DNA from: Chiloscyllium plagiosum
Taxonomy: Eukaryota
Length of the DNA: 64,000 nt
Direction of reading: 5' to 3'
Assembly (NCBI RefSeq): GCF_004010195.1
Contig: NC_057756.1
Location: forward strand, 8,034,676-8,098,675
Shown: positions 1-64,000 of the stretch, piece by piece
How the letters are laid out: every line of letters starts with the position of its first letter
Numbering within the stretch: the stretch's first letter is position 1
Translations under genes and position numbers: made by a program
Notes under the pieces: generated by a model
Told to the model about the DNA's origin: nothing
Seen by the model: only the letters and a program-made list of their open reading frames with translations
Database searches by the model: none

Positions 1-295
1 CTTGATCCTTTCTTGAACAAGTGGGTTACAATAGCGGTCTTCCAATCATCCGGGACTTTCCCTGACTCCAGTGACTTTTGAAAGATCTCAACCAATGCCT
101 CTGCTATTTCCTCAGCCCCCTCTCTCAGAACTCTAGGGTGTATCCCATCGGGGCCAGGAGATTTATCAATTTTAAGACTTTTTAACTTTTCTAGCACTAT
201 CTCTTTCATAATGGCAACCATACTCAACTCAGCCCCATGACACCCTTTAATTTTTGGGATATTACTCATGTCTTCCACTGTGAATACTGACGCAA
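1..295 (-). mobile_element. CR1-like LINE ORF2 fragment
   Basis: Minus-strand peptide fragments resemble the SPGPDG and VP.DWK.A.V.P.FKKG region of CR1 reverse transcriptase. Confidence 0.6.
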
Positions 296-884
296 TGATT
301 GACTTGCAACTGTATATCATAATATCTTAATTTGTTTACAAGCTACTTCTGGCACACATGGGTAAATGTTACCCACAAGTAAATTCTTTAAAGAGATATG
401 GCACTTTCTTCTCAACCAAACCTTGATGAGATTGTACATTCTCTTGCTTCTCTTAGCCTCTGCTCTCCTTTTCTTTACCACTTCAACAAAACTCACTCGC
501 TTATCTTGCATTCTCAAAACCATCTTTCAATTGTTTTTTCTAAACAACCAACACTGTTACTTCATATCACCTACTTTATCACAGTCAAAACACCTGAGCT
601 TTTTAAACTGCTTTTTCCTCCTCATGGGTTTCCTTTTTACCTTGTGGTGAGCTATTTTTACTATCTTCAATGAGATTTCCTTTTCTCTTATTGTCTGAGA
701 CTTCCTCTTTTCCTCAATTTCTATCCTGACTGAAATTACGTCAGAAGCCAACTTTGACTTAAGAAACAACACGTAATTATCTGCCATTTCCACTGCTAAC
801 CTTGCAATCTTAACTCTCTGCTCTTCAACATGAGTTCTCACTACTTCAAGAAGTGAATTTTTGAACTCCTCCAAAATTTTCATC

Positions 885-1705
885 TAAGACTGCCATGTGT
901 TTGATCTATTTTCAATGCCCTTGTCCACCTATCAAGCCTGGTCTGAGGCAATGGAAGAGCCTCTCTGGGATTGCTTGGAATTGGTGGACTGGACCATATT
1001 CAAGAACTCAGTGGAAAACTTAGACAAGTATGCCACCGTCATCACGGATTTCATTAGAAAGAGCGTGGAGGACTGCATGCAAAAGAATCAATCTGGGTGT
1101 TCCCCAACCGAACACCTTGGACGAACTGAGTAATCCAATGTTTACAGGCGTGCAGCATTCAGATTGGTTGACCCAGACCTATTCAGAAAATCTAAATATG
1201 CCCTCTGCAAAACCATTAGAGATGCCAAAAGGCAATGCTGGACCAAGTTAGAGGCCCGAAGCTACCACACGGACACCTGCCACCTTTGGTAAGGCCGAAA
1301 CAACATAACGGGATACAAAAAGTAGCAGAACAAGATAGTGGACTAACACACATCCCTCCCTGATGTGCTCAATGCTGCCTCTGCTTGGTTTGAGCAGAAT
1401 GCCAGCGGCATAGTGTCACCTACCCCCACAGCTCCAGATGAACCTGTTCCTTTCTTCAACACTGCAGATGTCAGGTTGGTCTTCCTGAGAGATAACCCAA
1501 GGAAAGCAACGGGTATGGACAGTGTCCATGGCCGTGCACTTAGATCCTGTGTGGACCAGCTGGTGAAGGTATTCACTGACATCTTCAGACACCCTCACCT
1601 ACAAGCCGAAGTCCCCACCTGCTTTAAGAAGATTACCATCATCCCAGTACCTAAGAAAGCACATGCAATGTGTCTTAATGACCCTTACCCAGTGGCTCTG
1701 TATGT
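885..1705 (+). mobile_element. Rex1/Babar-like LINE fragment
   Basis: LRSCVDQLVKVFTDIF..VPTCFKKITIIPVPKK..CLND.YPVAL is the typical pre-RT segment of this clade. It is frameshifted. Confidence 0.75.
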
Positions 1706-2497
1706 TTGACAAGGTTCCCTCCTTAGATTCTTAAATGGTTTCTATAACTGTCTGGTTCTAGCTCACATGCACTTAAGATGACATTTTTCACCTCGTTATA
1801 CTCCCCACATACCTCTTCTGATGGTACGCAAATGCCTCACTAGCTCGACTTACCAACTTTGTTTGGATCAGCACCACTCACGTGGTCACCAGCCATTGCA
1901 ATCTCAAACCAAAAGGGAAAAAGACTTTTGACATCCTTCTCATCAAATTTAGGCACAGCTCAGACATATTTAAACAGATCTCCACCAGACCTTTATCTAT
2001 GAAAGGACTACCCTCCATCCCTGTTGGCATCACATCTACCTCCACCATTTTAAGTTGACTTTAAGTTTCAGTTCTAACCTCTGAAGTGCAAAAGTGTTGC
2101 CTTTCTCCTTTTCTTTTCTCTCTTTCTCCTTTTATTCTGCTAGGCCCTTCCTTTGCTTTCTCCTCTGTTTTTAAACACAATTCAAACTGTTTCATTTCCT
2201 TTTTTCTTTCTTTTTGTTCTGCCAAGGCTGTTCTTTCCATTTCTTTTTTTCCCTCGCCACTGTCTTTAATCCAAGCTGCTTCATTTGCAGTTGAATTTTA
2301 ATCATTTCCAAAGACTCTGAGACATTCCTGGCAATTGGAAATGCTGCAAAATAGCCATAATCATCTCCCCTTTTCCCCAACACTTCCAGCTTGTTGGCCA
2401 ATTCCAAAATCTTCTCCTTGCTCACTTTCTGTTAAGCGCCTGAAGTGACTTCTTCCACCCCCAGGAAGCTCTTAGTGACTGAAAAAACCATTACTAC

Positions 2498-3720
2498 AGA
2501 GAAAGTGAGGACTGCAGATCAGAGCTTAAAAATGGTGTTGCTGGAAAAGCGCAGCAGGTCAGGCAGCATCCAAGGAGCAGGAGAATCGATGTTTCGGGCA
2601 TAAGGCCTTCTTCAGGAATGAGGAGGGTGTGCCAAGCAGGCTAAGGTAAAAGGTAGGGAGGAGGGACTTGGGGGAGGGGCGTTGGGATTGCAATAGGTGG
2701 AAGGAGGTTAAGGTGAGGGTGATAGGCCGGAGAGGGGGTGGGGATGGAGAGGTCATGNNNNNNNNNNNNNNNNNNNNNNNNNNNNNNNNNNNNNNNNNNN
2801 NNNNNNNNNNNNNNNNNNNNNNNNNNNNNNNNNNNNNNNNNNNNNNNNNNNNNNNNNNNNNNNNNNNNNNNNNNNNNNNNNNNNNNNNNNNNNNNNNNNN
2901 NNNNNNNNNNNNNNNNNNNNNNNNNNNNNNNNNNNNNNNNNNNNNNNNNNNNNNNNNNNNNNNNNNNNNNNNNNNNNNNNNNNNNNNNNNNNNNNNNNNN
3001 NNNNNNNNNNNNNNNNNNNNNNNNNNNNNNNNNNNNNNNNNNNNNNNNNNNNNNNNNNNNNNNNNNNNNNNNNNNNNNNNNNNNNNNNNNNNNNNNNNNN
3101 NNNNNNNNNNNNNNNNNNNNNNNNNNNNNNNNNNNNNNNNNNNNNNNNNNNNNNNNNNNNNNNGAGGACCAGTGGGGTTCTGTCCTGGTGGTGATTGGAG
3201 GGCGGAGCTCCAGGGCGGAGGAGCGGGAAGTGGAGGAGATGCAGTGGAGAGCATTGCCGATCACGTCTGGGGGGAAATTGCGGTCTTTGAAGAAGGAGGC
3301 CATCTGCGTTGTACGGTGTTGGAATTGGTCCTCCTGGGAGCAGATGCGGCGGAGGCGAAGGAAAGGGGAATATGGGATGGCATTTTTACAGGGGTCAGGG
3401 TGGGAGGAGGTGTAGTCTAGGTAGCTGTGGGAGTCGGTCGGTTTATAGTAAATGTCCGTGTTGAGTCCATTTCTATCTCGGGCGACTGACTCAGATGGCC
3501 TCCTTCTTCAAAGACCGTGTGGTTGACGATGCTCTCCACTGTATCTCCTCCACTTCCCGCTCCTCCGCCCTTGAACCCCGCCCCTCCAATTGCCACCAGG
3601 ACAGAAGCCCACTGGTCCTCACCTACCACCCCACCAACCTCCAGATACATCGTATCATCCGTCGTCATTTCCCTCCACGACTCCCTCGTCAGGTCCACAC
3701 CCCCCACCAACTCAACCTCC
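2498..3720. mobile_element. Penelope-like element fragments in inverted arrangement (contains an N gap)
   Basis: MASFFKDR..ALHCISSTSRSSALE occurs on both strands. The terminal sequence is shared with 53059-53968. The block is absent from the paralogous locus near 61870. Confidence 0.8.
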
Positions 3721-4479
3721 ATGCAATACAACACGCAAAGGAAAAAAACAGCATTAACATTTAGCATTCACTGCCTTTGAGTCCAACAATCCTAAGCCTA
3801 ACCAATAATTAATGATTTTGGTGCCAACTAGAGCCCCCAATTTGTTATGGGCCAAAGTAAAACCCTTGAAACACATTAAAAAGATAGCCTAGATCCACAC
3901 TTTTTAAAGGCAAGTGTAAGGTATTGCATTCCAGTTGCAATTTAATTGGTCAAACTACTTGACATTAAGCAAATCACACTTTACTCATACACTATAATTA
4001 AAATACAACAAAAGAAAGAAGCAATTGGAATAACATAACTCCATTGGAAAACTTAACAGAATAATACATTACTTAACTACTGAACATTAATGTTCCAATA
4101 CAGCCACATGCCATAAACACACCCTGAGCAATGGCAAATTCAGTTAAAAAAAAGTCTCTCAGGCAATTCTCCAGTCTGGAGGAAAGACATCAGGAGACAA
4201 GGGAGAGAGTAGCAGGGAGCGATGTACTGCAGCTTCCAAACCCAGCTTCAAGATCCCAGCAATTCCTCCTGAACATCTCAAACTGAAAAACCTGGTTCTG
4301 GGGAGCTTGAGCCAACCCATTCAGGCCACTTCTACTGTTCCAATTTAAAAGAAAAAAACCCAAGGCCTCACAAGCTATTTATTCGATGGAAATAGACAGC
4401 TCATTACCTCTGTCTTAAAAACGCCCTTTAAAAAGTGCTCAAAATACACTTCTTAAAGCCACAGCATCATCACATAATA

Positions 4480-4810
4480 GGGGGAGGCAATGGTCTGGTG
4501 GTATTAATGCAATCTAGAATGCAATCTAGAGACCAAGGTAATGATCTGGGGATTTGGGTTTGAATTGCGCCATGGCGGATGTTAGGATTTGAATTCAACA
4601 AAATGTCTGGAATTTGGGCTCAAGTGATGACCATGAATCCATTGTTGATTATCAGGAAAAAAAGCCATCTGGATAAATAATGCCCATCAGGGAAGGAAAC
4701 TACCAACCTCACCTGGTCTGGTCTGAATGTGATTCTAGACCTTTACCTTAGGAATGGGCAATAACTGATGGCCTCACTAGTGATGCCCACATCCCATGAG
4801 TGAACAGAAA
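4480..4810 (+). mobile_element. tRNA-derived SINE, second family (copies at about 10900-11150 and 62660-62980)
   Basis: The head has A-box and B-box-like motifs (TGGTCTGGTGG..GGTTTGAAT). The tail GATGCCCACATCCCATGAGTGAA resembles the LINE 3' ends at about 8600-8650 and 43305. Confidence 0.6.
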
Positions 4811-5259
4811 AAGAAGCATCCAGATATATGTTCATCAATTCCAAGAGACCATGTGACTGCAGACAAGTGCCAGCAGGAGGCCTTCAATGATAATGGATGG
4901 AATGTGATGCTGCTGAGTTGACAACAGACCAGACAGCTTTTAGTTTTTGCTTTTGATTTGTTTTCAGAAGGGAGAACCGTTTCCCCTGGCAGGATATTCA
5001 GGATTTTAGTTCAGGGGAAGCAGTCGCTGCAAAGTGTTTTAGATTTTGGATCTTCCAAGCTGAGAAAGTTTGCACGCCATTCCGAATCCATTTGTAGCTT
5101 TAGATCAACTAGCTCATTGCAAATACTGCATTCATTCATGTTGTCTTTTGGACCTCATTCTGTTTTCGAAGCACACTCAATGATCACTTCGTTCTCCTGT
5201 TTTCTATTTTCCGTCCCAGCTTTTCTCAGGTCTCTTCCCAACTTTAATTCCTTCCCATT

Positions 5260-5720
5260 AGTGTTCCCCCTCACACGCCTGTCAGTTATCTGCCTGACAT
5301 GCCAGGTAAAGCCATCCCCAGCAACACTCACAAATCTCCCTGCGAGGATAGAAGGCCACGTCCCATTATCACCCTTGTACAGGTCCCACCTGCCTTAGAA
5401 TGTTCCCAATGCAGTAGAAATGTGATGTTTTCCCTCCTCCACCAGTTCTCCATGTACAGTCCATCGATGATCCTACTCTGATGCTGTCTGTCATGTGATA
5501 CCAAGCGCAAACCTAAGATTACTGCTCTTGAGATCTTACCTTTTAAGTTTGTTCCTAATTCCCCAAATTCAGTTTTCAGGATCTCATCTCTCTTGCTCTC
5601 TATGTTATTAGTCGCAGTGTGGACCATGAGTTCTGGCTGATCCCCTTCCCCTAGAAGGACATCCTGCAGCCATTCTGTGACAGCCCTGATCCGAGCATCA
5701 AGGGGCAACACTCCATGTTG
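5260..5720 (-). mobile_element. CR1 LINE ORF1 (SGNH esterase-like) fragment; paralog at about 63500-63810
   Basis: LLGEGDQPELMVH.ATNNI..ILKTEF.ELG..LK....AVILGL and WWRRE.ITFL.HW are homologous to 46560-46870. Confidence 0.7.
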
Positions 5721-6308
5721 GAGTTATATTCCAGGCCACACGAATCCAAGCAGAGACCTTGGTCACTTCACTTAACTCAGTTCAAACTGATACTTATCTC
5801 AGCACAATACATCAAAACATTTCCCTGGATGAGATGAAACAGAGGACAAAGGAGTGATTGATAAAACTGACCATAGTCTCTCCATTTTCTTTGGACATGG
5901 GGGAGGAAGCAAGTTTTGGGGTTCCCAAATGTTTAACCGTGTTTATAAAAGTGGGGGGGAAATATTCCCAGAAGGGTATTATGGTATTACAGTGACATCA
6001 GCAGCTAGGTGCTGAGAGTGAGAAGAAAGGTGGGATAGTCTGTACCAGAAAATATATTGCTTTTCTGCAGTAGCTTTAAAACAATGAAAACACAGAAATA
6101 AGTTTCCTTATTGACTATAAACTACAGGTGAAATACTGTTGAACTGCAAAATGTAGAGAGGTTTATTTCTGCACGTTTAATGTGTTTTAGCAACATAAGG
6201 TTGGTGGCCCTTACTGGAAGTGAGGTGGATTATTTGCAAGACAGTCAGGCACTACGTGACGTCAAACCAAGGAAAATCTGTCTAGCAGTAGCCTTTGGGT
6301 TTTCTTTT

Positions 6309-6625
6309 GATTAGATTACTTACAGTGTGGAAACAGGCCCTTTGGCCCAACAAGTCCACACCGACCCGCCGAAGTCTAATCCACCCAGACCCATTCTCCT
6401 ACATTTACCCCTTCACCTAACACTATGGACAATTTAGCCTGGCCAATTCACCCAATCTGCACATTTTTGGACTGTGGGAGGAAACCGGAGCAGCCGGAGG
6501 AAACCCACGCAGACACAGGGAGAATGTGCAAACTCCACACAGAGAGTTGCCTGAGGCGGGAATTGAACCCGGTTCTCAGGCGCTGTGAGGCAGCAGTGCT
6601 ATCCACTGTGCCACCGTGCCGCCCA
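6309..6625 (-). mobile_element. HE1-like shark SINE (V-SINE)
   Basis: tRNA-like head GGGCGGCACGGTGGCACAGTGG, V-domain TGTGGAGTTTGCACATTCTCCC, CR1-type tail with AATCT repeats. Confidence 0.85.
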
Positions 6626-7465
6626 CATTTTCACAGGCCTCAAAGACAGGTCAGCCAGACATCCAGAAGCCTGCAGGTAAGAAATACCTCTCCCTATCAT
6701 GGGGCATAGATGTCACTGGCTGGACCAGCATTTATTGCCCATCTCAAGTTGTCTCTTGAGGTGGTGGTGGTAAGCTACCTTTTTGAACCGCTACAGTCTA
6801 TCTGCTGTGGATTGATCAACAATGCCCCGATGGAGCAAACTCTAGGATTTTGACCCAGCGACAGTGAAGGAACAGTGATCCAAGTCAGGATGTTGAGTGG
6901 GTTGGAGGGGAACTTGCACAGCCTGGCGTTCCCACATTTCTGCTGCCCTTGTCCTTCGAAATGGAAGTGGTCATGGGTTCACAATCTGCTGTCTAATGGA
7001 TTTCCAAGGAGTAGGAAACATGTTGATTTCTTGCTCTGCTCCAACTTCTTTTACATTACGCATTTCCATTCTTCTGTCATCACATGACTTTGTGCCATCA
7101 TGGCACCGTGACCTTTTCAGACTCCTGCTGTTTACCTATCCCTCCCTGGGGACTATCAGAATCACCCTGTTAACCTTCGAAGTACTGAACTGTGAATCTT
7201 CACTCTGTTCTTCCAATTTGTGATTTCTCTAAACTGGCCCAGCTATCCTTTCCCTCTCTGTAGCAATCTGGAGTCGTGCACATGCGTGGATTTCAAATGT
7301 GGGTGCCCCTGTGTGAGCTGGTGCTAACTACATGTTTTTTTTTTAACTTAGTTAAGTAAAATGAAAGCAGTTTATTTATTTGTTCCACTCAAGAAAACTT
7401 GTCCAGTTGGCACTATTATGACCACTTCGCAGAAATCGTTAAGTATTCACTGATGTCGTCTGGAG

Positions 7466-7771
7466 AGATTAGATTACTTACAGTGTGGAAACAGGCCCTT
7501 CGGCCCAACAAGTCCACACCGACCGGCCAAAGCACAACCCACCCATACAATTACTCCTTTAACCTAACACTACGGGCAATTTAGAATGGCCAATTCACCT
7601 GACCCGCATATCTTTGGACTGTGGGAGGAAACCGGAGCACCCGGAGGAAACCCACGCAGACACGGGGAGAATGTGCAAACTCCACACAGTCAGTCGCCTG
7701 AGTCGGGAATTGAACCCAGGTCTCTGGCGCTGTGAGGCAGCAGTGCTAACCACTGTGCCACTGTGCCGCCC
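7466..7771 (-). mobile_element. HE1-like SINE
   Basis: Full-length copy with the same head, V-domain and tail. Confidence 0.85.
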
Positions 7772-9189
7772 ATTAAAGAAAAGATGTTTAAAGAAAAACC
7801 TTATTGAAATCATATAAAGCAGGGAATCTGTTCATCTTTTCTCCACCTGGTCACAACATGTGTTTTAGATATAATGTCAAAGTGAATGTACGTTGTAAAT
7901 GTATTCTCTTGGATACAATCCGTGAACACTGATTGAACAAATACCTGTAACATTAACCCACTGCCTACAGTGGTTATGTTGTCCAATATAATGAGGAGTT
8001 ATCATCCACAATTAAGCGATGATCTATGGGAACAAATTGAAGAAGTTGAGACTGCTGTCATTTGTGATAAGGCTTGGAGGAGATCTGATCGAGGTTGACA
8101 AATCACTAGTGGGGGCTGGACAATGTAGAGAGGGCGAAGATGTTCCTGCTTAAACAAGCAACAAGAACGTGAGATTTAATATGTGATGCAAATGAAGCAA
8201 AGGTGAAGTGCGAAAAGAAACCTTTTTTTCACACACTGACTTGTTAGGGTGTGGCATACACTGCCTAATGTGGTGGAGGCAGGATGAATGGAGCCATTCA
8301 AGAGGGGCATTGGATGGTCTACATGATGCACTGTGGAAATTTACCAAGGACCCATAGACAGCACCTTCCAAACCCATGACCACTTCCATCTTGAAGGGCA
8401 AGGACAGCAAATGCATGGAACATGACTATCTAAGGCTGTCACCATCTTGACATGGAAATATATCACCATTCCTTCACTGTCGCTGGGTCAAAATCCTGGA
8501 ATTTCCCCAGTAAGGGAATTGTGGTCTACGTACAGCACGTTGACTGCAACAGTTGAAGAAGGCAGCACCCCACCATCTTATTTAGGGCAATTAGGGACAG
8601 AACATAAACACTGGCCCAGCCAGCGATCTTCACAACCCATGACTGAATTTTTAAAAATGATTCTGAAATGTGATCTGGCTTTCTCCAGGTTTTGCGGTTA
8701 TTTTTACCGTATTCAAAAAGCACAAATCATTCCCTTCAGATGTCTGATGGTTTCTGATCCAATCACTTCCAACCACAAGCTGCTCAGCAACCTAGGAACC
8801 AATTACATCATAGTCATCAATAACTGGTCACCAGTCCCTCAAACCAATCAGCTACTTATTGCTGGCTGAATTTCCATTGATGCACATCCTTGTCTCCATT
8901 TCATCTGCAACAAGACTTGCTCCAATTGCTTGACCAAACAGCACTGACAATGAGTGTTAAGTGACTTTCAAAAGACTGCAGCAGTGATCCACACAATGCT
9001 TCCTTTTATACCAGTCCTTTTTCTCATTTCAGTTCACAGTCAAAAATGCATGAGAGCATAGGGATAGAAAACAAAAATATGTAGTTGTCAAATTTATCAA
9101 AAGCCATCATCTCTAGAATCACAGAGTTTTACAACATAGAAACAGGCCCTTCAACCCACCATGTCAATGCCAACGAAACTACACTATTC

Positions 9190-9812
9190 TGTGGTGTTTC
9201 TGCTCCTTTCACAAGGTTAGGTTGTCGTTCGGTTTTCTTGCAAAAGTTCCAATGTGTCTGGTTTGGATGGGTTTTATGACCAATTTGATCATCGCTCACC
9301 GTGCCTCGGAGAAAAGGCTTTCACATTTTAAAAAGGCACTTGTTCAATGAAAGGGGAGTAGCCAGTTCTCCCAGCTCAGTTTTTCCTGTTTTGATTTGAT
9401 TTGGTTTTAGCAAGTAGTCAGCTTTTGAAGGTGCTGGTCAAAAAAAAACAGCTACGTGGAAGAAGGTGTTCCATGCTGAAACTCTCTGTCATCTCTCTCC
9501 CTGTGTTTGATTTTACCTTTTCGTCAAGAGGTGTTTATGGGGATTGTTGCAGGAATTTGGAACAGCATCATTAAGCTGGAATATTCTGCCGGGTTTTCGG
9601 ATCGGTTACGTTATTCTGTATTCAGTTCTGTTTTGTTTGTGTTTCCTTCGATACCTTGTAAATCAATTCTATTTTGTTTTCAACTGAGGAGTTTTGACCA
9701 GCTGTATCACTCCCGGAATATCCACTGTACACCTGCTCAAAACAACCAGCAAAGTTAAGTTCTGGGCTACTTTCTTGAAATGGTTTGAGGGGATCTGGTC
9801 TGGTCCATAACA
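9190..9812 (+). mobile_element. Solo LTR of the Gmr1-like family
   Basis: TG...CA ends. The 5' end matches the LTR starting at 51969 (-) and the 3' end matches 55727-55822. It has an imperfect 4-bp TSD (ATTC/AATC) inside a CR1 tail. Confidence 0.8.
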
Positions 9813-10146
9813 AATCCCATTCATCTGCACTTGGTCCAGAGCCTGCAATGTCCTGGCTCATTCACATATTTCTTAAACAGTGCGAGAGTACCTGCCTCCA
9901 CCACACTTTCAGGCATCAGGTTCCCTCTATCAACCATCCTCTGGGTAAAAGCAAATCACAAGTCTCCTCTGAGCCACCTGCTCCTCACCTTCAATCTGTT
10001 CTGTTTGCCCTTAGACATTTCTGCCATTTGGAAAAGATTCTCATGATCTACTCCATGTCTGCCTTCCATCATGCTGAATCCCTCAAACAGATCCCACCCT
10101 CTAACTCCAAGGAAAACAATCCCAGCCTATCCAATCTATAGGTGAC

Positions 10147-12620
10147 TGTAACGAGGTCTGCCGTGTGACCTCATAGAATAGGAGTTCCCTGATTGGGGCT
10201 GTTAATCAGGCCCACTCAGGGAGCCCTGGCTGACAAATATAAACAGGGCTTTCAGGGTGCTCCTCACTCTGAGAGCTGATTCTGGGAGAGCTGGATCAGC
10301 GACAAAGACTTCCCACGTGTAAGTAAAGGGTGATTGGTGATGAGATATTGACTTCTGTGGAGTTGTTTCAAAGGCAACAAGGATGTGATTTTAAATGAAG
10401 TTAAGATGACTGGCAGAGGGATGTGACTTTGGTTTCACACTCAACGAGATGCTGAGAGACTGCTTGGTATGTGGGATTAATGATGTGGGCAATTAAAGAA
10501 TCCTAGCTCCGATGTCTGTACCGGTAAATTATTACGGAATTTTCATATGTACGATATTGACTTCTGTGGAGTTGTTTCAAAGGCAACAAGGATGTGATTT
10601 TAAATGAAGTTAAGATGACTGGCAGAGGGATGTGACTTTGGTTTCACACTCAATGAGATGCTGAGAGACTGCTTGGTATGTGGGAGCAATGATGTGGGCA
10701 ATCAAAGAATCCCGGCTCTGATGTCTGTACCGGAGCTTGGGTCTTTACTTGGCTTGGTAAATTATTACAGAATTTTTATATATAACCTGGTCTCCATCCT
10801 GGCACCTTTCCATCTCCTCTTAAAAAAGGGTCAGCATTGGGAGTGGTTGCACAGCCAAGTCTACACCTTCAGGGCAGTGAAGAAGCTTCACTTGATGAGG
10901 AGATGATGGCCTCGTGGTCTTGTCACTGGACTGTTCATCTTGTGGGGACAGGGGTTTGAATCTTACCATGGTGGAATTTGTTTCAGTTCCCAAAATTTGG
11001 ATTTAAGAGTCTAATAATGACCACAAATCTATCGTCTGGTCTGACCTACATTCGACACCAGACCCACAGCAATGACTTATAACTACCCTCTCGGCAATTA
11101 GCAATGGCACAGCTACTGATGCCCTCACCCCTTGAATGAATAAAAATAAAGATATCATTCTGTCAGGTCGCCAGCAAGAGCTGGTATTGACATGCGATAT
11201 TCCCCCTCTATTGGGATAGAATTAGCTCATAACTGGCCCAAAGGAGAGGAATGCCCATTAAATGATGCACCTATCACTTTGATTAATGCAGAATATAAAG
11301 ATGCCCAGATAGACAAGGAAGGCTTGGTGTCATATTTGGAGTCAGGAAGTTTCACCAATACCTTTACAGATATAAATTTACAATAATAATCATCCACAAA
11401 TCCCTGCTAGGTCTACATGAAGAGGATAAAGCAGTGCTGCCCATAGCTTCAGGCCAAGTTTAACAGCGGGCTCTCACACCAAGTACAAATAATTACAAGT
11501 TGGAACACCATCTGGGAGGCCAAGTAGCAAATGAGGGGACATCGAGCCACCTCCCGCTGGCAGATTCACCACCGGTGGCATCGCCACTGGAAGAGGCTGT
11601 GGTGGTTTTCCATTTTCTGGCCACACTTCCAATCACAGCTGACAATATCAGACTTTTGATTCAGAAAAATCCCCAGAAACTGGCTGAACTGCCAACATAG
11701 CTGCTCTGGTGGGGCAGTTTCCAGAGGGCCATCGGGAGCGAATTTACTGCCAACAGCTCTCCCTATCTCGTGTGAATGGCTGGGTAAACCCTGGACTCAG
11801 TTACATGCCAACTATGCAGTCCTTTGATGGTCATTGTGGGCACCCACACAAAATGACTGGACATGCATGAAGTTCATTATCAAACACGGGGATGACAATA
11901 GAAAAGCTGTGAGCATCTTTTGCAATATATGGATTTCCAGAAGTGTTGGTCACAGATAGTGGGCCATTATTTACCAGCTGGTAATTAGAATATTCAACAT
12001 AAAAGGACAGTTCCATATCATCCATCATCCAATGGTTTAGCAGAAAGAGCAGTCCCAAATTTGACAACAAGCTTGAAGAAACAGCCTACATCTTCACATC
12101 TTCACGAGAAACCAAAGTGTCCCGGTTCCTATCTAGATTATAGGACCAACCTCCTACAACTACACAGATATCTCCAGCAAAGTTGTTAATGGGGAGAAGA
12201 CTCTGTACCAGGTTATCCTGGACCAGGAGGGGTGAAACAGCATCAGAAAAGTGACATAGACAGTTCACATCAGGGGGTGAAACCTAGTGTGGGAGCCACA
12301 GGAATAGCCCTGCAATGGTAAGGGACATGGTCAATGTCAGGCCAGGTCCCGTGACATGTAAAGTTCAGGTAGGTGTGATGGTCCTAATCAAGCACGTCGA
12401 CCATATGAAAGTGGCGAACTCACAAGCAAGTGAGTGAGCAAAACGTGCCCAGCTCCTCGACAGCCTTTCTGACTGTTCTGGAACCTGTGGGATCTCCCTC
12501 TACATCAAGCTTTGAAGGCAGCTCAGAATCTGAGATGGACATGGCAGATTTTGCCACTTGACAAGGAGAACGAATTTCTTCTAAGATGCTCTGGGCGCAG
12601 GAGGTGAGCTACTGTGCGTT
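10147..12620 (+). mobile_element. Decayed Gypsy element of a second clade (short LTR 10147-10370; gag, RT/RNase H and integrase fragments)
   Basis: Peptides LNEMLRDCLVCG, ELGSLLGLVNYYR, KPWTQLHANYA, FAIYGFPEVLVTDSGPLFTS and HPSSNGLAERAV occur in standard RT-before-IN order. Confidence 0.8.
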
Positions 12621-13342
12621 ACACATCACCCTATCTGTCCATCTATGTTAAGGAGCACTTTGACGCAGAAAGGGTGGAAGATATTTGGAATTCTCTTCCA
12701 CAGATAGTGGTGGATATTGGATCAGTAGTTTGTTTTACATCTGAGAGAGATATTTTCTTTGTGAAGCAAAGTTATCAAGGGACTGGGGCCAAATGCCAAA
12801 GATGTGCGATGTTAAGTTGCCGATCAGCCGTGATCTCTTTAGATACCAGAACAGGGATGAGCGGCCGAATGGGCTACATCTGTTCCTATGCTTCATACGT
12901 GTGGATGGAACAAGGAAATGTGCAGTGTCAGAGTGAAGAGCGGAATGTCATTGAAACTCATTCATTCTGTGCACCATGAACATTGCGCGCTGTATTCCTA
13001 CACATGGTCACTAAATTCATAGTGTTGGAGAATCAAAGTTCATATCTTAGCAGGGAAAACTTCAGCAGCAGAGTGAAATACACCTGCTTATGTCCTCAGA
13101 TTCAGTGTAAACTGCACAGAAACCAGTAACATCAGAATGGAATGCACAGAAAGGACCATGGTTAATACATCGCTGCAAAACTGTAAGCGAAACCCTTCCT
13201 ATAAGAGCACAGTATTGGAGTTTGTTCCCAACAGATATTTAATTACGGAAATATCCTCGACATTGTAATGTTTACTTTGTATTCAGCAAGTTATGACTTT
13301 AACTGAGTGCTGTTTGTTCACATGAATGTGATGAATAACAAT

Positions 13343-13389
13343 GCTCAGGGGATAACCATGTCGGTGCAGAGCTGTCCCCTGTATATAAG
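13343..13389 (+). promoter_or_regulatory. Putative core promoter of receptor A: O/E-like site (GCTCAGGGGA, 13343-13352) and TATA box (TATATAAG, 13382-13389)
   Basis: The word GTATATAAGA precedes exon 1 of both receptor A and receptor B at similar spacing. The O/E match here is imperfect. Confidence 0.5.
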
Positions 13390-13467
13390 AACCCACCATA
13401 AACCCTTGAATTAGAGAGTGTGTCAGCGCATTGGGCTCTTGGAACACAGAAGCTGCTTTTCACAGAA

Positions 13468-13537
13468 ATGGGATATTTAGTCATCTTTTATATACAGGCT
13501 ATTTACTTCCCTGTGTGTGCGGCTGTTGGAATCACTG
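13468..13537 (+). CDS. Receptor A coding exon 1 (MGYLVIFYIQAIYFPVCAAVGIT + G), N-terminus and TM1 of a GPR139-like class A GPCR
   Basis: ATG at 13468 is followed by 23 codons plus 1 nt and a GTAAGT donor at 13538. The phase-1 join to the acceptor at 17935 gives ...VGITV-NLVAIVIL, with the TM1 Asn in place. TATATAAG lies about 80 nt upstream. Confidence 0.85.
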
Positions 13538-14439
13538 GTAAGTCGTTATTACAACGGTCAATGTTTTGCTGCTGTACTTAATATTATTTCAGACTGTTTT
13601 GTGTTTTTTAATTGTTTGTGGAATCTCCTCAGTTTCTGTCTTTGCAAGAGACTGAAGTACAGCTTTGTTTACACAGAGGTCGATAAACATATGGAATGGG
13701 TGCCAGAGGAAGTGGCTGAGGCAGTTACATTAACAACATTTAAAATGATTTTGAACAAATACATGGGAGAGGAAAGGTTGGGAAGGATATGGGTCAAGTG
13801 CTGGGAAATGGGGTTAGCGTGCATGGACGTTTTGGTCAGCGTGGACCAATTTGGGCCACAGGGCCTGTCTCTGTGCTGGAGGCCTCCGTGACACAATAAC
13901 TGTCTCACATTTGTAATGGTTATTGTTGACCTGATCCTGGAACAGTTATTTACTGGATTATTCTCTGTTCTGGATGTAGTGGAATCAGGTCGTTGTTCCA
14001 AGAGGAGGAACCAGACCATCAAAAGCTGTTGAATCTTCAGACTATAATCTGGCCTCATTCATGACCATTCTTGCCCCCATCTCCATCTTGATTTCATGTT
14101 CTTGTCTTCAGTCAGAGCTGACCTTTATTCTACCATTAACACCTATACTGAACCAATAGTCTTTTTTTCCTTCACTACTCATTTGCTGTTTGTATTGTGA
14201 CAACTTGGATGTCCATTTTTGGGACATTTCATCAGTGTGCACCACAGCTGCTGGAATTATAAATGAGTCTGTGTATCTGTCATCTATAAATGGCAGTGGT
14301 GATGTTGGTGTATCATTTATTGAACAACGGCATCATCGAGCATTGCACTTATTCCTGCCCACACGGGAGGATTTTCCACTCTTCTGAGTTGTCTGTAGAG
14401 GAGACAATCATATATGTCCAACCCATGATGGCAGCAGTG

Positions 14440-14790
14440 TCATAGAATCTCTGCAGAGTAAAAACAGGCCAGTCAGCCCAACAAGTCCACATCGACTTTC
14501 AAAACAGCCTCCATACAGACTTACCCTCCTGCCCTATCCCTGTTACATTGCATTTGCCACGGTTAATCTACCTAATTTACACGTCGCTGAGCACTACGCA
14601 CAATTTAGCATGGCAAATCCACCGAACCTGCATATCTTTACACTGTGGGGGGTAGCCTTGTACCTAGAGGAACCTACTAGACTCGGGGAGAATATGCAAA
14701 CCACACACAGACCATCGCCTGAGGCTGGAATTGAGCCCAGGCCCCTGGTACTGAGACAGCAGTGCTAACCACTGAGCCATCATGCCAACC
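14440..14790 (-). mobile_element. HE1-like SINE, diverged
   Basis: Same layout with many substitutions. Confidence 0.7.
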
Positions 14791-14860
14791 CCAGATTCAA
14801 ACCAAAATTGCTGTGGCCACAACGCAGAGTACAAGCTAATAGACTGTGTACAATCACAGC
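14791..14860 (-). pseudogene. tRNA-His(GTG) pseudogene in the receptor A intron
   Basis: The minus strand reads GCTGTGATTGTA...TACTCTGCGTTGTGGCCACAGCAATTTTGGTTTGAATCTGG, which matches the vertebrate tRNA-His core TACTCTGCGTTGTGGCCGCAGCAA. The D arm is damaged and the 3' acceptor strand is missing. Confidence 0.75.
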
Positions 14861-15131
14861 ATCACGCACAAAAGGGTCGCTGAACAATTGGAGTGTTGAG
14901 TGATGTGTAGAAACATTCTGATATTCACAGAGGCTGTACCTTTGAACAAACTGACGCCAAGAATGTAATTAATGAACACAGAGCTAGTGAACAGATAAAA
15001 ATGCAGCAGATTAACAATGCCTTGAATTTGTACAGAGACAGCAGGAAGCAATTAATGACAGTGCCAAAAAGATATAGTAAGGAGCAACAGTGAAATAGTC
15101 ATGAAAGGGGAGGTTTAAATAAACAAACAGC

Positions 15132-15433
15132 GGGGTGGCACAGTGGCACAGTGGTTAGCACTGCCACCTCACAGCGCCAGAGACCTGGGTTCAATTCCCA
15201 TCTCGGGAAACTGTCTGTGTGGAGTTTGCACATTCTCCCCGTGTCTGCGTGGGTTTCCTCCGGATGCTCCGGTTTCCTCCCAAAGTCCAGAGATGTGCTG
15301 GTTAGGTGAATTGGCCATGCTAAATTGCCCGTAGTGTTAGGTGTGGTGGAATTGTTCAGGATGGGTTGCTCTTTGGAGGGTCAGTATGGACTTGTTGGGC
15401 CGAAGGGCCTGTTTCCACACTGTAAGTAATCTA
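15132..15433 (+). mobile_element. HE1-like SINE
   Basis: GGTGGCACAGTGGTTAGCAC head, GGTTCAATTCC B box, V-domain and tail. Confidence 0.85.
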
Positions 15434-15727
15434 AATTTAAAAAGATGCAAGGCCTGAGAGAGTTCTAACTGTATTACAAATGAGACAGAGTGTTTATCGC
15501 ATGGAAACATCATTTGGGAATTCTGAATTTAAAGTAGCAGTAAATAGATTTGTAGTCTCTGGTCTGAGAAGATTATTTTCTTTAAATGTCAGAAGTTCAC
15601 TTGGAAAATTGAAATACATACTTTATTTCCAGCAGCATTAAGAGTTAGGCTGAGTGCCTTGCAAGACACAATGGAGTTAATTTTCAGAGTATTTACTATG
15701 TTGATTTTTCTGACTTTGGAATTTGCC

Positions 15728-15930
15728 AGCTCAGTTGGCTGGATACCTGGTTTGTGATGCAACGTGATGCAGGCAACATGAGATCAACCCCTGCACTGGC
15801 TGAGGTTACTATGAAGGATTCTTCTTACCTCTCCCTTTGCCTGTGGTGTAAACCACCATCAGTCATCTCCCTCTCATGAGAGAGCAGCCCCATGATCTGT
15901 TTGGACTGTGGTGACGTTACTTTATTTTGA
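15728..15930 (+). mobile_element. Third SINE-like family (partial copies at 18835-18980 + and 60490-60620 -)
   Basis: Shared GCTGAGGTTAC.ATGAAGGA..AAACCAC..CTCTC..GAGAGAGCAGCC, with an A-box-like GCTCAGTTGG head. Confidence 0.55.
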
Positions 15931-16688
15931 CAGGCAGAAACAAAAATCAAATTATTGGGGCCTGTAGTAGTTTGATTTCAGCAGTATACAATTTGGGTCC
16001 AGAAGCACAGTTTCATCTGAGAGGAAAATAAATTTGTTGACTTGTAAAATCTCCAAATTTTGAGTTTGTCAGAGTAGATTTCAGAACTGAAAATGAATCT
16101 GGGATCCCAGAACTGGAAAACAAATCTCCAGACCAACTGTAAAAAGTCACTTTCATAAGAAACTTAAGATTGAAGTCAAACATCGCTGGGATTGAGTATT
16201 GTTAAGGATATTGCAAGGAAATGGATCGAAACATTCTTTTTTGCTGTTTGTTTTGGCATAGAGATGTTTGCTCCTTTCCTGTAATGTTATTGTGATAAAG
16301 AATGCTACAATCTCAACAACAAACTTTCTGTAACTGAGCACCACTAAGAAAAACTGCAGAAATAAATCTTGTGATCTATCAAGTCAGGTTTCCCTTTCAG
16401 ATCTGATATGTACAGTATTGCCATCAGTAAAATCATGGCCAAAAGAAATTGTGACACTTTCAGTATAATTATAATTAAGGGAAAATGCAAAGGTGATAGA
16501 ACGAAAAGTTTTGCAAACTTTAAGAGATTTATTGTCTAAGGGGACTATTTTTCATTATCAGGAGCTGAGTATGCTTTGGTGAGTTTTCTTTAATAAATTA
16601 TGAGATTTTCTACTTTAAAATCCATGTATTTAACAAAAATTTGATTATTTAATTAGTATCTTTAACTTAAATTTAAAAAGTCTGTGAA

Positions 16689-16982
16689 GTGCGGCATGGT
16701 GGCTCAGTGATTACACCTGCTGCCTCACAGCAACAGCGTCCCAGGTTCGATTCCAGCCTCGGGTGACTGTCTGTGTGGAGTTTGCACATTCTCCCCGTGT
16801 CTGTGTGGGGTTCCTCCCTCAGTCCAAAAATGTGCGGGTCAGGTGAATTGGCCATGCTAAATTGCCCATAGTGTTAGGTGCATCATTCAGAGGGAAATGG
16901 GTCTGGGTAGGTTACTCTACAGAGGGTCGGTATGGATTTGTTGGGCCGAAGGGCCTGTTTCCACATTGTAGGGAATCTAATC
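16689..16982 (+). mobile_element. HE1-like SINE
   Basis: Head, V-domain and tail are present. Confidence 0.85.
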
Positions 16983-17599
16983 GGCAAATTGATCAAACAC
17001 TGATGTGTCCAGTAAGGTTTTCTGCCGTCCTAGTCATCTCAATCAAAGTTGGGTTGTATTAGCCTACATTCTCTCAAAAATGGCTGATTCTCAGCCAAAC
17101 TTTCAAACTGAAATGAATCTTCTGTTGCTTAAGTTTGGATACTTTAACAAATCATCTACTCTTGCTTCCAGCAGTTTGACCAGATCTTTTTTCTTGTCTC
17201 CCTGACATTTGCAATCACTGGCTCAGTTTGGGATGCCTATTGCAACACTGAAACCTCAAACTCACTTCTATTTTATCACCTATTTTCTTTTGTTTTGTTT
17301 TTACTCAGGTTCTGGATACTTCATTATCCCAGAGCAACAAAACGTTTGTGATTCCCAAAGTCCCCAAGTCATCTGCAGCATCATTATAGAGTTTAAATAG
17401 ATGTTATATCAGCAGATTCCCATTCTATAAAGGTCATGACCCCTTTTCATGTGGCACTTTCCCTCAACACTTTTAGTGAATCCAGTGCAGACTTGATTCA
17501 ATTTTTCTCCTGATTTGTCAATGAATTATTCATAATTTTTTTTAACATTTCTTTGTGACAAAGAGTGGTACAGGTCAATGAATATCTTTTCACTAAACA

Positions 17600-17815
17600 G
17601 AAAAACCAAGAAATGTGGATGCTGAAAATCAGAAACAAAATCAGAAAGTGCTAGAAAAACTCAGTAGGTCTGGCAGCATCTGTGGAGAGAAAGCAGACTA
17701 ATGTTTCAAGTCTGTTGTGAAGAAGGGTCACTGGACCAAAATGTCATACCGTTTTCTCCCCACAAATTATGCCAGATGTGCTACGTCTTTCCAGCAATTC
17801 CTGATTTTGTTTTTT
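17600..17815. mobile_element. Short fold-back element made of two inverted Penelope-type termini
   Basis: Arms at about 17633-17696 and 17749-17813 are imperfect reverse complements and resemble the TGCTGGAAAA..CAGCAGGTC.GGCAGCATC termini found elsewhere. Confidence 0.55.
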
Positions 17816-17934
17816 GAATATGTTTTCACTATTTGATGAGGCAACAATGCTAAAGGTCTCATGCTTGATCTTGTCAAACTGCTGAATTTATTCCAAATCC
17901 AGACTTGAATTTATTGGCTTTATCTCTTTTCCAG

Positions 17935-18587
17935 TTAACCTGGTTGCAATTGTCATCCTGAGTCAAGGAAGATGTGGTCTCTCTAAATGTATTACTCACT
18001 ATCTGGTGGGAATGGCAATGGCTGATCTCCTGGTTGTTATCTTTGATGTCATATTGAACTGGACTATTCCAATGTATTTTGGAGAAACATTCCTAGCTAT
18101 TACTCCAGTATGTAGCCTCATACTCACCCTAATGTTTGCAACCACTGGTGCCTCTGTTTGGCTCACAGTCGCTTTCACCTTTGATCGATTTCTTGTGCTT
18201 AACGCTCTGACAGTGAGATCTATTTTAGTGACCGGTCGAGTCCGCACCACACTGCGAGGTATCAGCAGTGGAGAAAATCACAAGGACCCAGAGATGGAGA
18301 ACCGGAGAAAATCCATCATTTTACTCTTCAGTTTATCTGCCAATTTCATACTGTTATGGATGATATATGTTGTGTTTAACCTTTATCGGAGAATTGCTCC
18401 TGATCATTATGATTCCTCCTACACAGATACAATATACAGCATTGAATCCATGGGAGAAATGCTGCAGATTCTCAGCACCTGCACCAACACATGTATTTAC
18501 GTGGTAACTCAGACTAAATTCAGAGAGGAACTGAGGAATGCACTGAAATACCCATTCAAATTCATTCTCAAACCAGCTAAATCATAG
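17935..18587 (+). CDS. Receptor A coding exon 2; spliced product 240 aa, lacking ICL2, TM4, ECL2 and most of TM5 (5-TM variant or young pseudogene)
   Basis: A pyrimidine-rich TTTTCCAG acceptor is in frame with ORF 18006-18587. Motifs: GRCGLSKCITHYL, MADLLVV, AFTFDRF, DPEMENRRKSIILL, TCTNTCIY. DRF is joined directly to LVLN, whereas paralog B has 82 residues between them. Confidence 0.85.
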
Positions 18588-20359
18588 ATAAATCTGCAAT
18601 TTCATAAACTGGTATCCAATCCCACTTCACATTCCAACACCGATTCTCCCCATAGTCAGGAAAGTACATTTTCTATTCATGGGACAGAGGCCTATGATCA
18701 TTAATCTGATGATGACATTATGCCAACTCTGAAACTGTACTGCCATGTAACTTTGTCTGCACCATTTCTCTGTCTCTCCCAGTGGTCTCAGTCTCTGATA
18801 AACTGTGCCAATGTATCGTATCAACTCCTGCATCAGCTGAGGTTACCATGAAGGACTGTCTTTCTCCACCTCCCCTCTCACCTGAGGTGTAGTGACCCTC
18901 AGTTTAAACCACTACCCATCATCTCTCTCTTGGGAGAGAGCAGCCCTGTGATCTGGTGGGATGATGGTGATTTCACCTTTATCCAACTCCTGCTGAGAAG
19001 AATTGGACATCCTGACATGTCTCATTCCATAAAATGTGTGTCCCTCCCAGTGTCGGGTAACAAGGTTCCCCTTACGTCAGCATGTTTCCACAGACTGTGT
19101 CTGCGTGTGTGTCTATGTATCCCATGTTCAGGTCTGCCTCTGCACGAGCTGCCCCTGATGTACAGAATGTTTGGCTCCCACTGAGGAGTCAGACAGTGTA
19201 TAAAGTTTCCCTATGAACAGAATATACTCCTCCCAGTGAGGATTCGAACCTGAACTGTGTTCCAAGAACATTTCTTGATGCGTTGGACTCTGTAACTCAA
19301 GGCCTTGTGAACAGTTTGTACTTTGTCCAATGTATAATACACTTAAATGTGACATGTGTATTACACAGTCCTGAATCACGTGTGTATTGAGTGTCCTTGT
19401 GTGGAACATGCTTCTGTCTCAGTGAGGGATGGGGCTTGGCAATGAGAGTTCGACTGACAATATGAGTGTTCGTCAGGGAATATTCACAGACTGGCACATG
19501 TCCTTCACTATATATTTAGTGAAAGCCCTCGAACACTATATAGTCGGTGTGGCCATGATAGGAACATAACCGTACAGGAATAGGAGGAGGCCATTCACCC
19601 CCTTGAGCCTGTTCCACCATTCAATGAGTTCACGACTAATTTGTAGCCTAACTCCATCGACCTGAATTTGACCGTTTGCTGAACAAATATTTCTGTGCCT
19701 CAAATTTGAAATTGACAAATAATCCTAGATCCACAGCTGTTTGTCAAAGGAAGTTCCAAACATCTTCGAACCCTTTGTGTGTGGATGTCCTTCCTAAAAT
19801 CTCACCTGAATGCTCTAACCCTAATCCATAGACTCTATCCAGTTAGATAAGAATCCCCCAATCTGTTAAAATCATTTATCTTCAGCTATCCTGTCTTTTC
19901 TCTTTAATATCTTGAACACTTTGATCAGATCACCCATGAACCCTCGAAACTTCAGAAAAAACTGACTTAATTTGTATAACCTCGCCTCATAGCCTACCTC
20001 TTGGCATCAAGGTATCATGAAGTGTCTCTCCAGGTACAGATCTACATACTACAGCAAGTACTCACATCTACAGTATTTGGCCCTCCTCATGTGGCCTGTG
20101 TTAATGTGCTACTTAGTTACCTCTGTCTGCTGTGTCAGCACTTACCAGTCACCTGTGCGTCTGAAATGGTGCACAGTGGGCAGTTTGTGGTTATGGTCAG
20201 TCGGAGGCTGATACAGTCTGGTATTAGCCATTCAGAACCCCAAACCCCATCTGCCTCTGTCACCAGGCACTGAGCAAACATCGCAGCCATATCCTGAACT
20301 TATCTTCAAATCCAATAAATTACTAGTCTCTCTTCTGAGGGAACATCTCAAAATGTAAG

Positions 20360-21750
20360 ATAAGGAGGGTTCCAGGAGGTTTTAGGAAGTTTACGAAATG
20401 TGGAGTGATTCAGGGGCTGCAGCATATTAGAGCGAAATGAGCATAGTAAAGGCTTGAGTATGTTACAAAGCCAGGGAGGGGAGCAGGGGCTGGAGGAGTT
20501 TACTGAGATAAGGAGGGATGCAGGGGCTGGAGGAGGTTACAGAGATAGGAAGGGGAGCAGCAGCTGGAGGAGGTTACAGAGAGAGGGAAGAGTGTAGGGG
20601 CTGAAAGATGTTACAGAGATGGGGAGAGGACAGGGGCTGGAGAAGGTTGCAGAGATGGGGGGGGTCAAGGGGCTGTAGGAGGTTACAGAGATAGGGAGGA
20701 NNNNNNNNNNNNNNNNNNNNNNNNNNNNNNNNNNNNNNNNNNNNNNNNNNNNNNNNNNNNNNNNNNNNNNNNNNNNNNNNNNNNNNNNNNNNNNNNNNNN
20801 NNNNNNNNNNNNNNNNNNNNNNNNNNNNNNNNNNNNNNNNNNNNNNNNNNNNNNNNNNNNNNNNNNNNNNNNNNNNNNNNNNNNNNNNNNNNNNNNNNNN
20901 NNNNNNNNNNNNNNNNNNNNNNNNNNNNNNNNNNNNNNNNNNNNNNNNNNNNNNNNNNNNNNNNNNNNNNNNNNNNNNNNNNNNNNNNNNNNNNNNNNNN
21001 NNNNNNNNNNNNNNNNNNNNNNNNNNNNNNNNNNNNNNNNNNNNNNNNNNNNNNNNNNNNNNNNNNNNNNNNNNNNNNNNNNNNNNNNNNNNNNNNNNNN
21101 NNNNNNNNNNNNNNNNNNNNNNNNNNNNNNNNNNNNNNNNNNNNNNNNNNNNNNNNNNNNNNNNNNNNNNNNNNNNNNNNNNNNNNNNNNNNNNNNNNNN
21201 NNNNNNNNNNNNNNNNNNNNNNNNNNNNNNNNNNNNNNNNNNNNNNNNNNNNNNNNNNNNNNNNNNNNNNNNNNNNNNNNNNNNNNNNNNNNNNNNNNNN
21301 NNNNNNNNNNNNNNNNNNNNNNNNNNNNNNNNNNNNNNNNNNNNNNNNNNNNNNNNNNNNNNNNNNNNNNNNNNNNNNNNNNNNNNNNNNNNNNNNNNNN
21401 NNNNNNNNNNNNNNNNNNNNNNNNNNNNNNNNNNNNNNNNNNNNNNNNNNNNNNNNNNNNNNNAGATAGGGAGGGTGTAGGGGTTTGAGGGGGTTACTGT
21501 GATAGGGGGGGATGTGGGGCTGGAGGAGGTTACAGGGATAGGGAAGGATGTAGTGGCTGGAGGAGATTACAGAGATCGGGACAGGTGTAGGGGCTTGAGG
21601 AGGTTACAGGGGTAGGTAGGCTTTGGAGGAGGACACAGAATAGGGAGAGGTTTCGGGGCTGGAGGTGGTTACAGGGATAGGGAGGTGTGTAGGTGCTGGA
21701 GGAGGTTCCAGAGATCTGGAGAGATCTAGGGACTGGAGGAGGTTTCTGAG
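20360..21750 (+). repeat. G-rich minisatellite, unit about 32 bp (GGGGCTGGAGGAGGTTACAGAGATAGGGAGG..), spanning an N gap
   Basis: Tandem degenerate units lie on both sides of gap 20701-21463. Confidence 0.85.
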
Positions 21751-22919
21751 ATTGTGAGGGGTGTGGCTGATTGCGAACGTTGTAGGATTAGCAATATGAC
21801 TACTCCATGAAGTGATGTGAAGTGGGAAATGAGGCACTACAGGGAGATATGAGAGTGGGACCTGCTGGACCATCAGACAGAGTTTGGATTCCTAAGTCAC
21901 CCCAAGATTCTGGAAAACCCACAGGGAAATTGATTGAGGGCCACCCTAGAGCAGCACTTATTTCTTCCACATTGGGTGGAGTAAGAATTGAGCTGAATGA
22001 CCCTGGATCTCACAGAGACTGGACAATGGGACGCCATCAGGTTTGGAGATAAGAAAGCAACAGGATGAGAGATGCAGAAAGTGGAGAGGAGACAGCCTTT
22101 AATCACTCTCACATTAATCACATGTAATGACACACATCGGGATTGAGATCACAGGTTAGGCCATTCATAACGCACCCAGACCCACTAGACTGTGAATACA
22201 AACTGCAGGGAACCCCACCCCAACCCCTTAAAATCTTCCTCCCATCAGCTGGGGCTTTGAAAGATCCTGAATGAACATTTGGCACACCGTTCCAGCCTGT
22301 GTTCACTGTGTGGGTGGAAACCTCAGTGAATGCCACAGGCAAGGCCCATGTTTACTCTCCAACATTCCCCTTGCCCCTAAGAAAGTGATGGTCCTCCTCT
22401 TGTCTTGAACCAGCTGCTTTCCCTCCTGGTAAAGGAGACTGTCTCCGTGTGGAATAACATCCAGGATCTGAACCAGCAGTGAAGGTTCCACGACTGAATA
22501 GCCCATTAACTATCTCAGTCTTTTTCCCCAACAAAACACGGGAGCGATCAGATGGAGGTGGGGTTGAAGACAGGAAACATTGACCAGAGAGATGGCATAT
22601 ATTTTCTGGGAGGGTATCCAGTGGATACTAGCCCAAGGTAACTTCAAGTTATGGCAAAATGTGATCACTCTTCCTCTCTCTGCCCCTCTCAATCTCGCCT
22701 CCCATCTTTCCGAAAACCTTCCTCACCAATCCCCAGGGGAAAAGGATGCTGGCTCCCAGTGAAGGCCCTTGGCACCATGCCCCCACACTGTTCACCAGTG
22801 GTGGACCATTCCTGTGCTCACCTGGCACTTCCCTCCCCTCCCCGTGCCCAGCGCTGGGGCGCCCTGCCACATCTCCCAGAGTCTCAAGTTGCACATCTGG
22901 AAACTGCCATTACCCACAA

Positions 22920-23770
22920 AGCATAGAAATAGGAGCAGGATTTGGCCATTCAGCCTGTCGATCCTGCTCTGCCATTCAGTAGGATCATGGCTGCTTCACC
23001 CCCCTCAATAGCCTGCTCCTGCTTTCCCCAAGGGACTTTCGATATCTTTCGGCCCAAGACCTACTTCCAACTCCTTCTTGAAAACATTCAATGTTTTGGC
23101 TGTTTCTGTGGCAGAGTTCTGCAGGCTCACCGCACTCAGGGTGAAGACATTTCTCCTCAGCTCACTCCTAAATGTTCTACCCTATATCCTTGGAGTATCA
23201 CCCCTAGTTCTCCAATCCCCTGCTTTCAGGAACGCCCTTCCAGCCTCTACGATGTGCAGAATGGTTAGTATTTCAAAGGTTTCTGTTAGATTTGCCCTCA
23301 TTCTTCAAAACTCCAGGAAACGTACCCATCACTGATTCAACCTCTCCTCGTACATCAGTCCTTCCATTCACGAATCAGGCTGGGAAAGCTTTGCTGCACT
23401 CCTTCCATCACCAGAACATCCTTCCTCAAACAGGGCGACTCAAACTGCGTACAATACTCCAGGGGTGATCTCACCAATACCCGTGTACAATTACAGCTCC
23501 GTACTCCTGTCCTCCCACTTTGAAGGCCAACGTACCATTTACTTGCTGCACCTGCAATGCTTACTCACAGCAACTGGTGGAGAAGGACACCCAGGCCTTG
23601 TTGCATCTTTCCCTTTTCCAAACTATCATTATTCAGCTAAAATTCTGCTTTCCTGTTTTTTCTCCCAAAATGGATAACCTCACATTGTACTGCATCTGCC
23701 ATGCATGTAACCGCCCACTCAAACTGTTCAATTCACACTGGATTTTCTCTGCATCGTCCCACAGTTCACC
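22920..23770 (-). mobile_element. CR1 LINE 3' portion
   Basis: The tail TAGAAATAGGAGCAGGA..GGCCATTCAGCC and the reverse-complement of the EYCVQF region match other CR1 remnants (19555-20010, 39845-40200, 12650-12900). Confidence 0.65.
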
Positions 23771-24238
23771 CACCCACCTCTCACCAGGCTATGTGCCAAA
23801 TGCAAATTTGGTACCCATAGGGAGGGCCTCAACCAGGACCTTGGGTTCATGTCACATTACAGGTGACCACCATTGCACTATACACACACACACACAGATA
23901 CTCCTGCACACACACACTCTCTCACACACACAGGCACTCCTATACACACATACACTCGGACACACATTACCGCACACAGACACCCACACACACCCTTACA
24001 GACACACACTCACACACTCACACATGCACCCCGTCACAGACTTAAGACACTCTGCACTCACTATACACACACACATATACACTTTCTCACACTCACAACC
24101 CCCAACCCAGACAGATACCCACACACACAGACAGACAAAGGCATTTCTCCTCAGCTCAATCCTAAATGTTCTACACTATATTTTGCACACATATATTTTG
24201 TGGGGTGAATTTGTACTTGCAGGGTTACATTGTACTTT

Positions 24239-24480
24239 GCTCAAAAACTGCATGAATTCATGTAGAACTCTGAGCTCAAAAACTGCATGCATTCGTGTAG
24301 AACTCTGAGCTCAAAAACTGCATGCATTCGTGTAGAACTCTGAGCTCAAAAACTGCATGCATTCGTGTAGAACTCTGAGCTCAAAAACTGCATGCATTCG
24401 TGTAGAACTCTGAGCTCAAAAACTGCATGCATTCGTGTAGAACTCTGAGCTCAAAAACTGCATGAATTTATGTAAAACTC
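24239..24480 (+). repeat. 35-bp tandem array, about 7 copies (GCTCAAAAACTGCATGCATTCGTGTAGAACTCTGA)
   Basis: Units start at 24239, 24274, 24309, 24344, 24379, 24414 and 24449. The five inner units are identical and there are no spacers. Confidence 0.95.
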
Positions 24481-24778
24481 CGTTATCTCACTTTTTAGAT
24501 TAGAATCAATCTAAACATCATGGCACAGACAGAGAACACAGGAGGCCAACACCTTCAACATATTGTCTAGCTATCACCATTGTTAACAGCTAACCCGAGA
24601 ATGTAACTTTTTTAAAAAAAGGTTTTGTGATTTACACATGAAAGAAGTGAAACTATCACTGTATTCCAACAGATGAAAGGCTTAACAGACAATCAATTTT
24701 TCAATATATAATTTCAGTTACATCACACTGTAAATTTTTTCCAAAAATTCTGTGTGTTAGGATTGAGCCCTCCACAAT

Positions 24779-24813
24779 CACCTGATGAAGGAACGTCATT
24801 CTGAAAGCTAGTG
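24779..24813 (+). ncRNA. Minimal type I hammerhead ribozyme motif (AGCT family); sister copy at 49623-49653
   Basis: CAC-CTGATGA-A-stem II-GAAA-GC-TA-GTG, with stem I CAC/GTG. Confidence 0.6.
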
Positions 24814-27249
24814 TGCTTCCAATTAAACCTGTTGGACTATAACCTGGTGTTGTGTGATTTTTAACTTTGTACACCCCAATCCAACAATGTCAATGAGGTG
24901 CAGAATGAAGAAGAATCTCTTTGGAGGTTGTTTCATGGGCAGGTTGGGAGAAGTGAAGAATTTCTAACTCTCACTGAGATAAATGAAATATGTAGATCCC
25001 GTGAAGATTTTGAAGTTAAATTCGGAGACATGTGAGATGTATCATAATCACATTTACTACCTGATTATCCCTCTATTTTAATACTCAATTCGTGGTGTAC
25101 ATGTTTTGTTCATTTTATTAGTTTCCAAACAAAGAAAAATCTATTGTTGCTTGTCCAAAACCATAGGATTGTACATTACTCATTTCTTAAGTCCACTAGA
25201 TACCACACAGGACACAGATATAAAACAAACATTGCTCGCTCCTCAGTTAATGGTATCATTAATTTGACAATTTTACATAATCACAGCAATGATGAGATGT
25301 CTGTTTGAAGAACAACTGAGTCTGTTTTAATTACAAGGACACTGTCAAAACTTAACTGTAAAGGTAGCACAAATTATCATGTCTCAGTTTTATACATGCC
25401 ACCACAGAATGTATAAACTTATAAAATTCCAATGAGGCAACCAACTTCCCACTTTACCTGATAGACTGCTGCTCAAGGTCACAGCAATTCACACCAAGTT
25501 GCATCAGCAACAGAAATAAATCTGTTGAATGGAACACAATTACTTTTAGAAAGAAACGCTGAGAAGAAAAGGCTTTCTCATCTGTTTCTGTGCAGCGTAA
25601 ACTGTCCACCTAAAACACGCAGAGTCAATCATGAGGAAGATGGTCATAATCACAAAAGGGGTTAAAGCCACATGGTATGAGAGGTAGATGGGTGTACAGT
25701 GAGTAAACAGAATTAAAATGATCAAAGGTCCAGACCAAAAAATGGAAATGAAATTGTAATTTCCCATAGCACATTTATTTTATTGCAATGATGGCATGCT
25801 GCTATTTCTCAATTGATGATCATTGAGGATGAGAATTGATCAAGAGGACTGGAAGTTTGGCTTTAGTTTTTTTTAATTTAAGCATATTTAAAATTTTTAC
25901 ATCATTCACCATGGGGACAGTGAACGAGACAGGGAGAGATGCATTTTCTGCTTCTGTTTAGGAACTTAGACCATTTCCTCATATCCAAATATGCTTTGTG
26001 CACTCTGTCTTTAATTCTCCATTTTCCCGCCTCAAAAAGCCACATTGTCTCACACGGCTCAAACATTGAGGAGCACTTTATTTTCAAGGTGAAAACATCC
26101 TTGGACTTCTGTTTCAGTTACTACATTCCAACTTCAGATATCCTTTCCTAAAAATGGAAAATTTGTGGTAGTCTACATTCCTCCATCATTAATGAAAATG
26201 AATGACAAAGTTTTAAAAACGCATTTCATTACCAAATAAATAAACAGTGTAAAATGCAATTTTAAACATCATTCATTCTCTCTGATTCTCAGGTTTCAGA
26301 CGGGATTTAATGGCAACACAGTTAGGATCAGAACACACTTTTCCAAAAAATAAGTCACAATCTCTTTGACATTAAATACTACAACTGGGACATACCCACC
26401 ATTTATTCACATGGGAGCAATCACTGCGACCTCTGTTGAGAAAAGTGTGCACTGCTCCAGCAAAGGTCTTTCTGTACTTCCCTTATTCTCTTAAAATGGT
26501 TATGGTTTGAGTGGAACCATTTGAAGAAAATTGGATTGTCTCTCCACAGTCTCAGATTCTCCCCCTCACTGTTTCTAAAAGGACATGAGCATAGTTGCAC
26601 AAAACTTCTATTTCCATTGTTATCAGTCCAACTGTCATTTCAGTTTATAATTCAAAACAGTGCATTGCAATTTACCCTGTGACTTGCCATTAGAGTGACT
26701 TGACTGAGTGATACCAGGGATGAGGGACTTCAGTTGATGTGGAAAGTATGGAGACATTGGAATTATTCTTTCTCATAGGGAGGGAGGTTGCTTCACTGAG
26801 TGAAGAGACAGGATCAAACATATTTCCAAACTGTGAAGGGTGAAGACACCAAATTTGGAACAAACCTGATTGATCTGTGGTACCCGAGATACTGAAAAGC
26901 TGAGAACTTTGTCAATTCCAAGAGGTGCAGGATTCTGTGTCCTCAGATTACTAACGCCAAATACTCAGGCAGAAAGAGAAAGTTCAAAAGAAATGGTAAC
27001 TAAATGGTCTGAAGTTATTAAGATCAAGATGTGGAGGAGAGTTTGCTGCAGCAATAAAAAAACCCTGGTTCAACCATTTTGGAACAGTGTGTGTGGGATC
27101 CTGGGGCCCAGACTCTGGAAAGGGCATCCGAGCCTTGGATAGAGAGATCCCATAACGTGACCAATGCACAAAGCATTAGATTATGAGAAGGGAGATGTCT
27201 CTATTCTGTACAATAGTCATTGGGAGAGGAAATGTTTTAACTCAAAGCC

Positions 27250-28750
27250 AAAAAGGGTAGCGCTGGAAAAGCACAGCAGGTCAGGCAGCATCCGAGGAGC
27301 AGGAGAATCGACGTTTTGAGCATTAGGAAAAAGTGAGGACTGCAGGTGCTGGAGATCAGAGTCATGAGAGTGGGGCTGGAAAAGCACTGCAAGTCCAGTG
27401 AATAGGTGGGAAGGAAGATGGCCAGGTAAGACAGAACAAAAGGGCGATGCTGGTTTGGAGGGTTGATTTAGGATGAGGTGGGGGGAGGGGAGATTTGGAA
27501 ACTGGTGACGTCGATGTTGATGTCATGCGGATGAAGTGTCCCAAGGCGTTCTTCCTCCAGGTGTCGAGTGGTTTGGATTGTGCAGTGGAGCTGGTTCTGC
27601 ATTCTGTCTCCCCGATGTAGAGGGAACCACATGGAGAGTAACGGACACTGTAGATGAGGTAGGTGGATATGCAAGGAAATCCCTGCCAGATGTGAAACGA
27701 TCCCTTCGGGTCTTGGACGGAGGTGAGAGGGGAGAAGTTTACACAGGTGTTACACCTCGTGCAGTGGCAAGGAAGGTGCTGTGTGTGGAGAGTGGATTGG
27801 TGGGGAGTGTGGACCTAACGAGGGAGTCGCAGAGGGAATGTTCTTGATGGAACGCAGATAGGAGTGGAGAGAGAAATATGTCTCTGGTTGTGTGGTCTGA
27901 CTGTAGGTCACCGAAATGGCAGAGAATCATGCGCTGTATCTGGAAATTCGTGGGTTGGAAGGTGAGGACCAGAGGGGTTCTGTCCTTGTTGTGGTTGGAG
28001 GGGTGTGGTTCCAGGGCGGAGGTGCAGGAAGTGGAGGAGATGTAGTGGAGTGCATTGTTGATCACATGGGATGGAAAATTGTGGTCCTTGAAATAGAGGC
28101 CATCTGTGATGTCCTGGAGTGGCGTTGCTCCTCCCCTGCCAACCCAACCAGTCCCACTTCACCGACACACCCATATCGGTTTGCGGAACTGATCCTGACC
28201 CTCAGGATCTATTGAATCCTTCCACTTCCTCCAAACCAGAGGCATAGCTACTGGCACCAGCAGGGGGCCCCAGCTATGCCTGGCTCTCTGTCTCCCTCAC
28301 TTAAAACCATTACCATCCCCCACCATTTCTGCCCCTACATCAATGACTGTGTTGGCACTACCTCATTCTCCCATGAGGAGGTTAAACAGTTCATCAACTT
28401 CACCAACACCTTTAACCCTGACCTCAAGTTCACCTGAACCATCTTCGACATCTCCCTCACTTTCCTGGACCACTCCATCTCTGACTTTGGCAATCGAATC
28501 AACACAGGCATCTATTCAAACACACTGCCTCCCAAGCGACCTTGACTACACCTCCTCCCACCCTCCCTCCTGTAAAAATGCCATCCCTTACTTCTAATTT
28601 CTCCGCCTCAGCTATATCTGCTCAGAGGAGGAGCAATTCCACTCCAGGACATCCCAGATGGCCTCCTATTTCAAGGACCACAATTTCCACTCTCACATTA
28701 TCAACAATGCCCTTCAGAACATCTCCTCCATTTCCTCAAACCCCAAGTAG
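27250..28750. mobile_element. Older Penelope-like element pieces in inverted arrangement (RT on +, C-terminal region on -)
   Basis: GIATGT..GP.YA, PYINDCVG, LDYTSSHPPSCKNAIP (+) and RLGTLHPHDINID.TSF (-). Confidence 0.75.
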
Positions 28751-29009
28751 ATATAGTGCATTAACCTCCGCCATTTCTGCCACCTACGGTGAGATCAGTA
28801 TGAAATTAACACATCACTACTCTCAGTATGAGAGGTGATCTCATTGAGACATCATGTTTTCTTTAGGGTCTTGGGAGGGTAACTGCTTGAGAGGATGTTT
28901 CCCACATGGGAGTGTCTCAAATCAGAAAGAGCAGCAGAATTGTGGGGTGCTGATTTCGGATTGTAATGAGAAAGCATTCCTTCTCTCAGAGTGCTATGAG
29001 TCTTTGGAA

Positions 29010-29320
29010 CTGCTTACACAGAGAGATCTGTGATAATGTCAAGGTGAAATGAATTCTGGCATCCAAGTGACTATTACATGATGCAGTGCAGTTTCAGCTC
29101 CTCCAACTCCATTACAGGATGAGCAGGAGATAGCCATCTGGGAAAGGCAAGCATCAGCGTACACCTTGGACTGAATTAATCTCGGGAGTGCATCCCATGG
29201 GATGAAGAGAGTCTGGTGTAGTTCTGTAGGCAATTTGCTAAAAGGACTGGAGCTAAATTTGTCCTGGGAATTGAGATCAAAACAAATGCAGTTTCATAAA
29301 GTATGAAGAGGTATATAAGA
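29010..29320 (+). repeat. Near-identical upstream duplicate of the receptor B promoter, ending just after the TATA box
   Basis: Direct repeat of 30255-30563 with few differences. ORF-track entries 29039-29233 and 30282-30476 are almost identical. Confidence 0.92.
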
Positions 29321-29649
29321 CAACTCGGCACTGCTCTCTTGACCTGTCCTACTTTTCCATTTCCTTCCCAACTATCCGCTCTCCCCTCCCCACCAATACA
29401 TTAAAATGACCTCTCGCCTGTCGCCTTCCCATCATCCTTCGCCCCAGCCCCTCCAATCCTCCTATTTATCTATCTGCCCCCTACTCCACACTCCAACATT
29501 CCTGATGAAGTGCTTATCCTCAAAGTGTAAATTCTCCTGCTCCTCGGATGCTGTCTGACCTGCTGTGCTTTTCCAGAGCCACCCTTTGACTCTGATTCTC
29601 TCACATCTTCAGTCCTCAGTTTCTTTTTTTAACTCAATTCATGTGTTCC

Positions 29650-30240
29650 ACACCAATGTCAGGAATGGAGTTTCAGTCACTCAGTGCCTGAATAGCGCCT
29701 TTCGATAAAATCTGGAGTCTGCTCCACTTCTCCTCTCCACACTATACTGCGTGGGAGTTGTATCCTGCATTTCACTGGGTCCTTCATGAAGGATGGTGGT
29801 CTCACGTGGTGCTCGCACTCAGGTCAAAGGTCACCAGCACATGGATGACATCCTTGCCCTCTGCTCAAATCCATGGTTTGTCACAGGTCATTCAGCATTT
29901 GTGACCTTTTTAAATAGGTTTGGCATCCTGTGCATATTGACACAAAAATAATGCCTGTTCTCTGGACTCTCGGCTGACTGATCCTCACACCCCTTCACTG
30001 TGAGATTGGTCAGAGTAAAATCAATAGATGATAGATGGAGTGCCCGAGACTTGTATGAAGAGCTGGAAGAAAATGTCACTGATTCTTAACAGCAACAGGA
30101 CATGTGCAGAGACCCACAATCTGCAAAGACATGATGTGCTAACTCCTAGTCAAAGGGTGAAAACGTACCCTACATCACACTCATTCTGATGGCCAACATT
30201 GTGTCCGTCCGCATCCGGGTATCTGGCGAACCTCAGTACA
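29650..30240 (+). mobile_element. Highly decayed L1/Tx1-like RT fragment between the two promoter copies
   Basis: HMDDILALCSNP (YxDD-like), SICDLF and PFTVR, with many stops. Confidence 0.45.
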
Positions 30241-30254
30241 CAAACATCAAGTTT

Positions 30255-30563
30255 CTGCTTACAGAGAGATCTGTGATAATGTCAAGGTGAAATGAATTCT
30301 GGCATCCAAGTGACTATTACATGATGCAGTGCAGTTTCAGCTCCTCCAACTCCATTACAGGATGAGCAGGAGATAGCCATCTGGGAATGGCAAGCATCAG
30401 CGTACACCTTGGAATGAATTAATCTCGGGACTGGATCCCATGGGATGAAGAGAGTCTGGTGTAGTTCTGTAGGCAATTTGCTAAAAGGACTGGAGCTAAA
30501 TTTGTCCTGGGAATTGTGATCAAAACAAATGCAGTTTCATAAAGTATGAAGAGGTATATAAGA
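30255..30563 (+). promoter_or_regulatory. Putative promoter of receptor B: homeodomain-type AATTAAT (30417-30423), O/E palindrome TCCCATGGGA (30436-30445), TATATAAG (30555-30562)
   Basis: Motifs were read directly. The TATA box starts 91 nt before the ATG. Homologous blocks occur upstream of pseudogenes C and D. Confidence 0.6.
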
Positions 30564-30645
30564 TTCAGAACAGTCAGCAGTTACCGGTGAATTGGAGCCT
30601 TTAATTCCAACAGGGATCAGCCATCAGCTTTCTTAGAAAACGACA

Positions 30646-30727
30646 ATGTCAAACGTGGAGAGGATAAGAGTTCTATTTGCCACTACATACATATTCCGTT
30701 GTATCATTGCACCCCTCGGAATTCTTG
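30646..30727 (+). CDS. Receptor B coding exon 1 (MSNVERIRVLFATTYIFRCIIAPLGIL + G)
   Basis: ATG at 30646, 27 codons plus 1 nt, then a GTGAGT donor at 30728. The phase-1 join to 36042 gives LGILG-NLVTVIIL, the same intron position and phase as in receptor A. TATA box at 30555. Confidence 0.85.
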
Positions 30728-31397
30728 GTGAGTTCTCATACATTTAAAATTGAGCCTCACTGTGTACAGGAAGAACACAGCGGTGTTTGTAGATTCATTA
30801 AAGGTGTTCTCCCCATGTTATTTATTGCATCTTTCTTTCATAGCTCCAGCAAATTAACTTCCAATGACAATTCACGTTTTATTACTGCTCACATTGCTAG
30901 TATCTCCAGTTCATTAAGTGAGAGTGTTCTGAGAGCAATATTGTTGTAATGTCGGATATGGACTGGAGAGTCACTTCCTACAAGTGAAGGTAAAGAAATC
31001 GTAAGAGCACTCACAATAACGTTTTAACAGAGGGTGGAACGCATGTGGAATGACCTGCCCGCAGAAGTGATTGAGGCTGTTTCATTAACAACATTGAAAA
31101 GGCATTTGGACGCATACATGGATAGGAAATGGATAGGATGTAGAAGGATATGGGCCATGTGGTTAGCCTGGATAGACATTTTGGTCAGCATGGGCCAGTT
31201 TGGGCCAAAGGGCCTTTCTCCGTAATGTAGGACTCTATGACTCTATAACACACAACTTATAACAGGGAAAATAAATGTGCCATTTGTCACATGGTGCACC
31301 ACGGAGAGCTAAAACTCTACAGTGTTATACTTGGTGAATGGTCAGAATTAGAGTATAATTCTCAAGCAAATTATTTTGAGAATTAGCTGGATACAAA

Positions 31398-34300
31398 TGT
31401 TATGAAGTTGAAGGTGTGTATTGTACTTTTAAGAGAGAGTGAACGCTGTCCTGAACTGAGAGATTACAAGCAATTGTGTGTATGACTAGATGGCACTGCC
31501 AAACTGCACTGGAAATTCAAAAATATCTAACATTTGACCATGAAAGAGATACCTGAGTTTTGGTTGCTGCTTTGACCACATTTCCAACTTAACCCATCAG
31601 TTTAAATTATGCCCCAGTATATAAAACCTTATCATGTCTGTATTTATTGATTTTCTAATATCAAACCAATGAGACAATGCGATGTTGGGGGTATAAAAAT
31701 GCAGACAATTTGAACTTTGGAGAGAGAGCAACTGCCACCAAGACAGAAACATCTGGAGATGTAACAACTTGCTCTCCAAGAAATTAGGAAACACTCTCAA
31801 TCAAAAATACCTTTTAGTATGAAACATATTTGCAATAAATAGAAAGACGATGACCCAGAGACATCTTCAGCTGGAAGAGAGAAGACAGAAGAATACAGTG
31901 ACTGTGTCATTTTGATATTAAATTGATATAATTTTTATAAGTGTCTTATTGGAACAGCATACTGTTGCAGAGTTGGAGGCCGATGGGGGTGAGTAACTCA
32001 GAGAGTGGGGGGCTTAAGGTTGCGAATAGTTGTTATTTAAAGTTCACTTTTAGAGTTGAAAAATAATTTGATTTCTTGAAATTGTGGAATTTGGGAGTTC
32101 TCTATCACTCGGATTTTAAAAGATTACGAGATGAGGCGAGATTTCCTGGGTGTTGGGTTCAATTAACCGAGGGATTCACCTCCGTGTCATAACAGTTTGG
32201 AGGATCAGGTTGAACATCTGGATTGATTTGAACAGATTTAGACAGATCCAGTCTGAGACTTGGACAGATTTGAACAGATTTGAGATACGAAATGTCCCAT
32301 AAGATTTAAACATTTGCGCATCAGAGCCCTAGATCTTTAATTAAAATGTAGGTGAAAACTTTGTTTAATTTTAGTTACTTGTGTTTGGTTCAAATAAAAG
32401 TGAGGGAAGTGGCTCTTAAGATTGCTCAAGAGGGTGGAGGTTCTGGGATTTGAAGTTGCTTCCCAAATTTGCCAAGAAAGTTTAGAAAGACAGGGGAAGG
32501 ACATAGAATTAGTAAATAGGTTAGCAGTGGGTTTAACCTGGGACAAAAGGAAAGCTGAAATTGTGATGGAGTTGTTCAAGCACTTACGTGTATCAGAGAA
32601 ACAGACACGTGCAAATCGTACATGTTGCAGTTCATAAAATTGTGACAGCAGATGCGTTATTGTGGATTTAAAGAGAGTGTAGGTAAATTCCAATGTCATT
32701 TATATGTGCACAAATTAGTCTGAAAGGTTGACTTAGATTAATGTCCTATGTATTTCATTGTAATGGAATTAACATTAGCAAAACAGAAGCCGACTTTTCA
32801 TTATGATGGTCCATTATTTTCTTAAAGGGGGAGGTGTTATGAATTTGAAGGTGTGTACTGTACCTTTAAGAGAGAGTGAATGTGGTTATGAACTGAGAGA
32901 TTACAAGCACCTGTGTATAAGACTAGATGGCAGTCCCAGAGCATACTGGAAAATAGAAAATATGTAACATTTGGCTGTGAAATATATACCTGAGTTTTGG
33001 ATGCTATTGGACAATAATTCAAATTTAATCAATCAGTTTAAATTATACCACCAGATTCTAAAACAAATTGAATTTATTGTTTTGCCAACCTCAAAGCAAT
33101 GAGATGATCTGATGTGTGGTGCGGGGTATATATAAAAGTGTGGACTGTTTGAAAATGGGAGAGAGAGCAACTGCCATCGAGATAAGAATGCCTGGAGGTC
33201 TAACATTTTGCTCTCCAAGAAATCAGAAAACACTCTGTCTAAGGTACCTTTTAGTATGAAACATACTCGCAGTAAATAGAAAGAAGATAACCGAGAGAGA
33301 TACTAGGCCGCAAGACAAAAGACAGTGGCTGTGCGGTTTTGAAATTAAATTGATGCAATTTTTATGTGTCTTATTAAAACAGCATATTGTTACAGAGTTG
33401 GAGGCTGATAGGGGTGAGCAATGAAGAGAATGGTGGGGGACTTATAGTTGTGAATAATTGTTATTTAAAATTGAAACTGTCTGCATTTAAAGTTCACTTT
33501 TAGAGTTGAATAATAAATTGATTTCATTTTCTTGAAATTGTGGAATTTGGGAGTTCTCTATCACTCAGATTTTAACAGATTACGAGGCAAGATGAGCTCT
33601 CCAGGGTGTTTGGGTTGAATTAACAAAGAGGTTCACCACTGTGTCATAACAGTTTGGGGCTCCGGTCAAATATTTGGATAAATTTGGACAGGTTGAGACA
33701 GATCCTGTCTGAGATTTGAACAGGTTTGAGATATGAAATGTCCCAGAAGATTTAAACATTTGTGAATTGGTGTCCTCAAATAAAATCTTCAAATAAAATG
33801 TAGGTTAAAAATTGTTTAATTTCAGTTGCTTGTGTTTGGTTAAAATAAAAGTGAGGGAAATGGCTCTTAAGATTGCTCAAGAGGTTCTGGGGTTTGAGGA
33901 CGCTTCCCAAATTTGCCAAGAAAGTTAAGAAAGACAGAGGAAAGACATACTTTCAGAATTAGGAAATAGGTTAGCATTGGGTTTAACCCGGGACAAAAGG
34001 AAAGCTGAAATTGTCATGGAGTTGTTCAAGCACTTATGTGTATCAGAGAAACAGACACGTGCAAATCGTACATGTTACAGTTCATAAAATTGTGACAGCA
34101 GATGCATTATTGTGTATTTACAGAGAGTGTAGATAATTTCCAATGTGCAGAAATTAATCTGAAAGATATAACTTAGACGAATGACCAATGTATTTCATTG
34201 TAGTGGAACTAAAGTTAGAAAAACAATCATCTTTTCATTTTTTTATTCTGAACAGGGGAGGTGTTATGAAGTTGAAGGTGTGTCCTGAACCTTTAAGAGA

Positions 34301-35061
34301 GTGTGACTGTTGTTATGAACTGAGAGATTGCAAGCAACTGTGTACATGACTAGATGGCAGTCCCAGAGCACACTAGAAAATTGAATATATGTAACATTTG
34401 GCTGTGAAAGACACCCCTGAGTTTTGGTTGCTGTTTGGACAATAATTCAAATTTAAGCAATCAGTTTAAATTATACTACCAGGTTCTAAAATCCAATTGA
34501 ATTTATTGTTTTGCCAATGTCGAAGCAATGAGATGAGACGATGTTTGAGGGGGGCTGTATAAAAGTGAGGACAGTTTGAAAATGGGAGAGAGAGCAACTG
34601 CCATCCAGACAGGAACACCTGGAGATTGAACGTCATGCTCTCCAAGAAATTGGGAAACCCTCTCTATCAAAGGTAACTTTTCATATGAAACATGCTCACA
34701 CTAAAAAGAGGGAAGATGACTCGCAAAGATTATCAGCCAGAAGAGGGAAGACAGAAGAAGACAGCGGCTGTGTGGTTTTGAAATTCAGTTGATGTAATTT
34801 TAATAAGTGTCTTATTGGAACAACATACTGTTAAAGAGTTGGAGGCCATTTGGGGTAAGCAGTTAAGAGAAAGGGGGCTTTTTGTTGTGAATAGTTGTTG
34901 TTTACTGTTCACTCATAGAGTTAAAAAAAGATGCTATTTTCTTAAAATAGTGGAATTTGGAAGTTCTCTGTCACTCATATTTTAACAGATTACGAGGCAA
35001 GATGAGCTCTCCAGGGTGTCTGGGTTTAAGTAACAGAGGTGTTCACCTCCCTGTCATCACA
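31398..35061 (+). mobile_element. Tandem non-autonomous LTR element: LTR 31398-32194, internal, LTR 32835-33651, internal, LTR 34262-35061
   Basis: Three TGTTATG...CA repeats of about 800 bp. PBS-like TGGGGCTCC at 33655 and PPT AAAGGGGGAGG at 32824-32834. The internal 610-640 bp contains only the gag start ATGGCTCTTAAG. Confidence 0.88.
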
Positions 35062-36041
35062 TATCTCAGTGTGATGCTTCTTTGAAAGGAGCATCGTTGA
35101 TCAGTTTGTAACTCTGAAGGAATTGATGTTTAATAATGAGTGATTTATGAGTTACTTGGCCATTCTACAGCATCACTGACAGGACTCATACTCCCCAACT
35201 CTTCCTCTGTGTTTTACAATTGGGTTTCCATTGCATGAGAAATTGATCACATTAAGAACTGACACGGGTCAGACATTGAGTGCTTGCATCCTGGAGTAAC
35301 ACATTCTCACATTTCAAATAACATTTCTTTTTTTATAAATGAGACAAATTGATCAAACTTAAATGGTGAAAGTAAGGACTGCAGATGCTGGAGATTAGAG
35401 TCAAGATTAGGATGGTGCTGGAAAAGCACAGCAGGTCAGGCAGCACCCAAGGAGCAGGAAAATCGAAGTTTCGGGCATAAGCCATTCATCAGGAATGAGG
35501 CTGGGAGCCTCGGGGTGGAGAGATAAATGGGAAGGAGGTGGGGCTGGGGGAAGGTAGCTGATAGAGCAATAGGTCAGAGAGGAGGGTGGAGTGGATAGGT
35601 TTATTTCCCCACAGATTACCTTTAAATGTGTCAAAGCCACAAAGAAATGCACTTGTGCTTTATTTAATTGCAATTTTTATTATCATCATCAAATTGCTCG
35701 TTCTGCCCTAACAATTGTCCCTTCGTATTTCCTAAATGCATTCTTTGTAATTGTGCTGATTAAAGAAGGAACTCAGCTCTCCAAAATGAACAAAGAGCCT
35801 CCTAAATGCTGAAAGTGATCAATGCTCTTTTATCTTATTTGTGATGGGAAATAACAAAGACTCCCACTCTCTTTACACTCTAATTTGGTGCAGAGAACTG
35901 GAAAAATTAGTACCTAGAAAAATTAACACATCACTACTCTCTTTCAATGATGCTTGCCTAATATTTGTTATATTGGCATACTGTAATTATTATTCAGATA
36001 ATAACCTGTCCATATGTTTTTTTGATGTTTGTTTCTCCAAG

Positions 36042-36931
36042 GAAATTTAGTGACGGTTATCATTCTTGCCCGAGGAAGATGTGGGCTGAACAAATGTATC
36101 ACCAGCTATCTTGTAGCAATGGCAGCAACAGATTTACTTGTCATCTTCTTTAGTGTGGTAATGTCATTCATCTTTGATGCATTATACACCTACATGCCCC
36201 ACACTGTCCCTTGTATCCTTCAAGAAGTGATGACATATGTGACCCTTGATTGTTCTGTCTGGTTAACAGTCGCTTTCACTTTTGATCGCTTTGTTTCTAT
36301 TTGTTGCCAGCAGTTCAAACTCAAATATTCCACTGTCACAACTGCAAGGGTGGTGATAGGAACCGTGTGTATATTGAGTTTGGTGACTAACATCCCCTAC
36401 TACTTCACTTATGAATCCTATGAATTATATATGCCTGTTGGTTGTACACAAAGTCAAGAAGTTTACACTCTTCCTGGGTGGCTGGTATTCTTCTGGTTCC
36501 ACAATATTTCAACCCCACTGCTGGCTTTCTGTCTGATTTTGGTGCTTAATGTGCTGACCATCAGACATGTTTTAATATCGAGTAGAGCCCGGAGGAAGCT
36601 CCGTGGTCACGGCAAGGCTGAGAAACATGAAGATCCAGAGATGGAGAGTCGGAGGAAATCAATGATTTTACTTTTCTGTTTGTCAGGGAACTTTGTCCTT
36701 TTGTGGCTGACAGAACTGATTATGAATATGTACTTCAATATCAACAACTCAATTATTGTGACAAGTTGGGCTGACCCAGTAAATGTGGCTGGAAATGCAG
36801 GGACCATGTTGAAACTTCTCAGTTCCTGCACAAACACGTTTATCTATGCTGTGACTCAAAGTAGGATCCGACAGGAAATAAAAAACGGAGTCAAGTATCC
36901 ATTTACAGTAATTCTGAAGCTGATTAAGTAA
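36042..36931 (+). CDS. Receptor B coding exon 2; apparently intact 7-TM GPR139/GPR142-like class A GPCR (spliced 323 aa)
   Basis: Acceptor TTTCTCCAAG, then an open frame to TAA at 36931. TM1 GN, TM2 AATDLL, TM3 Cys and AFTFDRF, TM4 NIP, ECL2 Cys, TM6 RRKSMILL..LLWL, TM7 SCTNTFIY, and helix 8 are all present. Confidence 0.93.
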
Positions 36932-37790
36932 ATCTTATCATCAAATTTTGTGTTGTTTCTGCTCACCAATTAATGTACGTGGGTAAACATGATGGAATTT
37001 AGAGACACCTACAGAGACATATACAGAGAATCTAACCTTTTACATTCCAGTCTATCACTGACAGTGTCTGATACTCAAAACTATCGAGCTACCCTTCCAC
37101 TCCTTCCTCCATTCTTTGATTATTGAGCTTCCCCTCAAATATATATGTCCCACTGATTTTGACATGTCCCAGTGACATTCAGCTCTGGATTCTCTGCCTG
37201 AAGACACTTCAGCTGAAATTACAATTCACTGAGCTTGTGATTCTCTAATATTGAAGGCTTCACATTTTGTTCCTTTCTGCAAATGGAAGATATGAACCAA
37301 TTTTATCAAAACCTGTTCTAATTTTGGAAACCTTCATGTTCCCAGCACATATGTAAACATGACAAAGTGAAGAATATAACCTCCCAGAGCGGGGATTGTG
37401 TTTTAACTCTTTTTATTGTGCCCTCTCACCGCCTCCATATCCTGAAACAATACAGGCAGAACTGTGCAAAGCCATCTACGTCTCACAGCCATTTTCACAT
37501 AAATTCATTACTTTTTATTCATTCTCTCCCTTTACCAAAATTCATCCTGAATAACTATCATTTTTTGTCACCTTTTAAAGTCATGTCAATGCTTTTTGAA
37601 GACATTAATTTATCCTCATGACTGTGTGTTCTATTCATTAACAGATATACCATAATTTTGCAGTAGATCCAGAATATTTGGTATTTTTGTCATTTATTGT
37701 CCTCATTGTTAATGTGAAGTATTTATATTTCCATGCTAATGTGCCTACCAATGGAAAAACTAAATATATGAACCGTTCTTTAAATGTTAT

Positions 37791-38113
37791 AGATTAGATT
37801 TCCTACAGAATGGAAACAGGCCATTCGTCCCAACAAGTCCACACCGACCCTCCAAAGAGCAATCCACCCAGACCCATTCCCCTACATTCACCTCTGACTA
37901 ATGTATCTAACACTATGGGCAATTTAGTATGGCCAATTCACCTAACCTGCACATCATTGGATTGTGGGAGGAGACCGGAACACCTGGGGGAAACCCACAC
38001 AGACACAGGGAGAATGTGCAAACTCCACACAGACAGTCGTCCAAGGTGGGAATTGAACCCATGTCCCTGGCGCTGTGAGGCATCAGTGCTAAGCACTGAG
38101 CCAATGTGCCATG
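37791..38113 (-). mobile_element. HE1-like SINE
   Basis: Head, V-domain and tail are present. Confidence 0.85.
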
Positions 38114-40229
38114 GTGCACTGTCATCATCCTACAGTAGGGCCAACAGTTTTATTGCTTTCTTTTCTTGAACAAATGTGAAGCAACAATAAATTCCATTAG
38201 TTTCAAGAGGACTTAGTATCTCACCAACATTTCTATCTACAAAATGTATGAACAGGGGAGTTCAGTGGGCAGCTGGTTATCGGGAACAGGAGGCTGTATC
38301 CAGGACAATAGATAGACAGGACAGCCAGCATTAAGATGTTTGTGTTCTGACAATATGCCCCATACATTATTGCTCTACATAAATCTCGGGTTCCATTATT
38401 TACATCCAAAAATGAAAATAACAAATAGCATGGAGATGTCTGACTGAAATCACACATGAATAGTTATTGGCTGCCATTGTGTCAAGGTATGCCCTTCTCT
38501 CAACTCTGTCGTCCAATAGCTTGTCAAACCTCTATGCATGTTAATATACTACCTCCAGCGGGTGGGCTCTTACCTTGTTAAGTAGCCTCATGTCTGATAT
38601 TTTATAAAAAACATTCTTAAACTGTAAACAAAGCATATCCACTGTGTCATCTTTAACTGACCTGCTTGATGCATCACAGGAGCATTTATTTTAGCAAGTA
38701 TTGTTACGACAACAACTACAGGAGTGAGAAAATTCCTCTGGTCACAAAACACACAGAGTTCTCATTTTATTTATGAAGTGGAGGTGCCGGTGCTGGACTG
38801 GATTGGATGGAGCTAAAAACCACACAATACCAAGTTATAGTCCAACACGATTATTTAACTTTATTTAGCTTTTGGAGCTGCCTGACGAGGGAGTAGTGCT
38901 CTGAAAACTTCTCCTTCCAGATAAACCTATTGGACTAAAACCTGATGTTGCATGACTTTTAACTTCATTTTTATTGTAAGTGGGTTTTTTTCCAGTTGCA
39001 GTGACTTCAATATTTTTCAATAAAGCCTTGAAGCACATGCCACACAGATCTCATTGAGTTTATCAGAACTACATCAGTGAGTTTCATGACACTTAATGAC
39101 ACTTGTCCCAAGGAAAGGTCAAAATTTATTTAAGGCGCTAAAAAGCATATTCTCAAATTCCATGATGCATGCAGACACATACACACCCAAACAGTCTGAT
39201 GGGGAACAAGTCATAGAGTCCAACAGCATGGAGACAGGCCCTTTGGTCTGAACTGATCCACATTGACCAAAATGTCCATCCATGCTAACCCTATTTTCTT
39301 GCACTTGCTCCATATCCTTCTCATCCTTTCCTATCTATACACAGTTAAATTGAAGGATAGGAAATTTGATGAGAGGTTAAGGAAAGTCAGTCCTGTTTGT
39401 CCAGACATTGGTAACAGGGTCTCCTGATGCCCTAAACTGGTTAAAGGACATCACTCAATTCTAACTTATCAGGAAGAACTCCAAATGTGCACAGTAGGGT
39501 CAGCGGTCTGAAATGAATTGAAATAAAATTAGATTCAGACACAGTGACTATGGACTTTTCAGGTAACAGAAACTGTTCATCTTTATATTTGAAAGCAAGT
39601 CCTAATTTTAAACACCACCCACCAACCCCAACCCCTCCCCCTGCCAGACTCCTTCAAGTTGGTGTCCAGACAGAAAGCAGGGAATAGGAAGAAATGAATC
39701 ATTCTCTGGATGGCGTACTGCTCCTAATGGGGATTGGGAAGGGTTAGGGTTAGGGCCACAACCCTTCGCAATCTACATCAAAGAATTGAATGAAGTGACC
39801 AATTGCAACGCCTCCAAAATATCTGATGGCACTAAGTTAGACCAGAAGAAACAGGAACAGGAGTAGACCATTCAGCCCCTTGAGCCAGCTCACCTATTCA
39901 GTAAGACCATGCTTGACCCAACATCTCTCACGTCCACATTCCTGTCCTTTCCCTGTGACCTTTGATACTCCGACTGATCAAGAATCTACCTGTCTCACTC
40001 TTAAATATACACAAGGATACTGAGCCCACAGCTCTTTGTGGCAAGGAGTTCCAACCACTCTCAACGCTCTGAGAAAAGAAATTCTTCCTCATCTCAGTCT
40101 GTAATTGGCTCCCCTTTATTCTGAGCCTATGCCCGCTACTCCTCAGCTCTCCCATGAAGGGGAGCATCCTCCTAACATTTCACCTGTTCAACCCTTCAAG
40201 AATTCTGTATAGTTAAATATATTTCATGT

Positions 40230-41401
40230 TATTCTTACCCTACAATCAAAAATACAAACAAAAGGAAAAAGAATTAGTACAATTTTAACTCTGTTAGTAA
40301 ACGCAACATAATAATAGATTAACAGCTAAACAGTAACTGTTCCAATACAGTAACATCCCATAAACACACCTTCTGCAAGTTCACCACCTGCTTCATTTTC
40401 AACTGAATTTTATCCATTTCCATACATTCCAATGGCATCCTTGGCAATTGGGAATGCTGTGTGCTTGCCACAATTGCCTCCCCTTTCCTCACAGACAGAG
40501 GAAACCCCATCTCCAACTTGTTTGCCAACTCTGAATATTTTGCCTTGTTTACTTTCTGTAAAACTCCCAAAGTGACTTCTTCTACACCCAAAAACCGCTT
40601 AGTGTCTGAAAAAGCTATTATTACACAAGACACATCCTGTTCAACCAATTGTCAGACTGAAACAAAATGAATGCCAACACTTACCACCCACCACCTTTGA
40701 GTCCAGCAATCCTAAGCACAACATAGAGCTCGACGTTTGATTTCAAAAACAGCTTTAATTTGTTATGAACCACACTTAGACCCCTCAAAATATATTAAGA
40801 AGATAGCATAGACTCTGACATTTTCTTATTTTGAAGGCACGTGCCAGGCATTACATTCTTGATGCAATTTGATCAAACTATCAGATTTGAAGCAACACAC
40901 ACCTTCTTCATACATTATTGTTCAAATACAACAAAAGACAGAAGAAATTCAAATAACTTAACTCTACTGGAAGACCTAAGAGAAGACTCGATTATTGAAC
41001 TATGAAACAGTAACTGTTCTGATTTCAGTAATATCTTATGAAGACACCCTTCACAAAGGCAAATTCAGTAATACAGTTCATTTCACATACCATTCTAGCA
41101 GCAGAATATATTCCCCAGCTTTCAGCTATAACCGAGAGGGGGACTATAGCTTTCACATCCAGCTGTAAAACCCCAACAACTGCTACTGAAAAATTAAAAC
41201 TAAACATCCTGGTTCTGTGGGAGATGGCCCCACCCATTCAGGGTGCTGCTATTGTTTCAGCTTTAGGGAAAACTCCAAGGCCTCACAAGCTGTTTACTCT
41301 AGTGGTCCTGAGTAGACTGCTCAACACCTCTCTCTCAACCTTTCTTCATTAAGAAAGAATTGACAAAATTGACAAAAATGTAAGGCCATAGCATTGTCAC
41401 A
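40230..41401 (-). mobile_element. Gmr1-like LTR (40761-41401) plus gag N-terminal fragment
   Basis: FLGVEEVTLGVLQKV..LANKLE, as at 55965. The LTR is similar to 3843-4474. Confidence 0.75.
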
Positions 41402-41671
41402 GACATCACTGCCTTCTGCTCAAATGCACAGTTAGTGTGCAGTCTAATGTGTGTCTGTGACCTGTCAGAATGTCTATGGGCATCCGAGGAATATCAAGGC
41501 AAGAGGACTAGCATGCTGTCTGGGAACTGGGATATCTGAGCCTCTGTCCCCTTCACTGGTAGATCAGACAAATTGTGTTTGCCAGCATGATAGGTCAGAG
41601 GGACTGTGACTTGTGTTACCAATGGGGAGGTGTGTGCAGCAGTGGTATAATTCCTGACAGCAGAGATCTTA

Positions 41672-43270
41672 AAATACATAAAAGTGGTCTAATCCCCAGG
41701 ACCTGACCAGGTGACAACAAGAACTCTGTGGGAAGCGAGTGAAGTGATTGCTGGGCCCCTTACTGAGGTATTTGTATCATCGGTCATCACAGATGAGGTA
41801 CTGGAAAAGCACATCAGGTGAGGTGGCATCCGAGGAGCAGGAGAATCGACCTTTTGGGTATATGCCCTTCATCAGGATTGAGGCTTCACTCTGATCTCCA
41901 GCACCTGCAATCCTCACTTTCTCCCAATATAGACGGGTGAGACTGACATCAGTAGTAGGCAAGTTGTTGGAGGGGACACTGAGGGACAGGAATTACATCT
42001 ATTTGGAAAGGCAAGGACTGATTAAGAATAATCAGCACGGCTGGACTGAGTTTTTTGAAGGAGCAACGAAGAGCATTGGTGATGGCAGAATGGTGGACGT
42101 TGTCAATATAGGCTTCTGTAATGCGTTTGACAAGGTTCTGCGTGAGACGAGCCAGCAAAGTTGGATCATGTGGAATACAGGGAGAACTAGCCATTTGGAT
42201 AAGGAACTGGCTCAAAGGTAGGAGACAGAGGGTGGTGGTGGAGGCTTGCTTTTCAGACTGGAGGCCTATGGCCAGTGGTGTGCCACAAGGATGGGTGCTG
42301 GGTCCACAGCTTTTCATCATTTATATAAATGATTTGGACATGAACATCACAGGGATGTTTAGTAAGTTTGCAGATGACACCAAAATTGGTATTGTCGTGG
42401 AAAGCAAAGAAGGTTATCTCAGAGCTTAAGAGGACTTTGATCCGATGGGTCAATGGGCTGAGGAGTGGTGGATAGAGTTGAACTTAGAAAACTGTGAGGT
42501 GCTGTATTTTGGGAAGGCAACTCAGAGCAGGACTTATAACTTAATGGTAAGGTCCGGGGGAGTTGCTAAGCAAAGAGACCTTAGAGTGAAGGTACATAGT
42601 TCCTTGAAAATGGAGTCGCAGGTAGATAGGATGGTGTAGAATGCATTTGGTATCTTGCCTTTATTGGTCAGTGATTAATTTTCGGAATTGGGAGGTCATG
42701 TTGCAGTTGGTTAGGCCACTTTTGGAATACTGCATTCAGTTCCAGTCTCACTGCTCTAAAAAGAATGTTATGAAACTTGAAAAGGTTCAGAAAAGATTTA
42801 CAAAGATGGTGCCAGGGTTGGAGGGTTTGAGTTATAGGGAAAGGCTGAATAGGCTGGGGCTGTTTTCCCCTGAGCGTCAGAGGCTGAGGGGTGACCTTAT
42901 AGAGTCTTATAACATCATGAGGGACATGGATAGGCTAAATAGACAAAGTCTTTTTCCCAGGGCTGAGGGAGTCCAGAACTAGAAGGCATTGATTTAGGGT
43001 GAGAGGGGAACGATTTAAAAGGGACCTAAGGGACAATGTTTTCACACAGAAGGTGCTGCGTGCATGGAATGAGCTGCCAAAGGAAGTGGAGGAGGCTGGT
43101 CCAATTACAACATTTAAAAGGTATCTGGATAGATATATGAATAGAAAGCGTATAGAGGGATATGACCTTAATGCTGGTATATGGGACTACATTATTTTTG
43201 GATATCTGGTCAGCATGAGTGAGTTGGACCAAAGGGTGTATTTCTGTACTGTACTGCTCTATGACTCTAT
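41672..43270 (+). mobile_element. CR1 LINE ORF2 (RT) through the 3' tail, frameshifted, with a small Penelope terminus at about 41795-41925
   Basis: GVPQGWVLGPQLFIIYINDLD, SKFADDTKIG, RPLLEYCIQF, LEKVQKRFTKM, and a CTCTATGACTCTA tail. Confidence 0.9.
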
Positions 43271-43304
43271 TTTACGACTTTATTTCATCATTTTTCACTC
43301 GCTC

Positions 43305-43915
43305 ATGAATGCGGGTGTCAGTGGCTGAGACAACAATTATTGCTTGTCCCTAATTGCCCCTTTGAGAAGGTAATGGTAACTTGCCTTCTTGGACCGTTAC
43401 AGACCACGTGTTGTAGGTGAAGCTACAATAGCTTTAGAGAGGGAGAACCAGGTTTTTGACCCAGCAACAATGAAGGAACATTGCAATATTTCCACATCAG
43501 GATAGTGAGTGGTTTGGGAAGAAGTTTGCAGGGGTGACGTTTCCACATATCTGCTGCCCATGTTTGTGGGTTTCTCAGGTGCTGTCTGAGGGGCTTTGGT
43601 GAATTTCAGCAGTACATCTTGTAGATAGTGAACACTGCTGCTGCTGAATGTTGGTGGTGTAGGGAGTGGATGTTTGTGTATGGGGTGCCGATCAAGCGTA
43701 CTGCTTTGTCCTGGATGATGGCCAGCTTCTTGAGTGTTGTCGCAGCTGTGGGGAGTATGCCCAGGCAATTGGGGAAAATTCTATCATACTAATGATTTGT
43801 GCCTGGTAGATGGTGGGCAGGCTTTTAAGAGTCAGAAATTGAATTGTCGCTATAGTTTTCTGAGGTTCTGACCTGCTGTTGTAGCCATTATATTTTAACA
43901 GTGAATCCAATCCCA
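43305..43915 (-). mobile_element. LINE 3' end of a further family (related pieces at 6700-6990, 8330-8650 and 51300-51440)
   Basis: FLT.KSLPTIYQAQI.SM.EFSPIAW resembles a LINE ORF2 C-terminus, and the tail is shared among the copies. Confidence 0.6.
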
Positions 43916-43989
43916 GCTGCTCCAGAGGTGTGCCATTACACATCTGCACAGGTTGGTTTAAAAGAGAATGTAGTAATGACCTGTGCTAT

Positions 43990-44470
43990 CGAAATGATTC
44001 ATTGCACTGTGCAGAGCAAAGTATCCTTTCAGCTCCTTCGAACCTATTACAGACCCAGCAAGACAGGCTGATGTGGCATTGACAAACTTGACTGTATACC
44101 TTAAACTGAATTAATCTCAGGAAAGGAGTTAAAGAGGTGGGTGATGGTGTGATCAATTGGGTCAGCAGCTCTTCATGCAATTTGCTCAAAGGATTGGAAC
44201 TACAATTAACTGGGGAGGGCTGCTGTGGCACAATGGGACTGTCCCAGTGGCTCTGAGGTGGGAGGGTCCAACTGCTCCAGAGGCAGATCATACCAACTCT
44301 GAACAGGTTCATCACATTGCAATGGGATTTCATAAAACAGAGATGGACAGAGTATATTTAAGCTGTATCCATTTATCATCAAATGGTATTTGAATGTGTG
44401 AATGTACATTAGAAATGCAACTGTAATCTCCTTACTTGGTTGTATCATTTACCAACCTTAGTATCAAACA
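43990..44470 (+). promoter_or_regulatory. Diverged promoter and exon-1 homolog upstream of pseudogene C (inverted copy at about 50370-51220 upstream of D)
   Basis: Shares the blocks TTTCAGCTCCT, GAATTAATCTC, GCAATTTGCTnAAAGGAnTGGA, TTTCATAAA, a TATA-like TATATTTAAG and GTTGTATCATT, in the same order as 30335-30710. Confidence 0.55.
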
Positions 44471-44820
44471 ATGCGCGACCTGCCTGGCCTGCAGTTTTTC
44501 CTGGTTGGTTGGTTTTGTTTTGGCTGCACTGATTAATGCAGGGCTGCAGCTTTACACAGATGATCAAGCTTCAGGAAATGCTCAAAGCTGTCAAAGTTCA
44601 TTGCTGTTGTTAGTGATTGTGGATCAACTCCCTTCCCACTCCTTGGAACAGAGCATACTCCAGAGAGCTGTGAAAAGGAGCAACTGGTAAAGGAAATACA
44701 ATCCTGTTTTAATCCATCACTCCTTTCTTCAACTAAGCTAGTCTTGTATCTGTGATATTGACAAGGTATTGTTATGTGTCTGGACACAAATACATTCTAT
44801 TTTCATGTTTATTGTTAAAG

Positions 44821-45238
44821 GTAATTCATTGTCAATTATCATTCTTCCCTGAGGAAGATGTGGGCTCAATAAACGTACCACCAGCTATCTCATTGCAATG
44901 GCAGCAGCAGATCTAGTGGTCATCTTCTTCAGTGTGATAATGTCATTCATCTTCACTGTTGTGTACACCTACATGCCCCACATTGTCCCTTGTACTCTTC
45001 AGGAAGCGATGCTGAATGTGACCCAAGACTGTTCTGCACGGTTAAGAGTCGCTTTCACTTTTGATCGCTTTGTTTCTGTTTGTTCCCAGCAGTTCAAACT
45101 TAAATATTCCACTGTTAAAAATGCAAGGATGGTGATAGGTAGAAGTTAACATTGAGTTTAGCAACTAACATCACATATCACTTCTCCTTTGAATCCTATG
45201 AATCATACATACCTGTTGGTTGTGTACAAAGTCCAGAA
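44821..45238 (+). pseudogene. Receptor C: GPR139-like pseudogene (exon 2 remnant)
   Basis: Acceptor TTGTTAAAG, premature TGA at 44850-44852 (CGA in paralogs), frame disruption near 45140. Homology stops in ECL2 at about 45238, and 45330-45680 resembles the 3' flank of receptor B. Confidence 0.9.
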
Positions 45239-45685
45239 TTCCATAGATTCACCACTCTCTGGCTGAAGAAGCTTTTCCTTATCTCCGTTCTAAAAGTCTT
45301 CACTTTACTCTCAGGCTCATAGAGTTTGCATTGTGCTTTTTATTCATTTAGCTGTGTTCTCTCATTGCCTGTATGTCACTTAAATAAGGCAAAACCATTG
45401 ATGATTCACAGCTATTTGTACATACATTATTTTCTTTTTATTTATTCTGTCCCTCTGGTCAAAAAATTACCCATTAATATTATTTTTTTTGAAAGTGCTA
45501 TCATTTCTTTTGTTTTTGGATAGTTATTATCATACAGTACAAACTGTTCTTCCACAGTTATGCTCCACCATTACTTCAGATCCATATTATCTCACCTTCC
45601 TGCCATTTATCCTTCTCATTGTTAATGTAAAGTATTTATGTTTCCATGTGGTAAGCTTCTCTTCCCTTTTTTACGTTCTAATAAG

Positions 45686-46950
45686 GTGATGAGTGAGGGA
45701 GAGGAATGTTCCTCCTGCATGATGTTTGAGGTGAGGGATGCCGTTATTGTCCCATCCAAGTGCATCTGCAGGAAGTGCACCCAAGTCTCGCTCCTTCAAG
45801 ACTGTGTTAGGGAACTGGAGCAGGACCTGGATGAACTTTGGAACATTCAGGAGGCAGAGGCTGTGATAGATAAGAGTTACAGGGAAGCAGTTACTCCTCG
45901 GCACGAAGAAAGCTGGGTGACTGTTCGAAGGGGGAATAGCAATCAGTGCAGGGATTCCCTGTGGTTGTTCCCCTGGAAGACAAGTATACCATGATGGATA
46001 CTGTTGGGGGGGGGGGGGAACTTACAGGTGCATGCAATGGCATGCTGGTCTCTGGCACAGAGTCTGTTCCTGTTGCACAGAATGGAAGGAAGGAAAGAAG
46101 GAGGTGTTAGTCACTGGAGACTCAATAGTTAGAGGGTCAGATCGAAGGTTTGTTAGGAACAAATAACACTCACGGTTGGTGTGTTGCCGCCCAGGTGCCA
46201 GGGTCGGTGATGTTTTTTAGATTAGATTACTTTAGATTACTTTACAGTGTGGAAACAGGCCCTTCGACCCAATGAGTCCACACCGACCCGCCGATGCGCA
46301 AACCACACATACCCCTACATTTACCCCTTACCTAACACTACAGACAATGTAGCATGGCCAATTCACCTAACCTGCACATCTTTGGACTGTGGGAGGAAAC
46401 CGGAACACCCGGAGGAAACCCACGCAGACAAGTGGAGAATGTGCAAACTCCACACAGTCAGTCGCCCGGGTCTCTGGCGCTGTGAGGCAGCAGTGCTAAC
46501 CACCGTGCCACCGTGCCACTCCCCATGTCTCGGATCATGTCTCTGGGGTCGTGAAGGGAGAGGGTGACCAGCCCCAAGTCGTGATTCATGTGGGTAACAA
46601 CATAGGTAGAAAGAGGGAAAGGAATGTAAGCCAGGATTTCAGGATCTGGGGTGGAAGCTGAGAGCTAAAACAAACAGAGTTGTTATCTCCGGTTTGTTAC
46701 CCATGCCACGTGATAGCGAGGCAAGGAATAGGGAGAGATATCAGCTGAACACATGGCTGCAGGGATGGTGCAGGAGGGAGGGTTTCAGGTACATGGATAA
46801 TTGGAGCTCATTCTGGGGAAGGTGGGACCTCTACAAACAGGATGGTCTTCACTTGAACCAGAGGTTACTAATACCCTGGGTGGGAAATTTGCTGGTGCTA
46901 TTTGGGTAGGTTTAAACTAGCTCAGTAGGGGGATGGAAACTGAGGTGTAG
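45686..46950 (+). mobile_element. CR1 LINE ORF1 (Cys-rich N-terminus plus SGNH esterase-like domain)
   Basis: CSSCMMFEV..CRKC, GDSIVRG, LNTWLQGWCRREGFRYMDNW..DGLHLN. Confidence 0.85.
46219..46518 (-). mobile_element. HE1-like SINE nested in a CR1 ORF1 fragment
   Basis: V-domain and tail are present, and CR1 ORF1 homology continues on both sides. Confidence 0.85.
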
Positions 46951-46955
46951 TTGAG

Positions 46956-48421
46956 AGGGTGGCCCCAATTTACCACGATATTGGAACTGGTGATATTGAA
47001 GGACATCATCATAATCAGTTCTAGGTAAAAACCACCATTCAACCACACCGCCCTGTGGCCCAACATTTCAACTCTCCCTCCCACTCAGCTGAGGACATGG
47101 AGGTCCTGGGCCTCCTTCACCGCCGCTCCCTCACCACCCGACGCCTGGAGGAAGGACGCCTCATCTTCTGGCTTGGAACACTTCAACCCCAGAGCATCAA
47201 TGTGGACTTCAACAGTTTCCTCATTTCCCCTTCCCCCACCTCACCCTAGTTCCAAACTTCCAGCTCAGCATTGTCCCCANNNNNNNNNNNNNNNNNNNNN
47301 NNNNNNNNNNNNNNNNNNNNNNNNNNNNNNNNNNNNNNNNNNNNNNNNNNNNNNNNNNNNNNNNNNNNNNNNNNNNNNNNNNNNNNNNNNNNNNNNNNNN
47401 NNNNNNNNNNNNNNNNNNNNNNNNNNNNNNNNNNNNNNNNNNNNNNNNNNNNNNNNNNNNNNNNNNNNNNNNNNNNNNNNNNNNNNNNNNNNNNNNNNNN
47501 NNNNNNNNNNNNNNNNNNNNNNNNNNNNNNNNNNNNNNNNNNNNNNNNNNNNNNNNNNNNNNNNNNNNNNNNNNNNNNNNNNNNNNNNNNNNNNNNNNNN
47601 NNNNNNNAGCTAATCTCTCCACGCTTCAGACTCTCTGCCTTTATTCCTGATGAAGAGCTTTTGCCCAAAATGTCGATTTTGCTGCTCCTCGGATACTGCC
47701 TGAACTGCTGTGCTCTTCCAGCACCACTAATCCAGAATCATAATCAGTTCTGTCAGCCACAAAAGGATGAAGATCCCCCACCGACAGCAAAGTAAAATCA
47801 TTGATTTCCTCCGACTCTCCATCTCTGGATTTCCATGTTTCTCAGCCTTGCCGTGACCACGGAGCTTCCTCCGGGCTCTACTCGATATTAAAACATGTCT
47901 GATGGTCAGCACATTAAGCACCAAAATCAGACAGAAAGCCAGCAGTGGGGTTGAAATATTGTGAAACCAGAAGAATGCCAGCCACCCAGGAAGAGTTTAA
48001 CCCTCGGGACTTTGTACACAACCAACAGGTATGTATGATTCATAGGATTCAAAGGAGAAGTAGTAGGGTATATTAGTTGCTAAACTCAACATACACACAG
48101 TATTTATCACCACCCTCACAGTTGTAGTGTTGGAATATTTGAGTTTGAATTGCTGGCAACAAATAGAAACAAAGTGATCAAAAGTGAAAGTGACTGTAAA
48201 CCAGATGGAACAGCCTAGGGCCACACATATCATCACCTCCCGGACAGTGCAAGGGACAGTGTGGGGCATCAAGGTGTACAATGCAGCAAAGATGAACAAC
48301 ATTACCACACTGAAGAAGACCACCAGGAGATCTGATGCTGCCATCGTTATGATATAGCTCATGATACATTTATTGAGCCCACATCTCCCTCGGGCAAGAA
48401 TGATAATTGTCAATAAATTAC
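46956..48421 (-). pseudogene. Receptor D: GPR139-like pseudogene (exon 2), interrupted and 3'-truncated
   Basis: The exon starts at 48421. DRF is changed to DHF, and there is an in-frame TAA at 47997-47999 (TAC in B). A Penelope-like insertion at 47023-47736 follows TM6. The frame resumes as MSFNITSSNIVVNWGHP to about 46956, and TM7 is absent. Confidence 0.9.
47023..47736 (+). mobile_element. Penelope-like 3' fragment inserted in receptor D with a 15-bp TSD
   Basis: VAQHFNSPSHS..RRLEEGRLIF.LGTLQPQSINVDFNSF. ATCATAATCAGTTCT occurs at 47008-47022 and 47737-47751. Confidence 0.88.
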
Positions 48422-48544
48422 CTTTAACAAAAAGACCTTAAATTGAATGTATTTCGCTCCAGACACATAGTAACAGCTTGTCAAAGTAACAAATTTAAGG
48501 CGAGCTTCATTTAAACCATGCAGTGATGGGTTAACACAAGATTG

Positions 48545-50140
48545 TGTAATAGAGGCGTAGAGTCTGATAGCATGGAAAAAGGCCCACCAATCCAAAATAC
48601 TCCATGCCAACCAATTGTCCATCCACACTTGGCCCATATCCTTCTAAACCTTTCCAATCCATGTTTTTGTCCAAATGCCTTTTAAATGTTGTCAATGTAT
48701 CTGCTACAACTACGTCTGCTGGCAGCTCGTTCCTTATTCGTACAATTTTCCATGTAAAACATTTACCCCTCAGGTTCCCTTTTATTCTTTCCCCTCCAAC
48801 CTTGAATCGATATCCTCCAGTCCTTAATTCCCCAAGCCTGGGAAAATGACTCAGTGCATTCACTCTCTCCATGCTTCTTATAATCTTATACACTTCTATA
48901 ATATTCCCCTCAATTTCCTCCACTCTAAAGAAAAATGCCCGAGCTTGTCCAAACACTTCCGATCACTCAGACTCTTCAGTGCTGGCAACATGCTTGAAAA
49001 TTTCTTCTGTATTCTTTCCAGTTTAATAACTTCCTCCCTTCAGCAAGGTGACCAAAACTAAACATCATTCTCTAAGTGCAGCCTCATCAATGTCCTGTAC
49101 AACTGCAACTAATCTTCCCTGACTGATGAAGGTCAGTGTGGCAAAAGGCTTCTTCACTGCCTTGTCTACCTGTGACTCCAATTTCAGTGAACCATGCACC
49201 TGAACTCCAAGGTCCCTCTGTTACACTATACTCCTTAAGGCCTGAATATTCACTATGACACTCATCCTTGCTTTGACTTTCCAAAATGCAACACCTCACA
49301 CTAATCTACATTAAACTCCATTTGCCATTTTTCGGTCCACTTCCTCAGCTGAATCACTCGAAACATCAGGTCATAGACAGAGAACACAGGGGGCTAACAC
49401 CTTCAACATATTGTCCAGCTATCACCATTGTTAACAGCCAACCAGAGAATGTAACTTCAAAAAAAGGGTTTTGTGAGTTACACATGAAAGAAGTGAAACT
49501 ATCACTGTATTCTAACAGATGAAAGGCTTAACAGACAATCAATTTTTCAATGTATAATTTCAGTTACATCACACTGCAAATTTTTGCTATAAATTCTGTG
49601 TTACGATCAAGCCCTCCACAATCACCTGATGAAGGAACGTCGCTCCGAAAGCTNNNNNNNNNNNNNNNNNNNNNNNNNNNNNNNNNNNNNNNNNNNNNNN
49701 NNNNNNNNNNNNNNNNNNNNNNNNNNNNNNNNNNNNNNNNNNNNNNNNNNNNNNNNNNNNNNNNNNNNNNNNNNNNNNTTGGCCTCTCCGCCTCCATCCT
49801 ACTCCGACCTATCACCCTCACCTTGACCTCTTTCCACCTATCACATTTCCAACGCCCCTCCTCCAAGTCCCTCCTCCCTACCTTTTATCTTCTCCTGCTG
49901 AACACTCTCTGCTCATTCCTGAGGAAGGGCCTGTGCCCGAAACGTCGAATCTCCTGTTCCCTGGATGCTGCCTGACCTGCTGTGCTGTTCCAGCAATAAA
50001 GTTTCAACTTTGATTTTTAACTCAGCTGATCAAGATCTTGTTGCAATTTCTACTAACCTTCCTCACTGTCCATGATACCACCTATTTTAGTGTCATCTGC
50101 AAACTTATTAACCATGCCTTGTACATTCTCATCCAAAAGT
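48545..50140 (-). mobile_element. CR1 LINE 3' half in the intron of receptor D, with nested Penelope fragments (49360-50010)
   Basis: GNIIEVYKIIR..RIRNELP..FKRHLDK and ISLQMTLK (frameshifted KFADDTK region). Confidence 0.75.
49915..49950 (+). ncRNA. Minimal type I hammerhead ribozyme motif (ACGT family)
   Basis: ATTC-CTGAGGA-A-GGGC(CTGT)GCCC-GAAA-CG-TC-GAAT has perfect stems I and II. Confidence 0.65.
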
Positions 50141-53058
50141 TCCCTTTCCCAGTCGCTCCTTTTTCACAGCTCTCTGGAGCATGCTCCCTTCTAAGGATTG
50201 GGAGCTTTTGTTGATCCACAATTACTAACAACAGCCATGAACACTGACAGCTCTGAGCTTTCCCTGAAGCATGTTCATCTGTGCAAAGCTGCAGCCCTGC
50301 ATTAATCAGTGCAACCAAACCAAAACCAGCCAAACAGGAGAAACTGCAGGCCAGGCAGGTCGCACATTGGTTGATACCAAGGATGGTAAATGTTACAACC
50401 AGGTAAGGAAACCAGTCGTACTTCTAATGTGTCTTCACACATTCAAAGGCCATTTGATGATAAATGGATACAGCTTAAATATACTCTGTCCATCTCTGTT
50501 TTATGAAATCCCATTGCAATGCACTACAATATCTACTTTATTTACAGCTCCAATAACTGACTCATTTCAATTCCGAACATGATCCATGACTCATACCATG
50601 GGGCTGCTGGGAACCAAAGTTAAGTGACTACGATGAGGGAGTGTCAGCCCTGTCAGCAAAGTAAAAGGAACAAACAAGTTATTCACCAATAATCGCAGAT
50701 TGATTTTTCCTATCCGATAAGGAGTCATAACCCAACACTTCCACCTGATTAAAACAACTGTTCCTCAACAACTTCTTTGTAACTGTGGCAACTGGGTAAT
50801 CATGAGACTGCAAAGTTTAATTCCCAGGTTAGCCCCACACTCAAAGTCACATATCTGATTCCCTCTGTTAAAAGACAGATTTTGTGAAGCCATGGTGATG
50901 AACCTGTTCAGAGATGGTATGATCTGCCTCTGGAGCAGTTGGACCCTTCCATCTCAGAGGCTCTGGGATAGTCCCATTGTGACACAGGAGCCCTGCCCGG
51001 TTAATTGTAGTTCCAGTCCTTTGAGCAAATTACAAGGAGAGCCGCGGACACAATTGATCACACCATCACCCATCCCTTCAACTCCTCTCCTGAGATTAAT
51101 TCAGTTTCAGGTATACAGTAAAGTTTGTCCATCCCAAATCAGCCTGCCTCGCTGGGTCTATAATAGGTTTGAAGGAGCTGACATGACACTTTGCTCTGCA
51201 CAGTGCAATGAATCATTTGGATAGCACAGACCATTTCAACATTCTCTTTAAAACCAACCTGTGCAGATGTGTAATGGCACACCTCTGGAGCAGCTGGGAC
51301 TGGTGGTCAGAATTTCAGACGTCTACAGCGACAAAACCGATTCCTGACTCGCAAAACCTGTCTACCACCCACACGGCACAAATCAGGAGTGTAATGGAAT
51401 ATTTCCCATTTGACTGGGAATACTCCACACAGCTGCAACATTATCAATACTTTTAAACAAAACAGCATTTATTAATAAGATTACCAAATGAAACACAAAC
51501 AAAAGAGATCAGAAAACAGAATAACTTAACCCTATCCAAAGACTCAACAGATTATCCCAATTTAATGATGCCATTCCAAATCCTTACAAAATCCCCATAA
51601 ACATCCTTTGGAACATAAGGTAGAATCAAATCCAGGGTTTTCCAGAACAGAAGTCAGAGAGAGAGGACTCAACTGGACCTGTTTCTTTGTGTCCAGCTTC
51701 AAAATTGCCAGATTGCCGTCAGTAAACAGCCAGACTGCCCAAAAAACATCAAACCAGAGGAAAGCTGAGCTGGGAGAACTGGACACTCCCCTTTCATTTT
51801 ACAAGATTTTATTTAACTTAAAAGCCTTTTCCCTGAGGCAATATCTGTTAGCTGTCATCAAATTGACCATAAAACACATCTCAACCCAAACTTTCAGACC
51901 TGTGTCTTTCACAAAATGAAAAAATATCCAAGGAAAACATAACCTTGTTAAAGGAGCAGCACCATCACACTTCCCTCCTTAAAAAAAGATGAACCATCAA
52001 TATTCAAAGATGGCTTCATTTTAAAACCCCTTAATCCTAAATTGTTAGTACTCCACACCACACATATACACTATATTGACAATAATCATGCAAACATTCA
52101 CTGCTAATTCTGTTTTACTCCTGCCACCAAACACCTCCATTTCCCATTCAGGTCTCGACAATGAGTCAACAATCACATTCTCTCATCCTGCCAAACGCAC
52201 AGTTTTCAAACTGATTGGCTGTAACAACAAACTCCATCTAAACAGCCTGGAATTTTGTCCTTAAATTTCTCCAAACGTCAATCTATTATGGTTGGTGTAT
52301 ATGATTGTCTCAGATACGTCACTGGCAACATAAACATTGAAGTGTTGCAACGCCAACACCAAGCTCAAAGTGTCCTTCTCAACTGTCGAATACTTCTGTT
52401 GATGAATATTCAGTTTCCTGGAGAAATACCCAATTGGTCTTTCTATCTTCTTGATGTCTTCCTCAAGAGCACAGCACCGGCTCCCACATCACTTGGTACA
52501 AATGTTTGATAAAATCCACTCAATCCCAGGAACCGTAGTACTGCTTTTTTATTGATGATGCTATGGGAAACTCCCCAGTTACCTTGGTTTTGAATCCCGT
52601 GGAGCCATTTGTCCATGTCCAATAACATGGCTAAGGAAGGTGACTTGGGCTTTGTCAAATTCACTTTTAGCCGCATTTACCACCAAGCCTGCCTGCCGAA
52701 GTCGGTCGAGCAAGACTGATAAACGCTGCAAATGTTTATTCCATGTGTGACTAAAAATCACCAGGTCATCTCTATACATGAGACAGTTGGGTAATCCAGC
52801 AATGGTCTTATTGGTTAGTCTCAGTAATGTGGCTACAACATTTTTATACCAAACGACATGACTTTAAACAGATACAGTGCATTCAGCGTTACGAAAGCCG
52901 AAATTGTCTTCGCTCTTTCTGACAAATGTACCTGAAAGTGTCCTCTGAGAAAGTCCAACTTAGAAATATAAGTTGCTTGTTGTGCCTTTTCGACACAATC
53001 TTTCAAATGCAGGATCGGATATGCATCAGTCTTTGTAACTGCAATGACTTTGCAATAG

Positions 53059-53968
53059 CTTAAAAATGTGTTGCTGGAAAAGCGCAGCAGGTCAGGCAGC
53101 ATCAAAGGAGAAGGAGAATCGACATTTCGGGCATAAGCCCTTCTTCAGGAATGAGGAAGGTGTGCCAAGCAGGCTAAGATAAAAGGTAGGGAGGAGGGAC
53201 NNNNNNNNNNNNNNNNNNNNNNNNNNNNNNNNNNNNNNNNNNNNGGAAGATCTTCCTCCAGGCGTCGTGTTTCCATGGTCTGGCGATGGAGGAGGCCAAG
53301 GACCTGCATGTCCTTGGTGGAGTGGGAGGGGGAGTTAAAGTGTTCAGCCACGGGGCGGTTGGGTTGGTTGGTGCGGGTGTCCCAGAGGTGTTCTCTGAAA
53401 CGTTTCGCAAATAGGCGGCTGTCTCCCCAATGTATAGGAGGCCACATCGGGTGCAACGGGTGCAGTGGGTGCAAGTTTTGCATTTTTTGCGGTTGCGGTT
53501 GCGGTGTGGATCTGACAAGTGAGTCGCGGAGGGAGTGGTCTTTCTTGCACCCACACCTTCCCCCCTCACTTCCCTCCAAGGCCCCAAGGGATCCTTCAAT
53601 ATCCATCAGAAATTCACCTGCACCTCCACACACATCATTTACTGCATCCGCTGCGCCCGATGCATGCGCTGCACTGCCTTCTTGACTTGCAATCTTCTTC
53701 ACGACCTCTCCGCCCCCACCCCCTCTCTGGATTATCACCCTCACCTTAACCTCCTTCCACCTATCACATTCCCAATGCCCCTCTCCCAAGTCCCTCCTCC
53801 CTACCTTTTATCTTAGCCTGCTTGGCACACCCTCCTCATTCCTGAAGAAGGGCTTATGCCCGAAACGTCGATTCTCCTTCTCCTTTGTTGCTGCCTGACC
53901 TGCTGCGCTTTTCCAGCAACACATTTTTAAGCTCTGATCCCCAGCATCTGCAGTCCTCACTTTCTCCT
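53059..53968. mobile_element. Penelope-like insertion with inverted termini and a 15-bp TSD inside the Gypsy RT
   Basis: GIY-YIG peptides (IIYCIRC, CGLLYIGET). ATGACTTTGCAATAG occurs at 53044-53058 and 53969-53983. 53057-53200 is the reverse complement of about 53790-53933. Confidence 0.88.
53838..53873 (+). ncRNA. Minimal hammerhead ribozyme motif (ACGT family); inverted sister at 53117-53152
   Basis: ATTC-CTGAAGA-A-GGGC(TTAT)GCCC-GAAA-CG-TC-GATT. Confidence 0.6.
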
Positions 53969-56900
53969 ATGACTTTGCAATAGTCCACACCTAACCTTGG
54001 GTACTCTTTGGTTTTGGCACCATTGCTATGAGTAAGCTCCAGTCACTGTAACTCACTTTGTTTATGTCATCTTGGACGATGCGTTCAATCTCCTGTCGAA
54101 ACTGTGCCCGTAAGATGTTGCTTAATCGAAACAGCATTTCCCACATCTACATCATGCATACTTAGGTTAGTACTTTCCAGCTTATTTCCACAAATCTCCC
54201 CTTGTGATAGTAATAAATCTTACAGGTCATTTTGATTTTCCTCTGGAAGCCAGCTCAATAGTTTACACCATTATTTTTTACAATTTCCTCACTGTCCAAT
54301 TCAGTTTGAGGAATGTCCAATTCAGAATCCTCTGAACTTGGTTCTGCCCTCTGTGTTGTTAGCAATAACACAGTCTCCTCTTGCTTTCCTTCACTGTCAA
54401 AATACCATTTGAGCATATACACACGACACACTTTATGACATTTCATTCTCTCTGGAGTCCTTATCAAACAGTATACCTCATTCAATTTCCTTTTGACTTG
54501 ATAGGTCGACTGAACCTCGCTTTTAAAAGTTCACCTATTACTGGAAGTAACACTAACACATTATCCCCGGGAGCAAAATTGTGAGTTTTGGATTTTTTTC
54601 ATTGTATGCTGTGATACTTTCAAATGCTGTCGAGCCAACTCCTCCACTCTATTTAATTGTTCCCGAAAATTTGACGCATACTCCAAATATGTGGTTTCTG
54701 AATTCGGACTTATCAATTCTCCTTAAACAATTTTAACAGTGCTGTCACATCATGCCCAAAAGTTAATTCAAATGGACTGAATTTGGTCGATTCATTTGGT
54801 CCACCTCTGAATGCAAAAAGTGCAAGTGGAATTCCATTATCCCAATCATCTGGGTAGTCTTGACTATAAGCCATCAACATGGTCTTTAATGTCTGATGGC
54901 CCTGTTCTAGTGCACCCTGCGATTCTGCATGGTTTTATTCCTCAGCTGTCCATAACGTCCTTGAATAATTTTGATGTGAAGTTTCACCCTTGTTTGATTG
55001 TATTTCTGTGGGTAGTCTATATCTAGTGAAAAATTTGAGTAATTCTTCTACAATCCTTTTAGTTGTGACATGGTGTAACGGAATGGATTCTGGATATCTA
55101 GTGTACACATCCATTACTGTTAACAAATATTGATTTGCGCTTTATGTTTGATGTAGGTGTTCTACACAATCTATTTTAAGACCATAGTAAAAGGTTACTC
55201 AAATGCAGGAATCGGTAGTAAAGGTGTGGGTTTTATTGCTGCCTGTGGTTTTTCAGTACCTGACATGTATAACACATCTGGCAAAACTCAAATGTATCAT
55301 TGTGCAATCCAGAGCAGTAAAAATGTTAATGTATTTTTGTTTTGAGTTTTTCTCACGCCTGAATGACCCCCGAGTGGAAGCTCGTGTGCTACTCACAACA
55401 CCTCCTTTCTATAACACACTGGCAATATGACTTGATGAACTTCTGTCCATTTCTCATATGCCTGAACATGTGATGGTCTCCATTTTCTCATTAAGATATC
55501 ATTTTTAACATAATAACATTCAGGGATATATCCAGATTCTGTGTATGCCTTTTGATACGATTGCTGTAAGTTTTCATCTTTCTGCTATAACTCAGTTAAC
55601 TTGTCAGAGGTAAAGAGGTCCGCTATGTCATTCATCTGCTCCTGGTTTGTCTCAACCATTTGATCAAGCAGTATCTCTGCTAATTCCACGTCAACCTTCC
55701 TATATGTGCTCTTTGACCTCTCCTGGAATATCCACTTTACATCTGCTTAAAACAACGAGCAAAGTTAGGGTCTGGGCCACTTTCTTGAAGCATTTTTAGG
55801 GGATCTGGCCTGGTCCATTACAGGATGGGGGCTCTTTGTGGGATTTGTTCTATATTTCCAATTTGGGATTAGCGTTGTTGGATTTGAAGGCAGTGAGTGT
55901 TAGGTCTCTTGTTCTGAGTGTTGAATTCACTTGGTTTAAACAGTGTTTGGGATAGCAATGGCTCTTGAAGTCACCAAATGTCTTCCTGGGGGTGGAAGAA
56001 GTGACTTTGGGGGTTTTACAAAAGGTGATTAAGGCCAAGCTGCAGGGATTAGCAGACAAGCTGGAGTTGGAGCTGCCTCCTTCCGTGAGGAAAGGAGAGA
56101 TAATTACAGCAATAGTTCAACATTTAAATTTGCGGGAAATGCCATCAGAATCTTTAGACGTGGCTAAAATTCAATTGGAAATGAAGCAGCTTGAGTGAGA
56201 GGCAAAAGACGAGGAAAGGGCAACAGAAACAAAAGGGTTTGAATTACAGACTTCAAAAGCAGAAGACATAGAAAAAGAGAGTATGAACTTCAGAAATTGG
56301 CACATAGGAATTCAAAAACTCACTTTCTGATGTAATGAGAACTCATGTGGAAGAGCAGAGAGTTAAACCAGCAAGATTAGCAGCTGAAATGGCTGCTGGT
56401 TATGAGATGGTCCATAGCTCAAAGATAGGCTTCCGACATCAGTTTCCATCTGCAAGGGATAGAAATTGGGGAAAAGAGCAATCCTCACGTGGAAAGGTAA
56501 ATGTAGATCTCGGTGAAGATTGTAAGGATAACTTACCACAGGGTAAAAATGAAACCCTTGAAGGGGACAGAGAAGTTAAAACGCCCCCGTGTTTTCCCTG
56601 CAATAAAGTGGGCCACATGAAATCACAGTGTTGATAGGCTGGGAAAATCACTGGGAAGCCAGATGAAGGAAAACAGGATAAGCCAGTGAATTTTGTTGGA
56701 GTGGTAACAGAGAGCACTGTGGAGGCTGGATAGCTGCACCAGAATGTACAAGCTGGTCGGAGGTTGGTTAAGGAGGATGTGCCTGATCTTCTTAAACCAT
56801 ATACTGCGAAGGTAAAGTTTACTCACATAGGCCAGGAGCAGCAGGTAAAGAGGTTACAGTATTAAGAGAAACAGGATCCTCTCAATCTGTGATGTTGAAA

Positions 56901-57359
56901 AATGAGGAGATGTGTACCTCTGAAGGACTATTGCTCGAAAAGGTATGAGTAACAGGAATTCACAGTGAGACAAGAACTGCTCAATTATGTCGAGTGAAGT
57001 TGGAGTGCCTAGTGAAGAGTGGAGGTGTTGTGGTAGGACTACTAGAAAAACTGTCATCTCCAGGAAAACAATTTGCCCTTGCTGACGATCTAGCTGGTGC
57101 ACAGGTAGGAGTGCTGCGTCCTGTTGTTGAAAAGCCAGTGAAAACTCAGGTAACTGAACTAATGTGGGACACATATCCTGGGATGTTTCTTGACTGTGTG
57201 GTAAAGAGGTCACAGAGTCACCAGTTGAAACAGGAGAGATGTCAAAGAGAGAGTACCAACATGGACCTGCTTCTTTGGGTCCAGCAGCTTTAAAACTCCC
57301 TGACTGCTTTCAGTGAATAGCCAGACTGCCAAAGCATCTAATCAAACCAGAGAAAAACA

Positions 57360-58460
57360 AGTGCACCACATGCTTTCTTCACCACCCTGTCTACCTCTGA
57401 CTCCACCTCTAAGGAACTGTGAACCTCCTCCCGAAGGCCTCTTTGTTTGGCAACACTCCCCAGGACCTGCACATTAACTGGAAATCCTGCGCTGATTTGC
57501 CTTACCAAAATGCAATACCTCACATTTATCCAAATTAAACTCTGTTTGCCTCTTTTTGGCCCATCATCCCCTCTGATCAAGGTCCTATTGTACTCTGAGG
57601 TAACCTCCTTCACGATTCAATACACCGACCATTTTGATTTCATCTGCAAACTTACTAACTATTCCTCCTATATTCAAATCCAAATCATTTATACCAATGA
57701 CAAAAAGCAGTGGGTCCAGCACTGATCCTTGTCTCACATCGCTGGTCACAGTCCTCCAGTCCAAAAAACAAACCTCCACCATCGCCCTCTGTTTCCTACC
57801 TTCAAACCACTTTTGTATCCAAATGGATAGCTCTAAACATGCTAACTAGTCCACCATGCGGAACCTTGCCGAACAACTTGCTAAAGTCCATGGAGACAAC
57901 ATCCATTACTGTGCCTTCATCAATCTTCTTTGTCATTTCTTCAAGTTAGTAAGACACAATTTCCCATGCACAAAGCCATGTTGAAAATCTCAAATCGATC
58001 CCTGCCTTTCCAAATCCCGACCCTCAGAATCCCTTCAAACACCTTACCCAACACTGACGTCAGGCTCACACCGGTCTGTAGTTCCCTAGCTTTTCCTTAC
58101 CACTTTTCTGAAACAAAAGCAGTACGTTTGACATTCTCCAGTCTCATGGAAACTCATCTGTGACTATTGATGCTGCAAATATCTCAGCAAGAGGCCCAGC
58201 AACACGTCCCTAGCTTCCCACAATGTTCTGGAACACCCTGATCAGGTCTCAGTGATCTATGTGTTTTACGATGTCTGGCACCTCCTCCTCTGTAATATGA
58301 GCATTCTTCAAGAAATCACTATTTAGTTCTCCAAGTTCTCTTGCTTCCATATCGTTCTCCACAGTAAATACAAATGCAAAATACTTGTTTAGTATCTCGC
58401 CCATCTCATGCAGTTTTCACAGCAACTGCCTTGTTGATCTTAAATGGTCCCTATTCTCTC
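57360..58460 (-). mobile_element. CR1 LINE ORF2 fragment
   Basis: SDVRQGSVLDPLLFVIGINDLD..SKFADEIK. Confidence 0.8.
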
Positions 58461-58599
58461 CCATTTACTCTTTCTCCCTAAACATTCCTGCAAAACATCC
58501 AGATATTTAATTAGGACTTCACTCAGACAACCATCGTCTCACCAGAAAATGTGGAGGCAATCAAGCCGAATCTATTTCAAACAATTTCGCCCCATCAAG

Positions 58600-59200
58600 C
58601 TTGGGCCCAGACCTTTTACTCCAATCAGCAGTAACTGAACTGGCTGATTCTCTTTTGAGACAGGAACAGAAGTTGTATCTTTAATCTGGAAAGGTTCCCT
58701 GGTATAGGTTCTTGCTGAAGTCTTTCACACTTAAGGTTTGGAGTTCAGAGCAAATTTTGTTAAAGACTGGTTCTGCACTCACTGATACAACCTTGCCAGT
58801 CTCAAACTCAATTAGAACTGGTGACCATTTAAACATATTTATTTGGATTGGTTCTGATTTGCATGTTGCTAAGCAATTTACCTGTTCCAAACCAGATGTA
58901 GGTTGACATTTAAGTGACTCTTTGATAGGTGCATGGAAGATAGTGCAATAAAGGATATGTGGGTTAGTCAGATCTTAGAATAGGATGAAAGATTAGCACA
59001 ACATGGAGGGCTGAAGGGCCTGTACTATACTGTACTGTTCTATGTTCCAATTCATGTTCTATGTTCTATGACTTTCCAGCGTGTGGACTCTCCTGGAGAT
59101 CAGCCTATGAGTTCAGTGGCACTCTTTTGCTGTCTTGGGTCCACATACCGACAGCAATTACAATGTCTTACCAGCCTGGATCCTGATGACCATTTTAACC
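58600..59200 (-). mobile_element. Gypsy gag-protease remnant (second clade)
   Basis: SEPIQIN...VLIEFETGKVVSV resembles a degenerate aspartic protease DTG motif. Confidence 0.45.
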
Positions 59201-61279
59201 AATTGGCTGATTCCCGACAAGAGAGATGGTGATGTTTCCTCAGTGAATGAGTAGGAAACACAGAAGACATACATGGTGATCTTATTTGTGATGTTTAACC
59301 CTTTCAGTGAGCGTGATGCATGCTCTCCGGCGAGTTGTAGTTCATGCACATTTGCATAATGCATTTGCAATGGCAGAGTTAGATTGAGTACTTGCCTTGT
59401 GAGTGGGAACAGACAGAGAGCAGATGGTGACGCTTACCCATGGAGTGCTGAAGACCATTGACTTTGAACTTGGATGACTTATCTATATTCCACAGTTGTG
59501 TTCATTCACTTAATATGCCAATACATCTCCACAATTCTGTGCTTCCTGTAGTACTGCTACAATACTGACCACCTTCGTGTCATTTGCAAATTTGGATTCG
59601 TGCTGTCATCTAAACTGTGAACAAATGTGGTGAAAATGTGAGACTCCAACCCAGTACCTAACAGAACACCACGCTCTGCTGACTTACCTGTTTGCTAGCT
59701 ATGGCTCACTGGCACTATTAAGTGTGCTATGGTTTGGCTGAGCGGTTAAACAGAAACTCTGTCCACCTTTTGGTGTGCATGTAAATGACTAAGCAATGTC
59801 ATTGTGAAGAAAAGTTGTGAAGTCATCCCTGGTGTTCCAGTTTATCCCCTCATTAAGCACAAAAGGGAAAGATGATATCTTTGATGGTGTGTGCCTTGTG
59901 CAAATTGTATTGACCTTTCATATATTACAACGTGGCTGCATTTCAAATTTAGAAAGTGCTAATGAACACCAAACTTTCTTTCTTGCCTCTTTAAGTATCT
60001 CTTTATTATGTTTTCTCTCTCTCTCTCTCACACTCACTCTCTGTCTCTCCCCTGCAGCCGGATCAATTTCCTGTACAGGTCACCAATGTAACTTTGCTTC
60101 TATGAACTTCAGTGCTGTTGCTTATCACTCTGTAATGAGGGACTTTATCAAGCCCCTTCTGGAGATCTATATAAATACGATCCAGAGGCACTCCTGTCTG
60201 TTACTTTATCACTAATTCAATAGCATCAATCAGGTTTGTCAGGCGTGACATATCCATTGGAAATCTATGGAAGCTCTCAGCTGAATTGAACAGTTTCAAG
60301 ATATTCGGACACCCTTCCTTAATCATAGACGAGCAACACCCCCAAAAAAACAAGTATGAGATTCTATAATGACTTGATTTCACTCTGTCACCTTCCTTCA
60401 ATAACGCAGTGACACATTCTTTACCAGTCTGAAGGAACAGTTCGTAAGCCAAGAACTTTGGACATTGAAAAATAAAAGTAAAGTCACAACCGTTTGAGGA
60501 GTCCATACGGCTGCTCTCTCTCATTAGATAGAGAGAAACAAACTGCTGGTGGTTTCACCTGAGGGTCACCACTGCTCAGGTAGGGGGAGAGGTTGTGAAG
60601 GTACAGCCTTCATGGTGACTGCTGGAAGATTAAAGTTCAACTAGTCAGTCTGTAACATGTAATGAGTAACACACTGAATAAAACATTTCACCTTCATTAA
60701 ATAAAGCACAAATGATGAAAATGCCAGAGAGTAATTTGCATCTCCAGTTTCCGTCTTGCAGGTCAGTGGAATAACTCTGTGGACTGTTTCTATCAGTCTG
60801 TGCATTTTATTTCTATCAATGTTTCCATCAGTCAGTGATCTTGCTTTGCATACCTCCTGTCAGCCATAACCTTGTATGCCTCACTCTGTCTAAGCAGCCT
60901 ACGGTCTGTATGTCCTTGTTTGCTATAATTTGGGCTGCACTGCTCTCAAAACAAAGGTTTTTCACTGTACTTCGGTACATGTGACTACAATAACTCAAAT
61001 CAAATCAAACTACTTTGTTTGATCATTTCAAACTGAATATATGTTTGACCAGGTTCCCTCCTAACATTGATAAAGGTTGTCTGTAGGTGTCTGGTATTAG
61101 TGCATTTGCACTTAAGATGGCATTTTCTCCCCTCATTATACTCCCCAGATACCTCTTCTGAAAGTGGTGCAAATACCTCACTACCCCTACCGACAAACTT
61201 TGTCTGAATCAACACCACTCAAATGTCACCGGCTATTTAATTTATTTCGCTACTTTCTCAAATGAAATGGAAAAGATTT

Positions 61280-64000
61280 CTACATCGTTCTCTTCAAATT
61301 TAGACAATGTTTGGACGCATTTAACCAGATCCCCATCGGGCCTTTGTCTATGATGGGACTGCTCTCTAGCCCTGTCCTCATTACTGTTTCTGCTTTTCAC
61401 CTCTACCTCCACCATTTTAAGTCAACTTTGAGTTTTCACTTCTAAGCCCTGAAGTTCAAAAGCTCTCTCTTTCTCCTCTTCTTCACTCTCTTTCTCTTCG
61501 CTCTTTCTCCCTTTCTTCTGCGAGAGCCTTCCATTCCTTTGCTTTCTCCTCTGCTTTTAAACACAATTCAAACTGTTTCATTTCCTTTTTTCTTTCTTTT
61601 CTTTCTGCCACAACTATTCTTTCCATTTCTTTTTTTTTCCCTCGCCACTGTCTTTAATCCAAGCTGCTTCATTTGCAGTTGAACTTTAGTCATTTCCAAA
61701 GACCCTGAGACATTCCTGGCAATTGGAAATGCTGAAAAATAGCCATAATCATCTCCCCTTTTCCTCACAGACAGAGGCAACAACACTTCCAGCTTGTTTG
61801 CCAATTCCAAAATCATTTCCTTGCTCACTTTCTATTAAGCCCCTGAAGTGCCTTCTTCCACCCCTAGGAAGCCAAGGTACACGCTGTTCAAACCAGCCAA
61901 ATGCAACACACAAAGTAAACAAAAACTAAAACCTACCACTCACTGCGTTTGAGTCCAACAATCCTCAGCCCAACCTGGAATTAAAGGTTTGGATCCTGAC
62001 AAGAGCCATCAATTTGTTATGAGCCAGACGAAACCCCCTCCTAGCTTTTTCTTATTTTGAGGGCAAGTGTCAGGTGTTGTATTCCAGATGCAATTCAATT
62101 AGTCAAACTACTCAACATTACGCAAAACTCACTTTATTTATACACTACAGTTAAAATACAACAAACGAAAGCAACAATTGGAATACCTTGACCCCATTGG
62201 AAAACTTAACAGAATAATGGGTGACTTAACTGCTGAAACAATTACTGCTCCAATACAGAAACCTGCCATAAACACATCCTTAGTAAAGGCAAACTCAGTA
62301 AAGAAGAAGATTATCTCACAGGCAATTCTCCAGTCTGGAGGAAAGGCATCAAGAGAAAACACTGAGAGAGAGAGAGGGAGAGAGTAGCAGGGAGTGATGT
62401 ACTGCAGCTTCCAAACCCAGCTTCAAGGTCCCAGCAATTCCTCCTGAACATCTCAAACTGAAAAACCTGGTCCTGGGGAGCTTGAACCAACCCATTCAGA
62501 CCACTTCTATTGTTCTAATTTCAAAGAAAAACCCCCAAGGCCTCACAAGTTGTTTATTGGAAGGAAATAGACAGCTCATTACCTCTGTCTTAAAACCGCT
62601 CTTTAAAAACTGCTCAAAATACACTTCTTAAAGCCACAGTATCATCACATAATAGTGGAACGGGATGGCCTAGTGGTATTATTACTGAAATGCAATCTAG
62701 AGACCAAGGTAATGACCTGGGAACCTGGGTTTGAATCACGCCATGGCAGATGCTGGGATTTGAATTCAACAAAATGTCTGGAATTTGGGCTCTAATGATG
62801 ACCATGAATCCATTGTTGATTGTCAGGAAAAATTCACATGGTTCATTGATGCCCATCAGGGAAGGAAACTACCATCCTCACCTGGTCTGGTCTGAATGTG
62901 ATTTTAGACCTTTACCTTCGGAATGGACAATAAATGATGGCCTCACTGGTGCTGCCCACATCCCGTAAGTGAACAGAAAAACAAGCATCCAGACTTATGT
63001 TCATCAATTCCAAGAGACCTTGTGACTGCAGACAAGTGCCAGCAGGAGGCCTTCAATGATAATGGACGGAATGTGATGCTGTTGAGTTGACAACAGAGCA
63101 GACAGCTTTTAGTTTTTGCTTTTGATTTGTTTTCAGAAGGGAGAACCGTTTCCCCTGGCAGGAAATTCAGGATTTTAGTTCAGGGGAAGCAGTCGCTGCA
63201 AAGTGTTTTAGATTTTGGATCTTCCAAGCTGAGAAAGTTTGCACGCCATTCTGAATCCATTTGTAGCTTTAGATCAACTAGCTCATTGCAAATACTGCAT
63301 TCATTCATGTTGTCTTTTGGACCTCATTCTGTTTTCGAAGCACACTCAATGATCACTTCGTTCTCCTGTTTTCTATTTTCCGTCCCAGCTTTTCTCAGGT
63401 CTCTTCCCAACTTTAATTCCTTCCCATTAGTGTTCCCCCTCACACGCCTGTCAGTTATCTGCCTGACATACCAGGTAAAGCCATCCCCAGCAACACTCAC
63501 ATTAGAAATCTGATGTTTTCCCTCCTCCACCAGTTCCCTACACACGTACAATCCATCAATCACCCTGTTCTGATGCTCTCTGTCACATGATACTGACAGC
63601 AAGCCCAAGATTACTGCTCTTGAGATCTTATCATTTAAGATTGTTCCTAATGCCCCGAATTCAGCTTTCAGGGTCTCATCTCTCTTGCTGTATGCGTCAA
63701 TAGTCACAGTGGGGACCTTGAGTTCTGACTGATTCCTTTACCCGAGAAGGACGTCCTGCAACCATTCTATGACAGACCTGATCCTAGCATCAAGGGGGCA
63801 ATGCTCCATATTGGAGTCATTTTCCATGCCACACGAATCCCAGCAGAGACTTTGGTCACTTCAAGTCAACTCCTTTTAAATCGATACTTATTACAGTAAA
63901 TTAAAACATTGTCTAGATGAAACAGAGGACAAAGGAATGATCGATAAAACTGACCATAGTCCCTCAATTTTCTTTGGACATGGGAGAGGAAGCAAGTTTT
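61280..64000. repeat. Segmental duplicate of about 1930-5920 (gag remnant, LTR 62015-62649, SINE, CR1 ORF1)
   Basis: The same TE junctions occur in the same order. ORFs 4958-5398 and 63127-63513 are nearly identical. Confidence 0.9.

Follow-up and report, generated by a model that had tools for sequence, protein, structure and literature searches.

GPR139 and GPR142 are class A orphan receptors with Trp and Phe as ligands, to which dynorphin is added for GPR139, and the accessible text of PMC12287315 and PMC5218887 describes GPR139 itself as answering to peptides. Two further orphan GPR139-like lineages, which are probably the GPR210A and GPR210B of Rinne et al. 2019 (PMC6504862; a study that did not include sharks), mostly yield a single match in each bony fish, amphibian or reptile species, and have separate orthologues in sharks. 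The locus described here, in a 64,000-nucleotide window of the Chiloscyllium plagiosum genome (G000), belongs to a related receptor family of very different dimensions, with well over a thousand gene copies in this genome.

The window contains four paralogous class A GPCR segments, one intact (copy B) and three broken (A, C and D), and an earlier note on this DNA had correctly placed one intact receptor, one shortened receptor and two pseudogenes there. Copy B has a putative TATA box (30555..30561, + strand) 91 bases 5′ of the ATG, followed by exon 1 (30646..30727, +; 27 codons plus 1 base, ending in a phase-1 donor), which matches the family exon-1 profile and can be aligned to the N-terminal end of P0001, a zebra shark protein. 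Together with the intact exon 2 (36042..36931, +) it encodes a 323-aa class A GPCR (Pfam 7tm_1, E 6.5e-20). B is 97.9% identical, flanks included, to locus L002, and second haplotypes may account for some of the unplaced copies. Copy A similarly shows a putative TATA box (13382..13388, +) 86 bases 5′ of the ATG and an exon 1 (13468..13537, +; 23 codons and 1 further base, with a phase-1 donor) that encodes the N-terminus and first half of TM1 and is the window's top match to the family exon-1 profile, so that the phase-1 intron within TM1 previously proposed for A and B is present in each. Its exon 2 (17935..18587, +) is open, but the ca. 83 codons between the ends of TM3 and TM5 (ICL2, TM4, ECL2 and most of TM5) are absent, and the resulting 240 aa reading frame is likely non-functional. 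Since a twin at G000:C47:8106631 (97% identity) carries a gap of equal length with slightly different junction residues, this gap may conceivably reflect a repeated deletion or an assembly error.

Copy C (44821..45238, +) is an exon 2 pseudogene fragment with an in-frame stop and a frameshift, truncated in ECL2, while copy D (46964..48421, –) is a truncated exon 2 pseudogene with a stop in ECL2, a DRF to DHF change, and a repeat insertion in TM6 bordered by a 15-base target-site duplication. Both are contained in an inverted duplication revealed by self-blastn (43738..51440, with 43738-45237 and 48004-51440 being 79-88% identical); position 50520, at which the cluster had been proposed to end, lies inside this duplication and at no exon. 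Within the window, the family exon-1 profile detected a first exon for neither C nor D. Protein identity among B, C and D is 72-80% (DNA 82-83%), C and D being broken near-copies of B, which indicates that the four copies represent two subfamilies and not four divergent receptors. Only A and B carry exact versions of all three previously quoted motifs (GRCGLxKCIT, AFTFDRF and DPEMExRRKS).

Genome-wide, a TM7 pattern matched 1,482 sites in G000 versus 7 in the control, bearing out the large copy number anticipated from the window, and exon-1 ends with a donor numbered 1,612 versus 0. A young subfamily accounts for 667 pattern matches, and a hand count yielded ca. 320 distinct full-length exons without stops. 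Among 20 sampled loci on contig C8, exon 2 was full and open at 8 and broken or partial at 12, in agreement with the high birth-and-death turnover that had been suggested. At E<=1e-20 the family matched 771 database proteins, and the 120 listed all come from sharks and rays. The members come from 13 named species of sharks and rays, and paralogs are 43-91% identical, which together rule out that the whole family is an assembly artefact, and B's subfamily is common to a shark and rays (tree support 100/100). Large, lineage-specific and shaped by birth and death, the repertoire resembles a chemoreceptor family.

RefSeq names members in sharks and rays "probable G-protein coupled receptor 139", an automatic name that masks that they are not GPR139 orthologues; matching ESM Atlas clusters are auto-named GPR139 or FMRFamide receptor-like, and exact look-up of 10 exon-2 frames, each from its first Met, returned no match in the searched collection. 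The family was not mentioned in the open-access literature searched, nor did term look-ups meet it in PMC11979771, PMC8455134, PMC10620051, PMC7677710, PMC10869828 and PMC11372145. Cartilaginous fishes have been described as GPCR-poor, which the hundreds of intact members contradict.

With B as query, human GPR139 (7vug) was the best PDB match, ahead by 12 orders of magnitude (E 2.4e-18, 27% identity), and Foldseek revealed a class A peptide-receptor-like fold without singling out GPR139, which only ranked 43. An initial GPR139 pattern gave 9 matches in G000 versus 6 in the control, none of them real. The shark retains GPR139 itself as a distinct single-copy gene (G000:C21, L060; one pattern match in G000), whose acceptor shares the family's phase-1 position ahead of the TM1 Asn, and this gene groups as the separate orthologue, indicating that the window receptors are not GPR139 copies. 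In the best tree, the family joins amphioxus "GPR139" genes and the two orphan vertebrate lineages (96/94), which also outscore GPR139 on the family profile, in a group beside GPR139/GPR142. Because the AU test does not reject a joint clade of the family with GPR139+GPR142 (p=0.153), however, this placement outside the GPR139+GPR142 clade is not proven. All of these form one chordate clade (97/95) against invertebrate peptide-receptor outgroups, so of the GPR139-like label given to the window receptors the kinship holds, but not the status of GPR139 or GPR142 copies.

Family members show the 7tm_1 domain, the seven-helix fold, D2x50, D/ER3x50 and N7x49-Y7x53 of class A receptors. D2x50, D3x49 and N7x49 are found in 85/85 sequences, Y7x53 in 84/85 and R3x50 in 82/85, and position 7x50 is Thr instead of Pro in 84/85. 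When compared with the Trp/Phe pocket of GPR139 (residues taken from PMC5430874), E3x32, R6x51 and N7x38 proved mostly replaced, F3x33 mostly Y and H5x43 variable, and of the four key residues the sole one kept throughout the family was the class-wide W6x48. The family does not therefore carry the sensor set of GPR139 (F3x33, H5x43, W6x48, N7x38, R6x51), and free aromatic amino acids, as previously suggested, are not the best ligand guess.

In a family-only comparison of 100 proteins, mean entropy was 0.56 bits in ICL1, 0.83 in ICL2, 1.07 in TM and 1.14 in ICL3, as opposed to 1.48 in ECL1, 1.74 in ECL2 and 2.23 in ECL3, corroborating the notion of a conserved signalling face and a variable ligand face. 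Across 33 intact exons of the young subfamily, dN/dS amounted to 0.30 in TM and 0.28 inside versus 1.26 outside (0.91-1.66). Site models in this subfamily supported positive selection (M2a versus M1a, 2dL 596, omega about 10; M8 versus M8a, 552) at 12/68 extracellular and 0/234 other sites, and the signal persisted in each third under its own tree. On an AlphaFold model (pLDDT 81.5), the selected sites map to ECL1, the ECL2 hairpin and the tops of TM6/ECL3/TM7. First-exon N-termini are also positively selected (2dL 43.5, omega 2.8, 28/45 exons kept). No positive selection was detected in an older subfamily (24 genes), so that diversifying selection on the variable ligand surface was seen in the young subfamily but not in the older one. 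Synonymous divergence is somewhat greater outside (0.16 versus 0.105-0.12), and gene conversion can inflate such selection tests.

The first exons show an arrangement of their own. Contig C8 carries 63 variable first exons versus 12 second exons, a surplus that assembly gaps may explain in part, and several first exons can lie on the same strand upstream of a single second exon. Upstream of 8 second exons of the young subfamily, no canonical first exon was present within ca. 17 kb; for two of the eight, first exons were located 22-46 kb away. The proximal first exon looks decayed in both gap-free arrays, the surplus first exons are partly decayed, and minisatellite modules lie upstream of both exons. 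It is conceivable, albeit unlikely, that variable first exons are paired with the hundreds of hypervariable second exons of the young subfamily into a combinatorial repertoire, in which the first exon would supply an N-terminal ligand-contact segment and pairing would proceed via alternative promoters and splicing, or via recombination between the repeat modules preceding both exons. If true, sharks would possess an antibody-like GPCR system, for smell or immunity.

Family transcripts were found in two libraries (X5 and X7), neither of which was picked for being sensory. A look-up of sequencing runs listed no RNA holder of B, which does not speak for or against its expression. X5, a single-cell run, contained 265 young-subfamily reads piled at the 3′ end, whose poly-T ends just beyond poly(A) signals reveal polyadenylated transcripts. 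Nearly all were 85-99% alike, suggesting many paralogs as their source. Summed over paralogs, these 265 reads came from 12.96 million records, a low level; some of them were antisense or unspliced, and library X6 from the same sample yielded 0 family reads. One X7 contig departs from exon 2 precisely at the acceptor, running on to a GT donor on G000:C95777; since its upstream part lacks TM1 coding and resembles the module preceding both exons, splicing is seen but a full receptor is not.

The family probably forms a large, hitherto undescribed repertoire for sensing external molecules, operating in sense organs or immune cells. We tentatively favour, at somewhat less than even confidence, that this two-exon class A family of sharks and rays serves chemosensory cells as a repertoire for outside peptides. 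Each receptor would engage its ligand at the pocket mouth, where the N-terminus, ECL1, the ECL2 hairpin and the upper ends of TM6 and TM7 meet. Signalling would run through one G protein common to all members, probably Gq or Gi/o as in GPR139. The weakest step is that the expressing cells would be sensory, in the nose, taste organs, solitary chemosensory cells or gut. According to the accessible part of PMC10869828, cartilaginous fishes have many olfactory neurons and only 20-62 known olfactory receptor genes. Arguing against a sensory site, V2R-type microvillous neurons already account for the catshark nose (accessible part of PMC10116579), and the top 50 genes of a brain-plus-olfactory library include no GPCR in the available portion of PMC11979771. 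A chemosensory family of this size could resolve the puzzle of large noses with so few olfactory receptor genes.

Immune receptors, too, typically show an omega near 10 at a few surface positions, and the data suit an immune role almost equally well. By analogy with mammalian FPRs and MRGPRs, the members might be sentinels on granulocytes, mast-like cells or lymphocytes for microbial or parasite peptides, a doubtful yet serious possibility in which the hypervariable outer face would reflect an arms race. The high omega at aromatic and charged surface sites, the recent burst of hundreds of copies, and the transcripts in libraries not chosen as sensory are consistent with such a role, which could moreover be open in these animals because cartilaginous fishes are reported to lack MAS1 and its relatives (PMC8455134). 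No "receptor 139" appears among the cluster markers in the accessible part of a single-cell atlas covering shark spleen, liver and kidney (PMC11372145), although this weighs little, as a sparse or multi-mapping gene would not emerge as a marker. If immune, the family would add a new kind of variable receptor for non-self to the oldest lineage that possesses adaptive immunity.

It seems quite unlikely that the ligands are signals made by the shark itself (neuropeptides, cell-identity tags or gamete signals), read as a recognition code by neurons or reproductive tissue, even if the closest characterised relatives are brain and neuropeptide receptors in the accessible text of PMC12208981 and PMC12287315. 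The first-exon arrays are reminiscent of clustered protocadherins, but the heavy pseudogenisation is a poorer fit. Moreover, we know of no matching expansion of endogenous ligands. Passive amplification, in which unequal crossing-over copies repeat-flanked cassettes and most copies are functionless or redundant, would account for the broken or partial C8 loci, the minisatellite modules 5′ of both exons, the partly decayed surplus of first exons and the low expression. However, it is very improbable and hard to square with the selection pattern (core dN/dS about 0.3, surface omega 10), with the sharing of B's subfamily between a shark and rays, and with the many distinct stop-free exons. Transposon-like neutral spread is likewise disfavoured by dN/dS.

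As in the OR, TAAR, V1R, V2R, T2R, MRGPR and FPR families, birth-and-death clusters with many pseudogenes (in part after the accessible text of PMC10869828) go together with a conserved inner and a variable outer face. The shark family differs from all of these in having arisen independently from a GPR139-related branch, in its TM1 intron and surplus first exons, and in varying on loops and helix tops instead of in a deep pocket.

In clustered protocadherins and UGT1A, variable first exons are joined to common downstream exons. The shark family resembles them where several same-strand first exons precede one second exon, but its alternative first-exon use is putative, no transcript linking the two, and its second exon itself exists in hundreds of variable copies.

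Six-frame translation, Pfam and tblastn revealed four class A GPCR segments in the window, in agreement with the earlier note, which had listed one intact, one shortened and two pseudogenised paralogs. The intact copy B (exons 30646-30727 and 36042-36931, 323 aa) is preceded by a TATA box, and a phase-1 intron interrupts its TM1; its exon 1 matches the N-terminus of zebra shark protein P0001, which is 71% identical over exon 2. The shortened copy A has the same layout, including the phase-1 intron previously noted as common to both, and lacks ~83 codons, so that TM4, ECL2 and most of TM5 are absent. A 97% twin of A, 54 kb downstream (G000:C47:8106631), carries a gap of the same length, and in paralogs of 87-89% identity the match to A is split into two pieces ~250 bases apart. 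Copies C and D are damaged near-copies of B within an inverted duplication. An unplaced contig carries a 97.9% twin of B, which differs from it by 5 silent and 13 replacement changes, ~10 of them on the outer face.

Window positions 1701-5917 recur ~58 kb further on (61040-64000, 79-87%), and together with the recurrence of A this probably reflects tandem segmental duplication. A 311-base stretch at 29010-29320 is 97.7% identical to 30255-30563, 1.2 kb downstream, where the second copy ends at B's TATA box. Minisatellites of 37-base and 35-base units lie between A and B; the window also has a 209-base tandem pair, and B's intron contains a duplication with a 1.4-kb period (20451-21764, 24239-24480, 10344-10733 and 31398-35061).

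Querying the shark genome G000 with B yielded 7,984 candidates, and all 133 that were scored had E<1e-73, mostly at 43-52% identity. A TM7 pattern occurred at 1,482 sites (control 7), which shows that the family is not a few-copy one; because the pattern misses known loci (24/27, 15/30 and 27/30 recovered in three test sets), there are at least this many copies, with pseudogenes and possibly second haplotypes counted among them. A hand count over three protein searches gave ~320 distinct stop-free full-length exons. Copies are dense on contigs C8, C37, C44, C46, C47 and C48, and the high turnover proposed earlier is borne out on C8, where 8 of 20 loci picked along the contig were intact. The protein database returned 771 matches; the 120 listed came exclusively from sharks and rays, and nearly all were auto-named 'probable GPR139'. 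Gene models of the family already exist in databases, and no description of it was found in the literature searched, shark and chemoreceptor papers included. Cartilaginous fishes are described in PMC8455134 as showing a 'paucity' of GPCRs.

One recent branch, the young subfamily, has 131 or more members that share 84-91% identity (667 hits of a subfamily-specific pattern, control 0). Across 33 of its intact second exons (three same-place duplicates, a frameshifted copy and a read-through copy being excluded), there is hardly any change in the helices and inner loops and hypervariability on the outer face; pairwise dN/dS is 0.30 for TM, 0.28 inside and 1.26 outside (interval 0.91-1.66). Codon site models, in our own implementation, gave 2dL values of 596 (M2a vs M1a) and 552 (M8 vs M8a), with omega 10 on 4% of sites and 12-13 selected sites, extracellular without exception. 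The signal persisted when each third was given its own tree, where one inner-loop site also passed. In an AlphaFold model the selected sites are predicted to fall in ECL1, the ECL2 hairpin and the TM6/TM7 tops. The N-termini encoded by first exons are likewise under positive selection. By contrast, 24 genes of an older subfamily showed purifying selection only.

First exons outnumber second exons: the young-type first-exon pattern occurred at 1,519 sites (control 2) vs 667 for the second exon, and a hand union of pattern listings over C8:0-6.95 Mb gave 63 vs 12. Five stretches picked for first exons (421 kb) held 20 first and 2 second exons. Two gap-free stretches each contained two first exons ahead of one second exon, the nearer first exon carrying an upstream stop. 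Since 94 of 131 young second-exon matches lie on small unplaced contigs, and young-type first exons may serve other subfamilies too, assembly fragmentation may account for part of the excess. On C8, same-strand first exons without a second exon form runs at ~16-40 kb spacing (585900-635899, 1894001-2024000, 4780001-4870000, 5755001-5815000 and 6670001-6760999); their N-termini are longer (at least 45 aa), Trp/Tyr-rich and follow a repeated 14-residue unit, and the TATA box at -90 is absent. First and second exons alike are preceded, at a distance of 1.5-4 kb, by a module with minisatellites (L046:4838-6100, and 5′ of the first exons in L130-L197); the minisatellites nearby have 65-base and 40-base units. 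This shared module would be a plausible substrate for unequal crossing-over.

At one young-subfamily locus, 265 reads came from X5, a single-cell poly(A) run of 12.96 million records, with a sense-direction pile at the 3′ end and 24 poly-T loose ends just beyond poly(A) signals; a second pile was antisense, and part of the reads were unspliced. Antisense poly(A) reads of this run were stacked over the 5′ portion of exon 2 (L085:1272-1650). Run X6, from the same sample, gave zero reads at the young-subfamily locus. In one contig of run X7, exon 2 was spliced at its acceptor to an upstream exon that has a GT donor and no coding sequence for TM1; a homologue of the shared upstream module is a spliced upstream exon in this run.

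Most likely, the family would be a repertoire of receptors for outside peptides, which would be bound at the pocket mouth, all receptors signalling via a shared G protein. The positions of the selected sites suggest peptide ligands, as do the peptide-activated relatives described in PMC12208981 and PMC12287315. As to where the receptors act, we tentatively and slightly prefer a sensory site; known shark olfactory repertoires are described as small in PMC10116579 and PMC10869828. That they act instead in immune cells is only slightly less likely, and the portion of a shark immune-cell atlas searched (PMC11372145) does not list such genes as markers, which weighs weakly against it.

Among solved structures, the best match is human GPR139. 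G000 has one true GPR139 (C21), 27% identical to B, with the acceptor position and phase of the family. Searches from it revealed amphioxus relatives and two further vertebrate lineages, which are probably GPR210A/B as described in PMC6504862; most species gave a single hit in each, and sharks have a separate orthologue of either lineage. These two conserved orphan lineages (P0273/P0390/P0399 and P0204/P0432/P0437) span fishes, amphibians and reptiles, with mammals absent among the named matches, and all are auto-named GPR139. In an IQ-TREE tree of 50 chosen rows with 12 outgroups, the family (100/100) and GPR139+142 (100/100) were each recovered, and these two, the orphan lineages and amphioxus all grouped together against the outgroups (97/95). 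The best tree set the family with the orphan lineages and amphioxus (96/94), outside GPR139+142, and a family+GPR139+142 clade was not rejected (AU test, p 0.153). Ray genes fell inside B's subfamily (100/100), which must therefore be older than the shark-ray split. The family retains the activation motifs, and the Trp/Phe pocket residues (as set out in PMC5430874) are mostly replaced, so that free aromatic amino acids are not the likeliest ligands.

Follow-up and report, generated by a model that had tools for sequence, protein, structure and literature searches.

The segment from 30255 to 30645 of the window (the whole 64-kb stretch of DNA that was analysed) is a real promoter, situated directly upstream of an intact G protein-coupled receptor (GPCR) gene, here called receptor B. 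An EBF site in this promoter is plausible, and expression in olfactory neurons would have about one chance in three. The reading that we prefer, with a probability of roughly 0.45, is that of an ordinary TATA promoter with an EBF word that is specific to receptor B and uninformative on tissue. The initial annotation had described an olfactory-receptor-like promoter; the proximal TATA promoter of an intact receptor, with a perfect EBF core, is borne out by the analysis, but the gene is not an olfactory receptor (OR). The features of the promoter, the gene and its relatives in the window are as follows.

13240-13390, + strand: promoter of receptor A, with TAATTA at 13240-13245, an EBF-like site at 13343-13352 and a TATA box at 13382
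13468-18587, + strand: receptor A, 240 aa, exon 1 at 13468-13537 and exon 2 at 17935-18587
29010-29320, + strand: promoter duplicate of receptor B, 311 bp, 97.7% identical to 30255-30563
29321-30254, no strand: spacer between the promoter copies, 934 bp, partly interspersed-repeat fragments
30255-30645, + strand: proximal promoter and putative 5' UTR of receptor B, 43% GC, with a predicted transcription start
30416-30426, + strand: GAATTAATCTC block with TAAT cores on both strands, invariant in receptor B, the duplicate and pseudogenes C and D
30436-30445, no strand: perfect EBF/Olf-1 core TCCCATGGGA, inside a 12-bp perfect palindrome (30435-30446)
30503-30512, - strand: second, degenerate EBF-like site with two mismatches, 52 nt upstream of the TATA box
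30555-30563, + strand: TATA box TATATAAGA, 91 nt upstream of the receptor B ATG
30588-30597, + strand: 10-mer TGAATTRGAG near the expected start, common to receptor A (13407)
30646-30727, + strand: coding exon 1 of receptor B, 27 codons plus 1 nt, with a GT donor
30728-36041, + strand: intron of receptor B, 5.3 kb, with a repeat of about 1.4-kb period at 31398-35061
36042-36931, + strand: coding exon 2 of receptor B, GPR139-like class A GPCR
43960-45240, + strand: pseudogene C, promoter homolog 65% identical to that of B, exon 2 truncated and with a stop
46950-51250, - strand: pseudogene D, promoter homolog 64% identical to that of B and 88% to that of C, exon 2 interrupted and with a stop

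The TATA box is the best supported element of the promoter. The 9-mer TATATAAGA occurs three times on the two strands of the 64-kb window, at 13382, 29312 and 30555; it sits 86 nt before the ATG of receptor A and 91 nt before that of receptor B, and the third copy belongs to the promoter duplicate. This confinement to the promoters of A and B and the duplicate counts for the reading as an ordinary TATA promoter. The 10-mer TGAATTRGAG, which was spotted post hoc and occurs twice in the window (13407-13416 and 30588-30597), 25-33 nt past the TATA box, is a candidate core-promoter element of the family. The promoter has a GC content close to that of the window and a CpG observed/expected ratio of 0.23, with no CpG island. 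Mouse OR promoter regions have 36.4% GC (PMC3247239; here and below, papers are cited for the parts of their text that were accessible), and at 43% GC the AT-rich context of an OR-type promoter is not found upstream of receptor B.

Splicing of the two exons yields an open frame of 323 aa that encodes an intact class A GPCR, and the N-terminus of a zebra shark protein (P0001) is identical to exon 1 at 19 of 27 residues. Pfam assigned 7tm_1 alone, with no match to an olfactory receptor family at E <= 0.01, and GPR139 was the nearest solved structure in a PDB search (E 2.4e-18). A protein search returned 771 matches at E <= 1e-10 among 1526 candidates; the 120 best matches listed were all from 13 shark and ray species, and 117 of these 120 were labelled GPR139. 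A quick tree of 62 rows comprised B, C and D together with 59 of the 120 listed proteins, leaving out proteins of at least 400 aa and most of those beyond rank 60; in it, B, C, D and zebra shark P0001 formed a clade (support 99), which joined eight batoid proteins (support 100). Because of the Pfam assignment, the GPR139-type homologs and PDB match, and the placement in the tree, receptor B is not an OR: it is a member of an elasmobranch-expanded, GPR139-like family of seven-transmembrane class A receptors.

This family is large and clustered and contains many pseudogenes. Its likeness to the class A orphan receptors GPR139 and GPR142 lies in the nearest solved structure and in the GPR139 labels of the listed homologs. 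However, GPR139 itself is a conserved, brain-expressed gene, whereas the elasmobranch family has many divergent copies per genome, and the name is therefore a label given automatically, which does not testify to orthology. The literature searched, which was mostly outside subscription and included the accessible text of PMC11979771, PMC10620051, PMC6504862, PMC12208981 and PMC8455134, contained no paper on the elasmobranch expansion or its expression; the 12 whale shark supplementary files searched, of 24, and one nurse shark file contained no GPR139/142 term. Among metagenome contigs, 137 pattern matches to related loci gave no confirmed case. A search of sequencing runs with exon 2 listed no RNA run, and two single-cell RNA runs (one sample, about 2% and 6% read) gave no reads on 29640-31010, a zero that does not bear on expression.

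Several repeats lie in and around the gene. A 1.4-kb unit that includes TATA-like words is repeated about 2.5 times, in diverged copies (78%), at 31398-35061 in the intron of receptor B; the array looks like tandem LTR-type elements. An exact 22-bp string is common to 28803-28824, a junction of repeat fragments upstream of the promoter duplicate, and to 35920-35941 in the 3' part of the intron (E 9e-6 within the window), and is possibly a templated insertion. Between receptors A and B there are a 37-bp tandem array across an assembly gap (20451-21764) and a 35-bp array of seven near-identical copies (24239-24480).

The window offers three paralogs for comparison. Receptor A, which is more distant from receptor B than C and D are, has an open frame (17935-18587) from which an in-frame deletion has removed about 80 residues, from the end of TM3 up to that of TM5; its promoter and splice sites are intact. 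Upstream of the TATA boxes, the 160-nt stretches of A and B align no better than shuffles, 155 of 2000 of which scored as high. Pseudogenes C and D have no recognisable exon 1, and the promoter of C has an insertion upstream of a TATA-like word at 44353. In view of their stops, the lack of a recognisable exon 1 and the promoter insertion that they have in common, C and D were counted as one lineage. They form inverted, head-to-head-distal cassettes (C at 43738-45240, + strand; D at 48004-51440, - strand), with upstream repeat fragments as well as the promoter insertion in common.

Similarity of the B promoter to those of C and D was rejected as proof of constraint: B and D are identical at 151 of 236 promoter positions (64%) versus 69 of 77 fourfold-degenerate sites (90%), and the promoter as a whole therefore shows no sign of constraint. 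The sequence suggests that gene conversion in the coding region is the likely cause of this contrast. In TM5-TM6, D (47739-48422) and B (36041-36725) are nearly identical. Three other candidates were discarded, namely a transposable-element coding origin of the reverse-strand open reading frames upstream of C and D (no Pfam match), a homolog of exon 1 or of the B intron just after the TATA-like word of C (174 and 124 of 300 shuffles were as good), and a fifth receptor at 58026-58304 (one weak match, E 0.024, with unconvincing frames).

The elements on which the initial annotation was built, AATTAAT at 30417-30423, TCCCATGGGA at 30436-30445 after a gap of 12 nt, and TATATAAG from 30555, were all found in place. 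The perfect core TCCCATGGGA lies 119 nt upstream of the TATA box and thus about 150 nt or less from the predicted start, so that receptor B has an O/E site within the roughly 200 bp upstream of a start placed from its TATA box. TCCCATGGGA would probably bind EBF in vitro. In the window only receptor B and its promoter duplicate carry the perfect palindrome. The perfect pattern TCCCNNGGGA was found three times (two of them independent) versus 1.0 +/- 0.9 in 60 shuffles of the window. It appeared in 0.23% of 20000 shuffles of the 300 bp upstream of receptor B, or in about 0.2-0.5% per given promoter, and together with a TAAT core within 30 nt in 0.07% of 20000 shuffles, a rarity that assumes a motif chosen beforehand, whereas this one was picked after reading, in a family of many copies. 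The palindrome is thus uncommon for a pre-chosen promoter, and the figure of 0.23% counts against the preferred reading. With the O/E consensus for mouse OR promoters, TCCCYNGRGA (PMC3247239), the site of receptor B and that of receptor A have one mismatch each; of the 612 overlapping 200-bp tiles into which the window was cut, promoters included, 70 contain a site with at most one mismatch, and 18 contain one with TAAT within 30 nt.

The comparison of paralogs was set beforehand as a test of whether the palindrome is shared, and it came out negative: the palindrome is present in one of the four genes of the window and is missing at the equivalent position in all three paralogs. The weaker O/E-like site that had been noted for receptor A at 13343-13352 does exist, at a position that is not that of the palindrome of B (-39 versus -119 from the TATA box). 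Sites with one mismatch occur in A, B and D, not in C, at non-equivalent positions; the four genes amount to three independent lineages only. Receptor A has its own one-mismatch O/E site and a perfect TAATTA at -142 from the TATA box, and these count against the preferred reading. As had been claimed, C and D keep GAATTAATCTC (at 44108, + strand, and 51092-51102, - strand) without the palindrome; D has its right arm, and its left arm differs at four consecutive bases. A single loss may account for the missing palindrome of C and D, both of them dead and of one lineage, and this point, too, counts against the preferred reading.

The Lhx2-type homeodomain consensus is TAATTR or TAATKR. The word AATTAAT does not match it and is in this sense non-canonical; it occurs 12 times in the window versus 13.4 +/- 4.1 times in shuffles, i.e., at chance level. 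By the same consensus, TAAT cores are present upstream of receptor B, TAATTR does not occur in 400 bp, and TAATKR comes no nearer than -203. The TAAT cores of B lie at -137 and -135 from the TATA box, and TAATTA of receptor A at -142. A 14-bp homeodomain block is the longest invariant run across the duplicate, C and D, with a permutation P of 0.014 when gap columns are included and 0.058 when they are not; this run counts against the preferred reading and for an olfactory-type one.

The conserved 11-mer GAATTAATCTC agrees in register with 9 of 11 bases of the Sfaktiria probe used in gel shift (EMSA) experiments on the Lhx2/Ebf composite of the Greek Island enhancers (Monahan et al. 2017, PMC5608512), and in the B/C/D block a pyrimidine and then a purine stretch likewise follow the homeodomain word. 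According to the accessible text, the Lhx2 site of the composite is followed at 1 nt by the Ebf site, an insertion of as little as 2 bp impairs the composite, and it marks enhancers rather than OR promoters. The pair of AATTAAT and TCCCATGGGA, with a spacing of 12 nt and not 1, does not have this geometry, and together with the non-canonical word this leaves the combined homeodomain and O/E grammar unsupported in the form that had been proposed. The B/C/D block departs further from the Greek Island composite: in register, its TAAT core has a different first base, it is located in a promoter, and its pseudogene copies fit best and that of receptor B worst. A pattern generalised from this one probe and the accessible text of the paper, TAATTR-N-YYYYNNRRRR, fits C and D with one mismatch, as do 10 places in the window, and fits the promoter duplicate with two, a level reached in 159 of 612 tiles; the copy of receptor B itself, a degenerate Ebf-like site in register, has more than two. 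The sole perfect match in the window, at 43351-43367, is repeat-derived, about 600 bp upstream of the promoter homolog of C, and probably due to chance.

It is possible, although we would not expect it, that chemosensory neurons, olfactory or other, read the promoter through EBF (O/E) and a LIM-homeodomain factor (Lhx2/9), in the manner of mouse OR and V1R genes. The unit at work may then be the homeodomain word abutting the degenerate EBF site, kept in B, C and D and reinforced in B by the perfect palindrome, and the GPR139-like receptors would be an unrecognised family of chemoreceptors. The in-register match to the Sfaktiria probe, the one-mismatch fit of C and D (shared with the 10 places in the window), the presence of both site types in receptor A, and the large, clustered and pseudogene-rich family are in line with this possibility, as is the nearly equal TATA distance of TAATTA in A and the TAAT cores in B; the points from receptor A and from the Sfaktiria match are weak ones. 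However, the composite pattern comes from a single probe and fits the duplicate and B poorly, the composite is an enhancer mark with little tolerance of insertions, and the EBF-like sites of A and B are differently placed. In addition, olfactory neurons of the catshark are microvillous, and none of eight OR genes was detected in them (PMC10116579, accessible text), so that the OR programme of ciliated neurons is an indirect model. Mouse OR promoters, a subset of which combine O/E, homeodomain and TATA elements (Young et al. 2011, PMC3247239), resemble that of receptor B in having an O/E core within 200 bp of the predicted start, a TAAT core and a TATA box. In contrast, receptor B is a GPR139-like GPCR with an intron inside its coding region, its promoter is not AT-rich, its homeodomain word is non-canonical, and the mouse grammar was defined by enrichment throughout the family, about 6-fold and in over 40% of promoters, whereas the perfect site is present here in one of four genes. 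A precedent is offered by the mouse V1R genes, a non-OR GPCR family of microvillous neurons, in which O/E-like sites near the starts mark all 39 mapped promoters tested (Michaloski et al. 2011, PMC3247230); a non-OR family can therefore carry such sites, but that grammar rests on 39 mapped promoters, and the present case on one gene with a predicted start.

Two other readings have to be weighed against that of an ordinary TATA promoter. B cells and many kinds of neurons employ EBF factors, and the site might function in non-olfactory, EBF-positive cells, namely in central neurons, where receptor B would keep the brain expression of GPR139, or, less likely, in B cells. We consider this unlikely. 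GPR139 is expressed mainly in the habenula, striatum and hypothalamus (PMC12208981), and receptor B, as part of an old subclade of shark and batoid proteins, could keep a conserved internal role; against this, the accessible literature that joins Gpr139, Ebf3 and the habenula amounts to single mentions in one paper. The block might also be a low-copy repeat and not a promoter, or its present form an assembly artefact, which would be very surprising. The promoter block occurs twice, 1.24 kb apart, as a 311-bp direct duplication within 29010-30563 around a 934-bp spacer that begins right after the first TATA box. The duplicate, which the initial annotation had not noted, has the homeodomain word at 29174, a 14-bp palindrome at 29191-29204 and the TATA box at 29312, and stops directly after it, with no exon downstream. 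A further copy, about 87% identical over 30302-30511, was found elsewhere, in contigs. The two neighbouring copies and this third one would suit a repeat or an artefact, as would the fact that no contig from two runs displayed the junction between spacer and second copy (at a low depth of 5-12, and contigs do not show absence). However, matches of the block in the window are confined to the duplicate and the upstream regions of C and D, Pfam matches nothing in the reverse-strand open reading frames that overlie the copies of C and D, and one contig of run X1 (30435-30975) extends from the palindrome through the TATA box and exon 1 into the intron with five differences.

Contigs of runs X1 and X3, from other individuals, differ by 1-2% from the window and have an intact palindrome, a divergence that is too small to show constraint, and the common letter at 30434 extends the palindrome to 14 bp. 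Contigs of both runs have the letters of the duplicate at 30414 and 30431; an X1 contig with the letter of the duplicate at 30517 continues into exon 1, and another X1 contig links the promoter block to the upstream flank of the duplicate. The X1 contigs thus fit a single-copy promoter, and therefore the 311-bp duplication may be polymorphic or an assembly feature; it may also be an insertion with a very long target duplication.

Under the preferred reading of an ordinary TATA promoter, TBP would bind TATATAAGA at 30555, and transcription would begin about 30 nt downstream. The gene structure predicts a two-exon mRNA that would be translated into the 323-aa receptor. The elements common to the paralogs would be the TATA box and perhaps a homeodomain site about 140 nt upstream of it, and the perfect EBF palindrome would be a feature of the B lineage only. 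It might have arisen in one step, as it has the right arm in common with D, and the reverse complement of this arm forms the left one. A single template switch in the B lineage would explain this, and so would a loss in the dead ancestor of C and D. The palindrome would then not be part of a family-wide grammar of the OR type, and alone it would neither determine nor betray where the gene is expressed. Besides the distribution of the TATA 9-mer, this reading draws on the absence of the palindrome at the equivalent position in A, C and D, on upstream sequences of A and B that align no better than shuffles, on the identity of B and D being lower in the promoter than at fourfold-degenerate sites, on the 70 of 612 tiles with a comparable site, and on the GC content of 43%.

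Published descriptions credit sharks with very few chemoreceptors and with few GPCRs of this kind (PMC10116579, PMC8455134, accessible text), and yet hundreds of related GPR139-like proteins are recorded across sharks and rays. If their promoters were driven by EBF and homeodomain factors in neurons of the nose, sharks would have a far larger chemoreceptor repertoire than is assumed, and recruitment of the OR-type regulatory code would have happened more than once. That the expanded receptors of sharks and rays are a further olfactory or chemosensory family, brought independently under the control of EBF and LIM-homeodomain factors with a composite-like site in the promoter, is doubtful, but, if true, the shark nose could no longer be viewed as relying on a few dozen V2Rs. 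The O/E plus homeodomain grammar is known from OR and V1R genes, and its presence before a GPR139-like shark gene would be new. A single promoter with a single good site is not evidence for such control in neurons of the nose, but a cheap lead towards testing it. The GPR139-like family is thus the more interesting object, and the promoter of receptor B a weak but testable hint.
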